Assembly (NCBI GenBank): GCA_964528465.1
Contig: CAZGSN010000667.1
Span: 1 to 43,581, forward strand
Reading direction: 5' to 3'
Length of the DNA: 43,581 bases
Source: an uncultured Candidatus Binatia bacterium
Lineage (GTDB): Bacteria > Desulfobacterota > Binatia > HRBIN30
In this document: in pieces, positions 1 to 43,581 of the stretch
How positions within the stretch are numbered: the first letter of the stretch is position 1
Layout: each line of letters starts with the position of its first letter
The notes under the pieces: generated by a model
Database searches by the model: none
Told to the model about the DNA's origin: nothing
Seen by the model: only the letters and a program-made list of their open reading frames with translations
Translations under genes and position numbers: made by a program

Positions 1-1087
1 CCCAGCCGCGCCAACAAGGCGCGCCTACAAAGCCGCGGCGACCCCACCATGGCAAGATCGGCTCACCCCAGCCGAGGGCTACCCAGCCGATCGGCGCCAC
101 GCCGACGCGGAATCCGAGACGACCGGTATAGAAGCCGACGACGGCTGGAGCGTAGAAGGGGCGGGTGACGATAGGCCCCGGAGCCCATGCCCAGCGGGGG
201 CCGACGCGCACCCAGCGGCCATAGTGAAAGGGAGCCCAACCCCAGGGGCTGTCGTCGATCCAGGTCCAACCGAAGGTGGGGTCCCACACCCAGTTGCCGA
301 CGCTGTAGGGCACCCAATCCACGGCGACGGCGCGTGGATACCAGATGCGCCCATAGGTCGCCTCTTCCTCCCAACTCCCGTGCGCATCGAGTGTTTCGCC
401 ACCGTAAACGCCGCGCGGCAGGTAGTCTCTGCTTTGTGTCGCCAGGACGCTCTGTGTGCGTTGTACGTTCCATTCGTCCCAGGCGTCGGCAGGTGCCGCA
501 CGCTGTATCGCCACGGGCGTAGTCGAAGCCGGGTCGACGAAGGCCTGCTCGCCCGAGCGCACTGGCCAACGCTCTCCCGAGGACAAGACGACCTCGGCCT
601 GGCCTCCCTTGAGAGCGGTAATCTCGATCGTCTGTTCCCCCACCTCGATGCGGTAGTAGCCGGGTTGGTCCATCGTGAAGGCTGCTCCCGGTGTGTCGAT
701 CTCCACGGTAAGGCCATCCTCCAGGGAGCGAGCGTCGACCGCGATACGGCCGCGCGTCACGCGCGCTTGCACGAAGCTGGGATCGACCGTTTCCACGACC
801 AACTCCGTCTCGTGGCTAGCGCGGATAAAAGCTTCGCTGTCGAGCTGTACCTCGAAGCGGCCATCGCTTGAGGCATAGAGGTGATCCCCCGGTGCAAGCG
901 GAGTGTTCAGGCGAGCCCGAACCCAATCCTCAGCCCCACTGCGCCAGAAGGAAACCGTGGATTCCAGGAAGCTGAGACGTAATGGCCGAGTCTCATGTTC
1001 CTCCGGAGTAGCGTTGGCTGATAGAGGTTTGAGGCCGGCAATCGTTGCAAAGGATAGAACGCACGCAAGACGACGAGATAGGATCAT
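1..1087 (-). CDS. Secreted FecR-like domain protein with Trp/Gly-rich C-terminal region (DUF6600-like); C-terminus runs off the window start
   Basis: This frame is not in the ORF track because it is open at the window edge. My manual reverse translation from ATG (complement of 1085-1087) gives MILSRRLACVLSFATIAGLKPLSANATPEE (signal peptide). It continues with ...ARVTRGRIAVDARSLEDGLTVEIDTPGAAFTM (FecR-like beta segment) and then GNWVWDPTFGWTWIDDSPWGWAPFHYGRWVRVGPRWAWAPGP. There is no stop down to position 2. The listed + ORFs 224..871 and 903..1160 are antisense shadows. Confidence 0.6.
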   Translation of the reverse strand, partial: MILSRRLACVLSFATIAGLKPLSANATPEEHETRPLRLSFLESTVSFWRSGAEDWVRARLNTPLAPGDHLYASSDGRFEVQLDSEAFIRASHETELVVETVDPSFVQARVTRGRIAVDARSLEDGLTVEIDTPGAAFTMDQPGYYRIEVGEQTIEITALKGGQAEVVLSSGERWPVRSGEQAFVDPASTTPVAIQRAAPADAWDEWNVQRTQSVLATQSRDYLPRGVYGGETLDAHGSWEEEATYGRIWYPRAVAVDWVPYSVGNWVWDPTFGWTWIDDSPWGWAPFHYGRWVRVGPRWAWAPGPIVTRPFYAPAVVGFYTGRLGFRVGVAPIGWVALGWGEPILPWWGRRGFVGAPCWRGW

Positions 1088-1174
1088 GTCACCTACAACG
1101 CACGCCGGCGCAAACAGTTGCTGCGCGAGCGCGGTGAGCTTTGCGGCTGTCTGCTCGTGAGAGGGCGATGTCTC

Positions 1175-1690
1175 TTATCGTAAATGGGGGGGGTGAAACG
1201 CCGGTAGGGGCCGGCCCTTCCAGTCGCAGTAGCGGCGCACACCCGCCTCGCCGAGCTGGAACGCCATGGCCATGACGGCCGCGTCGTCGAGACGGCCAAT
1301 ATGGGGCAGGAAGTCGGGAATGACGTCGACGGAGCGATCGTAGTAGCTGACCGCAGCACCGAGGACGGCGATGGTCGACAGCGGGATCTGCGGGCACTCT
1401 CCCTCGACGTGATCGCGGAGAATGTCGAGCGCGAGCGGGAGCTGCTCGCGCAGTAAGGCATATTGCGGTTCCACGAGTGCCTTTGCCTGCGCGCGCAAAT
1501 CCTTCTCGCCCATCAGCAATTGTTCTACGTCGCGTGGGGCCACGCGCCAACCCAGGTCGCGCACGATCTCCTGAATGTCGGCGGTGCGCAGGATGGGTGT
1601 GCGGCGAGATGCGGACTTGCGTTTGCCCGCAGTCTTGGTGGCTGGTTTACGGCGAGCTTTCGCTACAGGTGGCTTGGTCTTGGTCGGCAT
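1175..1690 (-). CDS. DUF1232 (YkvA-like) domain protein with Lys/Arg-rich N-terminus
   Basis: 171-aa ORF. The motif DVIPDFLPHIGRLDDAAVMAMAF matches the DUF1232 signature (IPDFIPviGylDDaav). The basic tail is MPTKTKPPVAKARRKPATKTAGKRK. Confidence 0.7.
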   Translation of the reverse strand: MPTKTKPPVAKARRKPATKTAGKRKSASRRTPILRTADIQEIVRDLGWRVAPRDVEQLLMGEKDLRAQAKALVEPQYALLREQLPLALDILRDHVEGECPQIPLSTIAVLGAAVSYYDRSVDVIPDFLPHIGRLDDAAVMAMAFQLGEAGVRRYCDWKGRPLPAFHPPHLR

Positions 1691-1898
1691 GGCGGCGAAC
1701 CTACGTTAGGAAGGGTAGGCGATGCAAGCATGCTGCGGAAACCAGATCTGGCGCTTGCGCCGGTTCTGGCCGTGCCCGGTGCGTCGGTACCCGGTTTGCC
1801 GGGGCCGCGTCGACGAGCCGTATAGTCCTTTGGGGCGACAATAAATGCTTTCTTGCTCATCCCAGATATCTCCCCCTCAATGCCTCCCCGCGTGGGCG

Positions 1899-3308
1899 CT
1901 ACTCGGCGCCAACGGCCGTGACACAGGGCGAAGCGTTGCCAATCTTGGCCTCGCCCAAGTTGCCGACGACGACGAGCAGAAGCTGCTCCGGATGCAGGTA
2001 CTGTTGTGCCACGCGCAGAATTTCTTCCTTGGTTATGGCATTGATGCGCTCGGCGTAGCGCTCGGCATAGTCGCTTCCAAGATGGAACAGCTCCACCTGC
2101 CCGAGGAAACCAGCCACCTTGGCGTTGCTGTCGAAGCGTAACGGAAAGCTGCCGGTGAGATACAGCTTGGCGCCTTGAAGTTCTTCGTCGCTTACCGGCT
2201 CGGTCCGTATGCGTGAGAGTTCGGAGCACGCACGCTGAATCGCATCTGCAGCGGATGCATTCTTGGTTTGCAGAACCACTTGAAAGCTGCCCGGAAGCAG
2301 GTTGGCGGAGAAGCTACTACCGACGGAGTACGCCAGACCCGCCTTGGTGCGGATGTTGTCGAGCAGGCGCGAGGTGAAACCACCGCCACCGAGAATGAAG
2401 TTCATGACGTTGAGTGCGTAATAGTCGGGGTTGTCCCGGGCGACGCCTCTATGGCCCAAAATGATGTTGGTTTGTGTCAGAGGCTTGTCGATGAGCACCG
2501 GGGCCGGATTGGTGACAGGCTGCTGCTGCCCGTACTCCCCCGCGGTTGCGCCGGAGCGCCAATTCGCCAAAGCCTGATTCAAACGTGCTTCGATGTCGTT
2601 GGCGTCGACGTCGCCGACGACGGTGATAATCGACGTGTTGGCCCGGTAGTGCTGCTCGAAGAAGGATACCACGTCCCCGCGCTTGAAGCTGCGCACCGCA
2701 GCGATGCTCCCCACGGCAGGGTGGCCATAGGCTTCGCCGCGAAACAGCGTCTGTGCGAAGGCGCGTGCGGCAACGCGTCCGGGTTGATCCTCCTCCGCCG
2801 TCAACGCCGCCAGTGTGGCTTCACGCCGTCGGGTTACCTCGGCCTCCGGGAAGCTCGGCCGCAGAAGCACGTCGGTGAGGAGGTCTAGCCCAGTGTCGAG
2901 GTCCTTGCGCAGCACAGTGACACTCGCCGAGGCATAGTCGAGATCCGCAGAAGTACTGAGCGAGGCACCGATGAAATCCGTCACCTCGCTGATCTGAGCG
3001 GCGCTGCGCTGGCGTGTGCCTTCGGTAAGAAGATCGGCGGTGAAGCTAGCCAGTCCTTCTTTGCCGGCCGGATCGCGACGGCTGCCGGCATCGAGGAATA
3101 TTTGCACGATCACCATCGGCAAGTTGTGCTGCTCTGAAACCACCAGACGCGCCCCGTTGGCGAGTTGCCGGCGGTCGGCACGCGGACCCACCGCGTTTGC
3201 CGCGAGGGGCAGGAGTAGGAGCGACAACAACAGCAGCCAAGTTGTGAGCTTGTCGTAAGAGCGGAATGAGGTGCCGTCACCCCGGCGAGAGCCTCGGTCC
3301 AGGTGCAA
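1899..3308 (-). CDS. M16 (pitrilysin) family peptidase, non-catalytic subunit type; start uncertain
   Basis: The ORF 1899..3515 body has the M16 two-domain layout. The zinc-motif position reads GLASFTADLLTEGT, with no HxxEH. The signal-like h-region is TTWLLLLSLLLLPLAANA. The first ~70 codons of the track ORF cross REP-like repeats (VMPAKAGIQ translation artefact). I therefore place the start at in-frame TTG 3308; ATG 3362 is the alternative. Confidence 0.8.
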   Translation of the reverse strand: MHLDRGSRRGDGTSFRSYDKLTTWLLLLSLLLLPLAANAVGPRADRRQLANGARLVVSEQHNLPMVIVQIFLDAGSRRDPAGKEGLASFTADLLTEGTRQRSAAQISEVTDFIGASLSTSADLDYASASVTVLRKDLDTGLDLLTDVLLRPSFPEAEVTRRREATLAALTAEEDQPGRVAARAFAQTLFRGEAYGHPAVGSIAAVRSFKRGDVVSFFEQHYRANTSIITVVGDVDANDIEARLNQALANWRSGATAGEYGQQQPVTNPAPVLIDKPLTQTNIILGHRGVARDNPDYYALNVMNFILGGGGFTSRLLDNIRTKAGLAYSVGSSFSANLLPGSFQVVLQTKNASAADAIQRACSELSRIRTEPVSDEELQGAKLYLTGSFPLRFDSNAKVAGFLGQVELFHLGSDYAERYAERINAITKEEILRVAQQYLHPEQLLLVVVGNLGEAKIGNASPCVTAVGAE

Positions 3309-3336
3309 TTTGGATAGGAAAATGCTGGCTTTCCAG

Positions 3337-3368
3337 CACTGGATGCCGGCTTTCGCCGGCATGACGCG
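3337..3368. repeat. REP-like hairpin element (cactggATGCCGGC-tttc-GCCGGCATgacgcg)
   Basis: Perfect 8-bp stem (3343-3350 / 3355-3362) with a 4-nt loop. Both strands translate to the classic spurious peptides MPAFAGMT and VMPAKAGIQ, which are typical of intergenic palindromic repeats. It lies between the two M16 genes. Confidence 0.6.
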
Positions 3369-3390
3369 CAAGTGGGCACGTTGTCTTGGA

Positions 3391-3463
3391 GAAAATCGAC
3401 AGTCTCGTTCGCCGGAATTGCCAATGAACACAGAACCCCATTTCAGAGAGAATCGACAGTCTC
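3391..3463. repeat. Two direct copies of a 16-nt motif GA(A/G)AATCGACAGTCTC, spaced 57 nt start-to-start
   Basis: gaaaatcgacagtctc at 3391-3406 and gagaatcgacagtctc at 3448-3463. The core GACAGTC is a GACnGTC palindrome. The pair is intergenic between the M16 genes. Confidence 0.6.
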
Positions 3464-3514
3464 CTTTCAAGGCGGCTGACGTACGTCGGGCGGGTGCAAG
3501 ACGGTTCTGCGACA

Positions 3515-4897
3515 TCAGTGCACCCCTCCCTGCGGCATGCCCACTTTGGGTGGGCGCTTGCTTGGATCGACGGGTAAGGGATCGAGAATGCCAACGGTGC
3601 GATTGTCGGCACGCAGATAGGCTCTGGCGACGCGCTGCACGTCGTCGGCGCTGACGTTACGAATCTTGGGCAGGTACTCGTCGATTTGCTTCCAGTCGCC
3701 GGCGATCTCGAACTGGCCGAGCATCATGCCCTGATAGAAATTGGAGTCCTGCGCCAGCACCGCCTCTGCCTCGATGCCGTTCTTGGCCTTCTGCAGTTCC
3801 TGTTCGGACACGGGATACTCTTGCAGTTGTTGCAGCTCGCGCAGCAACTCCTTCTCCAACGTGGCGACACTCTTGCCGGGTAACGGCTGGCCGTAGACCA
3901 CGAGTTGTCCAGGATCGAGAGAGGTGAAGTCGTAACTAGCGCCGACGTCGAGGGCGATGCGCTTCTCGTAGACGAGGTGTTTATGCAGGCGTGCACTCTT
4001 GCCGCCGCTCAGTACCGAAGCCAGTACTTCGAGCGCCGGTGCGTCTTGGCTCTTTAGGTTCGGCGTATGGTGGGCCAGAGCCAAGAACGGAAGTTGTGCC
4101 GGGCGCCGCAGGGTAACGCGACGTTCGCCTTGCTGCACGGGCTCGCTGGCCCGCACCTGTGGCGGCAACGGTCCGTTCTCGATGGCGCCGAAACGGGTCT
4201 CGATATCGGCGAGCAACGCGTCGCTGGAGAAATCACCAACCACAATCAGAAAGGCATTGGCTGGGGTGTAGTGACGGCGGTAGTACTCCAGGGCATCGTC
4301 GCGCGTTGCTTGGCGCAGGTCGCTCATCCAACCGACGATGGGCCAGCCATACGGATGCGCCGTGTAGGCCGCGGCGCTGATGGTCTCGAAGAGTTCGGAG
4401 ACAGGATTGTCTTCGGTCCGCAAGCGCCGCTCCTCGATTACCACGTGATGCTCCGGGGCAAACTGCTCTTCCGCGAAGCTCAGGTTGCGCATGCGGTCGG
4501 CCTCCAGCGTCAGCACGACGCCGACGCGATCACTGGCGATTTGCGCGAAGTAGGTAGTGTTGTCGTTGTTGGTGAAGGCGTTGTCGTTGCCGCCGTTGCG
4601 CTGGATGATCTTGGAGTACTCTTCCGGTCCGGTCGTAGGGGTTCCCTTGAACATCAAATGCTCGAGGAGATGCGAGAGGCCGGTCTTGCCCAGCTCTTCG
4701 TTGCGCGAGCCCACCCGGTACCAAACCTGCACCACCGCAACGGGAGCCTTGTGGTCTTCGAGCAGCAGCACCTTCATGCCGTTGGCCAGGGTCTTTTCTA
4801 CGACCCGCTCCTGGTAGGACAAGGCAGCGTCGGCGCTGGAAGCAAGCAGTGAATTAACGAGAACAAGGACGGTCACGACAAGCAAACGAGACAACAT
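3515..4897 (-). CDS. M16 (pitrilysin) family zinc peptidase, catalytic subunit type
   Basis: Inverted zinc motif HxxEH is present in GLSHLLEHLMFKGT, followed by NAFTNNDNTTYF. I chose the start at ATG 4897 (cat at 4895-4897), which gives the signal peptide MLSRLLVVTVLVLVNSLLASSADA. The longer track ORF (to 5038) adds a Cys/Arg-rich non-protein-like leader. Confidence 0.9.
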   Translation of the reverse strand: MLSRLLVVTVLVLVNSLLASSADAALSYQERVVEKTLANGMKVLLLEDHKAPVAVVQVWYRVGSRNEELGKTGLSHLLEHLMFKGTPTTGPEEYSKIIQRNGGNDNAFTNNDNTTYFAQIASDRVGVVLTLEADRMRNLSFAEEQFAPEHHVVIEERRLRTEDNPVSELFETISAAAYTAHPYGWPIVGWMSDLRQATRDDALEYYRRHYTPANAFLIVVGDFSSDALLADIETRFGAIENGPLPPQVRASEPVQQGERRVTLRRPAQLPFLALAHHTPNLKSQDAPALEVLASVLSGGKSARLHKHLVYEKRIALDVGASYDFTSLDPGQLVVYGQPLPGKSVATLEKELLRELQQLQEYPVSEQELQKAKNGIEAEAVLAQDSNFYQGMMLGQFEIAGDWKQIDEYLPKIRNVSADDVQRVARAYLRADNRTVGILDPLPVDPSKRPPKVGMPQGGVH

Positions 4898-5261
4898 GGC
4901 GGCGCTGGTTAACAGCGGGCCGGAGGGAGCACAACGCAAGCGCGGAGCCGTGCCGCGGTGTCGGCAGTTGCCGTGCGCCTTTGATCTCTTGTGAAAAGTT
5001 AGCTTTGGCGATGAGATCGCTGACTGACTTAGCGTCATCCACGTGAATGCGCGTGGTGAAGAACTTCTCTAGGTGGCCCATTACGAGGAGTGGAATCAGC
5101 ATGAGCAAGACGGTGGTCGCGCCACTGGTCACATAGTGCCGGATGCCGAGAGTTGCGTGAGGAGGCAGGCCGATAGCGATGAAATACGACACCTCGTACG
5201 CATAGCCCCATATACCCATCGGGATTGCGAGCAAAAGAAGAGAGAGTGGTAGGCGCTTCAT
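4854..5261 (-). CDS. Hypothetical small membrane protein (2 predicted TM helices)
   Basis: Internal ATG 5261 of ORF 4854..5615 gives MKRLPLSLLLLAIPMGIWGYAYEVSYFIAIGL...TTVLLMLIPLLVMGHLEKFF. The 3' tail overlaps the M16 start by 44 nt and looks less protein-like. Confidence 0.35.
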   Translation of the reverse strand: MKRLPLSLLLLAIPMGIWGYAYEVSYFIAIGLPPHATLGIRHYVTSGATTVLLMLIPLLVMGHLEKFFTTRIHVDDAKSVSDLIAKANFSQEIKGARQLPTPRHGSALALCSLRPAVNQRRHVVSFACRDRPCSR

Positions 5262-5355
5262 GTGGCGGAATGACACGCATCGCCGGGGCCGCGCCGGTGA
5301 CGCTGGCATCCGAATCCCAAGGGATCGCGGCCCCCGGTGCATGCTGGCACCACCT

Positions 5356-5655
5356 TCAAGTTCTACGCGAATGGAGTGTGACGTATTCGCGGAGGACACC
5401 ATCCATGCGCGACTGCCAGCCCTCGCCCGTGGACTTGAAGTAATCCAAGACCTCGGGGCTATAGCGAACCGACACAAGCTGTTTTGCCCTCGCCGACTTC
5501 GGACGCCCGCGTAGCGCTCGCATTGGGGCCATTGCTGCCAACTGCTTGGACGTGAGAGGCTGGGCATCCGGATCGGCCTTTGCCGCGGCAGTGATGGCCC
5601 GATCTTCGGCTGCACTTGGCATCACGATGGACGGCCGCCTAGAGACTTTGGACAT
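5356..5655 (-). CDS. brnA: BrnA-family antitoxin (type II TA)
   Basis: 99 aa. RGRPKSARAKQLVSVRYSPEVLDYFKSTGEGWQSRMDGVLREYV matches the BrnA_antitoxin pattern (GRPk...k..vtlRld.dvl..fka.G.GwQtrin..Lre). It overlaps the upstream brnT remnant stop by 17 nt, as in brnTA operons. Confidence 0.8.
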   Translation of the reverse strand: MSKVSRRPSIVMPSAAEDRAITAAAKADPDAQPLTSKQLAAMAPMRALRGRPKSARAKQLVSVRYSPEVLDYFKSTGEGWQSRMDGVLREYVTLHSRRT

Positions 5656-5770
5656 AGCGTTTCACCTCACGACGATTGGCTCGGCGAAGGCTGATCGGCC
5701 TGCGCACTTTACCGCGTTGCACAAAGGCCACGTAGTACAGGATCGAGTTCTTCGGCGCGAGCGCGATCAT
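5639..5770 (-). pseudogene. brnT: 5'-truncated BrnT-family toxin remnant (C-terminal half only)
   Basis: MIALAPKNSILYYVAFVQRGKVRRPISLRRANRREVKRYVQSL matches the C-terminal half of BrnT/DUF497 (eRfiaiG...lvvvyteRg..iRiISaRkAnrrErkrY). The conserved N-terminal FEWDe.Ka..N..KHGv.F half is absent. Upstream in-frame codons (to 5860) are Cys/Arg-rich and run into the 3' end of mazF. Confidence 0.55.
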
Positions 5771-5801
5771 GCGTCGCCTGGAGCGGCGGGTTCGGCATCG
5801 T

Positions 5802-6122
5802 TCATGGTGCGAAGATCTCGCCCAACACCGCAAGCAGAGAATCACCCGTGCGCTTGTCAATCTGTCCCAGTCTGCGAATCAGGCGGGCTTTGTCGACGGC
5901 GCGTAACTGGTCAAGGACGACCTGACCTTCCTTGCCACGGAATCGGCAGTGGATACGCGAGGGGTATGCACTGCCCTTCGTCGTCATCGGTGCCACAATG
6001 ACGGTGCCGATATTTCGGTTCATTTCATCCGGTGAGACGACGACCGATGGGCGGGTCTTGCGAATCTCGCGCCCGACGGTCGGATCAAGGCTGACCATAT
6101 AGACCTCAAACCGCTTCACCAT
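5802..6122 (-). CDS. mazF: MazF/PemK-family endoribonuclease toxin (type II TA)
   Basis: VKRFEVYMVSLDPTVGREIRKTRPSVVVSPDEMN and TVIVAPMTTKG fit the PemK/MazF signature. ATG at 6122 (cat 6120-6122) overlaps the mazE stop (6116-6118). The track ORF starts at 6143. Confidence 0.85.
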   Translation of the reverse strand: MVKRFEVYMVSLDPTVGREIRKTRPSVVVSPDEMNRNIGTVIVAPMTTKGSAYPSRIHCRFRGKEGQVVLDQLRAVDKARLIRRLGQIDKRTGDSLLAVLGEIFAP

Positions 6123-6370
6123 TGCCACTCGCTCTCGTCCCACCGCGAGGTAGAGGTGAGATCGCCATCGAGCAAGCGATCATCCCCCGCCAATGCCATT
6201 TTACGGAAGGCGACGTCCCAGCCCTCGCGCGGCCGCGATGCCGGGCGAATGACCAGACGGTTTCCCTCAGCCTCAATCGTGACTTCCTCGCCAAGACCCG
6301 TCTGCTGCAGAAGCAACTTCGGAATCCGGACACCACGAGAGTTTCCGATGCGAACGATGCGCGTCTTCAT
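6116..6370 (-). CDS. mazE: MazE/AbrB (SpoVT-AbrB fold) antitoxin
   Basis: MKTRIVRIGNSRGVRIPKLLLQQTGLGEEVTIEAEGNRLVIRP is a canonical SpoVT/AbrB swapped-hairpin motif. ATG at 6370 (cat 6368-6370). The longer track ORF (to 6568) adds an Arg/Pro-rich leader overlapping the methyltransferase 3' end. Confidence 0.8.
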   Translation of the reverse strand: MKTRIVRIGNSRGVRIPKLLLQQTGLGEEVTIEAEGNRLVIRPASRPREGWDVAFRKMALAGDDRLLDGDLTSTSRWDESEWQW

Positions 6371-6557
6371 AGTGACTACATCGTAGCCACATTCGAATGT
6401 CGGACGCAATCGCCCCGCCGCCGGACGACGGCTATCAGCGGCGCGCGGCCGCCGCATGGCGTATCCACTTGTGAAGCGACTCATGCCGGTGGGTGACCTG
6501 TGCTTGTGCAGAGGCTCCCCAGCGGACGACGCAGTTGGCTTCCTACCACCCGGTGCC

Positions 6558-7310
6558 CTAGCCGGCACGGATTCCGGCGATGGCGTAGGCGATGTTGCCG
6601 ACGGCGCGGCATTCGGCGACGTGGTCGGTGGTGGCGGTGATGAGTACGCGCACGTCTTCTACCGTACGCAGGGCGGCAACCTCGTCGCGCCGGTGCAAGA
6701 AACGCAGGTAGTGGTCGCCCCAGCGTTGGTTGAGCACCAGTGTGTTGAGGTAGAGGCGGCCGCGCGGCAGCAACAGGCTACGCACGGCTCGTAGCATTGC
6801 TCCACCATCCTCGAACAAGTGCAGCATGCCCATCGACAGCACCGTCGCGAAGCTTGCGGCTTGGAAGGGGAGATCGTGCAAGTCGGCCTGAATCAGAACC
6901 ACGTTGGCAGGAATGCTTCCGTTGCCTTGCTGAAGTCGTGCCCGCGCGCGGCGCAGCATCTCGAGGGAGTGATCCATCGCAATCACCGGCCGCTGCGCTT
7001 GCCGATACACCTCCGCGGTAAACAGCATCGAGCCGCAACCGGCGTCGAGATACGGGCCGCTTGTAGCCGATCGCAAGGCCGCGTCGGCGAAGGCCGTGTA
7101 GTCGCGAAGATCGGACCCCCACATCCAGCGGTTGTAAAGTCGACTGCCGATGAGGCGATCGTAAATTCCCGCCAGGCGGTCGTAGTGCTGCGCCTCCTCG
7201 GTCTCAGGCAATGCCGAATACAGCCCGGGCTCTACCTCGCGCAGCTCTCTCCCCTTCAGGAGCCTCTGTGTGGCAATCTCGTAAGCCGAAGTGCTGTGCT
7301 CGCTTGCCAA
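6558..7310 (-). CDS. Class I SAM-dependent methyltransferase
   Basis: 250 aa. Motif I is YLDAGCGSMLF. It is followed by VVLIQADLHDLPF and FATVLSMGMLHLFEDG (Methyltransf_11/25-like). The TTG start (7308-7310) directly abuts the TAG stop (7311-7313) of the upstream GT-C/NHL gene. Confidence 0.8.
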   Translation of the reverse strand: MASEHSTSAYEIATQRLLKGRELREVEPGLYSALPETEEAQHYDRLAGIYDRLIGSRLYNRWMWGSDLRDYTAFADAALRSATSGPYLDAGCGSMLFTAEVYRQAQRPVIAMDHSLEMLRRARARLQQGNGSIPANVVLIQADLHDLPFQAASFATVLSMGMLHLFEDGGAMLRAVRSLLLPRGRLYLNTLVLNQRWGDHYLRFLHRRDEVAALRTVEDVRVLITATTDHVAECRAVGNIAYAIAGIRAG

Positions 7311-9953
7311 CTACTTCTCCGTGGGAATGCGCACGAGCTTGTTTTCGAGTTCGGCGACAATCACCTCGTGTCGCTGCGCGTCGAAGGCAATGCCCATCGG
7401 TGTGCGGAACTTCCCTTGCTCTGCGGTGATGGTGCGCTTGAGCTTGCCGTCCACCGTGTAGGCGCGGACTTCCTTCGCAAGCGGAACGGTGACCCAGATC
7501 GTACCGTCGGGAGCAATAGTGAGATGAGGCTCCGACCACGCGCCGCCCTGCCAGCCTTCCACCGCAAACTGCTTGAGAGGCTTGCCGTCGGGGGTAAACA
7601 CTTGCACACGGCCGTTGCCGTTGTCGCAGACGTAAACATTCCCCTTACCATCCACAGCAATGCCGACGGGCTCCAGGAAGGTGCCGACGGTGCCGCCTTT
7701 GCTGCCCCAGTCTGCCTGCCGTGCCCCTTGCGGTGAGAAACGCAGGACGCGGTTGTTCCCGGTGTCGGTGACGTAAACAGTTCCATCGCTTGCCACCGCC
7801 ACACCACGCGGGCCAAAGAGGCCGCCGCCGAATTGGCGCAGGAACTTGCCGTCTTCGTTGAATACCTGAATGCGTTGGTTCCAGGTGTCGGCAACATGGA
7901 TGGAGCCGTCTGGTCCAACGGCGACGTCACAAGGTTCCTTGAAGAATCCGACTTGGTCTCCTTGCGTTCCCCACTGTGCCAGCGGACGGAGGTCGGGCGA
8001 AAATTGCTGGATGCGATGATTGCCAAAGTCTGCAACGAGAATGTTCCCCTTGCCGTCGATGGAGATGCCACGCGGTTGGTGCAGCATGCCCAACGGCTCG
8101 CTGGCAGTGGGCATCTGATCGGGGGCACTAGCTCCCGGCGCCCGTCCCAGAGACTGTACGTCGGTTTGCGAATTGACCGGCAGCGTCGGCCACGACGGCT
8201 CTCTAGGCACCGCTCTCACATCCACTTCCTCGACGCGCAAGAGCTTGGCGATCAAAACACCGTCGTCATTTTCGGGATAGCGCACGTCTTCGAGCTTGTG
8301 ATTCGGAAAGCGCTGCAGCAAGGCGTTCAGGGCCGATGGGCCACGGTCGGTGAGCGGGATGATGAAAGCGGCGCCTTTGCCCTCGGGAGGTGCAATGTTG
8401 GCGCGGTTGACGAGGCTGATGTTTTCTACCCAGGTGTAGTTGCGACGCTCGGGATGCCCGACGCCCTGGTACGAAAGATAGGTGATGGTGTCGCGCGGCC
8501 AATTCGCACCGCCGACCCAAATGGCGTAGTCGGGCACCAAGCTCTTCACTAGGCGGCCGACCCTTGCGGTCTCCGGGTAGTATCCCCATACCGGACGCCG
8601 GTTGGGTCCGAGGAACTGCTGGTAGCTGTCGACGATGGCCGTGCCACACGTGAGCACCGCCAACGCTACTCCCAACCACACGCCGGCGCCCGGCAGCAAA
8701 CGCCGCAGTTGCTGGCGAAAGAACTCCACGCCGAGACCGGACATGAAAAACACAAACGGCATGGTGCCGATGCAGCGGTTCATGTTGGGGCGACTGATCC
8801 AGCCGGGAACCAACCCAAGCCCAAAGCCCAACAGCAGGAACTGCGCCCGCTCGTCGCGAATCTTGAGCACGCACCACAGCAGGCCGAAGACGAAGAACAC
8901 CGAGGCGGCGAGTTCCAAGCCGGGCTCACGCACGAAAAAGTCATCGCCGTTACCAGCCAAATTGAAGAGCAAGAAACTCTGGCGCACGGCCTGCCACATC
9001 TCGGCTTGCCCGCGTAGGGCGACAGCTCGGCTGTTGAAGATGCTCCAGTGCTTCACGGCAAACCAAGCCAGCGGCGCAATGGCAATTGCGAAGGCGACCG
9101 CACCGGCAAGCATGGCCCAGCCATAGCGGCGCAGAAAGCCGCGCAGCTTCCAGGATTGCAGGATCACCAGCGGTAGCCATGCCAAGAACAAGCCGGGCAA
9201 GACGCGGGAGGCGTTGTACGTATTGAGCGTGGCCGCGAGAAAGATGCCGGCGAGAGCAAAGTCCAAGGCCTTGGCGCGACGCATGCCGCGCACGAAGAAG
9301 CAGCAGGTGAGCACGGTGAAGAACGGCTGAAAATCCGAACGCCAGCCGGTACGGCTGAAGATCAAATGCCATCCGGAGCTGGCCAACAGCGTGGTGGCAA
9401 TCAGCGCTAGGCCCGAGCCGAAGCTGTTACGCGCCCACCAGTAGAAGAAGGGTAGGGTGAGGAACCCAGCCACCATGGACGGCGCTTCGATCGCCAACTG
9501 TGTGGGGCCGAGAAAATATTGCCCGACGGCTTTGAAGTAGAAGGTAAAGGTCTCACGCCCCCAGGCTTCATTGGCGTAAGCGATGTACGGCTCGCCGTTG
9601 AGAATGCGAATTCCATACATCGCTTCCCAGGCCGCATCGTGATTGATGCCCGGCGGGAACTCGCCGATGTTGTAGACAACGAAAAAGAGGCCGATCACGA
9701 GCACCGCGGCGAAGCCGATCTGTTCCTGAGCCGGCGATAACTCGACCGCGCCAGGGGAGGGCAGCTCCCGGGTGTCGTCGCTCAAGAAAAAGAGCAGGAC
9801 GAAACCGACCGCAGCCGTCAGCCACGCCCAAGCCGCTTGTTCGGGAAAGTACCTCCAAGACAGCCAATACTGCCCAATAAGCCCTGCCGCTGCCGTGGCG
9901 AGCAGCAGCAGCAGGCGTATCCAGCGTCGTGGTACGATAATGTCACTTGCCAT
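7311..9953 (-). CDS. Polytopic GT-C-fold (GT39/PMT_2/ArnT-like) membrane glycosyltransferase-like protein fused to a C-terminal six-bladed NHL-repeat propeller
   Basis: The N-terminal ~600 aa are strongly hydrophobic with many TM helices. The first-loop acidic motif is EFPPGINHDAAWEAMYG. The C-terminus (about nt 7314-8090) carries NHL blades ADFGNHRIQQF, ADTWNQRIQVF, TDTGNNRVLRF and CDNGNGRVQVF. The ATG 9953 start overlaps the upstream gene stop (9943-9945) by 11 nt; the track ORF uses GTG 10013. Confidence 0.8.
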   Translation of the reverse strand: MASDIIVPRRWIRLLLLLATAAAGLIGQYWLSWRYFPEQAAWAWLTAAVGFVLLFFLSDDTRELPSPGAVELSPAQEQIGFAAVLVIGLFFVVYNIGEFPPGINHDAAWEAMYGIRILNGEPYIAYANEAWGRETFTFYFKAVGQYFLGPTQLAIEAPSMVAGFLTLPFFYWWARNSFGSGLALIATTLLASSGWHLIFSRTGWRSDFQPFFTVLTCCFFVRGMRRAKALDFALAGIFLAATLNTYNASRVLPGLFLAWLPLVILQSWKLRGFLRRYGWAMLAGAVAFAIAIAPLAWFAVKHWSIFNSRAVALRGQAEMWQAVRQSFLLFNLAGNGDDFFVREPGLELAASVFFVFGLLWCVLKIRDERAQFLLLGFGLGLVPGWISRPNMNRCIGTMPFVFFMSGLGVEFFRQQLRRLLPGAGVWLGVALAVLTCGTAIVDSYQQFLGPNRRPVWGYYPETARVGRLVKSLVPDYAIWVGGANWPRDTITYLSYQGVGHPERRNYTWVENISLVNRANIAPPEGKGAAFIIPLTDRGPSALNALLQRFPNHKLEDVRYPENDDGVLIAKLLRVEEVDVRAVPREPSWPTLPVNSQTDVQSLGRAPGASAPDQMPTASEPLGMLHQPRGISIDGKGNILVADFGNHRIQQFSPDLRPLAQWGTQGDQVGFFKEPCDVAVGPDGSIHVADTWNQRIQVFNEDGKFLRQFGGGLFGPRGVAVASDGTVYVTDTGNNRVLRFSPQGARQADWGSKGGTVGTFLEPVGIAVDGKGNVYVCDNGNGRVQVFTPDGKPLKQFAVEGWQGGAWSEPHLTIAPDGTIWVTVPLAKEVRAYTVDGKLKRTITAEQGKFRTPMGIAFDAQRHEVIVAELENKLVRIPTEK

Positions 9954-12900
9954 AGGGGATGCGTAAGATGCGATGGTCGAGGTCGCTGACGGCAAGGTCA
10001 TCGTTGGCCACACTGTAGGCTACGGCCATCGGCGTCTCGAAGATGACGCCGGGGATGGTCTGCGATCGGATGGTGCGCAGGAGAGTACCGCTACGATCGT
10101 AGCCGCGAATCTCCTTCATGGTCGGTACCGTCACCCACAGTGTCCCCGCCTTGTCGACGGTGATGTGCGGCTCGGAGAATACTTTCGCTTCCCAACCGGA
10201 CACCGCGAACGAGCCCTGAAGCTGGCCGTCCCGCGAAAAGATCTGCACGCGAGCGTTGACGTTGTCGCAAACGAAAACGGTGCCGTCCTTGTCCACGGCA
10301 ATTCCCGTCGGCTCTTGGAACTTGCCCGGTGCCGTACCCTTGCCTCCCCACTCGGCTTCCTTCTCGCCGCGTGCCGACAGGCGCACGATGCGGTTGTTGC
10401 CGGTGTCGGCAACGAAGATGGATCCCTGGCTATCGACTGTGACACCGCGTGGCCCGTAGAAACCAAGCGCAGCCTCGCGCAGATACTTGCCTTCCTTGTC
10501 GAAGATCTGGATGCGCTGGTTCCAGGTATCGGCAACCACGACCTCGCCATTGGGTGCCACGGCAACATCACCCGGCTCATTGAACTGCCCGGGCAGCTCG
10601 CCTTTGCGGCCCCAGCCGCGCACGAACTTGAGATCCTTGTCCAACTCCTGGATGCGATGGTTGCCGAAGTCCGCGACCAGGATGTTGCCATCTGCCTTCA
10701 CGGCCACGCCGCGTGGCTGCTGTACTTGCCCCGGTGCATCCTGTGGCAGTGGTGCTTCCGCAGCTCCGGGAATGTCGGGAATCTCTTCGACCGTGGTGAG
10801 CGGCATGCCACCGGTAAACGTATCGTTGACGGCGAAGATGGTGACACCCGGGTTCTGGTACACAGGGGTCAGCAGGTCGGTCCACTCCCGGAAGCGCTCC
10901 AAATTGCCGCCCGCATAGGTGCGCCGTTCGAGGGCACCAACGAACACAAAGGCAACGTGGTAGCGCTGGAAAATGGAGCTGGCGATGTCCTTGCTCTCGG
11001 TGGTGTAGGCCAGTTGGATGTCGGCCTTGCGTTGATTGATCTGGTTCCACGGATGAGCGCGTTGGAACACATGGTACGACCACCCCAACACCGTCGGCAG
11101 ACCGGTGTTCATCGAGACGCGGGTGAACTCCTGATACGAATCGCCATGCGCTTCCATGAGCACCGGAATGCCACGCACGTTGCGGTTCAACCATTCATAG
11201 GCGGCAGCTTCGTCGGGGGCGCGCAGCGGCAAGTAGGCGCGGCCGTTGAGTGTCGGCCGTGGCGTTACCACGCGGTTGGTCTGCAAGATTCCGTATGCTG
11301 CCGTGCCGGCGGTGAACAGGCCGACGCCAACCACCACTACCATCGCCAACTGCCAGGCGCGCCGCAGCCACTTGGACAGCAGTGAGGCCTGCCACAGGGC
11401 TTGCGCGGTTACCGCCGCAGCCAGCGCGAACATGAACCAAGCCTCCAGGTAAAACTTGAAGATGGTGTTCATGCGGTCCCAGACGTAGACCAGGTCGGTA
11501 CCTGCCGTTACCGCAAAGGCAAACGTCGCGAAGGCCAGCGGCAAGCGCCAGCGGCGTTCCGTCTTGGGACTGAGGACGACCTGAAATCCTAGTAGGAAAA
11601 GAATCAACGCAAAGGCGCGGGTGGAAATGAACAGGCTCGCTGCCATGGCTGCCAGCCCGAGCACGGCAATGCCAATCCGCAGTGGACCAAGCGTGCCGTC
11701 GGCGCGGCGCAACTCGCGTACCCAGGAGGCAAACAGGAACGGCACCAAGGCACAGAAGAAGACGCCCCATATGGTGAGGAAATCCAGCGGTTGGACGAGC
11801 TTGTCCGGACCCAAAACCTCCCAACCGATGTTGCGCTCCGGCGGGTTGAAGTTTTGCCAGAAGGGCATGAACAGGAAGTACGCGCCGGCAGCGATGAGCA
11901 CGGTGGGGAACAAGACGCGCCCGAGCAGGCCGCCGATGAAACTAAAGAAGCCGGGATGCGATCCTTCGGTAAGCCACACCACGCCAAGCACGAACGGGAA
12001 GAAGAGGACGTAGGTCGGCGTGCTCCAGGCGTTGGTCACGGTGATGGTTCCAAGACACAACGACAGGAGGGCAAACACCGCCAAACGAGCCCCGGCGGGC
12101 ACGTACTCGTAACGGTCGAGGATCGTGTCGCGAATCCACAACACGGTGAGGGTGATGAAAGTCACGGTGATGGGCATCACCATCATGTGTGCGTGCAGGT
12201 CGGCGAACAGCAGGCTCCAGAACGGATACTCGTTGATGGTGTCGCGGATGACGCGCGAGGTCGCCCAGAAGTAATCGAAATTCATGGTCGGATGCGGCCC
12301 CATGAGTTCGCGCGGGCCAGAGAGGTTGCCGATCAAGGTCACGAACAACGCCGCAATGGCGCCGGTCGACCAGCGTTGGGTCAGCGCCGCCCCGGCAGCA
12401 AACGCCGCAACCGTGGTAAGTCCGCCGATCAAGCCGATGCCGATATTGAAGAGGTACCCGGTTTCAATGTTGAGCAGCTTGCCCATCGCCGCAATCGAGT
12501 AGTAGCCGAAGTAGGAGTACTGCAGCGGTGAGCCGGCAAACCACGGCTCCGGTGGCGGCAGGCTGGTGGCGCGCGTAATGGCGTTGAGGAAGGAGAAGTC
12601 CATGGGCTTCTCGCCCCAATAGATCTCCGGGTTGAAGGAGCGGATGGCAAGGAAGAACAAGAAGGCGCCCCAAAACACGATCTGGGTGGCCACCGCCTCG
12701 CTCACCGGTGTACGCTCGCGATCCGGGCGCCGCCAGGCGCGCACGCCACACAGGATCATGAAGCCAGCCACGAGCAACAGCGTGTCGCGCGTGAACTTGG
12801 CCATGTCGAGGCTAACGACGAGCCACGACAGGTAGGAGAACAACAGAATTCCCAGCGTCTTGGAGATGGCCAGCGTTCCCGGTCCGGGCAGGCGCCGCTT

Positions 12901-14739
12901 CAGTACGGGGTATACCGCCAAGCTGAGGATCTCGACCAGCGCCGCGAACAACAAGAGAGCCATAGGACCGGAAGCCACCGGCGTGCTTTCGCTGGTTGCC
13001 ACCGTGGTCTCGCCGGCATTTGCCGTGGCTCCATGGTCCTCGGTGCCGGCTAGCAGGAGGTCGTCGCGGGTCATGGGCCGCGACGGTTGACCGCGCATGA
13101 TCTTGTCGAAGATGACCTCGGTGCTGAGCTTCTCGACGTTTTGGAAGATCAGTACCTTGGGATGGTCGTAGACGGTCAGCGATTCGTCGGCGAGTTCGTC
13201 GGGGAACTCGATGCCGAACAAGGTGGGGCGGGCGTGGATCTCCTGCACGATCTTGAAGCCGAGGTCGCCGGCAAACAGCAGGTAGAAATAATTCGAGGTG
13301 TGCGGATAGCGTTCGGGGGCGCGGGTTACGGCACCGTAAAGACGCTTGGTCTGGAAGGCGATGTAGTCGCTGGAGGCAAGCTCGCTGGCGAGCTTGTTCA
13401 TCTTGGCGGAGTTGTCCGGGCGCTCGTAGTAGCCAAAGTTGGTGATCTTGTACTGGCTACTCGGCGAGCGAGGGAAGGTGAACGGAAAGCCCTCGTCCCA
13501 ATCCTGCGAGAGAATTTTGCTGCCGGCGGGGATGTGCTTGTACACCCACTGCGAGGCGCGCACGACGGTGTGGTCTTGCGTGTACGTCGACAGGAAGGCG
13601 GCGGCTGTCGCCAGGGTGCCGGCGATAACTGCCGGCGCCAAGCTGCGTCCGAGAATGCCACCTTGGCGATAGCGACGCACGATCCACTCGGCGGCCCAAA
13701 GAATGAGGAGCGGGTAGATGGGCAGCAGGTAGCGCGGAAACTTCACCTCGAACCAGCCGGTGATGAGGAAGAATGGAATCACCCACGACAGCAGAATCCA
13801 GTCGCTGGCGCTGCGATTGCGCCAAGCCGCGGTAACCCGCAGCAGGGTAGCCCAAATGGTGGCCAAGCCTAGAGCCGGACCCATCCCCCACACGGCCATC
13901 TGCGTGAGATCGTAGATGTACTTGGGGGTGTGCATGTACTGCGTCGTGTAGGCGAACTGCCCGGCATTCCGCACCATGCCGCTTTGCTCGACGATATCGT
14001 GGTAGAAGCGATCGAAATCGAGCAACGCGTAGGGCTCGGCCAAGGCGAAGGCCACAAACGCTGCGACCACGGCGGCAGCCAGCTTGCCGGTGACTGCGAA
14101 GAAGCGGCGTTCGACGATCAGCCGATGCAAAGCCGCAATGCCGAGCGGCAAGAACAGCGGCATGGCGCTGAACTTACATGCCGTGGCCAAACCGATGGCG
14201 GCACCGGCGGCAAGGAAGCTGCGCATCTTGCCGTCGTCGCTGACGCGCAAGAACTGCAGCATGCAGAAGAGGACGGTGAAGGTGAGGGTGACGTCGACGG
14301 CTAAGAAACGCGAGTTCTGAATGTGCAAGGCGCAGGCTGCGAGAAGAAGGGCGGCCACCAGGCCGACCTTCTCGTCGAACAAGCGTCGGCCCAAGAGGAA
14401 CAGGAGGAAAACGGTAAGCACGCCGAAGACAGCGGATTGGCGGCGGCCGTTGACGATGATGCCGTCATAGCTGGCAGCCATCGGGTCTACCCACGAAGCC
14501 GCCCCGGAAACGACACGGGCGATGTAGATGGGCAGGGAGCCGTAGGCAAAGAAGTCGGGGTTCCAACGGAATGGACTGAACGACAGCCGCTGCACGGCGG
14601 AGACGACGGCACGCTCGTCAGGATGAAAGAAATGCCGTTGATCCCACTCGATGTTGGTCAGGCGCGCAGCGGCTGCGAACAAGAGAATGGCGGCGAGTAA
14701 CAGACGAGGGCTAAATGCCCCTGAGCGACTACCGTTCAT
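9943..14739 (-). CDS. 1598-aa three-module membrane protein: GT39/PMT_2-like GT-C module + DUF2298 (Chlor_Arch_YYY-like) module + C-terminal NHL-repeat propeller
   Basis: The N-terminus reads LLFAAAARLTNIEWDQRHFFHPDERAV, followed by many TMs (about nt 13060-14739). The central module has GEKPMDFSFLNAITRATSLPPPEPWFAGSPLQYSYFGYY (nt 12497-12615), which is the DUF2298 hallmark, plus the C-terminal soluble part ...GIPVLMEAHGDSYQEFTRVSMNTGLPTVLGW. NHL blades ADFGNHRIQEL, ADTWNQRIQIF, ADTGNNRIVRL and CDNVNARVQIF lie at about nt 9946-10730. Confidence 0.85.
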   Translation of the reverse strand: MNGSRSGAFSPRLLLAAILLFAAAARLTNIEWDQRHFFHPDERAVVSAVQRLSFSPFRWNPDFFAYGSLPIYIARVVSGAASWVDPMAASYDGIIVNGRRQSAVFGVLTVFLLFLLGRRLFDEKVGLVAALLLAACALHIQNSRFLAVDVTLTFTVLFCMLQFLRVSDDGKMRSFLAAGAAIGLATACKFSAMPLFLPLGIAALHRLIVERRFFAVTGKLAAAVVAAFVAFALAEPYALLDFDRFYHDIVEQSGMVRNAGQFAYTTQYMHTPKYIYDLTQMAVWGMGPALGLATIWATLLRVTAAWRNRSASDWILLSWVIPFFLITGWFEVKFPRYLLPIYPLLILWAAEWIVRRYRQGGILGRSLAPAVIAGTLATAAAFLSTYTQDHTVVRASQWVYKHIPAGSKILSQDWDEGFPFTFPRSPSSQYKITNFGYYERPDNSAKMNKLASELASSDYIAFQTKRLYGAVTRAPERYPHTSNYFYLLFAGDLGFKIVQEIHARPTLFGIEFPDELADESLTVYDHPKVLIFQNVEKLSTEVIFDKIMRGQPSRPMTRDDLLLAGTEDHGATANAGETTVATSESTPVASGPMALLLFAALVEILSLAVYPVLKRRLPGPGTLAISKTLGILLFSYLSWLVVSLDMAKFTRDTLLLVAGFMILCGVRAWRRPDRERTPVSEAVATQIVFWGAFLFFLAIRSFNPEIYWGEKPMDFSFLNAITRATSLPPPEPWFAGSPLQYSYFGYYSIAAMGKLLNIETGYLFNIGIGLIGGLTTVAAFAAGAALTQRWSTGAIAALFVTLIGNLSGPRELMGPHPTMNFDYFWATSRVIRDTINEYPFWSLLFADLHAHMMVMPITVTFITLTVLWIRDTILDRYEYVPAGARLAVFALLSLCLGTITVTNAWSTPTYVLFFPFVLGVVWLTEGSHPGFFSFIGGLLGRVLFPTVLIAAGAYFLFMPFWQNFNPPERNIGWEVLGPDKLVQPLDFLTIWGVFFCALVPFLFASWVRELRRADGTLGPLRIGIAVLGLAAMAASLFISTRAFALILFLLGFQVVLSPKTERRWRLPLAFATFAFAVTAGTDLVYVWDRMNTIFKFYLEAWFMFALAAAVTAQALWQASLLSKWLRRAWQLAMVVVVGVGLFTAGTAAYGILQTNRVVTPRPTLNGRAYLPLRAPDEAAAYEWLNRNVRGIPVLMEAHGDSYQEFTRVSMNTGLPTVLGWSYHVFQRAHPWNQINQRKADIQLAYTTESKDIASSIFQRYHVAFVFVGALERRTYAGGNLERFREWTDLLTPVYQNPGVTIFAVNDTFTGGMPLTTVEEIPDIPGAAEAPLPQDAPGQVQQPRGVAVKADGNILVADFGNHRIQELDKDLKFVRGWGRKGELPGQFNEPGDVAVAPNGEVVVADTWNQRIQIFDKEGKYLREAALGFYGPRGVTVDSQGSIFVADTGNNRIVRLSARGEKEAEWGGKGTAPGKFQEPTGIAVDKDGTVFVCDNVNARVQIFSRDGQLQGSFAVSGWEAKVFSEPHITVDKAGTLWVTVPTMKEIRGYDRSGTLLRTIRSQTIPGVIFETPMAVAYSVANDDLAVSDLDHRILRIPYGK

Positions 14740-14842
14740 GTTTTCTTCTCAGGCCTCGTGAATAGGTTGTGTGCGCTGCGAGCCCAGCGCCGGCAGTGGT
14801 TGAGCTTGAAATGTGGCGGCACGGGGCTCCGATCTTGTGCAT

Positions 14843-14935
14843 GAATTCCTTCGCAAGGCAGAGCCTTGCCGGAATAAGTTCCCAGGCAGAGCCTGGGAAC
14901 CAGAATGCAGAATTCCTCGTTCCCAGGCTCTGCCC
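14843..14935. repeat. Tandem short hairpin units sharing the core AGGC-nnn-GCCT
   Basis: GCAAGGC-aga-GCCTTGC at 14853-14869. GTTCCCAGGC-aga-GCCTGGGAAC at 14878-14900 (perfect 10-bp stem). The preceding GAATTCCT(T/C)CG motif occurs at 14843 and 14911. Translations give FPGRAWEP and AEPGNEEF type spurious peptides. Confidence 0.65.
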
Positions 14936-15142
14936 TTAGCCTTACCCACAAATCGGCCGGCTGGACACCGACAGCAGAACGGAAAGGCAGCAAGGATCGG
15001 TATCCTCTCCCGTGCATCTCCTCAGCGGGGGAGAGGACACCGTATGGCTGGCGATGGAGCTTTTTTCGACCGAAAAGCCTTTCGGGGTACCGGTGTCCAG
15101 CACCCCGATTTGTGGGTAACGTAAAGGGCTCTGCCTGGGAAC
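14919..15142. repeat. 224-bp nested inverted-repeat element (MITE-like or structured-RNA-like)
   Basis: The arm at 14919-14970 (gttcccaggctctgcccttagccttacccacaaatcggccggctggacaccg) pairs with the reverse complement of 15091-15142 (gttcccaggcagagccctttacgttacccacaaatcggggtgctggacaccg), about 44 of 52 matches by eye. The core contains a 14-bp stem at 14998-15011 / 15029-15042 (cggtatcctctccc / gggagaggacaccg, 1 mismatch). It also contains a 6-bp hairpin at 15070-15085 (ccgaaa-agcc-tttcgg). Confidence 0.6.
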
Positions 15143-15155
15143 GAACGCAGGGTCT

Positions 15156-15172
15156 GCGAGGCTCAGCCTCGC
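15156..15172. repeat. Short hairpin GCGAGGC-tca-GCCTCGC of the same AGGC-nnn-GCCT family
   Basis: Perfect 7-bp stem with a 3-nt loop, read directly from the sequence. It lies 14 nt after the right arm of the 224-bp element. Confidence 0.55.
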
Positions 15173-15385
15173 GACCGGCAGCGGGGATTGATGCACAGTC
15201 CCTCCGTCCCGTGCGCCTGACATCATCGCTGCCTGACGCTGCAGCGGACAGAGTCCGATGCCACCGAGAAGTCCTCCAACCTTGAAAATGAACCGCTACT
15301 CTTCCGCCATCAGTGTTGCTTCGATGCATTGCGCTCGTACCTTGCCTTAGCTCAATCGGCGGACTGTGATTCCCATATCCCCGAC

Positions 15386-17491
15386 TCACCGTTGGTAGAT
15401 CGTGGTTCCGCCCTGTTTGAAGGCAACCTCCAAAGAGCCGAACTTCTGCAGCCCCGCGGAGGGATACTCCTTACGCTCGACCTCGCCAACGATGACGTAC
15501 TTGACGCTGTGGGCATCGAGTAGGGAAGTAACTTCTTCCAGTGTCGTGGCGTTGTAGATGCGTTTGACCTCTTCCTGGCGTTTGCCGACATCGGGATGAT
15601 TGCTACGCCACAAGCCTTCATGGTTTCCCCAACCCATCAGGGTGGGTAGGCCGGTGTTGCTCGACATGCGTGCAAAGTACGAATACGGGTTGCCGGTCGC
15701 TTCCAAGATCACCGGAAGGCCCTGGACGTTGGCGCGCAGCCATTCCACGGCGGCAAAGTCGTCGCGATGATCGCGACGCATGTAGTCGTTGCCGTCGAGA
15801 GAGCGCGGGGCGAATGGATGCGTCAACCGCGTCACGGTAACCCCTACCGGATACACAGCCGCGGCCAGACATAGGGCGCCGACCAGCGTGCCGGCGGTGG
15901 TTCTTACGTTGCTCGGCAAGCCACGGTCGGTGAGCAAGCGCATCAAGCACCACGGTCCCGCAATGGAAAGCAAGAACCAGGCTTGCAGGTAGAGTTTGAA
16001 CACTGTGTTCATGCGGTAGAGGCGATCGCCGTAAGGGTCGCGGATGAACACCAATTCACACGCCAGCAAGGCGGCGCATCCGGCGACCACCACCAGCAGC
16101 GGCCCGCGGTCTTCTTCCTCGTCACTGCCGTAGGCGGCAACCAAGGCAGCGGTCAGTATCGCTAGGAGAATCGGGAAGACGGCGTTCCCGGCCATGAGGG
16201 CGATTACCACGGCCAATACGACCAGCCCCAACAAGAGCTGTCGTTGCTCCGGCTTTGCGGAGATGTGAGGGCCGACACGCAACATCAGATAGAGCGCCGG
16301 CGCGATCAACAGGCCACCGAACACGGTCATGAACTCTGCCAGAGAAGTGGTGGCGAACTTGAAACCGACGCCGCCGCCGGGGGCTTGGAAGTTGAGATAG
16401 AAAGGAAGGAACAGAACGTAGCTGCCGACCAGCGCCCCAACCACACCCAGTACAACGCCGATGCGCTCGCGCGTGAATAGTGGGGTGAGAGGTAGGTGCC
16501 GGTGCAGCAGTAAGAAGGTCGTCATCGCCCCCACCGGCAATTCCCAGGTGCTGATTGCCACCATGGCGCCGAGGACAAAGGTAATGACAAACCACGGCCA
16601 CAATCCTTTGTAAGAGCTGGTATCGCCGCGCTCGCGTTCGGGATCGAGGAGCAGTCCGAGCAGCAGGATCATCACCGGCATCACCTGGAAGTGCGGGTGC
16701 AGATCCCCATGAATGGCGGTGAAGTAGGGAAACTCGTTGATGGTGGAGTCGCCACCGACAATGCGCGTCGAGCGGAAGTAGTTGAATGCCGTGAGGCTGC
16801 CCGACTCGAGCAGTTGTAGAAAGCCATCGAGATTGCCGAACAAGATGCCCATGGCTCCGGTGAGCAGTGCAAACGAAAGCTTGCGTGTGAGCACCATGCC
16901 AACGGCGACGAGTTCGCTGAACACCAGTCCGCCGAGGGTTGCGACGCACAGGTTGTAAGCGATCGGCGCGGCGATTGCGGTCAAGCGCGCCAAGTTGGCC
17001 AGGATCAAGTATCCGAAGTAGTAGTAGTTGAAGACCTTGCCGGCCATCCACGGATCTTGCGGCGGCATCACCTCGGTACGAATCAAGGTGTTGAAGAAGG
17101 CAAAGTCCATGTACTTCTCTTGGTCGGTGATCTGCGGCAGCAGGGAACGTTGCCAAGCGAAGAAGGCAAAGCCGAGGGTCCACAGCACGTCTGTACGCAC
17201 GATGGTGCGCCAGCCATCGCTAGCCAGCCAAGGGAGCAACGCGTCGCGGCGGCGCAGCAGCAGCACGCCGTTGAGCCCAGCGAAAAAAAGCAGCGACAAC
17301 CACAAGGAAGACGAGTACCCAATCCCCAGGTGTCCGAGCAGCCAGGCATCGTAGGTGACGACCAGCAAGGCAACGATCTTGCCGAAGGCATAGCCGTAGT
17401 CGGCGCGCTTCGAGAAGAGAACACTGGTTAACGGAAGTGCAATGAGGCCCAAGCCCTCGAGCACCAACCACCACACGACAAGCTGGCCCAT
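15386..17491 (-). CDS. DUF2298 (Chlor_Arch_YYY-type) polytopic membrane protein, function unknown (GT-C-like)
   Basis: DQEKYMDFAFFNTLIRTEVMPPQDPWMAGKVFNYYYFGYLI, with the YYYFG motif at nt 17009-17029. It is highly hydrophobic throughout. The C-terminal soluble part LPVILEATGNPYSYFARMSSNTGLPTLMGWGNHE is paralogous to the central module of the 1598-aa protein. The start is ambiguous: ATG 17491 (MGQLVVWWLVLEGLG...) or TTG 17530 (track). Confidence 0.85.
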   Translation of the reverse strand: MGQLVVWWLVLEGLGLIALPLTSVLFSKRADYGYAFGKIVALLVVTYDAWLLGHLGIGYSSSLWLSLLFFAGLNGVLLLRRRDALLPWLASDGWRTIVRTDVLWTLGFAFFAWQRSLLPQITDQEKYMDFAFFNTLIRTEVMPPQDPWMAGKVFNYYYFGYLILANLARLTAIAAPIAYNLCVATLGGLVFSELVAVGMVLTRKLSFALLTGAMGILFGNLDGFLQLLESGSLTAFNYFRSTRIVGGDSTINEFPYFTAIHGDLHPHFQVMPVMILLLGLLLDPERERGDTSSYKGLWPWFVITFVLGAMVAISTWELPVGAMTTFLLLHRHLPLTPLFTRERIGVVLGVVGALVGSYVLFLPFYLNFQAPGGGVGFKFATTSLAEFMTVFGGLLIAPALYLMLRVGPHISAKPEQRQLLLGLVVLAVVIALMAGNAVFPILLAILTAALVAAYGSDEEEDRGPLLVVVAGCAALLACELVFIRDPYGDRLYRMNTVFKLYLQAWFLLSIAGPWCLMRLLTDRGLPSNVRTTAGTLVGALCLAAAVYPVGVTVTRLTHPFAPRSLDGNDYMRRDHRDDFAAVEWLRANVQGLPVILEATGNPYSYFARMSSNTGLPTLMGWGNHEGLWRSNHPDVGKRQEEVKRIYNATTLEEVTSLLDAHSVKYVIVGEVERKEYPSAGLQKFGSLEVAFKQGGTTIYQR

Positions 17492-17750
17492 TGGAGGCAG
17501 GGTTTTGGAACAATTCGGGCATGATTGCAACGACGCCGGCTTCGCACGCCAAATCGCTTGGGCGGGGAATCCGGCTCATGCGCCGCGGGGGCGCGGCGTC
17601 TCCATTGCTTGTAAATATTGATGAATCTGAGTTGGAGACGGGCCGCCCTCGGCCCGCGTCTGGTGTAGGAATGGTTTGGCGTGCAAAGCCCCCCGCTGCT
17701 CTAAATTTGCGCGAGCCGACAAGAATCGAAGCGTTTGTTTTACAGAGTGC

Positions 17751-19199
17751 TTACATGCCCAGGTCGCGCCGGATCTTGTCGAGATCGGGGCGGAGCAGCG
17801 GGTCGTTATCTCCGAGCTGACTCATTTCCAGGAGTATGACCTCCAAATGCTCGCGGCCTTCCTGCGTGCTTGCGGCCTGGCGAGGGCTCAAGCCTTTGAG
17901 AACTTTCAGGGGGGTATCAATCCAGGTGGCGTAGTGCTTGGCGATCATTTGCTTGACGATGGCCTGCGCCCGCGGGTCGTTGCGAAGCTCCTCGGATCTT
18001 GCGGCCCGCTGGGCGGCGCCCGGGTCTGCGGGCTGCTTGTGCCGAGGATCGGTGTTCAAGGGTTGGCTCGACATGGATTGGAATAGGGTTTTCCCCACCA
18101 GGCGTCGTTCGATCTCGCCACGGATGCGAGCGGCCCTTGCTTGTGAGTCGACTTCCGCCGTCAATGCCTCGCCGTCGATACGCAGGCATCCGAGCGTGAT
18201 GTAGCCGGCTGTGGGGTCTGCCGCGTCACTGTCTCGGAACCAGCTCACATTCACGGCTTGTAGGTTGCCGGCCGAATCGTAACGGGCTCCGTCGGCTTGC
18301 TCGGCGTTGTCTAGGGCGAGGTCCTTTAGTGCGCTGAAGGCTTCCTGTGGTGTGCACTGCAAGGTGAAGTACACCTTGGTGGGAAGCAGGGGTTCGCCGT
18401 CGCTGTTGAGCATCTCAATAGTACGTTCCGGTTCCTCCGAGAACGCCATGTCGAAGTAGAACTCGCGGAGTTCGTTGGACACCCGGGTAAGAATGTCCTC
18501 TGTCAGCATTGCCGATGGCGCAAGCTCGAAGTCTTGGGCGAGTTGGGTGCGCAAGTCGAGGATCACGTGGTGCCGGCGCGGGCTCAGGGGCAGTGGAGCG
18601 CAGCCGACCATGAGCGCAATCCCATCCATCTCGATCACGCGCGTAAATAGGATCTGGCTGGGTTTCACAACACGGCTCGCCTGCAACTCGAGGACAGTCA
18701 CCTGCTGCCCAGTGAGAATATTCCGTAGCCCCATGCTGGTTCCAGGCTGGACCTCGATCACGGAATAAAAGGAATAGGGAGTTCGGCAAAGAGTGCTTGC
18801 CAGACGTTGCTCGAGGCTGTCGAAGCGCTCGGGGTGGCGTGCGATGGCCTCTAGCGCCAGCGGTTGCTTGGGCAGGTCTATGTCAGGCCAGTCTTCGGGG
18901 TCCGGACACCAGTCGAAGGTGATCCAAATCGGGAACATGGTCTCGCGGAACAGATCTTCATCTTCCTGGTCGAATTCATCGCCTAAGGTGAGGTCTTCCC
19001 ACGCCAGTTCCGCGAGGGCAGAGGATGCGTAGCGCTGGCGGGCGTAGCGGATGGACGCGTCGACAAGTCTACCCTCGGCAGTGCGTAGCCTCTCGCGCGC
19101 CAGCGTAGTGGGCGATGGCGGTGCTCCCGCGCAACAATGCTTGAACTTTTTACCACTGCCGCAAGCGCACGGGTCGTTGCGACCGATCTTGTTCCTCAT
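17751..19199 (-). CDS. SEC-C motif (CxC...HCC zinc-binding) protein of unknown function
   Basis: N-terminal MRNKIGRNDPCACGSGKKFKHCCAG is a SEC-C metal-binding motif. ATG 19199 is preceded by aaGGTGcagg (SD-like, 5-nt spacer). The track ORF extends to 19277. The C-terminal HYATWIDTPLKVLKGLSPRQAASTQEGREHLEVILLEM loosely resembles DUF2384/Xre-antitoxin-type helical domains (weak call). Confidence 0.7.
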   Translation of the reverse strand: MRNKIGRNDPCACGSGKKFKHCCAGAPPSPTTLARERLRTAEGRLVDASIRYARQRYASSALAELAWEDLTLGDEFDQEDEDLFRETMFPIWITFDWCPDPEDWPDIDLPKQPLALEAIARHPERFDSLEQRLASTLCRTPYSFYSVIEVQPGTSMGLRNILTGQQVTVLELQASRVVKPSQILFTRVIEMDGIALMVGCAPLPLSPRRHHVILDLRTQLAQDFELAPSAMLTEDILTRVSNELREFYFDMAFSEEPERTIEMLNSDGEPLLPTKVYFTLQCTPQEAFSALKDLALDNAEQADGARYDSAGNLQAVNVSWFRDSDAADPTAGYITLGCLRIDGEALTAEVDSQARAARIRGEIERRLVGKTLFQSMSSQPLNTDPRHKQPADPGAAQRAARSEELRNDPRAQAIVKQMIAKHYATWIDTPLKVLKGLSPRQAASTQEGREHLEVILLEMSQLGDNDPLLRPDLDKIRRDLGM

Positions 19200-19474
19200 C
19201 CTGCACCTTTGCTGTCCGCCGGGTCTGCGATCTATTCCGAGCTGGGTGGCTGATTGGCGCGAGACAGTTAGTGCCATCCGCCTCCGGCAGCAAGTGCCAC
19301 CTATGCGCAGGTGCGCGTCCCTCTTATCGATGAGACCCTACATCCGCGAGCGCCGGGCTGAGAGAAGGCTTCGCTACGTGATTGTTGCCGGTCCTGCTGC
19401 GTGTACTAGGCCGCCGCCGCGTGTCGCCATGCGACCGCATTGGCGCCTACCGCCAGCCAAGAGCCGCAAACGAC

Positions 19475-19517
19475 ATGCAGACAAGGTCTGCCGCGCGGCG
19501 GTGGAGCTTGTCTGCAT
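19475..19517. terminator. Candidate hairpin downstream of the giant minus-strand gene (weak terminator candidate)
   Basis: atgcagacaag (19475-19485) and cttgtctgcat (19507-19517) are perfect 11-bp inverted repeats with a 21-nt GC-rich loop. There is no clear U-tract on the minus strand, hence the low confidence. Confidence 0.25.
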
Positions 19518-19720
19518 TGCATCTCCCAGAAGCAACGCATCAATAACCTAGGCACATGGGCACATGGGAACCGAAGGCTGAGGCTCGACCTATTGAGTGC
19601 CACTCCACACTCGGTTGTCCGCGCAAGATGGTGCCCGAGGTGCGAGAACAATAGGCCTTGGGAGGCGGGGCTCATCCTCTGCCTTAACGAGAGGCTGCCA
19701 CCATGTTGTGACCCGCGGGC

Positions 19721-22700
19721 CTATCGAGCTGCGGCCTGGAATTCGGTTCGGTCGCTCTTCTTGGTGCTGGACGAATCGAAAACGCTCGACCAGCAGTCTT
19801 CGGAGGCACTACTGTGCAGTTGCACAACTACCGTGGGATTCTGGTCAAGGAGCTGCTCGTCATTCGATGGGACCGGTACTGGAAGGTTGGACCCTTTCCC
19901 TACAACCTTAAGCGAAGGACGGCCCGCCTCTCCGCCAGCAAGCACAACCCTGACTACGCCGCTCTCGTTGCCCCACGGATTCTTGTAGCGCCACCCCTTC
20001 GTCCCGAGAGTTTTCCAGCACGGTGTTGTGCCGCACATCTCGGGGGCAATGCGAAGAACCATGGCCAGCGAATACTGGGCCGGGTCTGCTTGTTCGTAGA
20101 GGCACAGCGCGTAGCTGCTTGCGCCAGTCACGGGATCGCCGAATGCTGCCTGACTGAGTGACGTTGTGCCCCGCTTCCAGCTCCATTCGAAGTTGCTTCT
20201 CGCGCCTTTGGATGTGACCTCTAGTGAGTTCCTTGCGGCGGTGTAAGTGCATTGCACCGGTGCAATCGGGCATTCAATGGCGAATCTTGGTGTTGCCGTG
20301 GGTGCCGGAGGCGGAGTTGGAGTGGTGGTCGGCACTTCAGTGGGTGTGGTCGTTTCTGAGGCCGAAGGAAGGCTTGTGCTGCTTAAGGTCGGTGTGGCGG
20401 TTGGCGTATCGGTTTGGGTGCTTGCTGGTGTCAGCGTCGGGGTCAATGTCTGCGTTGCGGTTAACGTCAGAGTTGTAGTCGGTAGTGGGGTTTGAAGTGC
20501 GGTTGCAAAGTGCAGTAGGGGCGCCTTGTAGACCAGAACCCGCGTCCAATCCCAGTCGGCTAGGTAGAGGTTGCCGTCGCGATCGAAATACGAAACGGCT
20601 GCGAACGACACGTAGTCTCCAAGGACTAGTTGTGGTTGGTAGTTCTGGTCCTTGTTCAAGTAGACCATGGGAAAGCGCGGGCCAATGTAAGGGTTCGCCC
20701 CGCCTAGAATCATTCTTCCGCTTGAGTCGAACGCCGGGGCACGTACAGGCGCTGCCACGTCGTGAGCGGCCAGCGGGTATCGGGGATTGTTTAAGGCTGT
20801 TGCCAGCGTGAAGTCCTGTGGGCCTCCGTTGCCATAGATGCTGTCGGCTGGGATATTCAGCAGTACCTGGGTAGGGTGATCTGGAATCGTGCCGGTATTC
20901 CAGCGCAAGATCTGCGAATAGCCGCCATCCTGGCCACCCGTGGCATTCGTTTGGACGAAGAGGTTTCCAGCCGAGTCGAGCAGGGGTAGATTCTCGGCTC
21001 CCAACGTGTCTCGGTCGTAGGCCCACGTCCCACGCCCCTGATTCACATAATACGATTGGAGATCCTGCTGGCCAAGAATGGTGTCGACATACGCGGGTTG
21101 CCCTGGGTCCTCTAACCCATCAATGTTGGTGGCGCGCAATATTCTTGCTGGACCTTCACCCTCGGAGAACCAGACTTGGTCCCCTGAGCCCACAGGGAAG
21201 AACCGAAAAAACGTCAATGGCGGGATCGTAGGCCCGCTTCCTGGAAGGGTCCGGATGCTACCGGTGGCATCTTTGTATTTTGAAATGGAGATACTCTTAA
21301 TTGGGGCGGAGTTGGTGGTGAGTGGTGCGGCGAAGAGGTGTAGGTGGGTGGCGTCGTTTCCGACAACGATCCAAATACGGCCGCTATCGTCACCGGCAAT
21401 GCGATAACCCGGATGCCCTGCAGCCGAGGGGGACTGCCACATCCCGTCGGGCAAAGGAGAAATCTCATTTCCTTGAGTAACCCGACGGTAGTCGTTCCAA
21501 AAGCGGACTCCGTCGTTGTCTGAGACGAGCAACTGATCACCAACGATCGTGATGCCGCTGACACCCCAGAGCGAATCTTTTGTGACCGCACCGACTCCTA
21601 GGAACGCTGGCGTTCCGGGCGATCCTGATGGTGGGGTTTCGCCTGGGGCAAGCCGGAATAATCCGGTGTTGCTCCATGCGTCTACGGTGAACAGGTCACC
21701 CTCGTGACTGACGGTAAGGCCACGAAATTGTCCAGAGCGCAGCTTGGTCAACATCTGTTGGCTGTGGACGTCAAACAGCGCTTGCGTTGCGGAACTCATC
21801 TCAACCCAGATGCGGCCCGGGTAGCGTGGGTCCAGTGCAATCTGGCTGGCTGAACCGTAGTCTAGATCATAGGTAATGAAGTCCAGCGACTGGTGCGGGT
21901 TTGCTGCGCCGGGTTGCGGGTTGGCGAAGCGCCAAACTCCGAAGCTGCCTGAAACGTAGAGGTCCCCTTGTGCATCCACCTGCACCGAAGTCGGATGCCA
22001 CAGCCCGGTCAGCGCCAAGTCGGCGGTCTTCTCGACGCCGCCAGTGCTCGCATTTCGCGGAAAGCGCAGGACGCGGCTATTGGACTCGGCAGAATCGACC
22101 ACCCACAAATTGCCTGATCCATCTATTGCGACGGAGGTGGGGAAACAAAGCGAAGCCATTGTCGGCAGTCCACCTCGGTTGCACTTGTTTGCCTCGAAGT
22201 TGTCTTGTCCCCAGACTTCAGCAGCCGCCGTGCCGTTGCTTGGATCAAAGGGGTCTCGATACATGAGGACGCGATGATTCCACTCGTCGGGAACGTAGAG
22301 GTTATGATCAGCGTCCACCGCGTTCTGGATGTGAATGACCGATTCGCCGATGCTGATGGAATCTGGGCTCAATAGGCAGAGAGTGCTCGCGTTGGGTGCG
22401 GGATAATTTGGGAATGTTTGCCGGGTGCCATCGCCGTTGCAGGCGCTGAAACCCGTATCGCTCGGCTGGCCGAGAACAAAGGCCGGGGCAATCTCTCCCG
22501 GCGTCAAGTCGCACCGCTCCCCGGGTTCACAATCCGAATCAATACTGCAGATCTCCTCGGAGAACCGGCAGCGACCGACACCCTCAAGCCCAAGAATCCG
22601 ATTGTGGTTGCCATCCACAAGAAAGACATGTGTTCGACCGGTGGCGGCGTAATCGACGGTCACGCCACCGCCATATTGCGTGTGGTATGGGTCCGTTCCT

Positions 22701-24868
22701 AAAAATGTGTTCTCTGCAAAGCCTGCCTGTCCCAGCACTGCATCTGCCCACAAGTCCCCCGGCTGGCCGCGAACGATCTCATCGGCATGATGGTAGTCTG
22801 CTAGCGTGCAGGGCCCGATAATGTTGGAGGTTTGCGTTCCAGACGAGGTTTGCGCCAAAACGCGGTAGTAATAGCCAGTAGCCGATTGCAGGTGATATAT
22901 GGGGCTCAAACTCGCTGTGCTGCGTCGCTGAAACCGTCGCCAGTCATCGAGCGGCCATCCCGTGTCGCCCAATCCGTTGACCGTTGCGTCCGTCGTGTAA
23001 CTGACCAAGGCCGAGCTGTTGAAGAACGGGGTCGTGTCACGTTGGACAACATACCCGGCGGCTGTGGTTACGCTGTCCCATGCCATGGCGATCTGGATGC
23101 CCGTATGGTCGACGTAGCGTAGAGCGAAATCTGACCGACTACCCAAGGGGGTGGAAATAGCGGTCAATGTCGGAGTCCGGGTGGGCGTCGGCGTTCCGGT
23201 TGCTGATGGTGTCGATGTGGGCTGCCCGGTGTAGGTGGGGACCGGGCTCAATGTTGGTGTTCGTGTCCGTGTTGGCGCGCGAGTGGCCGTCAGCGTCGGA
23301 GTGGGGTTGCCCACGGTATAATGGCTCCAGACTTGCGATGCGCTAAGGGCGGTTGGGTAGAATGCTAACTCGTCCATGTGGCCGTAGAATGGACTCCCCC
23401 CACCGCTGCCGGCGATGCCTGCCTGCCAATAGGTGCCGCTTATGGGTGTGGTCACCAGCGCCGATACGCCTTCTTCCATGCCGTTGATGTACAGGCGAAT
23501 TCGGCCGTTGGCTTCGAGTGTGGCGACCACGTGATACGTTGTGTCAGGCATGACGGTAGTGGTGCCAACGACGCTCCCGGTGACCGTACCATTGACAATA
23601 AACTGAAACTTGCTCGATGAGTTAATGAGCAATACATGAACCCAATTGTCAGTTGCATCTAGGCGACCAATCAGTGCTCTTGGCGCGACGGAGCCGGTTG
23701 GACGGAACCAGCCTTCGATCGTATAGCTCTGGGTGCTTGCCGTAACTGGGGCGGTTACGCCGGATCCGACCATAAAGGCAGAGTGTCCTGGATCCCCAGG
23801 GGGCAGTCCTGTTTGGCCGAAGACAACGTCGTCAGGCGGGCATGCCGGGGGGCACCAACCGGCTGTGTAGGATCCATGCAAGCCCAGAGGGCTCGCATCG
23901 ACGGCTGTGCGACCTGCCAGTTCCTCCAGCTTGTAATACGGACCGGCTCCGTCACTTAGCACTACAACGGAATAAACCCCGTTCGGTGGCGTAGAGACTG
24001 AGGTCGCCGAGGCTGTGGGAGTAGGCTGCCCTGTGTGTGTTGGCAGGGGGCTCGACGTCGGCGTCGCGGTATTCGTCGGTACGGGTGTCTGTGTCGAGTT
24101 GGGTGCAGAGTTTCCTGCGGCGTAGTGTGCCGATATCTGTCCTGCGGTGAGCGCGGTTGAGTAGAAGGCCAGCGCGTCCATGTTGCCATAAAACGGGCTT
24201 CCCCCGTCGCTGCTGGCAAGTCCTGCCTGCCAATTGGTGCCAGAAAGAGGTGCACCCACTAGAGTGGACGTGCCTTCTTCAACGCCATTGATGTAGAGAT
24301 GAATACGTCCACTGGCCTCGAGCGTAGCTGCTACGTGGTACGTCGTGTCAGCGATGACCGTGGTGCTGCTTACGACGCTGCTGCCAACCGTACCCTTCAC
24401 TGTGTATTGGAACTTGCCTGCCGAGTTGGTCAGCAGCGCATGAACCCAAGTGTCCGTTGCGTCGTGGCGAGCGATTAGTGCTCTGGGGGCAACGGAGCCG
24501 GTGAGACGAAACCAGCCCTCAATGGTGTAGCTCGCGGTATCGGCACGCGGCGGTACGACCACACCGGAACCAACCATGAAGACGGAGGAGCCCGGATCGC
24601 CCAAGAGGATCCCTGCCTCGCCGAAGATAACGTCGTCCGGTGGGCATGCCGGAGGACACCAGCCCGCGGTATAGGCTCCGTGGAGATTAAGGGGGCTTGC
24701 ATCCACCGCCGTTCGCCCGGTCTGCTCGTCGAGGCGGTAGTAGGGCGCTGCACCGTCGCTAAGCACCACGCTCGAATAGTCCGCGTAGGATCGACATGCT
24801 ATCAACAGAACTAAAAAGCCGACAATAAAGACGAATTTACTTGAAAGTGTGTCCCCTTGGCTCGCCAT
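19721..24868 (-). CDS. Giant secreted or lipid-anchored surface protein: 2x LamG/ConA-like lectin domains, FN3-like domain, large NHL-like beta-propeller region, Cys-containing C-terminal domain, three Pro/Thr-rich linkers
   Basis: ATG 24868 gives MASQGDTLSSKFVFIVGFLVLLIACRSYADY, a signal peptide with a possible lipobox LIAC. The track ORF uses TTG 24901. The LamG-like repeats end in ...FYGNMDALAFYSTALTAGQISAHY and ...FYGHMDELAFYPTALSASQVWSHY. The FN3-like segment reads IAMAWDSVTTAAGYVVQRDT...YYYRVLAQT. There are at least 10 blade-like motifs, including VDGNHNRILGL, DEWNHRVLMYRDPF, SNSRVLRFPRN and DWDWTRVLVYKAPL. PT linkers include TPTPTRTPTLTA and TLTPTLTPASTQTDTPTATPT. Confidence 0.85.
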   Translation of the reverse strand: MASQGDTLSSKFVFIVGFLVLLIACRSYADYSSVVLSDGAAPYYRLDEQTGRTAVDASPLNLHGAYTAGWCPPACPPDDVIFGEAGILLGDPGSSVFMVGSGVVVPPRADTASYTIEGWFRLTGSVAPRALIARHDATDTWVHALLTNSAGKFQYTVKGTVGSSVVSSTTVIADTTYHVAATLEASGRIHLYINGVEEGTSTLVGAPLSGTNWQAGLASSDGGSPFYGNMDALAFYSTALTAGQISAHYAAGNSAPNSTQTPVPTNTATPTSSPLPTHTGQPTPTASATSVSTPPNGVYSVVVLSDGAGPYYKLEELAGRTAVDASPLGLHGSYTAGWCPPACPPDDVVFGQTGLPPGDPGHSAFMVGSGVTAPVTASTQSYTIEGWFRPTGSVAPRALIGRLDATDNWVHVLLINSSSKFQFIVNGTVTGSVVGTTTVMPDTTYHVVATLEANGRIRLYINGMEEGVSALVTTPISGTYWQAGIAGSGGGSPFYGHMDELAFYPTALSASQVWSHYTVGNPTPTLTATRAPTRTRTPTLSPVPTYTGQPTSTPSATGTPTPTRTPTLTAISTPLGSRSDFALRYVDHTGIQIAMAWDSVTTAAGYVVQRDTTPFFNSSALVSYTTDATVNGLGDTGWPLDDWRRFQRRSTASLSPIYHLQSATGYYYRVLAQTSSGTQTSNIIGPCTLADYHHADEIVRGQPGDLWADAVLGQAGFAENTFLGTDPYHTQYGGGVTVDYAATGRTHVFLVDGNHNRILGLEGVGRCRFSEEICSIDSDCEPGERCDLTPGEIAPAFVLGQPSDTGFSACNGDGTRQTFPNYPAPNASTLCLLSPDSISIGESVIHIQNAVDADHNLYVPDEWNHRVLMYRDPFDPSNGTAAAEVWGQDNFEANKCNRGGLPTMASLCFPTSVAIDGSGNLWVVDSAESNSRVLRFPRNASTGGVEKTADLALTGLWHPTSVQVDAQGDLYVSGSFGVWRFANPQPGAANPHQSLDFITYDLDYGSASQIALDPRYPGRIWVEMSSATQALFDVHSQQMLTKLRSGQFRGLTVSHEGDLFTVDAWSNTGLFRLAPGETPPSGSPGTPAFLGVGAVTKDSLWGVSGITIVGDQLLVSDNDGVRFWNDYRRVTQGNEISPLPDGMWQSPSAAGHPGYRIAGDDSGRIWIVVGNDATHLHLFAAPLTTNSAPIKSISISKYKDATGSIRTLPGSGPTIPPLTFFRFFPVGSGDQVWFSEGEGPARILRATNIDGLEDPGQPAYVDTILGQQDLQSYYVNQGRGTWAYDRDTLGAENLPLLDSAGNLFVQTNATGGQDGGYSQILRWNTGTIPDHPTQVLLNIPADSIYGNGGPQDFTLATALNNPRYPLAAHDVAAPVRAPAFDSSGRMILGGANPYIGPRFPMVYLNKDQNYQPQLVLGDYVSFAAVSYFDRDGNLYLADWDWTRVLVYKAPLLHFATALQTPLPTTTLTLTATQTLTPTLTPASTQTDTPTATPTLSSTSLPSASETTTPTEVPTTTPTPPPAPTATPRFAIECPIAPVQCTYTAARNSLEVTSKGARSNFEWSWKRGTTSLSQAAFGDPVTGASSYALCLYEQADPAQYSLAMVLRIAPEMCGTTPCWKTLGTKGWRYKNPWGNESGVVRVVLAGGEAGRPSLKVVGKGSNLPVPVPSNDEQLLDQNPTVVVQLHSSASEDCWSSVFDSSSTKKSDRTEFQAAAR
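23306..24778 (-). repeat. Intragenic tandem duplication of a ~223-aa LamG-like module (aa 42-264 and 310-532 in track-ORF numbering from TTG 24901) separated by a Pro/Thr linker
   Basis: Copy 1 (nt 24110-24778) and copy 2 (nt 23306-23974) align colinearly. Shared strings include VLSDGA.PYY.L.E..GRTAVDASPL.LHG.YTAGWCPPACPPDDV.FG, SYTIEGWFR.TGSVAPRALI.R.DATD.WVH.LL.NS and DTTYHV.ATLEA.GRI.LYING.EEG. Confidence 0.85.
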
Positions 24869-25327
24869 GGCGTCTATCGGTATCGCGGAAAATGTTTCCA
24901 ATCAACTGAATTCATGCATTTCGCAATGAGGGATCGTTGGGCGTAGCGGTATGGCGAGGGGTAATGTTGGTTAGTCTAGACCGATTCGCGCTGTGCGCGC
25001 GCTTCGAGGGGTGCACGCGAGGCCCGGTGGTCATGGGGAACGCCCGAAGCGCGGCGCCTGTGTCTCGCCAGACAAGCTGGGGACGGACTGGTTCCTTACG
25101 CGCCCCGGTCGCCAGGCCAGCTCAATCTGGAAACATTTCGAAGGATAGGCTCCTGGCACGCGGGTTGACTTGCTTCGGCGGTGCGGCGTACATGGCCGCC
25201 GCAGATGGAGCGAGTCTGCGTATTGCTAGGTCGATGTACATTGCGAATCCGTGACCAGAGCCTCCGGGGTAGCCGGTTGATCGCAGCACCACGGCTAGGG
25301 CATTCCTGACGCGATAAATTGTCACTA

Positions 25328-28300
25328 ATGGAGAAGGCGTGGCATTGTCCGGCGGGCGCACGGATGATCTTGGCGATTACGTCGGTCAGCGTGGTGACGG
25401 CGCCTCTTGTCCTTGTGGGCGTCAACCAAGCGACGCGCCATGAGAGGGTCCTAGGTGCTCTCGATTTCTTTTTCGAACAACTGCGCCACTCGGGGAAGGC
25501 GCTGATTGCTTGGTCTGTGCACTATGGGGAGTGGGTCGGCGTTGGGGTGACTGCTCTTTGTCTCGCTGCGGTAATTGCCTCTGTCCGGCAACGCAAATCC
25601 GATAGCGCAGCTATCGTCTCGATGGCGACGGCCATCAGTTTTCTTACCTGGGGTGAACTCTCGCTTCTTGCCGATGCCGTTTCGCGTGGATGTCTGTTCT
25701 ACGCGATTGGTATTTCCGCCGCTCTGATATGGGGGAGGCGATTGCCTTTGCCGCCTCGACATTCGGTCGAGCTTGCGCCCGCCACCTCGCAGGCCTCGAA
25801 GACTGCATCCAATTTTCGCATGGTGCGGACCGCCGAGTGGCCCGCTCTTGTGTTTCTTTTTCTACTGGCCGCCGTGACGCGCCTCTACGCCCTCACCGAG
25901 CTTCCGCATGAATACGAGAGCGAGATGATCATCAGCATGCTTTCGTCGCGTACCCTCGTAGGTCTATTGCGCTACATCCCGGAAGGCATTGTCGCCAATA
26001 CCAATGGTATCATGCACCTCCTGCCGCAGTGGGTGAGTTTCCAGGTTCTTGGGACCTCGGTGTTCTCGCTGCGTTTCGTGTCCGTTGCATGCGGGCTTGT
26101 GTGTATTGCGCTCTTCTATTGCATCGTCCGCCGTGTGGGCGGAGTGTCCATCGCCGTCGTTTCAACGTTTCTCTTTGTGACAGCACCTGAGCAACTGTTT
26201 TGGTCGCGGCAAGAGAATACTCCGTTCCAGTTTGTGACTCTGCTGGCGTTGATTGTCGCTAGTGCCGGGCTGCGTATGCAGGAGCGGTTCAGCTTGCGCA
26301 GCATGGTTGTTGCCAGTGCCACCATGCCGCTGGCGCGACTGTTTTATGGTCCGGCGATGGTCATGTTGCTCTACCCGCCGGTACTATACGCTCACGGCTT
26401 GCTCTTTTCGCGAGCAGGGCGCCGCTCGCTGCTTTACGGAGTCCCTCTCCTTGCTGCTGGTGTTGGCGCCTGGATCGCCAGTCTCTCTACTGCCGCCAGC
26501 CTAATTTCCGGGCAGCCATGGCACTTCATCAACCCGACCTTATCTGCTGGAGCCGCGGTGTGGAGAGGCGAAGGGACGTTCCGCGAGGCAAGTCTGCCGG
26601 AGTTGCTGAGGTTGCAAGCGGCCAATCTCGCAAAGAACACCGCTGCGGTGGCACGTGCGATGACGTACCAAGGCAGCTTCAGCCCGTGGTACCGGCGTGC
26701 GGACGAGTCGACCCACCCGACCATCATCAACGCTGCAATGACAGTCCTTCTGACTCTGGGACTTGCCTATCTTCTTGGCCAGTTCTCTGAGCCCCGCGCT
26801 TTCGCGCTGTTGGTGTGGGTCGCCCTGGCAATGCTGCCAGCTTTGCTCAGCGTCGATCCAGTGCCACGGCGGATGGTCGGCGCCTTCCCCGCGTTCTACG
26901 CCATCATCGCCTTTACCGTTGGCGCGATTCTGCACCAGTTTTGTGTGCTGGGTGCTTCGCGAATAGTCTGGTGCGCGAAAGTGTCGTCGGCGCTGGCCCT
27001 ATTGCTGATCGCATGGGCCAATTTGGCGTCCTATTTTCTCTTGCCAATGCGCCCGACGCATTTGGAGCCCCTACTTGCAGCGACAAAATCGATTTTTCAG
27101 GACACCGATGGGGTTTACCACAATCTTGGGGCGGATTGGGCACTGCTATTGGCGTTCGGCCACGGGGATGATCTGTTCGGCAAAGAAGACCCTCCTTGTT
27201 ACGAGGGCGTGCGGTCTCGGGATTGGCTTCACACGGCGCTCGGCGTGAGCTGTCCTTTCGAATCACCAGCGATGACATACTCGTTGTCGGCGGAACAAAT
27301 CGAGGGTCTGCGGGCAAGATACGATCCGCAGAAAATCAGCTTCTTACTGGAAGACCGCCCGGCGACAACGAAGGATGTTGCCCTCCTTCGCGCGTTGTTC
27401 CCAGACAGTCCCTTTGTGGAGCTGCCACGCGCTGGTACTGCCCTTATGTCGTTGCACTCCCTGCAAGTGGATCGCAGTAACGTCGACGCTCTTCGTGCGC
27501 CAACGTTGCACCCAAGCGCATCGGAAGCGCAACCGATGGATCTGGCACAGAGTGTCATGCGCGATACGAAGCTAGTCGTTGGTCCGTCCACGGACGATAG
27601 CAGCGTGCGTATTGAGGGGAGTCTTCTGATTGATTTCTCAGGCTGGTTTCATCTGCGAGTCGAGCCTTCCTGTGCAGCAGCCGAGATAAGTGTGGATGGT
27701 GAGGTTGTGCGACCGCAGAATTGGCTTCCCCTCACTGGCGGCGCCCATGAGATGGTTGTCCGGCTTCCTTCGGCTTCCGCTTGCGTCTTGCCGATTCAAG
27801 TTGCCGGTGAGCGTCATGTGGATGCTGGTGGCTCACGAGCCGTGTCGACACCGTTTGTCGCGACACGAGTTGCCTCGTTGCCGGAAGCCCGTGCCATGCC
27901 CGTCATTCGGAGCCGTGGATACCAGGAGGTACTGTTGCCGCCTCTCCCCGAGGGCGTCCTTTCCGATTTTGCGGTTGATGAGCAGGGCGGACTAACTCTG
28001 CTTCTTAGAAATTCGCATGGCTATCGCATCGAGCGCCTCGACGCAGGTGGCAATCCCTCGGGAGGTTGGGCCCTGTCGCTTGATCCGCTCGGCATATCGC
28101 GTGCGCCCGATGGCACCTTGTTCGTCCCCTATGCGGGTGATGCTGTCGACGAATTCAGCGCGGACGGGACGCTCTTGTCGCGATGGAAAACCCCTTGGGT
28201 ACGATCGGCCACGCTTGGCCACCTCGCGGATGGCTCGATTCTTAGTGCGCTCCCTGGTGGTAAAATTGCTCTGCTCGACCGTAACGGAAGGGAAATCGGC

Positions 28301-28759
28301 ACATGGGTCGAGTTCGAAGGTGAAGTCAAATCGTTCTTCGAGCCATGGTCTGCGGGTGCGAACAGGAAGAACGACATCTTGATCATCCAATCCAACGGCA
28401 TAGCGCTACAGCTTCACACCCCGCCGCACCGCTTCGAGCCGCACCTGCGGCGGTCGTTTCGTATCGACTTTTTCGAAGCCTCGGCGCCTGCCAGTGGTTG
28501 GACGTTCGACGAAGCTCGTGACCTTATCATCGTTCCGGACCCGGCGAGCCGGAACGTCCTAACGTTCACGCTCGATGGAGCCGCAGTCATGGCTATCGAC
28601 CCGGAGCGCGACCTGGGAGCAATAAGCCCAGGCGTTGTCCGTCGAGTCGCCGCTAGCGCCAACGCCTTGTACATGCTCGACGGCAGGCAGCAGCTTCGCA
28701 AATTGGTGAGCCTCGACCGGGCTGGGCATGCACTTTCCAGCGAAGAGAACTTGAAATAA
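25328..28759 (+). CDS. Polytopic GT-C-fold (GT39/ArnT-like) membrane protein with periplasmic PA14-like module and degenerate beta-propeller C-terminus
   Basis: The hydrophobic N-terminal ~640 aa carry the first-loop motif LAAVTRLYALTELPHEYESEM. The PA14-like segment VRIEGSLLIDFSGWFHLRVEPSCAAAEISVDGEVVRPQNWLPLTGGAHEMVVRL lies at about nt 27600-27810. Propeller-like repeats (PDGTLFVPYAGDAVDEFSADGTLLSRW, ADGSILSALPGGKIALLDRNGREIGTW) lie at about nt 28020-28700. Possible starts: ATG 25328, TTG 25319 (track) or ATG 25364. Confidence 0.75.
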   Translation: MEKAWHCPAGARMILAITSVSVVTAPLVLVGVNQATRHERVLGALDFFFEQLRHSGKALIAWSVHYGEWVGVGVTALCLAAVIASVRQRKSDSAAIVSMATAISFLTWGELSLLADAVSRGCLFYAIGISAALIWGRRLPLPPRHSVELAPATSQASKTASNFRMVRTAEWPALVFLFLLAAVTRLYALTELPHEYESEMIISMLSSRTLVGLLRYIPEGIVANTNGIMHLLPQWVSFQVLGTSVFSLRFVSVACGLVCIALFYCIVRRVGGVSIAVVSTFLFVTAPEQLFWSRQENTPFQFVTLLALIVASAGLRMQERFSLRSMVVASATMPLARLFYGPAMVMLLYPPVLYAHGLLFSRAGRRSLLYGVPLLAAGVGAWIASLSTAASLISGQPWHFINPTLSAGAAVWRGEGTFREASLPELLRLQAANLAKNTAAVARAMTYQGSFSPWYRRADESTHPTIINAAMTVLLTLGLAYLLGQFSEPRAFALLVWVALAMLPALLSVDPVPRRMVGAFPAFYAIIAFTVGAILHQFCVLGASRIVWCAKVSSALALLLIAWANLASYFLLPMRPTHLEPLLAATKSIFQDTDGVYHNLGADWALLLAFGHGDDLFGKEDPPCYEGVRSRDWLHTALGVSCPFESPAMTYSLSAEQIEGLRARYDPQKISFLLEDRPATTKDVALLRALFPDSPFVELPRAGTALMSLHSLQVDRSNVDALRAPTLHPSASEAQPMDLAQSVMRDTKLVVGPSTDDSSVRIEGSLLIDFSGWFHLRVEPSCAAAEISVDGEVVRPQNWLPLTGGAHEMVVRLPSASACVLPIQVAGERHVDAGGSRAVSTPFVATRVASLPEARAMPVIRSRGYQEVLLPPLPEGVLSDFAVDEQGGLTLLLRNSHGYRIERLDAGGNPSGGWALSLDPLGISRAPDGTLFVPYAGDAVDEFSADGTLLSRWKTPWVRSATLGHLADGSILSALPGGKIALLDRNGREIGTWVEFEGEVKSFFEPWSAGANRKNDILIIQSNGIALQLHTPPHRFEPHLRRSFRIDFFEASAPASGWTFDEARDLIIVPDPASRNVLTFTLDGAAVMAIDPERDLGAISPGVVRRVAASANALYMLDGRQQLRKLVSLDRAGHALSSEENLK

Positions 28760-29011
28760 TGAAACAACAGGGCGTTCGGCGCTCTCACGGTCTTGTAAGC
28801 GCAACCCTGACCTTGCCCCGGCCTGCCAACAAATAGGAAGAGGGTGTTCCGACTGAATGGACTGTCTTGCCTTGCTGGCATGGGGATCAATAGAGCGCCG
28901 GGGAGTTGAGCTTCTTCAAAGTCAGGTTCTCTGGGGCTTAGCCGACAACTGCCAGGGCGAATCCATCATGGATGAAGGCGCTCTGGAAGTAGATGCCGGC
29001 CAGGCAAGCTT

Positions 29012-29047
29012 CTAGGAGCAGCGGGGCACTTGCACCGTTGCTCCTAG
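29012..29047 (+). promoter_or_regulatory. Extended hairpin in the 5' leader, 25 nt upstream of the 29072 start codon
   Basis: ctaggagca (29012-29020) pairs perfectly with tgctcctag (29039-29047). Inner pairs continue (g-u, c-g, g-c, g-c, then gc/gc around loop actt). It is followed by aagga (29056-29060) and ATG 29072. There is no T-tract, so it is not a classic terminator. Confidence 0.3.
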
Positions 29048-29071
29048 ATTGGAATAAGGACCAGCTTAACT

Positions 29072-31534
29072 ATGACGCAAAGAACAAAGTTGGCGTTTGC
29101 ACTTGGCTCGTGGGCCGCCATTGCAGCCATGGCTTACGGCCAGTATGCGATTCGGCTCGATCCGAACGACGACATCGCAACATCGATTGTAGTAGTTGCC
29201 GCGCTGTTGGCGGCACTCTTTCTGCGCGGTGAGGGTTCGTGGCCAGCCCTCGACACCGGCCCGTTTGAAGGGCGACGTTGGCCATTATGGGTTGGCATCG
29301 TCGTGGTGGTCTTAGGCATGGGGTTGGTTGGATGTGGTACCTATCTGCTCACCCTGAGCTTTCAGACTTGGGTGAATCACGGCTGGTTCCTGATCATCGT
29401 TGGAACCAGTCTGGCGAGCCTTGGATTTTATGGGCTCGATCCTAAGGGCAAGGCGGGACCGGGATGGAACCGCACCGAGATCTTGGTGTTGCTGGGCATT
29501 TTCCTGCTCGGACTATTCCTGAGATTTTACCGCTACACCGACTTCCCCCCCCCGTATACGATGCATGCCATCGAAGAGCCGCAGGCTGGGATGCGGGCAC
29601 ACTTCCTTCTCAAGGGAGTGTATTTTTGGGAATTCATCTTCGATAACTATCTGGCTGCGGCGAGCATGTGGTTGTTCGGTGACCGCAGCATTCTGGTCAT
29701 TCGTATCCCATTCACCATCGTCAGTGCGTTAACCGTGTTTCCACTCTATCTCTTGCTGCGTCAGGCTGTGAGCAAGCCAGCAGCTCTTGCTGCGACATTC
29801 TTGTCCGCGGTCTCCGCATGGAACATCATCTACTCTCGATGTGCCCATAATATTTTTGCGCCCAATATGCTCGTCGTACTCGCGTTTGCCCTTTGCTTTC
29901 GGGTAGGGCGTACCCACCGCTTGGCGGGAGCACCGTGGGCAGCCCTTCTGAGCGCGTTCATGCTCTACAACTATGCTGCCTATCGCGGTACTGCGTTGCT
30001 GGCGCTGCTTCTATTGGGGGGGGGGCTGCTCGTTGATTTGCACGCCTGGCGTCGAGCTACCGATGCGGCGACGCGGGCTTTGCAAAAGAGGTTTGTCTTG
30101 CGCATGGCCGTGGCTATCGCCTTGGTGCTCGCCTTTGGCGTTGCTCTGTTCGCTCCAATCTACAAGATCACCGCCTACAATTCTGCACAGCCGGGCTACT
30201 ACTTCGAAGCGGCGAATCGCTCCCTATCGAACAAGGAGTACTACAGCTCCGATCCCCAGAAATTCATTGCCTACCGAGTACAACGTATCAAGGAAACCTC
30301 TCGTATCTTTATGCACAAGGGGGACGGCTCGGACACCTTCAACGAACCGGGCGAGCCGATGCTGGACCCGCTTACGAGTGTCGCCTTCATCGGCGGAATC
30401 TTTCTGGTTCTCGTGAATCCGGGGCGACGTTTCAATTTATGGATCCTTGCAGGATTTCTGTTTGTGATGATCGGCGGTACGGTGTTCGTGCAGAATCTTG
30501 ACGTTCGTCGACTGCAGGGCGCTACTCCGTTTGTGATGATGCTTGTCGCGTTGTTTGTTGATCGAGTGTGGCTACTTGCCCAGCGTTTCCCGCGTAAGAT
30601 GGTGGTGCCCATAGCGATTCTCGTGGCCGTTGCTGGCGGCAGCTTCTGCACATTTTGGGGCTACAACATCTACTTCAACAAGATGTCCAAGAACCGCTTT
30701 GTCCGGCAGTCCATGCACAATCGCTACCTGAGCATAGTGCACTACGGGCGCACCCTTGGGACTGGGCATTTCTCATGGTTGTTGTCCGACATCCGTTTCT
30801 TTTTCCACCCGTCGGATTTCTATTGGCTGATCGAGGATCTGATCGCTGGGACGGAACTACGCGACATTACCGATGCCTTGCCACCGAAGAAGCTCCCCAG
30901 GACCCCGTTGCCGATCAATGTCGTCGTGCAGCACCCGTATGAGCGGCACGAAAGCGCCCGTCTGCTCCAACAGGTGTATCCGGGAACGCAATGCAACGAG
31001 TTTGCCGAGGAGGACAATCCGTACATCACCCTTACCTCGTGCAGCATTCCGAAAGATGTGTCGCCGCAGCCGCTGCAAATGCATTTGATGGCCCGCTACT
31101 ACCATGGCAATCAGCCTGCCGGCACACCGGTGGCGGAACGCCAGGAACCATACATCGGTTTTGGGACCTATCCCCCCGAGTGCTACCTCGTGCATGATTC
31201 CCACAATACCTGCGCGGCAGAGTGGAGCGGAATACTGCGCGTGCCGCGCAGCGGTGTTTACAAGTTCAATCTGGCATCGCGCGAGCACGCCAAGCTTACG
31301 GTCCAAATCGATGGCAAGCCCCTAACGGGAACGACCATGGAACTTACCGAGGGTGAGCACCAGTTCTCGGCGAGCGCCATCATTCCGCGGGACTCGGACA
31401 CCGGTGTGCGCTTCGAATGGGTTACCAAGGAAGGCAACATGGCCGTCCCCTTTTACGACCTGAGCCCCGATCTGCCTTCGCCGGAGCCGCTTCTAGTTGC
31501 CCCAACAGGAGAGCCTGCGGCGGCTGCACACTGA
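29072..31534 (+). CDS. Polytopic GT-C-fold (GT39/ArnT-like) membrane protein with C-terminal PA14-like domain
   Basis: 820 aa. LGIFLLGLFLRFYRYTDFPPPYTMHAIEEPQAGM is the first-loop acidic motif, followed by many TMs. The C-terminal AAEWSGILRVPRSGVYKFNLASREHAKLTVQIDGKPLTGTTMELTEGEHQF (about nt 31080-31470) fits the PA14 pattern (f.a.w.G.l.vp.sG.Y.F...sdd...l.idG). Confidence 0.8.
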   Translation: MTQRTKLAFALGSWAAIAAMAYGQYAIRLDPNDDIATSIVVVAALLAALFLRGEGSWPALDTGPFEGRRWPLWVGIVVVVLGMGLVGCGTYLLTLSFQTWVNHGWFLIIVGTSLASLGFYGLDPKGKAGPGWNRTEILVLLGIFLLGLFLRFYRYTDFPPPYTMHAIEEPQAGMRAHFLLKGVYFWEFIFDNYLAAASMWLFGDRSILVIRIPFTIVSALTVFPLYLLLRQAVSKPAALAATFLSAVSAWNIIYSRCAHNIFAPNMLVVLAFALCFRVGRTHRLAGAPWAALLSAFMLYNYAAYRGTALLALLLLGGGLLVDLHAWRRATDAATRALQKRFVLRMAVAIALVLAFGVALFAPIYKITAYNSAQPGYYFEAANRSLSNKEYYSSDPQKFIAYRVQRIKETSRIFMHKGDGSDTFNEPGEPMLDPLTSVAFIGGIFLVLVNPGRRFNLWILAGFLFVMIGGTVFVQNLDVRRLQGATPFVMMLVALFVDRVWLLAQRFPRKMVVPIAILVAVAGGSFCTFWGYNIYFNKMSKNRFVRQSMHNRYLSIVHYGRTLGTGHFSWLLSDIRFFFHPSDFYWLIEDLIAGTELRDITDALPPKKLPRTPLPINVVVQHPYERHESARLLQQVYPGTQCNEFAEEDNPYITLTSCSIPKDVSPQPLQMHLMARYYHGNQPAGTPVAERQEPYIGFGTYPPECYLVHDSHNTCAAEWSGILRVPRSGVYKFNLASREHAKLTVQIDGKPLTGTTMELTEGEHQFSASAIIPRDSDTGVRFEWVTKEGNMAVPFYDLSPDLPSPEPLLVAPTGEPAAAAH

Positions 31535-31601
31535 CGCGTTCCTGGTCGAGCCGGCGTTGCTTCATTGCCGGTCGCTTAGGGATCGGTGTCTGCGAACAGT
31601 C

Positions 31602-31629
31602 CCCTCTCCCACATTTTCGCGGGGGAGGG
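31602..31629. repeat. REP-like hairpin CCCTCTCCC-n10-GGGGGAGGG between convergent genes
   Basis: 9-bp stem (one G-U) with loop acattttcgc. It translates to the spurious peptide SPLPHFRGGGRGEG. It has the same CCTCTCCC...GGGAGAGG core as the 14998-15042 hairpin. Confidence 0.5.
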
Positions 31630-31775
31630 CGGGGTGAAGGTTTCCCGTCCGGCCAGTGGCTATGCGCTGACCTGTACGCGATTCCCGCGATGACGATTGC
31701 GCAGGCGATCACGACCGAGACGGTCACCAACTGCCCGGGCCCCCAAACGCCTTGCGCTGGCGGCCCGTCGTCGAC

Positions 31776-34700
31776 CTAGAACGCTAGAGGGAAGACCAGG
31801 TTGACCAAGAAGAAGTGGCGGTTGTAGGGGTCGGCCCAGAAGCCACCGGCGCTGGTGGTCAGCACGGCAATCTCTTCGATGGGGAAGTTGAGCGTCCCTT
31901 CGATGCCACCGGCGATACGGCTTCCCTCGGCGTCTTCGAAGAAGTCCGAGTCGACACCCGAGATCCACTGGCCTCCCACTTTGCCCGTCACCAAGAAAGT
32001 GGCGTCATCCAATGTGTCCGGGAAGAACGGGCCAGTGAAATCGAGGCGCAGCAAAGCCTGCACAAACGCGTCGGGGCTGAAATAGCCGCCGCCGGTGCGG
32101 CGCTCGTTGACGGCGGCGATGAGGTCCGCATCGGAGCTGGAAGAGCCACGCACGGGCTCGCTCAAATCCTTGTCGTAGTGGAAGAAAGCAAGCTCGACGC
32201 CAGGGCGAATCTGGTTGTCGTAGTTGCGCAGCTCAAATGTCCGCCCTACTCCGAGGAAGCCGTCAAACTTCTCGTTGTCCGGGATGCGAATGCCTTGCAA
32301 GGTGCTGTAAGCGAGTTCGAGCACACCATCGATTAGGGCTGGCGTGGTGAAGCCGATGCGTCCGCCGAAGCGGTCTTGAATCACCTTACCGATGAAGGTG
32401 TCGCTGTTGCCGGAGACCAGCTTCTGCCCGCGGAAGCTCAGCATCGATTCCATTACGGGTTGGCGCTCGTAGAACGGAGTCAGCGTCAACCATGGAGCTG
32501 GCTTGAGATCGAGTTGAGCAAAGCCTGTGAGATAGGGGCGACGCGGGAAGCCCCACGGGGTTCCGCCAACACCACCACTCAGGACAATGGCGTCTGTCCC
32601 CAGCGCCAAGCCGTTCAATGTCGCCATGCCGGAGACCCCGGCGTCGCGCTTGTCGCCGTTGTCGACCAAGGTTGGTTCGGCAGTCAGCCGGAAGCGCGTA
32701 TTGAGCGCCGCAGGCAGATCAACGAACATTGGAAAGCGATAAATCGCAAACTGGTCGGCCCGCCAGTCGGCCACGGCACTGAGGAAGTCGTAGCGAAAGC
32801 CAAGCCCCACTTTGACGGCTTGCTTTCTCGCCAAGTCACGAGCCAAGCGCTCCGCGCGCAGGCGTGCTTCCGGGCTCAAGGCTTTGACCGGCGGCGCCTC
32901 CACCTCTTCTGGGATCGTCTCGTACTGAATGGCCGAAAGATCGGAATAGCGCGGCACACCCTGTGTCGATGGATCATGCCTGCGTTCCCATTCCAGTCGC
33001 ACCGGCGGCAGCGAGTCTTCATAAACAACCGGAGCCGGAACCTGCGAGCGCGCTTGACGGCGTGCGGGCGTCGCCAAGCGTGGCACGGGCGTGGTCTCGA
33101 TGCGCGGTTCTTGCCAACCCCGTGGTGTGGGGACGCGCGTCGGCACCGCGGTAGCTTTCCCGCTACGCCCCTTGGCACGCACATCCCGCATGATGCGTTC
33201 GAAGCTTGGGAGGTCTTCCGCGATCTGAGCTTCCGCAACATCCCTCTCACGGTGGGCAGCCCAAGCCCGTAGAGCCTCAACAGCCCCGCCAGAGAACATC
33301 GCCGCTGCGGCTGGCGCAGCATCGTTCATGGAGTCCGTGGCGGCGGCGGCAAGCGGCTGCGAGGTCAACCGCGCCGTGGCGCGACTTCCCTGCCAGCGCC
33401 GTGGTGGCAGTGCATCGACCGGAGCCGGCTTGGCGCGTAATGTCCCTTGCGGCAACTTGAGCGGTGGCAGAATCGAATCGACGACAGCGCCACTGCTGGC
33501 GTAGCCCGAGCCCGGCTGCGGCGGCAGGCCGTAGACACCCACCCCGCCGCGACTCCCCGCCTCCTCGAGAATTGCCGAAGCATCTCCATCGCGCCCCATG
33601 TCGTGGTACATTTCAGCCAAAGCAAGGCCCAGCTCAGGATCTTTACTGGCCTCGTACTGGTCTTCCAAAATATCGAGTGCCTCACGCGTGTTACCGCTGC
33701 CGCGCAGGGCGTACGCCAGGCCTAGGCGCACGTCCCCATCTTCCGGCGCCAAGGCCTGTGCGCGAGAGAAGAACTGCTCGGCCTCCACGTACTGCTTGGT
33801 TTGCAGATAGAGGAAGCCAATGGATTTCAACGTGTCCACGTCGTTCGGGTCGCTGCGATAGTCTTGCGCCAAGAGAAGGTAGACCTGATCCAAGCGCCCC
33901 TCGCGCGTCAGCCGCTCGCGGTCGATCCGGTCCTGCGCGCGGCGCACGTCGCGAGCCAGCTCCGCCGCCGTTTGCGCTCCGAGTGTACGCTGGTCATTCG
34001 CAATGGCCTGGCGTGCATCGGCATAGCGACCGAGCTTCGAAAGTGCGCGAATACGCGCTGCCTGTAGGCGTGCGGAAGAACGGTTCAATGCCAAACCCTG
34101 CTCGGCATAGGTCAGGGCAAGCGTGTCGGCACCAGTTTCCAAGGTGACTTCCGAGAGCCCTGCCCACACATCGGGATCGCGCGGATTGCGCTCGCGCAAC
34201 TGCTCCATGAGATCGCGCGCATCGGCAAAGCGTCCGGCTTCGATGAGCTGACGGGCGTATTCCATATCGCGATGGAAGGCGATGCGGTTCCAGGTTTCCG
34301 CCGACACCTCGTACCCAGGGATGGTATCCAATCGGCGATAGGTGGCCTCAGCAGCTTGCCAGTCCCCCACGCCTTCGTAGGCTCCGGCGATCCCTTGCAA
34401 AGAGCCCGGATCATCGGGATTGGCAGCAAGCACGGCACGGTGCGTGTCGATGGCATCCTGGAACTGCCCCTGCTTGGAATAGACACCGGCAATCACCTTG
34501 AGGGAATCCGCGTCTTCCGGATCCAGGGCCAGAGCCTCGCGCGCGGCAAAGAACGCTTCGTTCGTGCGTCCGGAATCAAGTAAGGCGCCAGCCTGGGCTC
34601 GGCGCAGATTGGCACGCTCGCGATTCGCCGCCTCCGGGTGCGCGGCGCTGTAAGCGGTGAGTGCCTGTTCGGCTTCGCTGTAACGCTTCATCGCCGTCAG

Positions 34701-37700
34701 GGCGCGCACCTGCCCCGCATACGCCTCCGCCGAGGCATCCGGGGCCTCGGCCAGGCGGCGGTAGCTGCTCAAGGCCAACGAATGGTCCCCGACCAACTCT
34801 GCGGCTCGCGCCTCGTCGTAGGCGAAATCTCCGCGATAAGGGTCGAGTTCGCGCCCGCGCTTGGCAAGTTGCAAGGCAGAGCGCGCCGACATAGTGGAAG
34901 GATCTTCCCGCCACTGGGCTAGCCGTTCTTGGATCGATAAGGTCTCGGAAATCTTCTGTCCTTGCGCCGCATCGGGTAGTTGACGGGCATAGACACGCGC
35001 CCGCTCCCAATCCTGGCCAGCCAAGGCAATCTGCGCACGCATCGACAGAGCCTCGGCGTTATTCGGGTCGCGCTCGAGAACCTGCTCAATCGCAGCATCC
35101 GCCGCCTCCAGTTCCTGTGCCGAAAGATGGCGACCAGCGATGGCCAGCAAGAGGTTCGTATTACCACGCAGCGCCTCGGGATTACTTGGGTACTCGTCGA
35201 GAACCGAGTCGTACAGTGCCCGCGCCTGTTCGAGATCTCCATTCGAAAAATAGGCACCGGCAAGCGCATTGGTGACGAATGCATCATGCGGCCGGCGAGC
35301 CCGGGCAGCCTCATACGCGGCAATGGCGAGGCCGTACTCCTGTTGCTGCGAGTACAATCCGCCCAGGGCCAACTGTGCGTTGACGTTCTCTGGATCTTGA
35401 TCGAGGGCCTGGTGCACGAGGTGGATGGCCTCGTCGAGTTTCCCCGCCCGTTGCAGCGCCGCCGCTTCGGCCAAGGTGTAGCCGACATCGCGCGCACGGC
35501 CTGGCTCGGCAGGAAGCTCGGGGGCTGGTGGCGACGACTCAACCACAACCGCGGGGGGAGCCTTCTCCTTGGGCACAGACTTCCCCGCTTTTTGCTTACG
35601 GCCTTTGCTCGGCTTCTCGGTGACATCGACGACCTTGGCAACCTCGATGGCCGCCTCGCTAGGCGCGTTTGCCATCGCCGTTGGTCCTTCGCGTAGCTTG
35701 CGATAGGCGCTCAGAGCGCGATCGCTTTCTCCCAAGCGCTCGAGGGCCTGGGCACGCACCAGCATCAGATCGTCGCGGCGCGGGGCAACGCTGAGACCAC
35801 GTTCCGCTAGCGACAGCACCTCGCGAGGGTTGGCGTTGTCCGGATCATTGCGCCACGGTTGCAATTGTCGCTCGACATCGACGAGCTGACGCAAGCGATT
35901 CTTTTCGTCGCCGTTGGGCAAGCGTTCGAGCGCAAGTTGCGCCGATTCGTAATCGCCCGAGGTCATGCTCATTTCGATCAAGCCCTTTACCGACTGAGCG
36001 CTCCCCCCTTTCACCTGCAGAGCTTGAGCAACGTAACGCCGCGTAGCGTCCTGCTCACCCCGGCCGAGAGCATCGGATGCCATGGTGGCAAGCACGTCGA
36101 CTTGCCCATTGGCAGCGTCCACATCGTCGGGGTCGGCTTTGCCGGCCGCTTGAAAGGCATGCAAGGCATCAGGGAGTTGGCGTGCGGCGAAATAAGAACC
36201 GGCCAAGCCGTTCCACAGTTTGGCATCGTTGGGGGCCAGCTTGAGTGCGTTGCGATACGAGTCTACCGATTCCTTGTAGTTGCCGGCGCGCTTGTGCTCC
36301 TCGGCTTCGACCGACAGCAAGGCCACGCGCACAGCGTTCTCTTCTCCTGGGAACAAGCGCTGAAATTCTTCGAAGCCGGCGCGCGCATTCTTCTCGTCGC
36401 CTTGGGCAATATAGACCCGCACGGGACCAAGATACGCTTCCCGGAGGTCGGGCTGCTGCGAACGTAGGGCCATGTAGAGAGGCAACGCCTCGTTGCCTCG
36501 GCCACTCCGTTCCAACAACTGCGCCAGGCGCAGGCGGTAATCGACGCGTTCCGGAGCTTGGGCAACGGCTTTGCGCAGCAAGGCTTCGCTGCTTTCGTCA
36601 CTAGCGCGTTCGATCTTGGTTTCGAGCTGCTGCGACTTGCGCTGCTGGGCGATTTCCTTGCGCAGGCGGTCGTAGTCGCGGCGGGCTCGTCGTTTTAGGC
36701 TCGGCAGTAACGACTCGGCGCGGCTGTATTCGCCACGTGCGGCATAAACCGCGGCCAAGCCTTTGGTTGCCTCCAGGTGCTGCGGTTTGAGTTTGAGAGC
36801 AGCCTGGTAGTCTTGCTCCGCCGCCTCCGGGTTACCTTGGGCAAAAGCAATACCGCCGCGTAGAGCCAACAGGTCGGCACGTTGGTCGACGAGTGTACCC
36901 GCCTGCTCGAGGGTGGCTGCGGCTGCGTCTAAATTCCCCGCCTTCATTTGCGCCGAAGCCAACGCCGCTACCGCGGCGGCCGTCTTGTTGGCCGACGCAT
37001 CCAACGTAACCGGCGCAGGCTTGGGTGCGATAAGCTTGGGGAGATTTTCCGGCACAACGACTGGAGCCGCGGGCTGCAACGGCAAAGGGGAAACGGCTAC
37101 TGCCGCGGCCTTCTTGCCTGCTTGTCCTTGTTTCTTGACCAGGGACCCCTGGATATCGGCATACTCCTTCGCCAAAGCTGGGTCAGAGCTCAGCTCCAAG
37201 GCACGCTCATATTCTGGGAGCGCTGCCTCGCGGCGGCCACGATTCACTTCGAGGCGAGCAATCGTCACGGCTAGGTCCGGACGCCGCACCGACATCTCGC
37301 GCAATCGCTGAATGACCCGATCTACATCGTCGTAGTTGCGGGTCATGTTGGCTGTGCGTCCAAGCCCAGCCAGAGCATCGGCATCGTCGGGATGCGCCTC
37401 GACGTAGCTCTTGAAATGGCCATAGGCAGCAGCGTGCTTGCCGCCGGCTTCTTCGGCCAAGGCGACAAGCTTTAGATCTTCGCCTTGCAGCGCCACACCA
37501 CCAGCCAGGGCTCGTGCAAAGTGATCCTGTGCTTCCTTGGACTGACCGTTCCAGGCAAGGGAGCGTGCATACAGCAGGCGCCGATCGGCGTCTTGGGGGC
37601 GTGCTTGTACGATTTCCGCCAGTTGCGGGATGGCTTCGCGAATACGGCTTTGGCTGATGAGCAGGTCTGCCAACTGACTACGTCGCGCCACGTCATCCGG

Positions 37701-38126
37701 CCGCTGCTCCAAGTAAGCCTTCAGGATTTCGGTGGCACGCGGCCACCCTTCTTTGGATTGCGAGAGTAGGTCGACGAGGCGCCGCTGGGCGTGAACATCC
37801 GGTTGGCGTTTGAGAGCGGCCTCGAACGCAGCGACTGCCCGTTCGCGCTCGCCCAACTGCATGTATGCTTCGCCGAGGCCGCTGTAAGACGAGGCCGGTG
37901 CGTTGGGTTGAAGCGTGAGTTTTTCGTAGGCATCGCGCGCTTCGCGCCATCTACCTGACTGCAAGTAGAAACGTGCTACGGCCGCCTCGTCTTCAGCGCG
38001 TGATGTCGCCTGCGCCGACGCAGCGTACGTCCACAGTGGGGAGCAAACCAGCGCTAGGGAAAGGGAGAGAGCCTTGATGGCGCGCATGCGACTATCCATC
38101 CGTTCGAAAATTGAACTCACCGCCAT
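31776..38126 (-). CDS. Giant (~2116 aa) TPR-repeat protein with C-terminal BcsC-like outer-membrane beta-barrel (exopolysaccharide-export-porin-like)
   Basis: Signal peptide MAVSSIFERMDSRMRAIKALSLSLALVCSPLWTYAASAQA. ATG 38126 is preceded by aatGGAGGgaggtg (SD, 6-nt spacer). TPR-like helical repeats span about nt 33560-38040. A Pro/Ala/Arg-rich linker spans about 32820-33560. The C-terminal ~347 aa has alternating beta-strand patterning, the motif GGGYFSPDAF (nt 32073-32093; compare BcsC GGYFSPQ) and a terminal ...LVNLVFPLAF, an aromatic OMP C-terminus. Confidence 0.8.
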   Translation of the reverse strand: MAVSSIFERMDSRMRAIKALSLSLALVCSPLWTYAASAQATSRAEDEAAVARFYLQSGRWREARDAYEKLTLQPNAPASSYSGLGEAYMQLGERERAVAAFEAALKRQPDVHAQRRLVDLLSQSKEGWPRATEILKAYLEQRPDDVARRSQLADLLISQSRIREAIPQLAEIVQARPQDADRRLLYARSLAWNGQSKEAQDHFARALAGGVALQGEDLKLVALAEEAGGKHAAAYGHFKSYVEAHPDDADALAGLGRTANMTRNYDDVDRVIQRLREMSVRRPDLAVTIARLEVNRGRREAALPEYERALELSSDPALAKEYADIQGSLVKKQGQAGKKAAAVAVSPLPLQPAAPVVVPENLPKLIAPKPAPVTLDASANKTAAAVAALASAQMKAGNLDAAAATLEQAGTLVDQRADLLALRGGIAFAQGNPEAAEQDYQAALKLKPQHLEATKGLAAVYAARGEYSRAESLLPSLKRRARRDYDRLRKEIAQQRKSQQLETKIERASDESSEALLRKAVAQAPERVDYRLRLAQLLERSGRGNEALPLYMALRSQQPDLREAYLGPVRVYIAQGDEKNARAGFEEFQRLFPGEENAVRVALLSVEAEEHKRAGNYKESVDSYRNALKLAPNDAKLWNGLAGSYFAARQLPDALHAFQAAGKADPDDVDAANGQVDVLATMASDALGRGEQDATRRYVAQALQVKGGSAQSVKGLIEMSMTSGDYESAQLALERLPNGDEKNRLRQLVDVERQLQPWRNDPDNANPREVLSLAERGLSVAPRRDDLMLVRAQALERLGESDRALSAYRKLREGPTAMANAPSEAAIEVAKVVDVTEKPSKGRKQKAGKSVPKEKAPPAVVVESSPPAPELPAEPGRARDVGYTLAEAAALQRAGKLDEAIHLVHQALDQDPENVNAQLALGGLYSQQQEYGLAIAAYEAARARRPHDAFVTNALAGAYFSNGDLEQARALYDSVLDEYPSNPEALRGNTNLLLAIAGRHLSAQELEAADAAIEQVLERDPNNAEALSMRAQIALAGQDWERARVYARQLPDAAQGQKISETLSIQERLAQWREDPSTMSARSALQLAKRGRELDPYRGDFAYDEARAAELVGDHSLALSSYRRLAEAPDASAEAYAGQVRALTAMKRYSEAEQALTAYSAAHPEAANRERANLRRAQAGALLDSGRTNEAFFAAREALALDPEDADSLKVIAGVYSKQGQFQDAIDTHRAVLAANPDDPGSLQGIAGAYEGVGDWQAAEATYRRLDTIPGYEVSAETWNRIAFHRDMEYARQLIEAGRFADARDLMEQLRERNPRDPDVWAGLSEVTLETGADTLALTYAEQGLALNRSSARLQAARIRALSKLGRYADARQAIANDQRTLGAQTAAELARDVRRAQDRIDRERLTREGRLDQVYLLLAQDYRSDPNDVDTLKSIGFLYLQTKQYVEAEQFFSRAQALAPEDGDVRLGLAYALRGSGNTREALDILEDQYEASKDPELGLALAEMYHDMGRDGDASAILEEAGSRGGVGVYGLPPQPGSGYASSGAVVDSILPPLKLPQGTLRAKPAPVDALPPRRWQGSRATARLTSQPLAAAATDSMNDAAPAAAAMFSGGAVEALRAWAAHRERDVAEAQIAEDLPSFERIMRDVRAKGRSGKATAVPTRVPTPRGWQEPRIETTPVPRLATPARRQARSQVPAPVVYEDSLPPVRLEWERRHDPSTQGVPRYSDLSAIQYETIPEEVEAPPVKALSPEARLRAERLARDLARKQAVKVGLGFRYDFLSAVADWRADQFAIYRFPMFVDLPAALNTRFRLTAEPTLVDNGDKRDAGVSGMATLNGLALGTDAIVLSGGVGGTPWGFPRRPYLTGFAQLDLKPAPWLTLTPFYERQPVMESMLSFRGQKLVSGNSDTFIGKVIQDRFGGRIGFTTPALIDGVLELAYSTLQGIRIPDNEKFDGFLGVGRTFELRNYDNQIRPGVELAFFHYDKDLSEPVRGSSSSDADLIAAVNERRTGGGYFSPDAFVQALLRLDFTGPFFPDTLDDATFLVTGKVGGQWISGVDSDFFEDAEGSRIAGGIEGTLNFPIEEIAVLTTSAGGFWADPYNRHFFLVNLVFPLAF

Positions 38127-38138
38127 CACCTCCCTCCA

Positions 38139-38156
38139 TTCGTCTACGTAGACGAA
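38139..38156. promoter_or_regulatory. Perfect 18-bp palindrome TTCGTCTACGTAGACGAA immediately 5' of the TPR/BcsC-like gene SD
   Basis: Verified base by base as self-complementary. It sits in the 66-nt spacer between the lipoprotein stop (38193-38195) and ATG 38126. A neighbouring imperfect GC-rich hairpin lies at about 38161-38195. Confidence 0.45.
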
Positions 38157-38192
38157 CAGCAGGCACGGGCACTGCCGCCCCTGCGTGCCCTG

Positions 38193-38657
38193 CTACTGGT
38201 CCAGGTTCGGGACACTCACGCTCAGGCTGGCGAGATCCGCAAACGCGGACTGGCGCGCGCGTGACGTACCGTCCACCTTGATTTCGATCACAAGCTGCTT
38301 GCGACCCGGCTCGGTGAGATTGGCCGAGACCGTAAAGAAGCCACGTGCGTTGGTATACGGAATCGTCGCGGGGATAGTACCATCAATGGTCTGGTTCGAC
38401 GTCGCATCGCCCATCTGGCCGCGAAAGGCTGCCCCGAGGGTACCTTCAATAGACACAACCACCTGATGATTGGTGCTACGCGTCGGCGTTGGGTTCTGGT
38501 TGGGCGGCGTTACGCTAGGTGTGGGAGAGACGGTGAAGGGTGGCGTTGGAGTGGGCGGATTATAGCCGTCGTCGTCATCCTCATCCGGCCCACAGCCCGG
38601 CATGAACGCACCGAAGATCAAGAGAATTAAGGAGAGATACAGCCTCATCATCCACAC
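38193..38657 (-). CDS. Small lipoprotein with acidic and Pro/Thr-rich linker and ~95-aa beta-rich domain
   Basis: MWMMRLYLSLILLIFGAFMPGCGPDEDDDDGYNPPTPTPPFTVSPTPSVTPP has a signal peptide and a lipobox-like FMPGC (Cys22). Alternative ATG starts are at 38651 and 38648. It lies directly upstream of, and co-oriented with, the TPR/BcsC-like gene. Confidence 0.7.
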   Translation of the reverse strand: MWMMRLYLSLILLIFGAFMPGCGPDEDDDDGYNPPTPTPPFTVSPTPSVTPPNQNPTPTRSTNHQVVVSIEGTLGAAFRGQMGDATSNQTIDGTIPATIPYTNARGFFTVSANLTEPGRKQLVIEIKVDGTSRARQSAFADLASLSVSVPNLDQ

Positions 38658-38965
38658 ACCCCACAGCCCAAGCTGTGTTCCGCACGACGTTTTAGCAGCA
38701 CGAATCCGTCAACCGCCGCCACTCAATATCATTAGACCAAATGAGTCAAGCGCGTTGGCGCTCCTACGTGCCATGGGGTGTGCGGCAAATTTGTTGGGAG
38801 GCAAGCTTCCACCATCCACGCGCTCACGCGCGCGGCTACACGGAGCCGGCGAAGACACAGTAGCCGCGGCCGTCGGGCGGTGGATCTCGCATGGAAGCCA
38901 ACAAATAGGACGCACACCCCCGCATAGCGCGCCGAATCCGCGATTCTTGTCGCGTCGCAGGAATT

Positions 38966-41900
38966 GTGCGATGGCCGTGCACCCCGATGTCGTATCCCTG
39001 CTCTCTTATCCGCGACTGCGTTGAGGTGCGACGGCACCCTACGGTGGTCCGCCTAAGTGATCTCGAGAGCGAGAGTTCGCATTGGCTCGGGGAAACCTTC
39101 GTTCTCACCAAAGAGGTGCAAGCGCACCTCGCCGCCCTACAGCATTGCCTCCGTCAACCTCATGGCAGTGGCGTGTTCCTCATCGGCCACTACGGCTCGG
39201 GGAAATCGCACCTGCTGGCTTATCTGGCCTTGCAACTACGTGGGCAATGGGTGCCGGAACCGCCACACGTGGTTCCTATCTCTCTGGTGAATTTTGGTTC
39301 GACCAACCGCCTCGAGGACATTGTTGCCGGTGCCCTCGGCGTTGCTGTCGGCGGTGGCGACAGACGGCCGGCTTGGGAGGCCATCCTGGCGCAACACGCA
39401 CGTGGCCTCGTGCTCCTCTTCGACGAACTCTCGGAATTCCTGCGCGCCAAGCCGGATGCGCGAGGATTGAGCGAGGATGTTCGCTTCCTGCAGTTCCTTG
39501 GCGAGTATGCGCAAGATCATCGCTTGTGGATCGTGGCCGCCATGCAGGAAGAGATCGAGCACACCGGCGCCCTCGACTTTGAACTCTACCGCAAGATCAA
39601 GGACCGCTACCCGCTTCGCCTCTTGCTCACACCAGCCCACGTGCAAGCCCTGGTCGCCGACAGCATTTTGATCAAGAAGCCTGTGTATGCCGGGGCGGTG
39701 CAGGAGCTGTGTCGCGACCTGAAGCCCCTGGCTTCCGAAACCAGCATGGATTTCGAAACCCTGCAGCGCGTCTATCCGCTGCACCCGGCGACACTGAACA
39801 TGCTGGAGGAGATCCGCGATCGCTTTTCCCAGGCCCGCGGGGTGATCGATTTTACAGTCACCCGCCTGCTCGGGGATCCTGCCCGCGGCGTCGATGCCTT
39901 CCTCGATCAACCCTTTGGAAGCCTGCTCACACCAGACACCATCGTCGATCACTTCCAAGACCTGTTCGAAGTGCAGCCGGAGTTCCTACCGCTCGCGCAG
40001 CAGCTCCTGCCCTGGTACGCCAATCATCTCGACGAGCTCTTCGATCGTCCCGCCCTGCGCGACTTGGCCCGCCGTATCCTAAAGCTACTTCTCTTGGTGC
40101 ATCTGTCGCCGGCTCGCGAAGCGCTGCGCCCCAACGAAGCCTTGGGTTGGTTGATGCTGATGGCAACGCGTCTGGAACCGAGCCGCAATCGCGCCGTGAT
40201 CGAGCGCGTGCTGACGACGCTGGCAGATCGCGGGCGCTATGTGGTTCGCCAGGGCGACGGCTACCGTCTCGATTTGCGCGACGACAGCGCCGCAACTCTG
40301 GAGCGCTTGCTAGCACGGGAGGTTGCTGCTCTCGAAGGCCAGGGCACGCTCGTGCTCGAGCGCTTGGTTCCCTTGCTGCCGGCCACTGCCTTCAACCCCT
40401 TTCACGGCACACGCAACCGCTGGCAGCATCGCCGCGTCACCTGGTACTTCCACGAACGCCGCTTTGCGCTTTGGGTCGGTGACGAGAACCCGGAAGTGCC
40501 GCGGGATCAACTGGGAATTTGCTTGCGCCTGCCGTGGGGCAACCGCGACCCCGCTCCCGGTTGCTTCACTGTCTTACCTGCCGCCATGGAAGTCACGCCG
40601 GCACTGGTCGAGCTGGCCGCCCTGCAGTATTTGCGCGAACAACCGGCAAGCCCCGAACTCGCACGCCGTGTCGCCCAGCGCCTCGACAGCCGCCGCACGC
40701 TGTGGGAGCAGGCAGTGCGTACGGCTTGGCAATCGGCACAACTACTCACACCCGATGCCGCCAGCGAACCGGCACCACGACTCGATCCACAAAGCGGATT
40801 CGAAGCCTGGCTCGATCAGGTGGCACTCACGGCACTGCGCCGCACCTACCCGGCCTTTGAACGCTTCGCACCGCAGCATGGTCCGCTGCCCAAAGAAGCG
40901 TGGCTGCGCTTCCTGCGCTTCGCGGTGAAGGAGGACCTTGGCTCGCCGCTTGCCGACGAGTACGTGCGCTTGATTCGCGAAGCCTACCTGGTGCCGATGG
41001 GCCTGCTGCGCCGCAAGGGACAAGAGTACACCACACCCGCCAATCTCGATCGCCATGAGCTGGTGACGCTGCTGGCGCCGCTCCTGCAACGTGAAGCCAA
41101 CCCACGCAGCGTGCACGAGCACCTGTCTGCGCCCATCTATGGCTTGGTGCCAGATCAGATCAATTTGCTGTTAGTGTTCCTGCTCCTGCAGGGCGAGATC
41201 GACATTCTCAAGGATCGGCGTTCGTACAGAGAGACCTTCGAGCTGCTGCCCAACCCGCTTCAGTACGATCGCATCGTCGCCGGCACGGCACTCAGCAGCG
41301 AGGCGCTGCGCGATCTCGAGCACCTATGCCGCGGCCTAGGTTTGGCTGTGCCATCGCAATGGAGCGCGCTGACGCAACGGCGCACGGCGCACCAGTTGAA
41401 GGAGTTGGGACGCCGTGAGACCGAGCACCAGTTGCCCTTGCTCCGACAACTCGTCGACAGCGAGCACACGGCACTGGCCAAGCGCCTGCAGGCACACATC
41501 GACATGTGGGCGAGCCTCGAGGCGGGTAAGGATGCGCTGCACGGCTTGCAACAGTTCCTGTTCAACATCGGCACCGCTTCGGCGTTCCTGGCCGATCGTG
41601 AGGCGCTACGCGAGCTGCCTGAGCGTATTCCCCGCTTGCTTGCGCAAGCGCAGCGCCTGACCCACGTGCTCCAGCATCCCATCGTGCGCCGACTACAGCC
41701 AGTCGACTCCCAGGCGCTCGGCGCGAGCCCAGGGCTCGACGATCTGCCGGGCTTCGAACGCTGGCTGCAACGTGCGGATCGCTTGTACGAAGCGCACAAA
41801 GCCTCGTATCGCGAACGGCACGAAGCTTGGTGGAACTCGGTTCCGAAATCCGAGCCATGGCAGTGCCCGCCGTTAGCGCGCAGCCGGCACCTCGATCTCA

Positions 41901-43285
41901 GCGAGCTGGCAACCCAGGAAGAGAGCTGCCTTCGTGAGGCTGAGCAAGCGCGTTGTAGCGGGCTTGTGGATTTGAATTTTCAAGCGCAATGCCGCTGTGG
42001 CTTCGATGGGGAAACGGCACCCGTCGCTGGAATCTTGGAACGTCTCGCTGCTCTGCGCCAGCAAATCGAGGAGCGCTTGCGCCTGTTCTTTGCGCAGGGC
42101 CAGGTCAAGGCACGCATCCGCCAGTGGCAACAGCAAGGGATCGAACTCAACCCAGCCACCCTGGCCTACCTCGACGGCAAACAACCGTGGCCGCAGGTCG
42201 AAGATCTTGCCGGCTTCGATGACTTTCTCGCCGGCGCCGACCTGGCTGCCGAGGTCGACGTCACGCCCATCCTCGAGTTGCTTGCCAGACGCACCTGGCG
42301 CCCCGACGATTTGCTGCGCGAGTTGCAGCGCTTGTTCCTCGCCACCAATGCCCCGCGTTTGCGCTTTGCAAGCCGGCCGGCGGGCCAGGTTCCGGACTCT
42401 GTCCTTGCCTGGTGCGCCGAGCAGTGCCTGCGCTCGGCGAGCCCCCTGCCCGGAGACTTCACCCGCGAAGAGCTGCGCCGGCTTGGCGGTTTGTTGCGTC
42501 CCGAATGGGTGAGCCCCAAAGCCTTACATCGGCTAGAGAAGCTCGGGCTTGAGGAGGCCGGTGTCGATCAGATTCTAACCTGGTTGCTTAGCGGTCAGGT
42601 GGCCGCGCCGGAGCAAGTAGAGGACAGCCAATCCGTCGTGGCCACTGCCATCGAGTTGTTGCACCCGACACCCGCCACAGGGCCACGGCAGCTCGGACAA
42701 GTCTGCGCCCGTCAATATCGCGATAGCCGACGCTTCCAGCGCATCGCACCCCAACGTTGGCTGCAGCACCTGGACGCCCTGGCGAAGGCTCCGCTTGCTG
42801 GCTTGCCGGACCTGACTACAGCGCTGCGCCAACATGAGGCAGCTCAGTGGCTCTTGGTGGATGCTCTTGGCCTCCCCCTCTTCGAGCTGGCAACCCAGCT
42901 CCTGCACGCCACGCTCAGCGAGTGGAGCCCGGCACAGATTTCCTTCGCGCAACGTTCCACCACGAACACCACCACTGACGGCTGCTACCGCGAACTCTTG
43001 GATGCCAATCTGGTGCACGAGATCACCAAGCTCGATGTTGTCGATACCTTACTGCACGCCGAGGCGACACCGTTCGCCGAGCTACAAGCTTTGGTGAGCA
43101 CGCGTCTCGCCGCCCCTTTACAACGCGTGGCTGGCCGCCTCGATCCGACACGCCCCCTGCTGGTATTTGCCGACCACGGCTTCCGCCTCAGCCCCAACGG
43201 ACGTCATTACGTCCACGGCGGCGCCTCGACCCTGGAACGTGTCGTCCCCCTGTGGCACTTCGCCGCACGCACGCGTCAGGGCTGA
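38966..43285 (+). CDS. 1439-aa fusion: BrxC/DUF6079-like P-loop ATPase N-terminus + PglZ-like (alkaline-phosphatase-fold) C-terminal domain
   Basis: The N-terminal pattern VVRLSDLESESSHWLGETFVLTKEVQAHL is followed by Walker A GHYGSGKSH (nt 39185-39211) and Walker B LVLLFDELSEF (DE at 39422-39427). The C-terminal ~150 aa (nt ~42840-43282) reads WLLVDALGLPLF...RSTTNTTTDGCYRELL...LLVFADHGFRLSPNGRHYVHGGASTLERVVPLW. This follows the PglZ pattern (vvDalr..l / T-rich nucleophile segment / sDHGf / yaHGG.S..E..vP). The GTG start at 38966 is uncertain; ATG 38987 is the alternative. Confidence 0.75.
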   Translation: MRWPCTPMSYPCSLIRDCVEVRRHPTVVRLSDLESESSHWLGETFVLTKEVQAHLAALQHCLRQPHGSGVFLIGHYGSGKSHLLAYLALQLRGQWVPEPPHVVPISLVNFGSTNRLEDIVAGALGVAVGGGDRRPAWEAILAQHARGLVLLFDELSEFLRAKPDARGLSEDVRFLQFLGEYAQDHRLWIVAAMQEEIEHTGALDFELYRKIKDRYPLRLLLTPAHVQALVADSILIKKPVYAGAVQELCRDLKPLASETSMDFETLQRVYPLHPATLNMLEEIRDRFSQARGVIDFTVTRLLGDPARGVDAFLDQPFGSLLTPDTIVDHFQDLFEVQPEFLPLAQQLLPWYANHLDELFDRPALRDLARRILKLLLLVHLSPAREALRPNEALGWLMLMATRLEPSRNRAVIERVLTTLADRGRYVVRQGDGYRLDLRDDSAATLERLLAREVAALEGQGTLVLERLVPLLPATAFNPFHGTRNRWQHRRVTWYFHERRFALWVGDENPEVPRDQLGICLRLPWGNRDPAPGCFTVLPAAMEVTPALVELAALQYLREQPASPELARRVAQRLDSRRTLWEQAVRTAWQSAQLLTPDAASEPAPRLDPQSGFEAWLDQVALTALRRTYPAFERFAPQHGPLPKEAWLRFLRFAVKEDLGSPLADEYVRLIREAYLVPMGLLRRKGQEYTTPANLDRHELVTLLAPLLQREANPRSVHEHLSAPIYGLVPDQINLLLVFLLLQGEIDILKDRRSYRETFELLPNPLQYDRIVAGTALSSEALRDLEHLCRGLGLAVPSQWSALTQRRTAHQLKELGRRETEHQLPLLRQLVDSEHTALAKRLQAHIDMWASLEAGKDALHGLQQFLFNIGTASAFLADREALRELPERIPRLLAQAQRLTHVLQHPIVRRLQPVDSQALGASPGLDDLPGFERWLQRADRLYEAHKASYRERHEAWWNSVPKSEPWQCPPLARSRHLDLSELATQEESCLREAEQARCSGLVDLNFQAQCRCGFDGETAPVAGILERLAALRQQIEERLRLFFAQGQVKARIRQWQQQGIELNPATLAYLDGKQPWPQVEDLAGFDDFLAGADLAAEVDVTPILELLARRTWRPDDLLRELQRLFLATNAPRLRFASRPAGQVPDSVLAWCAEQCLRSASPLPGDFTREELRRLGGLLRPEWVSPKALHRLEKLGLEEAGVDQILTWLLSGQVAAPEQVEDSQSVVATAIELLHPTPATGPRQLGQVCARQYRDSRRFQRIAPQRWLQHLDALAKAPLAGLPDLTTALRQHEAAQWLLVDALGLPLFELATQLLHATLSEWSPAQISFAQRSTTNTTTDGCYRELLDANLVHEITKLDVVDTLLHAEATPFAELQALVSTRLAAPLQRVAGRLDPTRPLLVFADHGFRLSPNGRHYVHGGASTLERVVPLWHFAARTRQG

Positions 43286-43299
43286 TGATCGGTGACTCT

Positions 43300-43374
43300 G
43301 GTGGCTGGTGGCTTGTGGAGAGGAGGTTGATTTTCAGGCAACTACGACCTACCGGCCACAAGCCACAAGCCACC
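43300..43374 (+). terminator. Long hairpin downstream of the ATPase-PglZ gene (candidate terminator or structured element)
   Basis: ggtggctggtggcttgtgg (43300-43318) pairs with ccacaagccacaagccacc (43356-43374): a 19-bp stem with 1 mismatch and a 37-nt loop. The right arm is a tandem GCCACAA heptamer. No U-tract follows. Confidence 0.35.
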
Positions 43375-43458
43375 ACCTTGCGCTATCCCGAAGCCGGATG
43401 GTAGGACAGCCGCACTCTTCCGCTTGCGGTAGAGACTATTGAGCAAGGAGAACTTCCC

Positions 43459-43581
43459 ATGGCCGCTCCCATCTATGTGCTTGGTGGATACCAAACCGAC
43501 TTTGCCCGCAACTGGAACAAGGAGAGCAAGCACATCGTTGCGATGATGCGTGAGGCGGTGGAGGGTGGCCTGGAGGCAACC
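43459..43581 (+). CDS. Thiolase-like protein (SCP-x/acetyl-CoA acetyltransferase-like), N-terminal 41 codons only
   Basis: ATG 43459 is preceded by AAGGAG (43445-43450, 8-nt spacer). The translation is [41 protein letters not shown]. The IYV.GGyQTdF start is typical of thiolase-fold proteins. The frame is open to the window end. Confidence 0.65.

Follow-up and report, generated by a model that had tools for sequence, protein, structure and literature searches.

A composite locus in a Binatia genome: a conserved GT-C operon, an accessory surface-protein module and a separate lipoprotein–BcsC pair

AftA and the Emb enzymes make cell-wall arabinan, with EmbC and AftD carrying C-terminal carbohydrate-binding modules (CBMs), and PA14 is a carbohydrate-binding fold. 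Three-component systems reportedly constitute a general glycosylation route and are said commonly to modify glycans, and to our knowledge the DUF2298 family is unstudied. AglB carries a second DXD and a TIXE motif (PMC8342417), purified Haloarcula Agl23 translocated lipid-linked oligosaccharide in liposomes (PMC11182771), and the pgf cluster of S. mutans combines GT-C genes with the Ser/Thr-rich adhesins that they glycosylate (PMC12041528).

Here we have analysed a complete NCBI contig of 43,581 bp (the window) from the MAG of an uncultured Candidatus Binatia bacterium, in which a 32-kb stretch is a composite of three separate units. Unit 1, an operon conserved in Binatia, encodes three GT-C enzymes that face the periplasm (the stand-alone DUF2298 protein, the PMT-like–DUF2298–NHL fusion and the PMT_2-like–NHL protein) together with a SAM methyltransferase; unit 2 is an accessory module in which two paralogous GT-C enzymes are encoded next to a giant surface protein of the LamG/propeller type that has Pro/Thr linkers; unit 3 is a lipoprotein–BcsC pair, parted from its bcsA/bcsB partners, that belongs to cellulose secretion and is unrelated to the GT-C island. 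We give an even chance to the full reading, in which units 1 and 2 of this composite would carry out periplasmic glycosylation using polyprenyl-phosphate sugars, the acceptor being a candidate only. Every gene placed by the first-pass annotation was recovered at its position (Table 1), and its count of GT-C-type modules, six in all with four PMT-like and two DUF2298, stood up to Pfam, NCBIfam, profile comparisons and two high-confidence AlphaFold models. The NHL propellers, PA14-like modules and degenerate propeller were likewise recovered by Pfam, profile alignments and Foldseek, and the methyltransferase, the giant protein with its three linkers, the lipoprotein and the TPR/BcsC-type barrel are all present.

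Table 1. Features of the 32-kb stretch (positions in the window)
Feature	Position	Strand	Remarks
SAM-dependent methyltransferase	6558-7310	-	last gene of core operon
PMT_2-like GT-C with C-terminal NHL beta-propeller, 880 aa	7311-9953	-	
Triple fusion of PMT-like GT-C, DUF2298 GT-C and NHL propeller, 1598 aa	9943-14739	-	
Spacer of ~650 bp with palindromic element	14740-15385	.	position of GT4 glycosyltransferase gene in relatives
Stand-alone DUF2298/Chlor_Arch_YYY protein, 701 aa	15386-17491	-	first gene of core operon
Giant secreted protein or lipoprotein, ~1715 aa	19721-24901 or 19721-24868	-	two LamG lectin domains, propeller region, three Pro/Thr linkers, Cys-containing C-terminal domain
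GT-C (PMT_2) with PA14-like module and degenerate NHL-type propeller, ~1143-1146 aa	25319-28759 or 25328-28759	+	
GT-C with PA14 carbohydrate-binding domain, 820 aa	29072-31534	+	
BcsC, TPR array and outer-membrane beta-barrel	31776-38129 or 31776-38087	-	TPR, BCSC_C
Small lipoprotein with Pro/Thr tether	38193-38657 or 38193-38651	-	lipobox MPGC; conserved partner upstream of BcsC

The conserved Binatia operon

The stand-alone DUF2298 protein matches its Pfam family with 315 bits and TIGR03662 with 517 bits; homologues number 741 at E<=1e-10, and the few with a source name are labelled as Binatia or Deltaproteobacteria MAGs. Foldseek matched its AF2 model (pLDDT 89.6, pTM 0.92) to AftA (3e-8), STT3 (1e-7), DPY19 (3e-7), AglB (7e-6) and PglB (1e-4), and the C-terminal domain to the AglB-S2 globular domain. 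The protein is predicted from this model to adopt a GT-C fold of the STT3/AftA type with an STT3/AglB-like C-terminal domain. However, the WWDYG motif of oligosaccharyltransferases is missing from DUF2298, and the order of its TINE and DLH motifs is unlike that of the second DXD and TIXE in AglB (PMC8342417).

The triple fusion combines matches to PMT_2 (60 bits), PMT (38 bits), DUF2298 (293 bits), TIGR03662 (468 bits) and NHL (E 7e-35), and the profile of its N-terminal module matches yeast Pmt1 (6p25_A, E 2e-4); W32-D33 and H39-P40-D41-E42-R43 are invariant. Orthologues occur in five Binatia loci (52-83% identity), and the copy in L037 (related loci are designated by L numbers) is 32% identical. 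The gene of the 880-aa PMT_2–NHL protein shares 11 nt with the gene before it and encodes four NHL repeats (E 4e-38) and a membrane region scoring 23.9 bits for PMT_2, below the Pfam cut-off of 26.1; the orthologues in L008 and L009 match PMT_2 without being flagged as weak or faint. The first membrane span is followed by an invariant N104-H105-D106, and orthologues (40-75% identity) come after the fusion gene in L001, L003, L005, L007 and L008. The methyltransferase (Methyltransf_25, 58.6 bits; Methyltransf_11 and Methyltransf_31 also match) starts where the upstream gene stops; orthologues 72% identical to it hold the same position in L005/L006, and operon-internal methyltransferases are also found in L003, L007 and L008. 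An acidic motif in the first long periplasmic loop, which the first-pass annotation had proposed as a mark of the GT-C regions, is seen as the invariant E125/D129 in DUF2298, D41-E42 in the fusion, H105-D106 in the PMT_2–NHL protein and E168-E169 in the 820-aa family of unit 2.

The conserved unit in Binatia consists of DUF2298, usually a GT4, a methyltransferase, PMT–DUF2298–NHL and PMT_2–NHL, and this core is conserved in L001, L003, L005/L006, L007, L008 and L037. The GT4 gene occupies the position of our spacer in L001, L003, L007 and L008, and L005/L006 have an 82-bp gap there. In the window, the spacer contains an inverted repeat of 54 nt and, four times over, a 16-mer absent from the rest of the window, and tblastn detected no GT4 remnant in it; in this genome a small palindromic insert has taken the place of the usual GT4 gene. 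An Arg-rich 217-aa ORF at 14736-15389, with no family match, is probably not a gene.

The accessory module

In the giant protein, Laminin_G_3 is matched twice (E 3e-43) and NHL weakly, the propeller segment aligning with an NHL profile; the three Pro/Thr-rich linkers and a LIAC lipobox were read directly from the sequence. It appears to be fast-evolving, and its gene is divergent from the two GT-C/PA14 genes, of whose products it is a candidate acceptor or partner. The ~1146-aa enzyme matches PMT_2 with 40 bits; hhalign aligned its residues 170-815 with the 820-aa family profile (97.7% probability, 584 columns, PA14-like part included) and its C-terminus with the NHL profile (87%, E 4e-6), and in L020, L031 and L033 its homologues occur in the vicinity of 820-family genes. 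The 820-aa protein scores 24.6 bits for PA14 (cut-off 24) and 21.2 bits for PMT_2, below the cut-off. Its AF2 model (pLDDT 92) matches STT3 (1e-7) and also AglB, EmbB, Pmt4, PglB and ArnT. Both modelled proteins resemble STT3, AglB and PglB, in line with the GT-C assignment of the first-pass annotation. The C-terminal part of the model matches the carbohydrate-binding PA14 of MpAFP, the family profile matches the PA14 protein 6qdi (E 1e-6), and E169, R211, R230 and R256 are invariant in the family.

Homologues of the 820-aa protein adjoin the core operon, giant-protein homologues, methyltransferases and small GT2 enzymes in various loci; for instance, one is contiguous with the core in each of L037 and L008, directly following it in L008. 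Giant-protein homologues adjoin 820-type genes in at least three different arrangements, divergent in L043 (as here) and in L025, which has at least two giant-protein copies, and convergent in L010/L014, and all the homologues of these four loci have Pro/Thr linkers. Synteny is loose, and the giant gene is not linked everywhere: the core operons of L001, L003, L005 and L007 have no giant gene, and an 816-aa homologue (80% identical to the 820-aa protein) stands alone among housekeeping genes in L041/L042. Pro/Thr tethers seem common among the lipoproteins of this lineage, the BcsC-associated one included, and are therefore not specific evidence.

The BcsC pair and competing readings

The TPR barrel, with many TPRs, a BCSC_C match of 51.5 bits, a signal peptide and a C-terminus (...VFPLAF) typical of outer-membrane proteins, is a genuine BcsC of the cellulose (bcs) system and lies outside the GT-C island. 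Orthologues occur in two other Binatia genomes, at L011 (73% identity) and L013. In both, a homologue of the small lipoprotein (53% and 33% identical, respectively) comes directly before bcsC, and directly after it lie genes for a GT2 matching Cellulose_synt and for BcsB (321 bits), with GH8 or Wza/Wzc-like genes beyond. The first-pass annotation had joined DUF2298, GT39–NHL and BcsC in one neighbourhood; DUF2298 and PMT–NHL genes are indeed co-localised in every Binatia genome examined, but the trio fails for BcsC because its orthologues sit in bcs loci and are absent from the other GT-C loci, with no homologue in the ~40 loci built around homologues of DUF2298 or of the 820-aa protein. That the ~32 kb form a single system, with the BcsC-like barrel as the exit for a polymer made by the GT-C enzymes or for the giant protein once glycosylated, is thus very improbable. 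The sole support for this is that the genes are neighbours in this single contig, where the barrel gene and the 820-aa gene converge across a 241-bp gap. Similarity to L011 ends exactly at the bcsC stop codon and that to L043 just beyond the stop codon of the 820-aa gene; synteny already contradicts such a model. What stands of the single envelope system is the conserved core operon and the recurrence of 820-type GT-C genes beside that core and beside giant-protein homologues.

More plausible, though still doubtful, is a reading in which what the GT-C enzymes build or decorate is a glycan or glycolipid of the envelope instead of a protein, perhaps resembling mycobacterial lipomannan, LAM or arabinogalactan, or in which they modify side branches of LPS or exopolysaccharide. 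Starting from a lipid-linked primer made by a cytoplasmic GT4, the GT-C modules would lengthen the chain on the periplasmic side, and the PA14 and NHL modules would grip it as it grows, in the way that the CBMs at the C-termini of EmbC and AftD do. The best structural match of DUF2298 is AftA, and EmbA/B/C are among the matches of both models; however, most of the strong matches (STT3, AglB, PglB, DPY19, Pmt4) are protein glycosyltransferases, and the C-terminal domain of DUF2298 resembles the peptide-binding globular domain of AglB. Against the sugar-binding PA14 matches of the 820-aa C-terminal domain, the GT4 within four of the operons, the several GT-C enzymes that L037 has in series together with sulfatase/LtaS-type and phosphodiesterase genes, and the reported habit of three-component systems to modify glycans must be set the giant Pro/Thr-linker proteins that recur beside 820-type genes and the absence of Wzx/Wzy/ABC/WaaL-type polymer export or ligation genes from the loci inspected. 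On another, unlikely reading, the PMT-like modules at the N-termini would not be transferases: like the archaeal PMT-like protein Agl23, they would translocate lipid-linked sugars, feeding the fused or adjacent DUF2298 transferase; this would be compatible with our main explanation and not exclusive. The only NCBIfam membrane-domain match of both core PMT-like modules is TIGR03663 ('flippase activity-associated protein Agl23'), at 26-30 bits, far under the 126-bit cut-off. A fusion of flippase and transferase would be sensible, the operon has no other flippase candidate and the Haloarcula protein is active in liposomes (PMC11182771), but the modules match Pmt1 by profile and retain the catalytic motif of PMT-type transferases, an invariant Asp-Glu that directly follows the first membrane span.

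Proposed route and comparison with known systems

The statement of the first-pass annotation that the window has no GT2, Wzx/Wzy, ABC exporter or nucleotide-sugar gene held among the larger ORFs, which include no GT4 either; neither a donor-synthesis gene nor a flippase was found within the window. GT2 enzymes adjoin homologues in L008, L009, L021, L023, L024, L026 and L037, their best matches being, at sub-threshold scores, polyprenyl-phosphate glycosyltransferases (AglJ/PpgS/ArnC-like), and the L037 island has a UDP-GlcNAc 2-epimerase. With GT4, GT2 and epimerase in related islands, the donor-synthesis genes 'missing' from the window therefore exist in the islands of relatives, which weakens the earlier view that the combination matches no nameable pathway.

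From the domains, folds, conserved acidic residues and gene neighbourhoods observed here, we would propose the following donors, flipping, acceptor and chemistry for periplasmic glycosylation by units 1 and 2. Cytoplasmic AglJ/PpgS/ArnC-type GT2 and GT4 enzymes, whose genes lie within the homologous islands in relatives and presumably at another place in this genome, would load sugars, some of them methylated, onto polyprenyl phosphate; the lipid-linked sugars would be flipped across the membrane, and in the periplasm the GT-C modules would transfer them to an acceptor that the fused NHL or PA14 domains hold in place. DUF2298 would be an STT3/AftA-like transferase acting on an acceptor other than the N-X-S/T sequon. 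For the accessory module, the most likely acceptor would be Ser/Thr residues in the Pro/Thr-rich linkers of the adjacent giant protein and of similar lipoproteins. Such Pro/Thr-rich surface proteins are the leading candidate; a glycan or glycolipid as acceptor would suit the PA14 fold, the AftA/Emb matches and the GT4 in most relatives' operons no less well than a protein would. The Binatia case has in the S. mutans pgf cluster a precedent for GT-C genes beside adhesin substrates, and the GT4, GT2 and epimerase of the related islands correspond to the familiar route from nucleotide sugar through polyprenyl-phosphate sugar to GT-C enzyme.

GT-C modules and their predicted folds

Between three and six GT-C modules are predicted to face the periplasm; their loops have conserved acidic residues, propeller or PA14 domains are attached to them, and a conserved operon encodes them. 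The domain calls of the first-pass annotation are borne out by Pfam and NCBIfam, and that observation stands. The N-terminus of the 1598-aa PMT-like–DUF2298–NHL fusion matches PMT with 38 bits and PMT_2 with 60 bits in Pfam, as well as the Pmt1 profile (E 2e-4), and its D41-E42 pair is invariant; it is the only module combining a PMT/PMT_2 match with the loop-1 DE motif, a GT39 feature. The 1146-aa protein matches PMT_2 with 40 bits, while the 880-aa and 820-aa proteins score under the Pfam cut-off for this family (23.9 and 21.2 bits, respectively); orthologues of the 880-aa protein in the homologous loci L008 and L009 match PMT_2 without being marked as weak or faint. NHL repeats give strong matches (E 1e-35 to 1e-38). 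The MIR and PMT_4TMC domains found no match in any island protein, and NHL, PA14 or DUF2298 follow instead. Because these two domains are absent, the PMT-like modules are not members of GT39; they are GT-C enzymes near GT39/GT83. They also fall outside the Agl23-type family TIGR03663, scoring 26 and 29.6 bits against a cut-off of 126.

The GT-C fold was compared through structure models for DUF2298 and the 820-aa protein, and through Pfam PMT/PMT_2 and hhalign for the other modules. The AlphaFold2 model of the 820-aa protein, built with 41 homologues as input (pLDDT 92, pTM 0.89), matched STT3, AglB, EmbB, Pmt4, PglB and ArnT in the PDB, each with a probability of 1.0, and its C-terminal domain resembles sugar-binding PA14 domains. 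A PA14 protein was also matched by the family profile at the sequence level (E 1e-6). The same profile found no GT-C match by sequence among solved structures, and the predicted fold alone revealed this kinship. In the 1146-aa protein, residues 170-815, PA14-like stretch included, can be aligned with the profile of the 820-aa family (97.7%, hhalign), and the C-terminus with an NHL profile (87%, E 4e-6).

Both DUF2298 modules score well over the cut-offs (315 and 293 bits in Pfam; 517 and 468 against 300 bits for TIGR03662), and the YYYxG motif of the latter model is present as NYYYFGY, with Y156, Y158 and G160 invariant and Y157 nearly so. On these matches we assign the modules to TIGR03662 (Chlor_Arch_YYY). 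A long TTG start of the stand-alone gene was dropped; the true start gives 701 aa, as in the homologues. The AlphaFold2 model of this protein (47 sequences; pLDDT 89.6, pTM 0.92) was compared with solved structures by Foldseek, which returned AftA (3e-8), human STT3 (1e-7), DPY19 (3e-7), yeast STT3 (9e-7), AglB (7e-6) and PglB (1e-4), then Pmt4 and EmbB, with a probability of 1.0 for AftA, STT3, DPY19, AglB and PglB. The soluble domain at the C-terminus gives a separate match, to the C-terminal globular domain of an AglB (3vu0, target TM 0.48). By sequence, the DUF2298 profile matched nothing among solved structures, and in Pfam at E<=5 its sole match was DUF2298 itself, STT3 not being matched. 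At the level of fold, both the DUF2298 and the 820-aa models match solved GT-C enzymes. The invariant residues D41-E42, H105-D106, E168-E169 and E125/D129 come after membrane spans and are placed on the periplasmic side by the positive-inside rule; in DUF2298, the invariant E125-K126 and D129 open a surface helix that belongs to a long loop, likewise predicted to be periplasmic.

Other invariants of DUF2298 are the YYY motif, T250-I251-N252-E253, D263-L264-H265-x-H267, R462, D485 and G620-W621-x-x-H624. Three oligosaccharyltransferase motifs are TIXE, D-x-H and WWDYG (PMC8342417), and the invariant TINE and HGDLHPH (residues 250-267) and GWxxHxxxWR (620-629) of DUF2298 are reminiscent of them. 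In AglB, however, the second DXD motif (residues 161-163) lies about 200 residues ahead of TIXE (357-360) (PMC8342417), whereas the D-x-H of DUF2298 comes after TINE, within the same loop; the reading of TINE as an oligosaccharyltransferase TIXE was set aside on account of this reversed order. Since both the order and the spelling of the motifs differ from those of AglB and PglB, the likeness may be due to convergence or to a rearranged active site. WWDYG is absent, with G620-W621-x-x-H624 at the expected place, and it is because of this absence and of the reversed TINE/DLH order that the predicted structure leads us to claim a resemblance to GT66 and GT85 enzymes in fold only, and not that DUF2298 belongs to GT66. 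The literature searched mentioned DUF2298 / Chlor_Arch_YYY only in a gene list and in a DUF database. New for this family are a confident predicted GT-C fold like that of oligosaccharyltransferases and AftA, a conserved operon setting in Binatia, and a set of invariant residues as mutation targets.

A core operon within variable islands

The window is the complete deposited NCBI contig (43,581 bp), with a G+C content of about 60% from end to end and no compositional break; a search of it against Rfam gave zero matches. Few homologues of its genes have a named source, and these are labelled as Candidatus Binatia or 'Deltaproteobacteria' MAGs.

Genes and other features of the window, with coordinates in the direction of transcription where an arrow is given
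Feature	Coordinates	Strand	Remark
MazE/AbrB-like gene	6116-6568	minus	ends the minus-strand string
Methyltransferase	7310→6558	minus	ORF map
880-aa PMT_2-like/NHL protein	9953→7311	minus	ORF map
1598-aa fusion	14739→9943	minus	ORF map
650-bp spacer	14740-15385		between the DUF2298 and fusion genes
DUF2298 stand-alone	17491→15386	minus	ORF map
SEC-C-motif protein	19277→17751	minus	ORF map
Giant protein gene	24868→19721	minus	ORF map; heads the minus-strand string
~1143-aa (1146-aa) GT-C protein	25328→28759	plus	pair with the 820-aa gene, divergent from the minus-strand string
820-aa GT-C protein	29072→31534	plus	pair with the ~1143-aa gene, divergent from the minus-strand string
Lipoprotein and TPR barrel	38651→31776	minus	pair, convergent on the 820-aa gene
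BrxC/PglY-like ATPase	38966→43285	plus	divergent from the lipoprotein/barrel pair

The same string of genes recurs around DUF2298 homologues that are 58-84% identical (loci L001, L003, L005/L006 and L007 of other genomes or metagenomes): DUF2298, usually a GT4, a methyltransferase, the PMT–DUF2298–NHL fusion of about 1600 aa and the PMT_2–NHL protein of about 880 aa. The methyltransferase gene is placed before the fusion or after the last gene, and is missing in L001. No other window genes were found within 10 kb of the string in these loci, and the string is the conserved core. In the window, the GT4 slot is occupied by the 650-bp spacer, in which a GT4 remnant was searched for and not found. 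Within the spacer are an inverted repeat of 54 nt, with arms at 14917-14970 and 15091-15144, and a 16-mer, GTTCCCAGGC[AGAG/TCTG]CC, which occurs there in four copies and nowhere else on the contig; the spacer resembles a small palindromic (MITE- or REP-like) insertion. A 217-aa ORF within it is probably spurious and was not accepted as a gene.

Around this core, the GT-C operon is embedded in variable islands, and those of other genomes add GT4, GT2, nucleotide-sugar epimerase and methyltransferase genes. The survey of 820-aa homologues covered L008-L010, 27 metagenome loci (L014-L040) and L041-L043. The L008 homologue comes straight after the core operon, on the same strand. L037, a distant locus, has one co-directional string made up of the fusion, a UDP-GlcNAc 2-epimerase, a GT2, a PMT_2 protein and an 820-like protein, with a PMT_2–NHL protein and a methyltransferase close by. 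Small GT2 genes adjoin the homologue in L021, L023, L024 and L026; their best NCBIfam matches, all sub-threshold, are AglJ, PpgS, the Dol-P-hexose transferase and ArnC, which are polyprenyl- or dolichyl-phosphate glycosyltransferases. A methyltransferase of 296-304 aa is adjacent in seven loci (L010, L014, L027, L028, L031, L036 and L043), and homologues of the 1146-aa protein are present in L020, L031 and L033. The linkage is not universal: in L041/L042 an 80%-identical relative of the 820-aa gene stands alone amid housekeeping genes. L037 is the most complete related island; between its GT-C genes, at 11780-16511, there are also genes for a type I phosphodiesterase and for a membrane protein of 920 aa that has a sulfatase (LtaS/EptA-like) domain, and these hint at phospho-substituent transfer beside glycosylation.

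The giant surface protein contains two Laminin_G_3 domains (E 3e-43). Its Pro/Thr linkers were taken straight from the translations, as were the lipoboxes and the Phe with which the barrel ends. Homologues adjoin 820-type genes divergently in L043 (as in the window) and in L025 (with at least two copies), and convergently in L010 and L014; every one of them has Pro/Thr linkers, the longest of 180 residues. L043 is the closest relative, with DUF2298 94% and the 820-aa protein 80% identical, but the giant protein encoded between them is only 32-37% identical; that of L043 (3646-7938) is 285 aa shorter and differs in domain order. The giant gene evolves fast or is replaceable, and its position is conserved; it may be a hypervariable or cassette-like surface gene with a fixed site.

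Several other genes accompany the islands. Between the DUF2298 and giant genes, the window encodes a cytoplasmic protein of 508 aa whose N-terminus has a SEC-C metal-binding motif and of which no homologue occurs in any related locus inspected; the matching position of L043 holds a PhdYeFM/PIN pair. Toxin-antitoxin-type genes repeatedly flank the GT-C operon, with a MazE/AbrB-like gene in the window and ParE/MazE, ParD and PhdYeFM/PIN genes in relatives (L003, 3422-3968; L007, 4681-4923; L043, 2515-3188), and these recurrent flanks suggest that the operon lies in a recombination-prone, island-like region. Upstream of the island, at 1899-5038, are two tandem M16 (insulinase/pitrilysin-type) peptidase genes, which in other loci showed no connection with the island. 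At the other end, a P-loop protein of 1439 aa (DUF6079, AAA_22) weakly matches the defence ATPases BrxC/PglY and SspC; its gene stops about 300 bp before the contig end, and no other defence genes are in view.

The BcsC barrel and its neighbours

The TPR barrel has a signal peptide, a TPR array matching many TPR families, a BCSC_C barrel (51.5 bits against a cut-off of 23.5) and a terminal Phe. When its 518 C-terminal residues were searched exhaustively against 1.84 billion proteins, only five representative clusters had E<1e-30; beyond these there were a few weak matches (E ~1e-5), the proteins matched being 1000-1450 aa long. Scanning species-representative genomes for a sequence pattern located the barrel at three loci, two of them in MAGs labelled as Binatia and one in an unclassified bacterial MAG. 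In both flanked loci (L011 and L013), the barrel gene comes after a homologue of the small lipoprotein gene and is followed, within one or two small ORFs, by a Cellulose_synt GT2 and BcsB (321 bits). Next comes a GH8 gene in L011, whose orthologue is 73% identical, and in L013 there are Wza- and Wzc-like genes. This bcsA/bcsB operon setting is absent from the window. No homologues of the window GT-C genes occur in the L011 and L013 flanks, nor any BcsC homologue in the loci centred on GT-C genes. Nucleotide similarity between the window and L011 stops exactly at the bcsC stop codon, and that between the window and L043 just past the stop codon of the 820-aa gene. Because of the operons of the orthologues, the lack of GT-C linkage and these ends of similarity, we consider the barrel a true BcsC that, together with its lipoprotein, has become detached from bcsA/bcsB; from these comparisons, its position beside GT-C genes appears to be a peculiarity of the window contig. 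The window BcsC has an unusually long TPR region (~1700 aa), in which, compared with the 1792-aa L011 orthologue, there are several hundred extra residues (~residues 330-880), including a Lys/Pro/Ala-rich low-complexity stretch.

These results change the picture proposed at first, in which the barrel was part of one GT-C system and a synthase-type porin without its synthase made the combination unclassifiable: the orthologues lie in bcs operons and are absent from GT-C loci, and the porin is a true BcsC. Of the trio of DUF2298, GT39-NHL and BcsC-like genes put forward for a check of conserved neighbourhood, the DUF2298/PMT–NHL core does recur in Binatia, and none of the GT-C loci inspected has BcsC. 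It was correctly noted that the window has no GT2 synthase; related islands do carry small GT2 genes of AglJ/PpgS/ArnC type. One false lead is gone: what looked like a "BcsC porin without a synthase" is most likely a fragment of an ordinary cellulose operon that has been rearranged.

Proposed mechanism and comparison with known systems

In the mechanism that we propose, sugars, some of them methylated, would be loaded onto polyprenyl phosphate in the cytoplasm; the lipid-linked sugars would be flipped across the membrane, and the GT-C modules would then transfer the sugars to an acceptor bound by the fused soluble domains. The presumed donors of these enzymes are polyprenyl-phosphate-linked sugars, to which the AglJ/PpgS/ArnC-like GT2 genes beside homologues in other genomes point indirectly. 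As acceptor we favour Ser/Thr residues in the Pro/Thr-rich linkers of surface proteins, because giant proteins are recurrently adjacent, because protein glycosyltransferases predominate among the structural matches, and because the pgf cluster of S. mutans offers a precedent. Against these arguments must be weighed the sugar-binding fold of PA14, the strong structural matches to AftA and Emb, and the GT4 gene in the operon of most relatives, which all point to the main alternative, namely that the GT-C enzymes assemble a glycan or glycolipid; we regard this as less likely.

There are two further readings. The PMT-like modules may translocate lipid-linked sugars, as the PMT-like archaeal Agl23 is reported to do (PMC11182771), and they match its family model TIGR03663, although with scores far under the threshold; this possibility would be compatible with glycosylation of the linkers. 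A more ambitious idea, which we find improbable, is that DUF2298 is an unrecognised class of STT3-fold transferase that, with the GT4, the methyltransferase and the PMT-like extenders or flippases, runs a lipid-linked-oligosaccharide pathway of archaeal or eukaryotic style in a diderm bacterium; the glycan would be built on a polyprenyl carrier, extended in the periplasm and then moved en bloc onto surface proteins rich in Pro/Thr, the attachment site being different from N-X-S/T.

The proposed scheme would follow a known three-component logic, multiplied and elaborated. Three-component extracytoplasmic glycosylation combines a polyprenyl-phosphate GT2, a flippase and a GT-C enzyme, as in GtrABC, ArnC/ArnEF/ArnT and CsbB/GtcA/YfhO. 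Similarly, the window encodes GT-C proteins of PMT_2/ArnT type that are predicted to face the periplasm, to which related islands add a small AglJ/PpgS/ArnC-type GT2. However, neither a GT2 nor a recognisable flippase is encoded with the GT-C genes in the window, and the loci inspected showed no flippase of GtrA or ArnE type. Instead of one GT-C module the window has up to six, two of them from the unstudied DUF2298 family; NHL or PA14 domains are attached to the GT-C modules, and a single polypeptide of 1598 aa holds two GT-C modules. With STT3/AglB/PglB (GT66) and AftA (GT85), DUF2298 shares the predicted fold (probability 1.0, E 3e-8 to 1e-4), a C-terminal domain like the AglB globular domain, and invariant acidic and His residues in predicted periplasmic loops; it differs in having GWxxH instead of WWDYG, another motif order and extra N-terminal helices, and in lacking sequence-level similarity to any solved structure. 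The window barrel resembles the BcsC of bcs operons (bcsA, bcsB, bcsZ, bcsC) in its above-threshold BCSC_C domain and in orthologues followed by bcsA-like, bcsB and GH8 genes, but its gene and that of the lipoprotein stand apart from bcsA/bcsB, and the barrel domain is very divergent.

The pairing of DUF2298 with PMT-like proteins (TIGR03662 with TIGR03663) is noted for archaea and Chloroflexi in the TIGRFAMs/NCBIfam model descriptions. In a Chloroflexi gene list, DUF2298 adjoins PMT2/PA14 (PMC8756737). The window modules are paired in the same way, but their partners are not TIGR03663 proteins (26-30 against 126 bits), the lineage is Binatia, and NHL fusions, GT4 and methyltransferase genes are added; a PMT_2–PA14–NHL protein of Anaerolineales (Chloroflexi) was checked for a DUF2298 neighbour and has none. 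Relative to this partnership, the STT3/AftA-like model of DUF2298 is new, and so is the conserved operon of Binatia in which a double-GT-C fusion and NHL propellers are encoded, as is the putative recurrent link of GT-C genes with giant Pro/Thr-linker proteins.

For this link the closest counterparts are the Pgf system of S. mutans, with the GT-A enzyme PgfS, the GT-C enzymes PgfM1 and PgfM2 and the adhesins Cnm, CnaB and CbpA, and the actinobacterial O-mannosylation by Ppm1/Pmt. In the pgf cluster, the GT-C genes are encoded with the Ser/Thr-rich adhesins that they glycosylate, in disordered regions (PMC12041528); here, giant Pro/Thr-linker proteins recur beside 820-aa-type GT-C genes. Unlike those systems, the Binatia host is diderm, the GT-C enzymes belong to the PMT_2 and DUF2298 families rather than to YfhO and carry PA14 or NHL domains, and it is synteny that ties them to a putative substrate. 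If this link holds, the pattern of GT-C genes beside adhesins seen in streptococci and actinobacteria would reach an uncultured diderm phylum.

Follow-up and report, generated by a model that had tools for sequence, protein, structure and literature searches.

The window (the whole stretch of DNA analysed, 43,581 nucleotides) contains at 9943..14739 (minus strand, as are all coding features below) one unbroken frame of 1598 codons plus a stop, with an ATG start. The encoded protein has three parts: a PMT_2-like module (aa 1–565) and a DUF2298/TIGR03662 module (aa 590–1304), both assigned below to the GT-C class, and a six-bladed NHL propeller (aa 1335–1598). A Thr/Ser/Ala-rich linker (aa 566–589, 12973..13044) joins the two membrane modules and is predicted to be disordered (pLDDT <50 at residues 568–584). 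The intact frame and its Pfam and NCBIfam matches bear out the original prediction of a single polypeptide made of a PMT_2/GT39-like module, DUF2298 and NHL, and all of the peptide strings quoted in that prediction were found in the translations of the fusion and its neighbor.

A long frame in a single, possibly metagenomic sequence might be an artefact, that is, a chimeric join or a frameshift fusing separate genes, but this formal ground is the only one for such a reading and we consider its probability negligible. At least 120 independent clusters of full-length homologs from NCBI, JGI, ENA and Logan (48–96% identity) have the same Pfam set; their lengths are mostly 1580–1670 aa, the alignment covers 98–100% of the query for most of them, and many come from long contigs, of up to 1.7 Mb. 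In addition, tblastn matches in reference-genome loci (dozens of genomes from several phyla) span both module junctions, the nucleotide composition is even along the gene, and the topological parity of the protein works without any added helix.

The N-terminal module consists of an 11-TM membrane domain with a PMT_2 / GT-C_A core (aa 1–387, 13579..14739), identified by Pfam, AlphaFold2 helices, a Pmt1 profile match and Foldseek, followed by a periplasmic alpha/beta domain (aa 388–565, 13045..13578) delimited by AlphaFold2 secondary structure, invariant columns and topology. PMT_2 (PF13231) matches at aa 102–231 (60.1 bits versus a cutoff of 26.1, E 4e-16) and PMT (PF02366) at aa 99–208 (37.8 bits versus 22.7, E 2e-9), the latter over positions 86–201 only, and the module's profile matches yeast Pmt1 (6p25_A, E 6.7e-6). 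Pfam gave no match to a MIR domain in the module, in which the TM7–TM8 loop is only ~50 aa. Based on the missing MIR domain and the partial PMT match we rejected a canonical GT39 assignment (PMT plus MIR) and describe the module as PMT_2-like. Membership of the Agl23 family was similarly rejected, since the NCBIfam match to TIGR03663/Agl23 is weak (29.6 bits versus a cutoff of 126.25, E 3.4e-7). The motif HPDER (aa 39–43, 14611..14625), which contains a candidate catalytic Asp-Glu pair, lies at the N-terminal tip of the first of two juxtamembrane helices (40–51 and 69–81) that come after TM 11–27 in the AlphaFold2 model, and all five residues (H39, P40, D41, E42 and R43) are invariant in 65/65 full-length homologs. 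Also invariant are WDEGFP (414–419) and DHPK (525–528) in the periplasmic domain.

The central module matches DUF2298 (PF10060) at aa 633–1104 over all of the model (positions 1–488 of 488; 292.8 bits versus 27.8, E 6.9e-87) and TIGR03662 (chlor_Arch_YYY) at aa 595–1304 (positions 5–726 of 727; 467.9 bits versus a cutoff of 300.25). Its identity as DUF2298 thus agrees with the original prediction, while its length is about 710 aa and not the 670 aa given there. The membrane domain (aa 590–1153, 11281..12972; Pfam, AlphaFold2, Foldseek) has 16 TM helices, with three extra N-terminal helices preceding the GT-C_A core, and is followed by a periplasmic alpha/beta domain (aa 1154–1304, 10828..11280; AlphaFold2, Foldseek, invariant residues) in which E1196, G1219, H1223, R1237 and E1271 are invariant. 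Three further motifs stood out in an alignment of 44 sequences across phyla: EKPMDF (aa 710–715, 12595..12612), at the tip of the module's first juxtamembrane helix (712–722 in the AlphaFold2 model), with E710 invariant and D or E at position 714 in 44/44; TINEYP...DLHAH (aa 834–851, 12187..12240), in the periplasmic loop ahead of the module's TM7, with E837, P839, H849 and H851 invariant and D847 in 43/44; and DRMNTIFKFY (aa 1088–1097, 11449..11478), at the periplasmic start of the module's TM15, with N1091, T1092, F1094 and K1095 invariant and R1089 in 43/44.

The proposed paralogy between this module and the adjacent stand-alone DUF2298 protein (15386..17530) was confirmed by BLASTP (28% identity over ~700 aa, E 3e-62). 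EKxMDF, YxYxG, TINExP, DLHxH, DRMNTxFKxY and TGLPxxxGW are common to both proteins, and both retain every invariant polar residue. The YYYxG region itself reads YSYFG in the fused copy (aa 741–745) and YYYFG in the stand-alone one; Y741 is invariant, 41/44 sequences have Y at position 742, and the fused copy is a variant of the motif in which the region is retained.

A DUF2298-only profile search of the PDB found no solved GT-C relative, and no profile–profile similarity was found between DUF2298 and the N-module; the GT-C assignment of DUF2298 therefore rests on predicted structure. The AlphaFold2 model of the module (pLDDT 92.9, pTM 0.94) matched DPY19, AglB, STT3, ArnT, AftA, PglB and Pmt4 in Foldseek, all with probability 1.00 and the best with E values of 2e-8 to 4e-4 (DPY19 2e-8, AglB 5e-7, STT3 8e-7), and the next matches were unrelated transporters with probabilities below 0.25. 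Global TM-scores against GT-C enzymes were modest (0.34–0.40). The C-terminal domain matched the C-terminal globular domain of AglB (3vu0) with probability 1.00 and a TM-score of 0.55 on the target, and a model of residues 1–1200 matched GT-C enzymes only, including Pmt1/2/4 and ArnT; AftA, AftB and EmbA/B are also among the Foldseek matches of the two models. The GT-C_A class is recognized by two juxtamembrane helices after core TM1, with a conserved catalytic acid at the tip of the first (PMC12041299). Both modules have this arrangement, the DUF2298 helices 712–722 and 744–755 being situated between TM 679–701 and TM 760–787. The model, the Foldseek matches and these hallmarks back the label "GT-C-type", which had been a guess in the original prediction, and we conclude that the DUF2298 module is predicted to have a GT-C_A fold. 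The finding that is new here is this modeled GT-C fold of DUF2298, which appears closest to DPY19, AglB/STT3/PglB, ArnT and AftA. We assume that the invariant DUF2298 residues cluster in one pocket.

Hydropathy (about 27) and the long helices of the AlphaFold2 models (27) indicate 27 TM helices in total, 11 in the N-module and 16 in DUF2298, within the 25–30 expected at the outset. Lys and Arg make up 21% of the loops assigned to the cytoplasm versus 7% of those assigned to the periplasm. In the predicted topology the N-terminus is cytoplasmic and the candidate active sites, globular domains and propeller are all periplasmic; the loops that contain E837, D847, H849, H851, R1089 and K1095 are all assigned to the periplasm.

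The propeller (aa 1335–1598, 9946..10737) was defined by Pfam, profiles and blade motifs; NHL matches with 117.9 bits versus a cutoff of 20 (E 6.6e-35, four significant repeats), and six blade-length units can be counted in aa 1342–1596, four canonical and two degenerate. Its profile matches the NHL domains of TRIM3 and TRIM71 with E values of about 1e-60, and the best-known role of NHL propellers is to bind proteins or other ligands. Alternatively, the propeller might be catalytic instead of a recognition module and serve as a lyase, lactonase or hydrolase for the product, which would be consistent with weak, sub-threshold Pfam/NCBIfam similarity to SGL (gluconolactonase-like, 8e-12), Vgb_lyase and ScyF, and with a profile match to peptidylglycine alpha-amidating monooxygenase, which has an NHL-type domain. 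However, these matches to catalytic propellers either fall short of the family cutoffs or are of a generic kind shared by six-bladed NHL/SGL propellers. Ligand-binding NHL domains (TRIM3, TRIM71, Brat and PknD) match best, and no catalytic residues were identified in the propeller. We therefore think an enzymatic propeller improbable.

The fusion gene is part of a multi-gene cassette that was overlooked in the original prediction; the other members of the cassette are a second DUF2298 gene, a gene for a PMT_2+NHL partner and, as a rule, one for a GT4 glycosyltransferase. The stand-alone DUF2298 paralog is ~701 aa long when read from Met14 of its ORF (15386..17491; DUF2298 1.1e-93, TIGR03662 517.5 bits, synteny), and its orthologs are 701–705 aa. 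The partner on the other side (7311..9953), defined by Pfam and synteny, is an 880-aa protein with a weak PMT_2-like match, a weak NCBIfam match to TIGR03663 and an NHL propeller that is 48% identical to that of the fusion; the start of its gene overlaps the stop of the fusion gene by 11 nt. Synteny across dozens of loci gives the conserved order DUF2298, usually GT4, fusion, PMT_2+NHL, and one locus (L081) has all four genes, with overlapping stop and start codons. The GT4 gene is absent from the window. Its position in relatives is occupied here by a 646-bp non-coding spacer (14740..15385) with inverted repeats, including a nested palindrome of ~230 nt; a 217-aa ORF in this spacer has no Pfam or NCBIfam match and a junk-like translation. 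Neither the window nor the cassette yielded a polyprenyl-phosphate sugar synthase (GT2). Other genes of the window code for a TPR protein whose C-terminus is BcsC-like, for additional PMT_2 proteins, one of which contains a PA14 domain, and for a protein that has two Laminin_G_3 domains. In relatives, these BcsC-like, additional PMT_2 and Laminin_G_3 genes are not conserved neighbors of the cassette.

The DUF2298 family comprises about 6,259 clusters at 50% identity. Its description as mainly archaeal and chloroflexal proved too narrow, based on its abundance in Binatia, Acidobacteriota, Bdellovibrionota and some Firmicutes. Nor is the fusion as rare as had been implied: among the 150 nearest 50%-identity DUF2298 representatives, 86 are fusions of the N-module with DUF2298, 23 have all three parts and 13 are single-chain proteins with an N-module and two DUF2298 domains (N-DUF-DUF). 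The full-length three-part architecture was found in Binatia, Acidobacteriota and MAGs labeled Myxococcota. In Chloroflexota the same modules recur, divided differently among proteins; an Anaerolineae chromosome carries the same module set, and a PMT_2+NHL partner is also present at an Anaerolineae locus (L074). The fusion in the window is an ordinary, well-conserved member of its class and not a one-off. In a rough neighbor-joining tree the DUF2298 copies group by position and not by phylum. As stated in the original prediction, the family is without an assigned function: its name is rarely mentioned in the literature, where we found no functional paper and no biochemical data for any member.

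We consider it reasonably likely that the gene encodes a real 27-TM inner-membrane protein with two different GT-C_A glycosyltransferase modules and a propeller, acting by the transfer mechanism and with the cassette partners that we propose here. The integrity of the gene, its domain identities, the modeled fold and topology, the invariant motifs, the synteny and the taxonomic spread are results of the analysis, whereas what follows on the reaction, the kind of donor, the acceptor and the assembly of a complex is our inference. Each module would draw a sugar linked to polyprenyl phosphate from the outer leaflet, with the acids at the tip of juxtamembrane helix 1 (D41/E42 in the N-module, E710/D714 in DUF2298) serving the transfer. 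The sugar would pass to an acceptor outside the cytoplasm, either a protein that is secreted or belongs to the envelope, or else a growing glycan; the globular domains and the propeller may position this acceptor. The earlier suggestion, that the chain carries out two lipid-linked-sugar transfers in sequence and ties both to a single recognition domain, is a plausible hypothesis. The fusion probably does not act alone: we expect its partners to be the second DUF2298 protein, the PMT_2+NHL protein and, in most cases, a cytoplasmic GT4.

With Agl23 as a precedent, a GT-C-like module could instead handle or flip lipid-linked sugars. Agl23 of Haloarcula hispanica, described as a putative hexose-P-dolichol flippase, rescued a yeast rft1-delta mutant and, after purification, translocated M5GN2-PP-Dol in liposomes (PMC11182771). 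By analogy, one module of the fusion could be a transferase while the other flips, scrambles or presents the polyprenyl-phosphate sugar, so that the fusion couples donor delivery to transfer. The weak match of the N-module to TIGR03663/Agl23 points in this direction, and the constant association of PMT_2-like and DUF2298 modules would suit a delivery-plus-transfer pair. However, that match is far below the family cutoff, as noted above, whereas the N-module exceeds the thresholds for PMT_2 and PMT, both of which are transferases; furthermore, both modules keep the acidic motif at the helix tip, which is catalytic in GT-C_A enzymes, and every invariant polar residue is kept in both DUF2298 paralogs. 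We regard a division into delivery and transfer as unlikely.

Returning to transfer by both modules, there is a variant of this reading that departs from it solely in the identity of the acceptor, which would be a polysaccharide or lipid-linked glycan and not a protein. The cassette would then be an envelope or exopolysaccharide assembly machine, like the mycobacterial GT-C enzymes of arabinan and mannan synthesis, and its propeller would bind carbohydrate or hold the complex together. Consistent with this are the Foldseek matches to AftA, AftB, EmbA/B and ArnT, the cytoplasmic GT4 usually present in the cassette, the BcsC-like, PMT_2 and Laminin_G_3 proteins encoded in the window, and a DUF2298 gene inside a surface-polysaccharide cluster of the Pseudobutyrivibrio plasmid pNP95, along with a gene of the O-antigen-ligase family. 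Conversely, the best structural matches (DPY19, AglB, STT3 and PglB) modify proteins, the DUF2298 C-terminal domain resembles the acceptor-binding domain of AglB, the accompanying genes in the window are not conserved beside the cassette, and the ligands for which NHL propellers are best known include proteins. We view a glycan acceptor as a serious possibility, albeit one of less than even probability.

At its most speculative, our interpretation would make DUF2298 an unrecognized, very large GT-C family (~6,000 clusters in Archaea and at least five bacterial phyla) and the cassette a new and widespread machine for extracytoplasmic protein glycosylation, in which an oligosaccharyltransferase-like heterodimer is physically coupled to an O-mannosyltransferase-like module and the propeller holds the acceptor; we think this unlikely. 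An equally tentative parts list for such a machine would be two DUF2298 paralogs, two PMT_2-like modules, one or more NHL propellers and sometimes a GT4.

DUF2298 is a large, phylogenetically broad membrane family that has no function and essentially no literature, and its placement among GT-C proteins gives targets for mutagenesis in the form of candidate catalytic residues, a topology and partner genes. Having two different GT-C cores per chain is unusual among characterized enzymes and implies the physical coupling of two lipid-linked-sugar steps. The cassette is common to Binatia, Acidobacteriota and Chloroflexota, which are little cultured and have poorly known envelopes, and it may therefore build a major undescribed surface glycoconjugate. 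Relatives are present in tractable hosts, including clostridial and Pseudobutyrivibrio strains and cultured Chloroflexota.

Relative to known systems, the central module and the 701-aa neighbor are both far above the curated cutoffs for TIGR03662/DUF2298, the fused copy differing in its YSYFG from the YYYxG of the family. The TIGRFAM text for TIGR03662 probably already notes proteins of the family that carry an additional N-terminal stretch and a second copy of the domain. The modeled plan of DUF2298 is that of STT3/AglB/PglB and DPY19, a multi-TM GT-C core and then a globular domain outside the cytoplasm. As in oligosaccharyltransferases, it has acids in the first external loop and a motif of acid and histidine (DLHxH) in the next, the latter recalling the metal-binding Asp/His of AglB. 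The likeness of DUF2298 to oligosaccharyltransferases, judged from the models, is at the fold level only. There is no STT3 Pfam match to DUF2298, its profile found no oligosaccharyltransferase in the PDB, and the WWDYG motif is absent from the 1598-aa translation. In contrast to oligosaccharyltransferases, DUF2298 has three additional N-terminal TM helices, and its TINE is in the loop after core TM3, whereas their TIXE is in external loop 5; since the two sit in different loops, their resemblance is probably coincidental.

The N-module is like the PMTs in having 11 TM helices, a cytoplasmic N-terminus, DE in loop 1 and a periplasmic TM7–TM8 loop. It differs from PMT/ArnT (GT39, GT83) in lacking MIR, in having a C-terminal alpha/beta domain of ~180 aa with invariant motifs of its own, and in being fused to a second GT-C module. 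Agl23 is likewise polytopic and PMT-like, with dolichol-phosphate-linked sugars as its substrates, but is reported to be a flippase or scramblase and not a transferase. Genes of the TIGR03663 and TIGR03662 families tend to occur together, which would mirror the pairing of N-module and DUF2298; the one haloarchaeal DUF2298 locus examined had no TIGR03663 neighbor. In TMTC1–4 and bacterial PMT_2-TPR proteins a lipid-linked-sugar transferase core is followed by a C-terminal repeat domain outside the cytoplasm that selects the acceptor; the fusion would share this design principle, with an NHL propeller in place of the TPR and two GT-C cores ahead of it.

Pmt1–Pmt2 and EmbA–EmbB are heterodimeric GT-C pairs. 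Similarly, the genes of the paralogous proteins described here always occur together, and the proteins of some lineages form one chain (N-DUF-DUF), which suggests an obligate pair. By analogy with those heterodimers, the paralogous modules probably pair, an expectation supported by the N-DUF-DUF chains (13/150) and by the grouping of DUF2298 copies by position. The difference is that the present system has two pairs of paralogs, two DUF2298 and two PMT_2-like modules.

The minus-strand gene at 9943..14739 is a single uninterrupted open frame with an ATG start that encodes 1598 aa, and its Pfam and NCBIfam matches bear out the original prediction of one chain with a PMT-like N-module, a central DUF2298 module and an NHL propeller. 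The Pfam matches are to PMT_2 (aa 102-231, E 4e-16), PMT (E 2e-9), the full length of the DUF2298 model (aa 633-1104, E 6.9e-87), as had been expected of the central module, and NHL (four significant repeats). The NCBIfam match is to TIGR03662, chlor_Arch_YYY (aa 595-1304; 467.9 bits versus a cutoff of 300.25), a family that presumably co-occurs with TIGR03663, as TIGRFAM notes state. The big protein belongs to both TIGR03662/DUF2298 and PMT_2 and bears an NHL propeller. The proposal that its central module is a paralogue of the neighboring protein encoded at 15386..17530 was upheld by BLASTP (28% identity over ~700 aa, E 3e-62), and all of the peptide strings quoted in that prediction were found in the translations. 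We ruled out a chimera or a frameshift because full-length homologues are abundant: among 5.8 billion proteins searched there were at least 120 homologue clusters with the same Pfam set and 48-96% identity, mostly of 1580-1670 aa and most of them aligned over 98-100% of the query, which derive from independent sources and from contigs of up to 1.7 Mb and are mostly labelled Candidatus Binatia. In databases, proteins of this kind already go by the names "DUF2298 domain-containing," "YYY domain-containing" or "glycosyltransferase family 39 protein"; we found no functional literature for DUF2298, PF10060 or TIGR03662, and none on the function or architecture of such fusions. The big protein was rejected as a canonical GT39 enzyme, as it has no MIR domain, and as an STT3-family oligosaccharyltransferase, as it has neither a sequence match nor WWDYG.

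DUF2298 is a large family, with 6,259 clusters at 50% identity in an exhaustive HMMER search (E <= 1e-3). In a scan of reference genomes, Binatia, Thermoanaerobaculia/Acidobacteriota and some Myxococcota-labelled MAGs had all three parts in one gene, and Chloroflexota, Bdellovibrionota and others had a version with two parts, the N-module and DUF2298; the MAG labels are those of their depositors. We categorized the best 150 DUF2298 representatives by architecture, scoring them with HMMs from in-house alignments: DUF2298 stands alone in 54, 50 are N-DUF (N-module followed by DUF2298), 23 are N-DUF-NHL, 13 are N-DUF-DUF in a single chain, seven are DUF-NHL and three are DUF-DUF. By these counts, DUF2298 is more often than not joined to a PMT_2-like module, and the three-part form makes up a class with a fair number of members; the rarity assumed in the original prediction was not seen, since such fusions prevail among these 150.

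Immediately downstream of the fusion is a partner gene at 7311..9953 (880 aa from the likely Met), whose start overlaps the fusion stop codon by 11 nt and whose product matches PMT_2 weakly and bears an NHL propeller 48% identical to that of the big protein. The neighbor at 15386..17530 (minus strand) is a stand-alone DUF2298/TIGR03662 gene; the mechanical ORF from TTG is 714 aa, but orthologues are 701-705 aa long and their alignment begins at Met14, which makes the ATG at 17491 the probable true start. The Binatia assembly GCA_026004215 has the order DUF2298 (704 aa), GT4 (440 aa), fusion (1592 aa) and PMT_2+NHL (881 aa), with consecutive stop and start codons overlapping or nearly abutting, and this order is repeated in many Binatia and Acidobacteriota loci. 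In 25 of the loci retrieved, a GT4 gene separates the stand-alone DUF2298 gene from the fusion; in five more it adjoins the fusion, which it immediately precedes in two Chloroflexota loci. No GT4 gene is present anywhere in the window. A complete Anaerolineae chromosome divides these modules otherwise, into PMT_2+DUF2298 (1533 aa), DUF2298 (854 aa), an unknown protein of 613 aa and PMT_2+NHL (1072 aa). A rough NJ tree groups the copies of DUF2298 by position (N-fused versus second or stand-alone), not by phylum. Taken together, the synteny, the Anaerolineae partition, the N-DUF-DUF chains and the position-wise NJ grouping suggest that a pair of PMT_2-like modules, a pair of DUF2298 modules and one or more propellers form a set that is old and has been inherited together. 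The three-part protein is probably an N-DUF fusion that gained a copy of its partner's propeller. By tblastn, seven Thermoanaerobaculia/Acidobacteriota loci (L029, L031, L034, L040, L051, L070, and L080 of our set from relatives' genomes) have two to three successive NHL matches past DUF2298, one being the propeller at the fusion C-terminus and the rest apparently separate downstream ORFs or, at some of these loci, possibly tandem copies, which points to a lineage-specific expansion of the propellers around the cassette.

Exactly where relatives carry the GT4 gene, the window has a 646-bp non-coding spacer upstream of the fusion (14740-15385). The spacer contains a nested imperfect palindrome of ~230 nt, with 54-nt arms (14917-14970 and 15091-15144) that are 83% complementary, plus inner and flanking hairpins, and within the window the 16-mer GTTCCCAGGCAGAGCC is confined to it. 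Since it occupies the GT4 site of relatives, the spacer may be a MITE/REP-like element or a deletion scar; an Rfam scan of the whole window gave no matches. We rejected a 217-aa ORF at 14736-15389 as a gene, as its Arg-rich, junk-like translation has no family match and relatives have the GT4 gene or a short spacer at that position.

Further large glycan-related genes lie at 25319-28759 (+), 29072-31534 (+), 19721-24901 (-) and 31776-38129 (-). They encode a PMT_2 protein of 1146 aa, a protein of 820 aa that matches PMT_2 and PA14 weakly, a protein of 1726 aa with a pair of Laminin_G_3 domains and a weak match to NHL, and a TPR protein of 2117 aa that, given its BcsC-like C-terminus, may export polysaccharide across the outer membrane. 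The gene just upstream of the stand-alone DUF2298 gene (17751-19277, minus strand), which is not conserved there in relatives, encodes a 508-aa protein whose sole family match is a SEC-C metal-binding motif at the N-terminus. We rejected the Laminin_G_3, BcsC-like TPR, other PMT_2 and SEC-C genes as conserved partners, since in most relatives they show no synteny with the cassette, the exception being an occasional PMT_2+PA14 gene; a Chloroflexi genome has DUF2298 listed beside PMT2/PA14 and PMT2 genes (PMC8756737). Downstream of the cassette on the minus strand (1899-5038 and 6116-7310) are an M16 (insulinase-type) peptidase pair, a small MazE/AbrB-like protein and a SAM-dependent methyltransferase, of which the methyltransferase alone is syntenic, and solely in the closest relative, L018. 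A 1439-aa protein with AAA_22 and DUF6079 matches (38966-43285, plus strand) is apparently unrelated to the glycosylation genes. On the Pseudobutyrivibrio plasmid pNP95, a DUF2298 gene lies amid O-antigen-ligase family, GT2 and GtrII-like genes, with a DegT aminotransferase and a sugar epimerase also in its surroundings; the sole haloarchaeal DUF2298 locus in the plasmid collection has uninformative neighbors.

Hydropathy, in agreement with AlphaFold2 models of the DUF2298 module alone (pLDDT 92.9, pTM 0.94) and of residues 1-1200 (pLDDT 85.3), divides the big protein into 11 TM helices (aa 1-387), an alpha/beta domain (aa 388-565), a disordered linker (aa 566-589), 16 TM helices (aa 590-1153), another alpha/beta domain (aa 1154-1304), a linker (aa 1305-1334) and a six-bladed NHL propeller with four canonical and two degenerate blades (aa 1335-1598). 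With the N-terminus placed inside, K+R content is 21% in cytoplasm-assigned loops and 7% in short periplasm-assigned loops, and the periplasm is then predicted to hold all of the soluble domains, three in number, together with the conserved polar motifs without exception. Since the DUF2298 module starts on the outer side and its helix count is even, it can follow the outward-ending N-module with no need for an adaptor helix. This predicted topology and the definition of the conserved cassette are new.

We compared both membrane modules with the GT-C_A class of glycosyltransferase folds, whose definition calls for a TM1-7 core and for a pair of juxtamembrane helices separating TM1 from TM2, the first helix of the pair bearing an essential acidic residue at its tip (PMC12041299). 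In the AlphaFold2 model, TM1 of the N-module is followed by helices 40-51 and 69-81, and HPDER (39-43) is invariant in 65 homologues. Core TM1 of the DUF2298 module (679-701) is preceded by three extra helices and followed by helices 712-722 and 744-755; E710 is shared by all of 44 DUF2298 sequences (Binatia, Acidobacteriota, Chloroflexota, Bdellovibrionota and others), each of which has D or E at position 714. Also invariant in this set are Y741, N805, E837, P839, H849, H851, W905, N1091, T1092, F1094, K1095, W1101, E1196, G1219, R1237 and E1271, while D847, R1089 and H1223 are each conserved in 43/44, and the predicted topology places these further residues in periplasmic loops or the C-domain. 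All of the invariants are present in the fused and stand-alone paralogues alike, so neither looks degenerate. DLHxH of DUF2298 presumably resembles the Asp/His metal site of AglB. TINE was rejected as the oligosaccharyltransferase TIXE; the likeness is probably coincidental, because TINE sits in the loop after core TM3, outside external loop 5.

We think it reasonably probable that both modules are periplasm-facing glycosyltransferases with an external acceptor. Each would be fed by polyprenyl-phosphate sugars on the periplasmic side, in whatever order the two act, the acceptor would be held in place outside the cytoplasm by the globular domains and the propeller, and we infer that the big protein would work in a complex with its paralogous partners. 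That one module instead handles or flips the lipid-linked donor, the main alternative, seems unlikely: its precedent is Agl23, a PMT-like archaeal protein reported to translocate lipid-linked sugars (PMC11182771), but the N-module falls below the TIGR03663 cutoff, on which ground Agl23 family membership was rejected, and a catalytic-type acidic motif is retained in both modules. For the putative transferases, GT4, the pNP95 context and the other glycan-related genes of the window fit a polysaccharide or lipoglycan acceptor; in favor of a protein acceptor, the best structural matches of the DUF2298 model are protein-modifying enzymes.

Profile-profile comparison detected no homology between the N-module and the DUF2298 module (hhalign probability 9%), and a sequence profile of DUF2298 detected no solved relative in the PDB beyond weak triosephosphate isomerase matches (E 0.07-0.5), which fall on a "YVxVGxxERRxY" stretch of the C-domain and were judged to be chance. 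The stretch concerned, VAFVFVGALERRTY (aa 1262-1273; window 10921-10956), weakly matches "YVIIGHSERR" of that enzyme, probably by chance, and includes the family-invariant E1271. When the high-confidence DUF2298 model was searched against the PDB with Foldseek, GT-C glycosyltransferases were the only matches with probability 1.00, namely DPY19 (7zlh, E 2e-8), AglB (5gmy, E 5e-7), yeast STT3 (8agc, E 8e-7), ArnT (5f15, E 3e-4), AftA (8if8, E 4e-4), PglB (5ogl, E 4e-4) and Pmt4 (9i5k, E 1e-2); the next matches were unrelated transporters with probability < 0.25. Global TM-scores against the GT-C enzymes are modest (0.34-0.40), so the relationship is one of fold. The model-based placement of DUF2298 in GT-C_A at this level, with candidate residues named, is new, and the C-terminal domain separately matches the C-terminal globular domain of AglB (3vu0; TM-score 0.55 on the target).

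Follow-up and report, generated by a model that had tools for sequence, protein, structure and literature searches.

A large modular LamG and beta-propeller protein of an uncultured Binatia bacterium: its architecture, its C-terminal domain and its GT-C gene neighbourhood

Introduction

Secreted bacterial proteins containing LamG-like jelly-roll domains and NHL repeats commonly combine a signal peptide, Laminin_G_3 domains, an NHL-like propeller and Pro/Thr linkers in modular arrangements that are readily shuffled, and are annotated at the source as 'LamG-like jellyroll fold domain-containing protein' or 'NHL repeat-containing protein'. Overall, the 1715-residue protein considered here, encoded in a 43,581-nt stretch of DNA from an uncultured Candidatus Binatia bacterium (hereafter, the window), is an ordinary representative of this type of large modular secreted binding/surface protein. 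Two of its parts, however, belong to large conserved families that are nameless in the libraries searched, namely a tandem-propeller core of approximately 760 residues, which stands apart from the common LamG/NHL repertoire as a conserved unit for which there is no dedicated family model, and a C-terminal domain, designated type A in this work, that is found on thousands of unrelated secreted proteins.

For each of these parts, a resemblance to described systems can be named. Two consecutive propellers forming one rigid unit are known from the periplasmic double propeller of the Bacteroides hybrid two-component sensor BT4663 and from the eukaryotic AIP1 and EML1 TAPE scaffolds. The C-terminal domain of type IX secretion system (T9SS) cargo (Por_Secre_tail), dockerin and SLH modules share with the type A domain a strictly C-terminal position, independence from the cargo, a frequent location after a low-complexity linker, and the presence of many paralogous carriers in one genome. 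With respect to the gene neighbourhood, the closest system is actinobacterial and eukaryotic O-mannosylation, in which PMT (GT39) enzymes act on Ser/Thr-Pro-rich segments, and with which the protein under study has in common the Thr/Pro-rich unstructured linkers of a putatively exported chain and adjacent GT-C membrane transferases with an extracytoplasmic binding module (NHL, PA14 or propeller), a logic comparable to that of MIR or TPR. The preferred targets of mycobacterial PMT (MtPMT) are unstructured, Pro-rich stretches containing Ser/Thr (PMC12331936), and glycans and lipids are further acceptors of GT-C enzymes of the PMT_2 type (PMC11127046). TMTC (GT-C plus TPR) and PMT (GT-C plus MIR) are related cases, in which a GT-C enzyme carries an additional ectodomain (PMC7801869).

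The gene and its modular product

The open reading frame of about 1715 codons reported in the earlier note proved to be real, its ATG form (table 1) being identical to the NCBI-derived protein P0001, which is encoded on a contig of 43,581 bp. The domain order given there, from signal peptide through two LamG modules, three Pro/Thr linkers, a weak FN3-like part and a propeller to the C-terminal domain, was also essentially right, as was the general picture of an exported, modular, non-enzymatic-looking protein with Thr-rich linkers: sequence features reveal a Sec-type N-terminus, and no well-known enzymatic family that would explain the whole protein was found with Pfam, NCBIfam or Foldseek of the propeller.

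Table 1. Coordinates of the gene, of the modules of its product and of the neighbouring genes in the window.
Feature	Position (nt)	Strand	Residues (aa)	Basis or remark
Whole gene	19721..24868	(-)	1715 aa + stop	ATG start at 24868
Longer form, alternative TTG start	24901	(-)	1726 aa	ORF 19721..24901
Sec-type signal peptide	24782..24868	(-)	1-29	sequence features; homologue N-termini compared
LamG module 1 (Laminin_G_3, ConA-like jelly roll)	24113..24781	(-)	30-252	Pfam; pairwise comparison
Pro/Thr linker 1	23972..24112	(-)	253-299	composition: 22 P+T of 47
LamG module 2	23309..23971	(-)	300-520	Pfam; pairwise comparison
Pro/Thr linker 2	23120..23308	(-)	521-583	composition: 32 P+T of 63
FN3-like beta-sandwich, weak	22784..23116	(-)	585-695	model; present in close homologues only
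Conserved tandem beta-propeller core, ~12 NHL-like blades	20507..22783	(-)	696-1454	homologues, AlphaFold model, Foldseek
Cys-rich insert (four Cys) in first propeller	22511..22570	(-)	767-786	sequence and alignment
Pro/Thr linker 3	20288..20506	(-)	1455-1527	composition: 44 P+T of 73
C-terminal type A domain, all-beta, six Cys	19724..20287	(-)	1528-1715	profile search, alignment, model
GT-C (PMT_2), divergent neighbour, degenerate propeller-like C-terminus	25319..28759	(+)	1146 aa	Pfam, 40.3 bits
GT-C (weak PMT_2) + PA14	29072..31534	(+)	820 aa	Pfam, 21.2 bits vs cut-off 26.1
GT-C PMT_2 + NHL	7311-10013	(-)		Pfam
GT-C PMT_2 + DUF2298 + NHL	9943-14739	(-)		Pfam
GT-C DUF2298	15386-17530	(-)		Pfam
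TPR protein with BcsC-type C-terminal outer-membrane barrel	31776..38129	(-)	2117 aa	Pfam

Both LamG-like modules were matched by Laminin_G_3 (PF13385, ConA-like lectin/glucanase superfamily) in two stretches well above threshold (E 3e-43; 147.9 bits versus a cut-off of 27.6). The two copies are 72% identical without gaps (aa 30-252 compared with aa 298-520) and probably arose by a recent duplication. The composition of all three Pro/Thr stretches is as anticipated, and they would act as extended spacers between the modules. Of the proposed FN3-like domain, a weak sandwich of 6-7 strands survives in the model (aa 585-685, pLDDT approx. 50-84), but Pfam fn3 (PF00041) gave no match at E ≤ 1. The order of the modules varies even among close homologues, the LamG part being N-terminal in the protein under study and C-terminal in P0002 and P0029.

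On sequence comparison, the propeller core is a conserved, unnamed module of a secreted-protein family distributed across many phyla. It has 196 homologues, many of which span 86-100% of its length, with genome relatives in Binatia (53% identity), Planctomycetota, Chloroflexota and CPR, and the accessory modules that accompany it differ from one homologue to the next (LamG, SLH, LRR, CARDB, dockerin or T9SS C-terminal domain). Residues 585-1455 were modelled with AlphaFold (pLDDT 82.8, pTM 0.84); the model contains approximately 50 strands after residue 125, and it is from its strand list that the number of about 12 blades was estimated. The model is a propeller, as described in the earlier note, but a single NHL (PF01436) repeat passes the Pfam threshold (27.4 bits versus a cut-off of 20), the other blades being too diverged for the profile. 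In Foldseek comparisons, the best PDB matches of the model are non-enzymatic tandem beta-propellers, and the NHL-derived Pizza6 design is matched as well (TMt 0.78); with 8-12% identity and TM-scores of 0.2-0.37, the resemblance to BT4663, AIP1 and EML1 is at the level of the fold and not of family membership. The Cys-rich insert was correctly recognized, and its sequence, CRFSEEICSIDSDCEPGERC, is kept in close homologues. Two motifs of the modelled region, GD[LF]WAD and ACNGDG, are invariant.

The C-terminal type A domain

The Cys-containing C-terminal domain, to which no family had been assigned, indeed contains six Cys and matches no family model of Pfam or NCBIfam. A word-index homologue search with it gave no match, and it was an exhaustive HMMER search alone that revealed a family of 4523 representative clusters (at 50% identity) with E ≤ 1e-3. 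Over its full length, the domain can be aligned with 30 members (32-45% identity), all six Cys being kept. As defined here, type A is an all-beta domain of about 175 residues that ends the chain and carries the motifs CPxxPxxxC, WKWxKG, FGDP, YxLCxYD, GGxCGxKPCW, AGK, LPLP, VQL and CW. The two Cys of the GGxC...KPC pair are absent together in the members that lack either, as a disulfide between them would predict, and the whole domain (approx. 175-188 residues) is probably a beta-sandwich held by three disulfides.

Its fold is predicted with confidence (pLDDT 96, pTM 0.92) and has no solved relative. No match was obtained for aa 1528-1715 in NCBIfam at E ≤ 1, nor for the C-terminal profile among PDB sequences, and no Pfam match recurred among 31 type A members. 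The comparison of a structural model by Foldseek, suggested in the earlier note as a way to place the domain, yielded no relative in PDB or BFVD at E ≤ 1e-3, but only noise with TM ≤ 0.30. Profiles of known C-terminal sorting or anchoring families (T9SS PF18962/TIGR04183, dockerin, SLH, PEP-CTERM) did not match aa 1528-1715 either. Compared with the T9SS, dockerin and SLH modules, type A is larger, has six conserved Cys and is without sequence or PDB structure match.

The distribution of the domain resembles that of such modules. In 130 of the 149 best hits, no more than 5 residues separate its end from the protein C-terminus; a hydrophobic N-terminus is found in 70 of 89 full-length hits; and the Pfam passengers of 76 members fall into 43 different families, among them Peptidase_S8 (subtilase), Phytase, GSDH, Kelch, SBBP and Ice_binding. 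The domain is found mainly in MAGs of Binatia, 'delta proteobacterium' and Polyangiaceae, a genome having several copies. In orthologues of the protein, the same C-terminal slot is occupied by a dockerin-like module or by a distantly related domain, here called type B (hhalign probability with type A 81%, E 1.3e-5), and distant homologues end in a T9SS C-terminal domain or in SLH modules, so that type A fills the place that a T9SS C-terminal domain or dockerin holds on homologues of the same core. From its position and the diversity of its cargo, we infer that type A may be a tag for retention or sorting at the cell surface that works independently of the cargo, although it could equally be a carbohydrate-binding or oligomerization module. 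If it is a tag, it would provide a simple sequence handle for cataloguing the proteins that Binatia-like bacteria display or secrete, and would point to an undescribed display pathway.

The GT-C neighbourhood

The gene lies among five GT-C genes of the PMT_2/DUF2298 type (PMT_2, PF13231, E 4.7e-10 to 4e-16; DUF2298, E 1e-93 and 7e-87), whose products are predicted from hydropathy to have 5-18 transmembrane segments each. Their initial description as GT39-like holds as far as the GT-C character is concerned, but membership of GT39 itself is not supported. The genes at 25319-28759 and 29072-31534 match PMT_2 and not PF02366 (PMT), of which the only match is a partial one (profile positions 86-201 of 245) in gene 9943-14739, and searches with the membrane domains of four neighbours that bear PMT_2 found no solved PMT or ArnT in the PDB, where their NHL parts alone were matched. 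Unlike in the actinobacterial and eukaryotic PMT systems, the transferases are of PMT_2/DUF2298 type without demonstrable GT39 signatures, and the host would be a diderm outside Actinobacteria. The BcsC-type barrel of the TPR protein marks a diderm and may also signal glycan export. An exact 39-mer of the window had no match among the species-representative genomes searched, and it is the best relatives that point to Binatia as the host. A literature search on Binatota glycosyltransferases, DUF2298 and Binatia surface proteins returned nothing relevant.

At identities of approximately 50% or more to the protein, a PMT_2 gene adjoins the homologue in four of the eight independent contexts. In the wider propeller family, a GT-C gene was found within 10 kb in 6 of 79 genome loci, which is not above control loci, this count being a lower bound since the iterative GT-C HMM overlooks some Pfam-annotated PMT_2 genes; across all 90 core loci the GT-C density is 7 per Mb, versus 16 per Mb in control loci. 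A GT-C linkage of the whole family was accordingly dropped. The same applies to the idea of a close paralogy, through domain shuffling, between the LamG and propeller modules of the protein and those fused to the GT-C proteins, the BLAST similarity being marginal.

Possible roles of the protein

The reading to which we would give an even chance is that the gene encodes a modular extracellular or surface binding protein of a diderm bacterium, exported through Sec to the cell surface or beyond, in which the function of the LamG modules and the propeller would be ligand binding, probably of glycans, and not catalysis, the Pro/Thr stretches would space the modules, and the C-terminal domain would serve as a retention or sorting tag. 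The n-region of the signal peptide (MASQGDTLSSK) is followed by the hydrophobic stretch FVFIVGFLVLLIA, and two cleavage sites are conceivable, a lipobox-like LIAC25 and an SPase-I-like SYA29↓DY. Were SPase II to cut before Cys25, the protein would be a lipoprotein anchored by its lipid in a membrane with the LamG part beside the anchor. The possible lipobox noticed at the outset does satisfy the pattern [LVI][ASTVI][GAS]C and closes a hydrophobic stretch of 13 residues, and P0029 also has a lipobox-like VVSC; however, comparison of N-termini showed that the Cys is not conserved, that in most close homologues the first domain directly follows a signal peptide of the SPase-I type, with A-x-A-like sites (...AAA↓DF, ...LAV↓DF, ...LAA↓EF), and that GWA↓DY of P0003 parallels the SYA↓DY site, while the lipid anchor would be just four residues away from the first folded domain, which makes a lipoprotein rather unlikely. 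Far less probable still is that the core is an enzyme (a lyase, lactonase or hydrolase) for which the LamG and C-terminal modules would bind the substrate. NHL/SGL-type propellers do include enzymes, such as PAL, SMP-30/gluconolactonase and Vgb lyase, and many Asp, Asn and Arg positions are invariant in the core alignment, but these residues sit in the repeated blade motif D..N.R[VI]L.F and are structural, the top structural matches are scaffolding tandem propellers, and an enzymatic assignment was dropped as no enzyme was matched in Pfam, NCBIfam or PDB structures.

With respect to the neighbouring genes, the protein may be above all a dedicated substrate of adjacent PMT-type O-mannosyltransferases, which would add hexoses to Ser/Thr residues of the linkers during or after Sec export. 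Besides the five flanking GT-C genes and the adjacent PMT_2 gene in half of the close contexts, the divergent neighbour of the core homologue in two of these contexts (L001 and L006) is an orthologue of gene 29072-31534 (34-35% identity over approx. 680 aa), a small GT2 gene that could encode a polyprenyl-phosphate-sugar synthase adjoins the PMT_2-LamG gene of L001, and the peptide preference of MtPMT (PMC12331936) would suit the linkers. On the other hand, the neighbours match the broad PMT_2 model rather than any solved PMT or ArnT, enzymes of this type act on glycans too (PMC11127046), and the wide propeller family shows no GT-C enrichment. Half of the close homologues have equally long Pro/Thr linkers and no GT-C gene nearby. 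Moreover, such linkers are common spacers in secreted proteins generally, and we consider the role of dedicated substrate doubtful, although O-glycosylation of the linkers, as candidate sites for the periplasm-facing transferases next door, is plausible as such. Less probable again is a partnership with the GT-C machinery, in which the protein, instead of being a substrate, would be a free periplasmic or surface lectin-propeller that binds in trans the glycan serving as acceptor or product at the locus, as the fused NHL, PA14 or LamG modules would do in cis, and the glycan would leave through the BcsC-like protein. Four of the five GT-C genes of the window encode C-terminal extracytoplasmic modules (two canonical 6-blade NHL propellers, one degenerate propeller and one PA14); PMT_2 is fused to LamG in L001 and lies beside a separate LamG gene in L006; the giant TPR/BcsC_C gene is in the same window; and related loci repeatedly contain sulfotransferase and methyltransferase genes. 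Against a partnership stand the lack of close kinship between the LamG and propeller modules and those fused to GT-C, the absence of a polysaccharide synthase among the Pfam-scanned ORFs of the window, the half of the close homologues without GT-C neighbours, and the cargo-independent C-terminal tag, which speaks for an export or display route of general use and not for a complex specific to the locus. A broader scheme would make type A the recognition or attachment module of an undescribed display or secretion route of Binatia and 'deltaproteobacterial'/Myxococcota-like diderms, as a counterpart of the T9SS tag with type B as its sister, and would have the GT-C enzymes of the locus, with their propeller or PA14 ectodomains, O-glycosylate the linkers of the cargo; we regard this combination as speculative and improbable.

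The recurrent pairing with a GT-C gene of the 29072-31534 type makes it a concrete candidate case of O-glycosylation of proteins beyond the Actinobacteria and, should the linkers prove to be modified by the GT-C enzymes of the locus, PMT-like protein glycosylation would be extended to an uncultured Gram-negative phylum. In a further locus (L059), an orthologue of the same gene lies approximately 4 kb from the core homologue.

Architecture and N-terminus of the protein

The target gene, described in the earlier note as coding for a lectin and propeller protein, is a single unbroken ORF on the minus strand (19721..24901), in which the first ATG, at 24868, yields a product of 1715 residues identical to P0001, the protein predicted from the NCBI assembly. 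The architecture originally described was right as a whole, and the finding is real. Two Laminin_G_3 matches (E 3e-43) and a single above-threshold NHL repeat were obtained from Pfam. The LamG copies align over 222 aa with 72% identity and no gap and, therefore, derive from a recent tandem duplication. The three Pro/Thr linkers were located at aa 253-299, 521-583 and 1455-1527 (Pro+Thr content 22/47, 32/63 and 44/73, respectively). The Cys-rich insert (aa 767-786) and the C-terminal domain with its Cys residues (aa 1528-1715) are at the places given in the earlier note. The FN3 assignment is weaker, with no Pfam match and a moderately confident 6-7-strand sandwich in the model as its sole basis. 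No enzyme family matching the protein was found in Pfam or NCBIfam. Our preferred reading is that of a secreted, modular binding protein from a Binatia-like diderm.

The N-terminus begins with a short polar segment containing one Lys, followed by a 13-residue hydrophobic stretch, by the lipobox-like LIAC25 and, four residues on, by the A-x-A-like SYA↓DY. The lipobox pattern that had been proposed is present, but its Cys is not conserved in the close homologues, in which A-x-A-type sites end the signal peptides directly before the first folded domain, with GWA↓DY of the homologue P0003 paralleling SYA↓DY. On these grounds, cleavage by SPase I seems more likely than lipidation.

The C-terminal domain

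Two large families without a name are newly recognised here: the tandem-propeller core and, more importantly, the C-terminal domain (type A), which occurs irrespective of cargo. The earlier note could not assign this domain, which is the most informative result of the analysis. It matches no known family in Pfam, NCBIfam or PDB sequences. When 1.84 billion representatives were searched exhaustively with HMMER, 4523 clusters passed E≤1e-3, and 1576 of them passed E≤1e-10. The domain ends within 5 residues of the protein C-terminus in 130 of the 149 best hits; a hydrophobic N-terminus is found in 70/89 full-length proteins, and a Pro/Thr-rich stretch lies just upstream of the domain in approximately 40%. 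The passengers are mutually unrelated (43 different Pfam families in 76 members) and include subtilase, phytase, glucose/sorbosone dehydrogenase, ice-binding-like, Kelch, SBBP, DUF5122, LamG, TSP3 and beta-helix proteins. Its genomic distribution centres on Candidatus Binatia, 'delta proteobacterium' MAGs, Polyangiaceae and Thermodesulfobacteriota, with several copies per genome.

The alignment is marked by the motifs CPxxPxxxC, WKWxKG, FGDP, YxLCxYD, GGxCGxKPCW, AGK, LPLP, VQL and CW. Members without one Cys of the GGxC/KPC pair are without both, as expected for a disulfide. The predicted structure is all-beta (pLDDT 96, pTM 0.92), and Foldseek returned nothing from PDB or BFVD at E≤1e-3.

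The C-terminal slot varies among orthologues of the window protein, being filled by type A in P0029, by a dockerin-like segment in P0024, by another Cys-containing module in P0025 and P0002, and by a second domain (type B) in P0003 and P0026-P0028; more distant homologues carry T9SS C-terminal domains or SLH modules. We infer that type A is a retention or sorting tag from its C-terminal position, its cargo independence and its replacement by known anchoring or sorting modules. Judged by these three features, a carbohydrate module binding the cell envelope would look the same. Type B, also unnamed, spans the C-terminal ~170 aa of P0003, P0026, P0027 and P0028, with the motifs LDPxGDE, GW..N, GQCG and a terminal CR; from the profile comparison (hhalign probability 81%, E 1.3e-5) it is probably a remote homologue of type A.

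The propeller core

With aa 585-1455 alone as the query, 196 homologues were found, seven of which are 51-54% identical across the entire query; P0002, a further close homologue, was found with the full-length protein, and dozens more core homologues show approximately 30% identity over aa 700-1450. A different set of accessory modules accompanies the core in each case (LamG, S-layer homology, LRR, CARDB, dockerin, TPR, T9SS C-terminal domain), so that the ~760-aa propeller region is a conserved, shuffled unit. In the close subfamily, the core is placed directly behind the signal peptide, and LamG is C-terminal in P0002 and P0029 and on both sides of the core in P0003. The top relative among species-representative genomes is from a Candidatus Binatia MAG (53% identity), followed by Planctomycetota, Anaerolineales, many Dehalococcoidia, Acidobacteriota and several CPR lineages.

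The AlphaFold model of the core, built from a 30-sequence alignment (pLDDT 82.8, pTM 0.84), best matches tandem double propellers in the PDB (AIP1, EML1, UTP proteins, COPI beta-prime and the BT4663 periplasmic sensor) and also the NHL-derived Pizza6 design (TMt 0.78). About 12 blades in two propellers are estimated from the strand list rather than from coordinates. The invariant Asp, Asn and Arg of the core alignment fall within the repeated blade motif.

The GT-C neighbours and the linkers

Genes of the window other than the target gene (GT-C domains from Pfam).
Gene	Position	Strand	Content
M16 pair	1899-5038	-	tandem M16 (insulinase-type) peptidase genes
GT-C gene	7311-10013	-	PMT_2 + NHL
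GT-C gene	9943-14739	-	PMT_2 + DUF2298 + NHL
GT-C gene	15386-17530	-	DUF2298
SEC-C gene	17751-19277	-	508 aa, N-terminal SEC-C zinc motif
GT-C gene	25319-28759	+	PMT_2, degenerate propeller-like tail
GT-C gene	29072-31534	+	weak PMT_2 + PA14
TPR/barrel gene	31776-38129	-	2117 aa, TPR repeats, BcsC-type barrel
DUF6079 gene	38966-43285	+	1439 aa, DUF6079/AAA

Five GT-C genes are present in the window. The label 'GT39-like' initially given to these neighbours is loose: when the four PMT_2-bearing products were compared with solved structures, only their NHL parts matched, the membrane domains matching no solved GT-C sequence, be it PMT or ArnT, and PF02366 gave a partial match in one gene only. 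For these reasons, 'PMT_2-type GT-C' is the defensible label. The product of 9943-14739 (1598 aa, approximately 18 predicted transmembrane segments) contains two GT-C modules, PMT_2 and then DUF2298, and a C-terminal canonical six-blade NHL propeller. This propeller shares 48% identity with the NHL part of the neighbouring 7311-10013, and the two ORFs overlap by ~70 nt.

Among the contexts of close homologues, a PMT_2 gene adjoins the core gene in the window and in loci L001, L004 and L006/L007, and none does so in L003, L111/L112, L113 and L114. The divergent neighbour in L001 and L006 is an orthologue of 29072-31534 (34-35% identity over ~680 aa), and a very close orthologue lies ~4 kb from the core homologue of the Binatia contig L059. 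In the broad propeller family, GT-C genes were found within 10 kb in only 6/79 genome loci, no more than in control loci, as counted with our own iterative GT-C profile, which misses some PMT_2 genes. In a few Dehalococcoidia genomes (L041, L046, L058), a 7311-type GT-C gene is divergent and ~0.6-1.1 kb upstream of a distant propeller homologue, a hint that the two genes have come together more than once, although not as a general rule.

The proposed link with O-mannosylation of the linkers is partly supported by a GT-C neighbourhood that recurs in close homologues, but not as a rule for the broad family. The mycobacterial PMT prefers Pro-rich Ser/Thr segments in unstructured regions (PMC12331936). 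Enzymes of this broad GT-C type modify glycans as well (PMC11127046). Hence, for the close subfamily, the linkers as putative substrates of the GT-C enzymes are a reasonable, unproven hypothesis. The data are fitted about as well by a free-standing glycan-binding module acting with these enzymes, given that 4/5 of the window GT-C enzymes carry a propeller or PA14 ectodomain of their own and that a PMT_2-LamG fusion is present in L001.

Other genes of the window and of related loci

L006 contains two core paralogues, 10001-12688 (895 aa) and 15344-19948 (1534 aa), ~2.7 kb apart, with a 724-aa LamG-like gene between them, and also PMT_2, LamG, sulfotransferase, sulfatase and methyltransferase genes, a content that suggests an expandable envelope or glycoconjugate island. 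A membrane protein of 548-559 aa with ~8 predicted transmembrane segments (L111 5395-7041, L113 6188-7846, L006 20890-22569; copies 74-80% identical) is conserved and recurs beside genes for close target homologues, in many cases accompanied by a class I methyltransferase; it has no Pfam match and no homologue in the window.

Within the window, the M16 pair has the layout that is typical of processing peptidases with two subunits; nothing evident connects it with the target. The SEC-C gene, which follows immediately downstream of the target gene in the same orientation, codes for no other recognisable domain. The TPR protein, almost entirely made of repeats, ends with the outer-membrane barrel (PF05420, E 1e-13), which suggests a role in glycan export across the outer membrane; no synthase gene to accompany it was seen in the window. 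The DUF6079/AAA protein partially matches the BrxC/PglY models of PADLOC (E 1e-17) and may represent part of a BREX-like defence system, or what is left of one, at the edge of the window.

Follow-up and report, generated by a model that had tools for sequence, protein, structure and literature searches.

A BcsC-like porin of nearly double length in an uncultured Binatia bacterium, encoded on a contig that carries no cellulose synthase

How does a gene for an exopolysaccharide export porin come to stand without a synthase beside it? The question is raised by a 43,581-nucleotide stretch of DNA from an uncultured Candidatus Binatia bacterium (the window, analysed here at its full length), in which the original prediction had noticed a BcsC-like TPR and β-barrel protein of nearly double the normal length and no cognate synthase nearby. 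Both observations stand. The protein is 1.8 times as long as Escherichia coli BcsC (2117 versus 1157 aa) and Pfam, AlphaFold and Foldseek agree on its class; the peptides quoted in that prediction were all found: GGGYFSPDAF lies at residue 2013, FPLAF forms the C-terminus, and the two TPR segments are at residues 734/807 and 1048/1121. Searches of the 43.6-kb window by tblastn with three BcsA and one BcsB sequences of relatives, together with a Pfam analysis of every large ORF, revealed no GT2, BcsA or BcsB. The ORF and its parts are as follows.

31776–38129, minus strand: intact bcsC-like ORF of 2117 codons plus stop, from a GTG
38007–38087, minus strand: Sec-type signal peptide MRAIKALSLSLALVCSPLWTYAASAQA (residues 15–41), placed by inspection and ortholog alignment
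37140–37997, minus strand: TPR solenoid segment A (residues 45–330), about 8 hairpins counted by eye
36990–37139, minus strand: linker 1, rich in Ala, Pro, Val and Lys and poorly conserved
35688–36989, minus strand: TPR solenoid segment B (residues 381–814), 26 predicted helices
35493–35687, minus strand: linker 2, disordered, AlphaFold pLDDT of about 30
33552–35492, minus strand: TPR solenoid segment C (residues 880–1526), 37 predicted helices
32880–33551, minus strand: Ala/Arg/Pro-rich spacer (residues 1527–1750), about 225 aa
32823–32879, minus strand: pre-barrel helix in the AlphaFold model (residues 1751–1769)
31779–32816, minus strand: 16-strand BcsC-type β-barrel (residues 1772–2117) with the motif GGGYFSP and a C-terminal Phe

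The database entry for the protein (P0001, 2116 aa) begins at the ATG at 38126. The mature N-terminus probably lies right after the signal peptide; a lipobox within the latter was rejected because its cysteine varies among orthologs.

The C-terminal barrel ties the protein to BcsC. Pfam BCSC_C (PF05420) matches residues 1840–2064 with 51.5 bits against a gathering threshold of 23.5 (E = 1.2e-13), and the AlphaFold model of the barrel contains 16 strands with pLDDT values of 80–90, within the range of 16–18 strands that the original prediction had named as its test. When this model was used in a Foldseek search, the best three matches were the E. coli BcsC structures 9B8A, 9B8H and 6TZK (E-values of 1e-17 to 1e-16), followed by PgaA (E = 3.8e-9) and PelB (E = 1.8e-8) at ranks 4 and 5; a sequence search also matches 6TZK and 9B8A. 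The window protein and E. coli BcsC share a signal peptide, a periplasmic TPR solenoid, a 16-strand barrel and the sequence GGYFSP, and the motif GGYxSP is invariant in 16 of 16 aligned BcsC barrels. E. coli BcsC is thus the best match by both structure and sequence, and the relatives of the window protein are linked to bcsA and bcsB. Yet the two barrels are only about 18% identical, and the NCBIfam equivalog for E. coli-type BcsC, NF008520, scores 127.3 bits, below its cut-off of 858. As this model is specific to enterobacterial-type BcsC, the window protein belongs to a divergent subfamily.

Other export porins share parts of this design. Pseudomonas aeruginosa PelB (PelBC, PDB 9H80) likewise joins TPRs to a barrel in an exopolysaccharide porin, with PelC, a small lipoprotein of the outer membrane, as its partner. 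Its structural match is weaker, ranking fifth with an E-value nine orders of magnitude above that of BcsC; a PelB identity was rejected given the better match of BcsC and the absence of pel genes from every locus. PgaA (PDB 4Y25) also combines TPRs with a 16-strand barrel and serves a synthase-dependent polysaccharide. This identity was rejected as well, since TIGR03939 scores 101.6 against 366.65, on TPR stretches only, and NF007468 scores 19.7 against 1043; no pgaBCD or PgaC-type genes were found in the window or the relatives' loci. Alginate export follows a similar logic, with a TPR scaffold (AlgK), an outer-membrane barrel (AlgE) and a lipoprotein component, but there scaffold and barrel are two separate proteins and the AlgE barrel has 18 strands. 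AlgE is absent among the 50 Foldseek matches listed.

The extra length lies between signal peptide and barrel. Many Pfam TPR families match the ORF, TPR_19 in 17 stretches, and about 39 TPR-like hairpins are arranged in three solenoid segments separated by two disordered linkers, whereas E. coli BcsC has 19 (PMC11379886) and lacks both this segmentation and the conserved disordered spacer of about 225 aa ahead of the barrel. The AlphaFold model of residues 381–1531 is wholly helical with a pLDDT of 83.6, its 26 and 37 helices flanking the disordered linker. A count of 13 TPRs from an iterative HMM, which had collapsed to a 22-residue motif, was dropped in favour of the helix counts from this model. 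Part of linker 1 is missing in a 1792-aa ortholog. The spacer, announced in the original prediction as a Pro/Ala/Arg-rich stretch of about 250 aa, is real if slightly shorter; residues 1527–1791 consist of 16% Ala, 12% Arg and 11% Pro, and the portion covered by the model (residues 1654–1748) is disordered, with pLDDT below 50. Its motifs ILPPLKLPQG, NDAAP, LPSFERIMRDVR and VRLEWERRHDPSTQGVPRY are conserved in the clade. The prediction of a large-scale internal duplication was also correct. Two copies of a TPR super-module form a gapless 190-aa alignment with 29% identity (E~1e-24), and fainter echoes extend into residues 1178–1330.

35664–36233, minus strand: TPR super-module copy 1 (residues 633–822)
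34722–35291, minus strand: TPR super-module copy 2 (residues 947–1136)

Across the clade, BcsC length ranges from 1792 to 2507 aa and tracks one to three super-module copies: one in the 1792-aa form, two in forms of 2084–2131 aa, and three in a 2024-aa split form and the 2507-aa form. A 1166-aa protein, P0013, was rejected as a normal-length form; its contig measures 3.7 kb, and the protein is probably cut short. The extra length stems from growth in copy number of a super-module of about 195 aa (period 291–314 aa), together with the spacer.

The gene remains under strong purifying selection, with a dN/dS of 0.071 against an 89%-identical relative (dS 0.80). Every structured domain shows a ratio of 0.07 and the spacer interval one of 0.074; linker 2, at 0.40, evolves faster than any other part of the gene. 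In a relative-rate test, 51 amino-acid changes were unique to the window and 52 to its closest relative, and thus the window branch shows no rate excess.

The relatives indicate what this gene ordinarily accompanies. In six lineages (L001/L002/L003/L008, L004, L005, L007, L011 and L015), which are 38–73% identical, belong to Candidatus Binatia where named and represent all those with readable downstream DNA, the ortholog and the gene for the same small lipoprotein as in the window head a cellulose synthase operon in the order lipoprotein, bcsC, V4R protein, Pro-rich protein, bcsA and bcsB. The contigs of L007 and L011 end before or within bcsA, and the linkage to bcsA and bcsB is seen in the other four lineages. 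The L005 BcsA passes the TIGR03030 CelA cut-off (746.7 versus 699.1) and the L005 BcsB matches PF03170 at 1e-92; one lineage also has a GH8 cellulase near the operon. Sequencing run SRR24472965, the source of the closest relative, L006, contains in addition a contig (L014) with the Pro-rich gene, bcsA and bcsB. In a deeper branch of the clade, Wza/Wzc-like genes directly follow bcsB. Unlike in E. coli, bcsC comes first in the clade's operon with a dedicated small lipoprotein ahead of it, and the accessory genes are those for the V4R and Pro-rich proteins, with none of bcsQ, bcsR, bcsE, bcsF and bcsG seen. A metagenome scan with a V4R profile gave two loci, one with the usual bcsC–V4R order and one too short for context, and neither is an operon devoid of its porin. 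The description of the window gene as an orphan porin therefore does not extend to its family: wherever downstream DNA is readable, its orthologs precede bcsA–bcsB, and the missing synthase is a property of the contig, not of the gene family.

Within the window, the conserved unit is intact and consists of a hairpin, a promoter-like block, the lipoprotein gene, bcsC and about 130 nt past its stop codon. The elements that border bcsC are given below.

38193–38657, minus strand: gene for a small lipoprotein (about 152 aa) in which a Pro/Thr linker separates the lipobox FMPG|C from a C-terminal domain of about 90 aa
38713–38750, minus strand: conserved non-coding block CTTGACTCATTTGGTCTAATGATATTGAGTGGCGGCGG, 5' of the lipoprotein gene and common to the window, L005, L001 and L006
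38775–38920, no strand: 146-nt imperfect palindrome (hairpin) at the upstream edge of the conserved unit, 85% identical to L005
31597–31636, no strand: G+C-rich stem-loop between the convergent stops of bcsC and a GT-C gene

The lipoprotein gene adjoins the 5' side of bcsC in all relatives. Its product belongs to no known family and has no detectable similarity to PelC or any solved structure, and it probably serves the outer-membrane module as an accessory protein. Block CTTGACTCATTTGGTCTAATGATATTGAGTGGCGGCGG is a putative promoter or operator of the lipoprotein–bcsC transcript. Rfam identified no RNA family in the window or the conserved upstream region, its one match being at chance level. 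Both flanks of the conserved unit differ from those of the relatives, with a convergent GT-C gene downstream and a BREX-like BrxC gene upstream. A REP-like hairpin, CCGGCGAAAGCCGG, is found at the end of the closest relative's bcsC contig and, inverted, at the start of its bcsA contig; it was rejected as the cause of the window's breakpoints, being absent near bcsC in the window.

Taken together, we consider it probable, at about three chances in four, that the ORF encodes the BcsC outer-membrane export subunit of a Binatia-type cellulose synthase whose operon is split, BcsA–BcsB being encoded elsewhere and acting in trans. The BcsC function is inferred from homology and synteny. Since the conserved unit is intact and both its flanks are replaced, the cognate BcsA–BcsB most likely lies elsewhere in the genome. 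A collection of 15 billion proteins, which contains P0001 as an NCBI entry, yielded no NCBI-derived full-length BcsA at the expected identity; the closest are a Logan-only sequence at 84% and an L001-type sequence at 80%, and the deposited genome may lack bcsA or hold a fragment alone. The synthase genes probably lie at another site in the genome; alternatively, the junctions of the contig arose as errors of assembly.

The latter, a chimeric contig joined falsely at one or both edges of lipoprotein–bcsC, with the true genome having the canonical V4R–bcsA–bcsB downstream, seems unlikely to us. The window represents a contig in its entirety (43,581 bp), and the genome to which it belongs was probably assembled from a metagenome. 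Its homology to the closest relative, L006, persists for only about 130 nt beyond the bcsC stop and ceases at about 31646, from where the two diverge. L006, an independent assembly of 7.3 kb, breaks about 100 nt past each homology limit, and therefore these edges are hard to assemble. However, two separate false joins would be required, tetranucleotide composition is even across the joins (r 0.90–0.95), the genes on the downstream side converge on a well-formed intergenic region that contains a stem-loop, and the contig is free of any piece of V4R, the Pro-rich gene, bcsA or bcsB.

By analogy with E. coli BcsC, which is needed for cellulose export and binds BcsB through TPR 1 (PMC11379886), the N-terminal TPRs would dock on periplasmic BcsB, with the solenoid leading the glucan chain through the periplasm and the barrel letting it pass the outer membrane. 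We regard as improbable a variant in which lipoprotein–BcsC is a free-standing export module uncoupled from bcsAB, its doubled, segmented solenoid and spacer representing a distinct envelope-spanning design. Such a solenoid and spacer could form a tethered flexible conduit to a distant synthase or serve more than one polysaccharide system; beside the latter idea we note the Wza/Wzc-like genes of the deeper branch.

The original prediction named a small lipoprotein and GT-C proteins as the only partners; on this reading, the porin would be uncoupled from cellulose synthesis and would export or anchor a glycan of the neighbouring GT-C (PMT_2/DUF2298) enzymes. The lipoprotein is indeed a conserved partner; a role for the GT-C proteins is very doubtful. 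GT-C enzymes move sugars from lipid carriers to acceptors, and none is known to feed a TPR-porin. Five large GT-C-type proteins are encoded within 25 kb on a contig that has no GT2 synthase, and no matching NCBI BcsA was found, as this proposal would have it. Yet the two adjacent GT-C genes lie on the opposite strand, convergent with bcsC. Synteny with GT39/DUF2298 genes, a check suggested in the original prediction, is not seen in the relatives' loci, which lack both a GT-C gene near bcsC and any homologue of the window's GT-C proteins. Among 185,579 species-representative genomes there is no close relative of the nearest GT-C gene and hence no conserved pairing, and the barrel and TPR rates equal those of the closest relative, whose run also contains a bcsA–bcsB contig. 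That bcsC and the lipoprotein gene are instead the decaying remnant of a disrupted operon, on their way to a pseudogene, would agree with the missing operon partners and NCBI BcsA but is highly improbable given a reading frame unbroken over 6.35 kb, the low dN/dS in every structured domain, the lack of surplus amino-acid changes and the retained native promoter-like block.

The split-operon BcsC that we favour is a new and giant form of a known kind of porin. With these data, a cellulose synthase (bcs) system is documented for Binatia, an uncultured class; a full-text literature search returned no paper naming both Binatota and cellulose synthase. The clade brings with it conserved, uncharacterised accessory genes for the small lipoprotein, the V4R protein and the Pro-rich protein. 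For genome scanning, the locus illustrates how gene order in relatives can account for an export porin that seems to be an orphan. Finally, the periplasmic scaffold of BcsC can double in length when the copy number of its TPR super-module changes, and it can include a conserved, disordered spacer of considerable size, a design that is hard to square with a simple model in which 19 TPRs span 150 Å.

The window harbors, at 31776–38129 on the minus strand, a single open reading frame of 2117 codons with no interruption, the product of which is identical to the 2116-aa NCBI-derived protein P0001. The one contig that encodes P0001 is 43,581 bp in length, so the window represents a complete contig. 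Pfam searches matched BCSC_C (PF05420) to residues 1840–2064 with an E value of 1.2e-13 and 51.5 bits (cut-off, 23.5 bits) and revealed a dense run of TPR families (17 stretches for TPR_19). Residues 15–41 (MRAIKALSLSLALVCSPLWTYAASAQA) resemble a Sec signal peptide by inspection and, because the Cys in this region varies among aligned orthologs, the window BcsC is itself not a lipoprotein. An AlphaFold model of the C-terminal 487 residues, made with a 16-sequence alignment, contains the anticipated barrel, which has 16 strands (ORF residues 1772–2117, pLDDT mostly 80–90) and is preceded by a helix (residues 1751–1769) with a stretch of pLDDT <50 upstream of it. Foldseek comparison of this model with the PDB placed E. 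coli BcsC at ranks 1–3 (9B8A, 9B8H and 6TZK; E 1.5e-17 to 1.6e-16), followed by PgaA (4Y25, 3.8e-9), PelB (9H80, 1.8e-8) and then general porins, and a PDB sequence search found BcsC only (6TZK, E 5e-5). The GGYxSP core of the GGGYFSP motif is invariant in an alignment that includes canonical BcsC barrels. The original observation of a BcsC-like protein holds, its family assignment was right, and the peptides it quoted are all found at their places in the window protein.

A second AlphaFold model, of residues 381–1531, is wholly helical (mean pLDDT 83.6), with 26 helices in residues 381–814, 37 in residues 880–1526 and a disordered linker (linker 2, residues 815–879, pLDDT about 30) between them. 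Together with about eight TPR hairpins counted by eye in residues 45–330, these helices give roughly 39 TPR-like hairpins, an estimate and not an exact count, compared with the 19 TPRs of E. coli BcsC, which extend about 150 Å in a protein that also has a 16-strand barrel (PMC11379886). The last TPR is separated from the pre-barrel helix by a spacer of about 225 aa, and the composition of residues 1527–1791 is 16% Ala, 12% Arg and 11% Pro, confirming the Pro/Ala/Arg-rich spacer of about 250 aa that had been described. This spacer is not junk: its motifs ILPPLKLPQG, NDAAP, LPSFERIMRDVR and VRLEWERRHDPSTQGVPRY are kept in the alignment even in relatives that are 38% identical overall and its dN/dS is 0.074.

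The TPR region also contains the large-scale internal duplication that had been claimed. Residues 633–822 and 947–1136 form a gap-free alignment of 190 positions with 29% identity, well beyond chance (E about 1e-24), and weaker echoes extend into residues 1178–1330 and 1407–1497. The super-module is roughly 195 aa with a repeat period of 291–314 aa, and its copy number differs across the clade: one in the relative P0005 (1792 aa), two in the window protein and the relatives P0002–P0004 (2084–2131 aa), two plus a third weak match in P0016 (2140 aa), and three in both P0006 (2024 aa, a split form) and P0014 (2507 aa). The 1792-aa form lacks most of linker 1, which lies between TPR segments A and B, and the start of segment B. 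The "double length" noted earlier therefore belongs to a length polymorphism of the periplasmic scaffold that runs through the whole clade, with forms of 1792–2507 aa, and is a single state among these.

The family is small. A search of 5.8 billion clustered proteins yielded only five other full-length relatives, with identities of 89, 71, 68, 73 and 38%. When the barrel alone was used to scan 1.84 billion representatives exhaustively with HMMER, only five clusters matched strongly; below them there is a gap before canonical BcsC proteins appear (E 1e-7 or weaker). All relatives with an organism name are uncultured Candidatus Binatia genomes, which points to this taxon for the window as well. 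The window protein belongs to a giant, divergent BcsC subfamily, so far seen in only a few lineages, all of those with a named organism being Binatia.

Gene order at the bcsC loci of relatives
L001, L002, L003 and L008 (P0005, 1792 aa): small protein (159 aa), bcsC, V4R (199 aa), 255-aa protein, BcsA (740 aa), BcsB (752 aa)
L005 (P0003, 2084 aa): Era, small protein (154 aa), bcsC, V4R, 253-aa protein, BcsA, BcsB
L007 (P0004, 2095 aa): same start of gene order; contig ends thereafter
L011 (metagenome contig): same start of gene order; contig ends thereafter
L015 (P0014, 2507 aa): order retained; TPR region and barrel in one gene
L004 (P0006): order retained; TPR protein (2024 aa) and barrel (403 aa) are two genes

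L005 BcsA scores above the NCBIfam CelA cut-off (746.7 versus 699.1 bits) and L005 BcsB matches PF03170 at 1e-92; in the four loci with P0005 a GH8 cellulase gene lies just past BcsB on the opposite strand. The relatives' loci contain no homologue of any window gene except bcsC and the small protein. The interpretation of an orphan porin with GT-C partners is not supported: in these loci no GT-C gene lies near bcsC, the GT-C genes of the window have no homologue, and bcsAB is linked to bcsC wherever the contig reaches far enough.

The BcsA proteins of the clade (L005 18090–20309, L001 16982–19204 and the related P0026–P0037) have no Pfam PilZ (PF07238) match while still passing the CelA model; PilZ is present in nearly all more distant BcsA proteins of the same search and weakly in L004 BcsA (E 0.0016), and the c-di-GMP-binding domain of the clade may be divergent or lost. 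At L004 (10001–17314), in a Binatia genome, the TPR and barrel ORFs are 28 nt apart and split within the disordered spacer, whereas they are fused in its sister lineages (2140 and 2507 aa), reflecting either real gene fission or an assembly frameshift. Directly after bcsB, L004 (23527–26075) and L015 (14743–18254) carry Wza-like (Poly_export/SLBB), Wzc-like (GNVR) and AAA ATPase genes, and therefore two outer-membrane export routes in one cluster; this deeper branch also has a small Frankia_peptide-family gene between bcsC and the V4R-like gene. Four lineages (L005, 16255–16662; L001; L007; L011) share a non-coding block of about 150 nt between bcsC and V4R, 5' of the V4R gene, which could be an internal promoter or leader RNA for the synthase half of the operon. 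Neither the window nor L006, the lipoprotein-bcsC contig of the closest relative, has this block.

In tblastn searches, the V4R, Pro-rich (253–255 aa), BcsA, BcsB, GH8 and Era proteins of relatives had no match in the window, in agreement with the earlier statement that no cognate synthase is nearby. The bcsC gene is instead surrounded by the following features.

1899–5038 and 6116–7310: two M16 (insulinase-type) peptidase genes in tandem, an ORF with a MazE-like antitoxin domain, and a class I SAM methyltransferase, all unrelated to the bcsC finding
7311–31534: cluster of GT-C-type membrane glycosyltransferases that are very large and carry fused extracytoplasmic domains, namely PMT_2+NHL (900 aa), PMT_2+DUF2298+NHL (1598 aa, a single protein), DUF2298 (714 aa), PMT_2 (1146 aa) and PMT_2+PA14 (820 aa); amid them, a SEC-C-motif protein and one of 1726 aa that has NHL and two stretches of Laminin_G_3
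31597–31636: G+C-rich stem-loop
38193–38657, minus strand: small lipoprotein gene
38713–38750: conserved non-coding block
38775–38920: 146-nt imperfect palindrome (hairpin)
38966–43285, plus strand: 1439-aa DUF6079/AAA protein matching BrxC/PglY models of BREX-type phage defence (PADLOC E 1e-17)

The small protein consists of a lipobox (LIFGAFMPG/C), a Pro/Thr-rich linker and a C-terminal domain of roughly 90 aa, and has zero matches in Pfam, NCBIfam and PDB. It lies directly 5' of bcsC in every relative (93 to 37% identity) and is the one conserved partner that had been proposed correctly. A PelC-like role, as in the PelBC exporter, may be suggested for it by analogy only.

Upstream of this gene, 56–93 nt from its annotated GTG start, the window retains the non-coding block, which is strongly conserved in four lineages and makes a candidate for the export module's promoter or operator; it reads CTTGACTCA-N16-TGAGTGGCGG, with an ACTCA/TGAGT inverted repeat, and is also found in L005, L001 and L006. 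The palindrome has a counterpart in L005 (9216–9358) with 85% identity, compared with only about 71% for the coding DNA of the two lineages. Its predicted fold has −82 kcal/mol (z −3.85). It matches no Rfam family and could have a regulatory role or terminate the gene upstream. The divergent BrxC/PglY-like ATPase gene starts directly past this hairpin, and its match to phage-defence models suggests a variable or defence region on the upstream flank of the bcsC unit. On the 3' side of bcsC, about 130 nt are still homologous to L006; then come the stem-loop and a convergent GT-C gene (PMT_2/PA14), its stop codon first. For the GT-C gene nearest bcsC, a search of 185,579 species genomes gave no close relative. 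The hairpin-promoter block-lipoprotein-bcsC unit is thus intact, but both flanks are foreign to the usual context of the clade.

The window bcsC has been split from its synthase genes by a rearrangement or, less likely, by an assembly artefact. A chimeric contig is a live alternative, as the independent assembly L006 breaks near both edges of the conserved unit; tetranucleotide composition, however, gave no hint of a foreign join (r 0.90–0.95), although this is a weak test between related strains. The sequencing run of L006 also contains a 6.4-kb contig (L014) with a partial Pro-rich gene, a BcsA that is 84% identical to that of L005, and BcsB. A REP-like hairpin (CCGGCGAAAGCCGG beside GGAATGACG) ends the L006 bcsC contig (7270–7295) and, inverted, begins L014 (1–30), and may be the cause of this assembly break. 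Indirect evidence bears on whether the synthase lies elsewhere in the window's genome: the protein collection that includes P0001 from NCBI has no BcsA >66% identical to that of L005 apart from one Logan-only protein (84%) and the L001 type (80%). No intact, close-matching BcsA from the NCBI assembly of the window is visible there, which could mean that the bin is incomplete, that the gene is present only as a fragment or that it is truly absent.

Comparison of the window bcsC with that of L006 (83% nucleotide and 89–90% amino-acid identity) gave a dN/dS of 0.071 overall (dS 0.80) and 0.04–0.07 per structured domain, with higher values only in the two linkers (0.19 and 0.40). When P0003 (or P0004) serves as the outgroup, the window branch has 51 (or 49) amino-acid changes of its own and the L006 branch 52. 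There is no sign of relaxed constraint on the window bcsC.

Our data establish the domain order, barrel fold, helical solenoids, disordered tethers, conserved lipoprotein partner, bcsAB linkage in relatives and purifying selection. By analogy with E. coli BcsC (PMC11379886), the source for three export steps, the N-terminal TPRs would dock onto BcsB, the solenoid would guide the nascent glucan and the barrel would conduct it across the outer membrane. More speculatively, about 39 hairpins in three tethered segments and a roughly 225-aa flexible spacer would far exceed the canonical periplasm span, and the extra modules may recruit other factors or add reach and flexibility.

Follow-up and report, generated by a model that had tools for sequence, protein, structure and literature searches.

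Near the downstream end of the window (the whole stretch of DNA analysed, 43,581 nucleotides) lies a forward-strand open reading frame of 1,439 codons that begins with GTG at 38966, ends with a stop codon at 43283-43285 and encodes, by the ORF list and its translation, a fusion of a BrxC-type ATPase with a PglZ-like domain. An in-frame ATG at 38987 gives a protein of 1,432 aa that matches database protein P0001 identically and agrees with the family consensus N-terminus MxxxxxxIRD. The contig recorded for P0001 has 43,581 bp, exactly as long as the window. We take 38987..43285 as the coding sequence and count residues from this ATG; all features of the fusion described below are on the forward strand. 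Pairwise DNA alignment with an 89%-identical copy (L087) places an ATG where the window has its GTG at 38966, so the true start is ambiguous. In the same alignment, similarity ends upstream of 38927, leaving before the start an alignable leader of ~60 nt (38927..38986) that contains AGGA and the alternative GTG, and in which no sigma-70-like promoter was scored. Upstream of the fusion lie a 154-aa lipoprotein-like ORF and a 2,117-aa TPR/BcsC_C protein. Downstream, an unrelated ORF begins at 43459; this 41-codon fragment (43459-43581), previously called a thiolase, has no Pfam match, and in the L087 copy the downstream genes, unlike those of the window, encode an ABC transporter. A Pfam and PADLOC scan of 16 large ORFs found no PglX, BrxA, BrxB, BrxL, protease or helicase in the window, in agreement with the sequence-only reading that BREX partners are missing from view. 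The sole methyltransferase (6558-7310, reverse strand), 32 kb from the fusion, is a class I SAM enzyme of the small-molecule type.

The fusion is a genuine gene rather than a chance ORF and evolves under purifying selection, as judged from 661 homologues at E≤1e-3 and a dN/dS of 0.068 against the L087 copy (0.13 in the C-terminal domain). The best 120 of the 661 homologues are mostly full-length, at ~1,430 aa and 42–89% identity. Every motif quoted when the ORF was first read is present in the protein, and we give their positions with the domains to which they belong.

The N-terminal 300 residues (38987..39886) comprise the BrxC-signature segment (IRDxVxV..HPTVVRL) and an AAA+ ATPase core, both recognized by Pfam, PADLOC, profile and Foldseek comparisons. 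They carry a Walker A motif, GHYGSGKSH, with K73 (aa 67-75; 39185-39211), a Walker B motif, LLFDE, with D146 and E147 (aa 143-147; 39413-39427), and the BrxC-like R/K motif YRKIKDRY (39587-39610), all three invariant in 112 sequences. This region matches Pfam DUF6079 (E 4.9e-23), AAA_22 and PADLOC BrxC (1e-17), and the family profile matches the BrxC chains 9zn5_A and 9zll_A in the PDB at 8e-6. In Foldseek searches with the N-terminal model, the best match is residues 1-551 of Acinetobacter BrxC (E 9e-10, TM ~0.5 when normalised to the target), followed by ORC/Cdc6 proteins. The N-terminus of the fusion is thus a BrxC-type AAA+ ATPase of the ORC/Cdc6 clade. It is far from canonical BrxC, scoring 60 bits with the NCBIfam model against a cut-off of 400, and tblastn gave no match between the fusion and plasmid-borne BrxC.

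A helical lid and a first winged-helix-like module follow (aa ~301-430; 39887..40276, boundaries approximate), and in the AF2 model (m92b4daee61bb, pLDDT 90.5) they belong to the part of the protein that can be superposed on BrxC 1-551. The middle region (aa ~431-770; 40277..41296) consists, by DSSP of the AF2 model, of an alpha+beta domain (strands in aa 479-530) and two more helix/beta-hairpin, wHTH-like modules. Since no separate structural match was found for this region, we infer from the order of these elements that it probably follows the layout that PMC12839542 and its preprint give for BrxC. DSSP also delineates a long helical, coiled-coil-like arm (aa ~771-1035; 41297..42091), in which an unstructured loop joining helices 972-988 and 1013-1035 holds a cysteine cluster of invariant columns, RCxGLVxLDFQxxCxCGFDG (C990, C1002 and C1004; 41951-42010). 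By analogy with the distal subdomain of BrxC, this cluster may bind zinc and contribute to dimerisation. The arm is linked to the C-terminal domain by a connector (aa ~1036-1280; 42092..42826; AF2 model m1786f9e21317, pLDDT 94) composed of a small alpha/beta element and a helical bundle, for which no family assignment was obtained.

The C-terminus (aa 1281-1432; 42827..43282) is a PglZ-type domain of the alkaline-phosphatase superfamily, identified by Foldseek, by profile and by Pfam searches of homologues. It has ~150 residues, about half the usual PglZ size, and lacks the cap subdomain. The best 14 Foldseek matches of the modelled domain (pLDDT 94) are all PorX, at probabilities of 0.96–1.0, with other members of the alkaline-phosphatase superfamily and Acinetobacter PglZ ranking below them. 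The family profile (A6) gives the same order, with PorX at 2.2e-10 and BREX PglZ at 1.2e-4 and 1e-3, and of 24 homologous domains compared with Pfam, 18 have PglZ as their best-scoring family. Searched alone, the C-terminus of the window protein has no Pfam match at E≤10 and only a TIGR02687 match at E 0.041; the sequence-only reading had named such a result as counting against a PglZ domain, and for the single protein it was indeed obtained, but the family profile and the structure overturn it.

The metal ligands of PorX, with the nucleophile T272, are D239, T272, D361, H365, D415, H416 and H500 (PMC9757075). The fusion has the identical set, with identical local spacing, as D1292 (42860-42862, in VDALG, aa 1291-1295), the nucleophile T1330 (42974-42976, in RSTTNTTTDG, aa 1323-1332), D1353 and H1357 (43043-43057), D1396 and H1397 (43172-43177, in FADHGF, aa 1394-1399) and H1410 (43214-43216, in YVHGGAS..E..VP, aa 1408-1421), and it shares the PorX motif HGGxSxxExxxP. 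These seven positions and the conserved PglZ core residues G1411, G1412, E1417 (43235-43237) and P1421 are invariant or nearly so in 112 short-form and 23 long-form sequences. E. fergusonii PglZ depends on its counterparts of T272 and H500 for full nuclease activity and phage defence, and without the Thr its nuclease activity is lost altogether (PMC12205998). On sequence and modelled structure, then, the C-terminus is a stripped-down PglZ domain with its predicted active site retained. Given the missing cap and the reduced size, its substrate and activity could differ from those of known PglZ proteins. Sequence, profile and structure matches together bear out the proposal that one chain links a BrxC/DUF6079-type AAA+ ATPase covalently to a compact PglZ-like domain whose catalytic residues are kept.

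In ~43 related loci a conserved TPR protein of ~320 aa is encoded immediately beside the fusion, and this is the sole conserved neighbour of the family. The TPR gene is divergent beside the ~1,430-aa form of the fusion and co-directional beside a longer form of 1,550–1,860 aa, sometimes overlapping it, as do the two reading frames at one long-form locus (L075). Divergence of the TPR protein correlates with that of the ATPase (Mantel r 0.64, 0 of 999 permutations), and the Moorella partner passes the Pfam threshold for TPR-S (TPR sensor). The gene is absent beside the fusion in the window, in its 89% relative and in a few scattered loci, and the partner is therefore dispensable or encoded elsewhere. 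The description of the fusion as a stand-alone single gene accordingly holds for the window copy but not for the family.

Rare, with 177 representatives in a set of 1.84 billion proteins, the family is spread sporadically over more than ten phyla, with members in groups such as Gammaproteobacteria, Acidobacteriota, Binatia, Myxococcota, Planctomycetota, Gemmatimonadota, Actinomycetota, Bacillota and Nitrospirota. No copies were found on sequenced plasmids or phages, and IMG/VR gave only three weak matches confined to the N-terminus. Database entries label its members merely as DUF6079; the 'DUF6079 family protein' WP_054937442.1 of Neomoorella and its TPR neighbour WP_054937441.1 are long-form members of the same gene pair, the former having 1,822 aa and, unlike the window protein, an insertion in the PglZ-like domain. 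This annotation gives no function and misses the PglZ domain. We found no description of the family in the searchable literature, and a 2026 BREX survey mentions neither the fusion nor its TPR partner. PADLOC returned only BrxC and SspC matches to the N-terminus, and, like the sequence-only reading, we found no characterised system with such an architecture.

We compared the fusion with the BrxC:BrxB:PglZ core complex of type 1 BREX from Acinetobacter, E. fergusonii and Salmonella (PDB 9zll, 9zdx, 9zn5, 9nv3). The two share an ORC/Cdc6-clade AAA+ ATPase with the BrxC N-terminal signature and the Walker and R/K motifs, an apparently similar order of wHTH, alpha+beta, wHTH and coiled-coil elements, and the two-metal PglZ site with a Thr nucleophile and a His equivalent to T538 and H741. 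BrxC and PglZ, which physically associate in BREX, form one polypeptide here. The fusion lacks the BrxB adaptor, PglX methyltransferase, BrxA and BrxL and has a TPR protein as its partner; its PglZ part comprises ~150 aa, compared with ~285 aa within a BREX PglZ of ~850 aa, and has neither the cap nor the N-terminal domain that binds BrxB nor the Ig-like domain at the C-terminus. Both structure and profile searches rank PorX, the response regulator of the type IX secretion system PorXY (PDB 7pv7, 8ted), first for the C-terminal domain. PorX, however, couples its PglZ domain to a receiver domain rather than an AAA+ ATPase and works in signalling and secretion control; its PglZ domain spans ~305 aa and includes a cap subdomain and an alpha5a/b switch. 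In DUF499-ATPase/PglZ systems outside canonical BREX, a BrxC-like ATPase is likewise paired with a PglZ lacking extra fused domains, but these systems keep a methyltransferase and a helicase, their PglZ is separate and capped, and they have no TPR partner. Type 4 BREX (BrxP, BrxC, PglZ and BrxL) resembles the fusion in lacking PglX (PMC12839542 and its preprint), so the premise that BrxC and PglZ always occur with PglX was too strong; it differs in its PAPS-reductase/DUF4007 protein for phosphorothioate modification, its BrxL and its separate BrxC and PglZ, and neither of the two additional genes occurs here.

We tentatively propose, with slightly less than even confidence, that the fusion is a BREX-related, ATP-driven two-metal phosphodiesterase or nuclease, most plausibly directed against invading DNA. 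Binding of ATP would drive the AAA+ modules, which are accompanied by DNA-binding-like middle domains, to dimerise or oligomerise on DNA, as in BrxC, and this assembly would position or activate the PglZ domain, which would use T1330 as nucleophile to cleave the phosphodiester bonds of DNA, or possibly of oligonucleotides. In BREX, BrxB bridges BrxC and PglZ in complexes that depend on ATP (PMC13326643), and the covalent link would stand in for this adaptor. The cytoplasmic TPR protein of most members, though not of the window, would be a likely sensor or regulator. No epigenetic self-marking would be involved, as the module lacks a methyltransferase. Genomic context does not favour the defence role that had been considered: neighbours in the family are variable and mostly housekeeping genes (rpsU-dnaG-rpoD, recBCD, transporters, peptidases), and no PADLOC family recurs among 114 neighbouring ORFs at 22 loci. 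As these neighbourhoods are no defence islands, it is homology that suggests the fusion could act in defence.

The same architecture might instead serve a non-defence housekeeping or regulatory machine, which we regard as possible but rather unlikely: either a PorX-like phosphodiesterase that would degrade oligonucleotide signals, whether linear or cyclic, and be controlled by an ATP-driven switch and a TPR adaptor, or a chromosome-maintenance or repair factor, as the ORC/Cdc6-like ATPase and the coiled-coil arm with its Cys cluster might suggest. The closer match to PorX than to BREX PglZ, the housekeeping contexts, the lack of copies on plasmids and phages, and a conservation high for an immune protein (42–60% identity over 1,430 aa across phyla, dN/dS 0.07) speak for this alternative. 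The very sparse, scattered distribution is unlike that of a housekeeping function, no pathway is kept in the neighbourhood, and flanks that differ between 89%-identical copies indicate an accessory character. The ATPase, moreover, is specifically BrxC-like, and to our knowledge no BrxC outside BREX and Pgl has yet been described.

It appears improbable that the C-terminal domain is a relic of PglZ, dead as a catalyst or purely structural, used for instance in dimerisation by an ATPase scaffold whose effector is encoded elsewhere. Such a relic would fit the loss of the cap and about half the domain, the failure of Pfam to detect it in the window protein, and the part that the PglZ domain and metal site of PorX also play in dimerisation (PMC9757075); however, invariance of the ligands and core across both forms is expected only of an active site in use, and the domain itself evolves under constraint. 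Very improbable is an orphan of a decayed or rearranged BREX locus, or one whose BREX genes lie just past the contig end: the gene stops 296 bp from the end of the 43.6-kb contig and lacks even the usual TPR partner, but no PglX, BrxA, BrxB, BrxL or separate PglZ recurs within up to 10 kb on either side at ~45 related loci, the fusion architecture is itself conserved and under purifying selection, and what follows is an unrelated ORF here and ABC-transporter genes in the L087 copy.

The fusion unites in a single chain the two hallmark proteins of BREX, BrxC as the ATPase and PglZ as the phosphodiesterase/nuclease. Because it has no methyltransferase and usually a TPR gene as its neighbour, this family could be a simple model for the role that BrxC and PglZ play together.

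The fusion gene is an uninterrupted open reading frame on the forward strand, running from a GTG at 38966 to the stop codon at 43285. An in-frame ATG at 38987 yields a 1,432-residue product (the numbering used here) that is identical to an existing public database protein; this start agrees with the family consensus N-terminus MxxxxxxIRD and is the one favoured by gene callers. The start codon is nevertheless ambiguous, and the longer form is possible, because the ATG of an 89%-identical copy from another genome (L087) falls exactly at the GTG at 38966. This GTG is preceded by AGGA, and the seven extra codons between the two starts (RWP...) are partly conserved. A promoter scan for the gene found none. 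A search at E≤1e-3 gave 661 homologues of the protein, of which the best 120 are mostly full-length (∼1,430 residues) with identities of 42–89%. Codon alignment of the window gene with the L087 copy gave dS 0.91, dN 0.062 and dN/dS 0.068, with a dN/dS of 0.13 over the last 150 codons. The gene is real and is maintained by selection. All of the motifs quoted in the sequence-only reading are present (GHYGSGKSH at 67–75, LLFDE at 143–147, VDALG at 1291–1295, RSTTNTTTDG at 1323–1332, FADHGF at 1394–1399 and YVHGGAS at 1408–1414), and its central observation, a BrxC-type ATPase and a PglZ-like C-terminus in one reading frame, is borne out by the frame itself, by these motifs and by the profile and structure matches described below.

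The N-terminal two-thirds of the protein are BrxC-like. The N-terminus is an ORC/Cdc6-clade AAA+ ATPase carrying the BrxC N-terminal segment, as a Pfam match, a family profile, a structure search and invariant motifs all indicate. Pfam model PF19557 (DUF6079, called BrxC-PglY_N in a later release) matches with E 4.9e-23 at 81 bits (gathering score 23). The match is short, spanning residues 145–299 (∼150 residues) and positions 170–322 of a 1,238-position profile. PADLOC BrxC models match the N-terminus at 1e-17 and SspC models do so weakly, while the equivalog level of canonical BrxC is not reached (NCBIfam BREX_BrxC NF033441, 60 bits versus a cut-off of 400). A profile built from 33 short-form family members (the ∼1,430-residue proteins) retrieved the Acinetobacter BrxC chains 9zn5_A and 9zll_A with E 8e-6; the N-terminal segment, Walker A and an R/K motif (YRKIKDRYPLR versus SKIAGRFKTR) all align with the solved protein. 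In the PDB this profile matched BrxC and generic AAA+ proteins but no PglZ. Residues 1–1040 were modelled with AF2 from a 112-sequence alignment (pLDDT 90.5), and the best Foldseek match of the model was BrxC 1–551 (E 9e-10, TM-score ∼0.5 on the target), followed by ORC/Cdc6. Residues G67–H75 and D146/E147 are invariant in the family, and Walker A and B are intact.

Beyond the ATPase, the AF2 model places a helical lid, a winged helix, an α+β block, helix/hairpin modules and a helical arm of ∼260 residues. BrxC is described as continuing from its ATPase into a wHTH, an α+β domain, one or more further wHTHs and a coiled coil with a distal subdomain (PMC12839542). The two orders appear to agree, by inspection only; the Foldseek match covered just the solved part of BrxC, residues 1–551. 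The long arm carries an invariant cysteine cluster, RCxGLVxLDFQxxCxCGFDG (C990 and C1002xC1004; residues 989–1008, window 41951–42010), in a loop that connects two of its helices. It is at most a reasonable guess that the cluster might act as a zinc-dependent dimerization element, by analogy with the BrxC distal subdomain or the Rad50 zinc hook.

Curated libraries are of little help with the C-terminus. Pfam searches with the last 239, 439 and 800 residues of the window protein returned nothing at E≤10, and NCBIfam gave only a 33-residue match to TIGR02687 (PglZ) at E 0.041. Since library models were insufficient alone, they were replaced by profile and structure tests, and the identity of the C-terminal ∼150 residues as a minimal PglZ domain is settled by three independent lines: structure, sequence and active site. 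The PglZ match that the sequence-only reading had proposed to look for is found with a combined family profile and by structure, but is not significant for curated models applied to the window protein alone. In their present form the Pfam, NCBIfam and PADLOC models miss this minimal domain.

For structure, an AF2 model of residues 1034–1432 (pLDDT 94) was compared with the PDB using Foldseek. Ranks 1–14 were all PorX, a response regulator with a PglZ domain (probability 0.96–1.0), followed by iPGM, phosphopentomutase, YejM, ICR/MCR and the Acinetobacter BREX PglZ. The domain makes up only ∼150 of the 399 modelled residues (∼38%), which explains the low TM-scores (0.29). The predicted fold is that of the alkaline-phosphatase/NPP-type α/β proteins, nearest to known PglZ domains. 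For sequence, a profile of the short-form domain also picked up this domain at the very C-terminal end of longer proteins, a long-form group of 1,550–1,860 residues found in Bacillota, Nitrospirota, Bacteroidota and others, in which the PglZ signatures ILDGLRxDLW, P(S/T)xT, DxxxH, SDHGF and YxHGGxSxxExxxPW can be read. Pfam PglZ (PF08665) was the top family for 18 of 24 long-form domains, all at sub-threshold scores (best E 9.7e-5). It was the addition of these long-form relatives that allowed a combined profile to reach PorX (2.2e-10) and the BREX PglZ structures (1.2e-4 and 1e-3).

The active site supplies the third line. In PorX the metal ligands are D239, T272, D361, H365, D415, H416 and H500, and the core residues G501, G502, E507 and P511 (PMC9757075); H500 served to check the offset between the PDB chain index and the numbering of PorX. 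The window protein has equivalents of every ligand (D1292, T1330, D1353, H1357, D1396, H1397 and H1410) and core residue (G1411, G1412, E1417 and P1421), with local spacings identical to those of PorX (D-x3-H, DH and H-x6-E-x3-P), and nearly all of these residues are invariant across 112 short-form sequences. The threonine and histidine have equivalents in the Escherichia fergusonii PglZ that are required for full nuclease activity: T538A abolishes it and H741A reduces it, and mutating these residues weakens BREX defence (PMC12205998). What differs is size. In the window protein the threonine lies 23 residues from DxxxH, versus 89 in PorX, and DHG lies 14 residues from the HGG histidine, versus 85. 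A three-stranded cap subdomain following the DHG loop is regarded as a synapomorphy of PglZ (PMC12839542 and its preprint); because both spacings are far shorter than in PorX, we conclude that the cap is missing, and DSSP analysis of the AF2 model contains no inserted sheet. The C-terminal domain is thus PglZ-derived rather than a standard PglZ and is probably active. The PglZ fold can evidently be reduced to about 150 residues with the full metal site kept.

Irregular forms of the domain occur at two other loci. In L011, a 122-residue reading-frame fragment (16803–17168, forward strand) lies ∼2.5 kb downstream of the full-length gene. It is similar to the second half of the PglZ-like domain (E 2e-37) and looks like a partial duplicate or a relic of a second copy. 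In a Methylococcales-type locus, the PglZ-like domain of a 1,371-residue member (P0038) is split over three reading frames (L002:13983–14313, forward strand), reflecting either pseudogenization or an assembly error.

A scan of one genome per species yielded 80 related loci, almost all from metagenome-assembled genomes. They are distributed among Gammaproteobacteria (many of them Methylococcales), Acidobacteriota, Binatia, Myxococcota, Planctomycetota, Gemmatimonadota, Acidimicrobiia, Bacillota, Nitrospirota, Bacteroidota and Spirochaetota. The sole cultured genus among them is Neomoorella: N. stamsii (L078) has a TPR gene at 4319–5317 and a long-form gene at 5383–10851, both on the forward strand. 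Cultured long-form hosts are N. stamsii and N. glycerini (WP_054937442.1), and both are possible experimental hosts. The long form, seen also in L075, L067 and L053–L082, has a larger PglZ-like domain with canonical DGLRxD and PTxT motifs. Searching 1.84 billion representative proteins with the C-terminal domain profile returned 177 matches. In every one the domain lies at the very C-terminus; full-length proteins are ∼1,400–1,460 or ∼1,650–1,780 residues long, and shorter ones are apparently truncated at contig ends. The domain thus occurs almost exclusively in the fusion architecture, and the family is rare. Searches of 72,556 plasmids and 50,697 phage genomes found no members, nor did a search of IMG/VR, where three weak matches covered the N-terminus alone.

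Clustering of all flanking reading frames from 39 full-length loci revealed exactly one conserved neighbour, a cytoplasmic TPR protein of ∼320 residues encoded on the opposite strand, usually 30–390 bp upstream. It was present at 30 loci by BLAST clustering and at about 43 fetched loci by profile search, and the next largest neighbour cluster comprised four loci only. Examples, all on the reverse strand, are L002:8843–9808, L010:8986–9948 and L084:9009–9980. In long-form loci the gene directly upstream, in the same orientation, encodes a 330-residue TPR protein and overlaps the ATPase reading frame in L075; in many of these loci the protein resembles the short-form partner only weakly in sequence. 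The Moorella partner passes the Pfam ‘TPR-S' sensor model. Partner and ATPase diverge in parallel, each with a mean identity of 41% (Mantel r 0.64, reached by 0 of 999 permutations).

The window copy stands apart from this pattern. A partner profile produced only scattered generic TPR matches there (best domain 23.5 bits), all to a 2,117-residue TPR protein (31776–38129, reverse strand), which was therefore ruled out as a stand-in; its BcsC-like C-terminus (BcsC_C) suggests an outer-membrane protein. A six-frame search for a partner remnant in the 329-bp intergenic region (38658–38986) found no match. The adjacent partner is also absent from L016, L022, L035, L040 and L043, and the available upstream sequence of L087 (366 bp) contains none either. 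Because partner-less loci are scattered over the tree, adjacency has been lost several times. The description of the fusion as a single-gene system is accordingly true of the window copy but not of the family, which is normally paired with a TPR gene.

We could identify no BREX component in the window with PADLOC, in keeping with the sequence-only reading: none of PglX/BrxX, BrxP, BrxA, BrxB, BrxL, BrxH and PglW was found in the window, a negative that is limited for this copy by the contig end 296 bp downstream of the gene. BrxC and PglZ are encoded together here, as domains of one protein. The accompanying premise that these two always occur with PglX is inexact, because BREX type 4 lacks PglX. 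Across the 39 loci there were no recurrent BREX neighbours, and no PADLOC family recurred among 114 neighbouring reading frames.

Between the fusion gene and the BcsC-like gene lies a 154-residue reading frame (38193–38657, reverse strand) with a signal-peptide- and lipobox-like start, a Pro/Thr-rich linker and no family match. Further upstream are very large envelope-type proteins (7311–24901, reverse strand, and 25319–31534, forward strand), in which PMT_2/DUF2298 glycosyltransferase-like membrane domains are fused to NHL β-propellers (900, 1,598 and 714 residues), together with a 1,726-residue Laminin_G_3 protein and PMT_2 proteins of 1,146 and 820 residues, the latter with PA14. A 508-residue protein (17751–19277, reverse strand) has an N-terminal SEC-C metal-binding motif and no other Pfam domain, and is weakly matched by PADLOC (PDC-S12, E2) via this motif only. 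The class I SAM methyltransferase of 250 residues (6558–7310, reverse strand; Methyltransf_25/11, UbiE-like), 32 kb from the fusion gene, shows a partial match to PADLOC mad2 (1e-11); the enzyme is of the small-molecule type and not a DNA N6-methyltransferase. Tandem M16 (pitrilysin) peptidase genes (1899–5038, reverse strand) lie 34 kb from the fusion gene. The closest named relatives of the M16 peptidase come from Candidatus Binatia and similar metagenome-assembled genomes, which points indirectly to a probable Binatia host. A similar pair in L083 (1–2806, reverse strand) is 7–10 kb from the homologue, and the resemblance is probably coincidence or shared host ancestry. Downstream, a 41-codon fragment (43459–43581) begins 173 bp past the fusion stop and runs off the contig; the sequence-only reading took it for a thiolase gene, but so short a piece gave no Pfam match in support.

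The neighbourhoods of other loci are diverse. One context contains rpsU-dnaG-rpoD and an HDOD protein and another recBCD and a WYL protein; elsewhere we found M16 peptidases, PQQ-repeat (PQQ_2) proteins, an ABC transporter and a resolvase, or two-component regulators with a BrnT/BrnA pair. A variable-looking neighbourhood contains an SNF2 helicase and small toxin–antitoxin-like genes. PADLOC analysis of the 114 reading frames, from 22 loci, detected no recurrent defence system, one SNF2 helicase and a few generic matches; this check is crude because the frames were naively called and there was no background control. The window and L087 have in common only the gene and about 60 nt of leader, with different genes downstream; lost intergenic similarity by itself proves little at a dS near 0.9.

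Two conclusions are firmly supported: that a BrxC-type AAA+ ATPase is covalently fused to a minimized PglZ-type two-metal hydrolase domain, with the catalytic residues intact in both, and that this fusion family is rare, widely scattered, normally TPR-paired and never found with other BREX genes. In BREX, BrxC dimerizes or oligomerizes with ATP, binds DNA and recruits PglZ via BrxB (PMC13326643), and PglZ needs metal to nick and cut DNA (PMC12205998). On the simplest reading, the fusion would do the job of BrxC and PglZ in cis, the TPR protein may be its sensor or regulator, and the system would operate without methylation-based self-marking. We hold this in-cis mechanism, including a role against foreign DNA, tentatively, as having a little less than an even chance of being correct. 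The interpretation offered by the sequence-only reading is supported in part: the fusion is real; a defence function is what we infer from homology, to which genomic context adds little.

The main rival is a non-defence role with unchanged chemistry. It draws on neighbourhoods that look like housekeeping regions and show no sign of defence islands, on the high conservation and on a C-terminal domain more similar to PorX than to BREX PglZ; we judge it unlikely, though to be taken seriously. A catalytically dead C-terminal domain fits the data poorly, the catalytic residues being intact, and is improbable. A decayed BREX locus also fits poorly and is highly improbable.

A more specific form of the in-cis mechanism is that the TPR protein and the fusion constitute a BREX-derived immune module that is complete in itself and works without DNA modification. 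A cue from the invader would be sensed by the TPR subunit; the ATPase would then assemble on DNA and set off the PglZ nuclease that is part of the same polypeptide. We consider this possible but doubtful.

The BrxC–PglZ fusion appears to be undescribed, and kin to BREX. No description of the family was found among the full-text papers searched that mention DUF6079, and a 2026 survey of BREX, which equates DUF6079 with BrxC, mentions neither a BrxC–PglZ fusion nor TPR; the PglZ it reports outside BREX is only a separate protein, in DUF499-based ‘type-3 BR' systems (PMC12839542). Public annotation of a cultured long-form example reads ‘DUF6079 family protein' beside ‘tetratricopeptide repeat protein'. 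A natural covalent fusion provides ‘Rosetta-stone' evidence that the BrxC and PglZ activities form one functional unit. Since it lacks a methyltransferase, BrxA, BrxB and BrxL and has just one small partner, the TPR protein, the family offers a one- or two-gene system for studying ATPase-to-nuclease coupling. If the immune module is real, it would be a minimal natural BrxC–PglZ effector core, directly usable to study phage restriction by BREX; should the family prove to have no part in defence, it would provide the first example of a BrxC-type ATPase that works outside BREX/Pgl.
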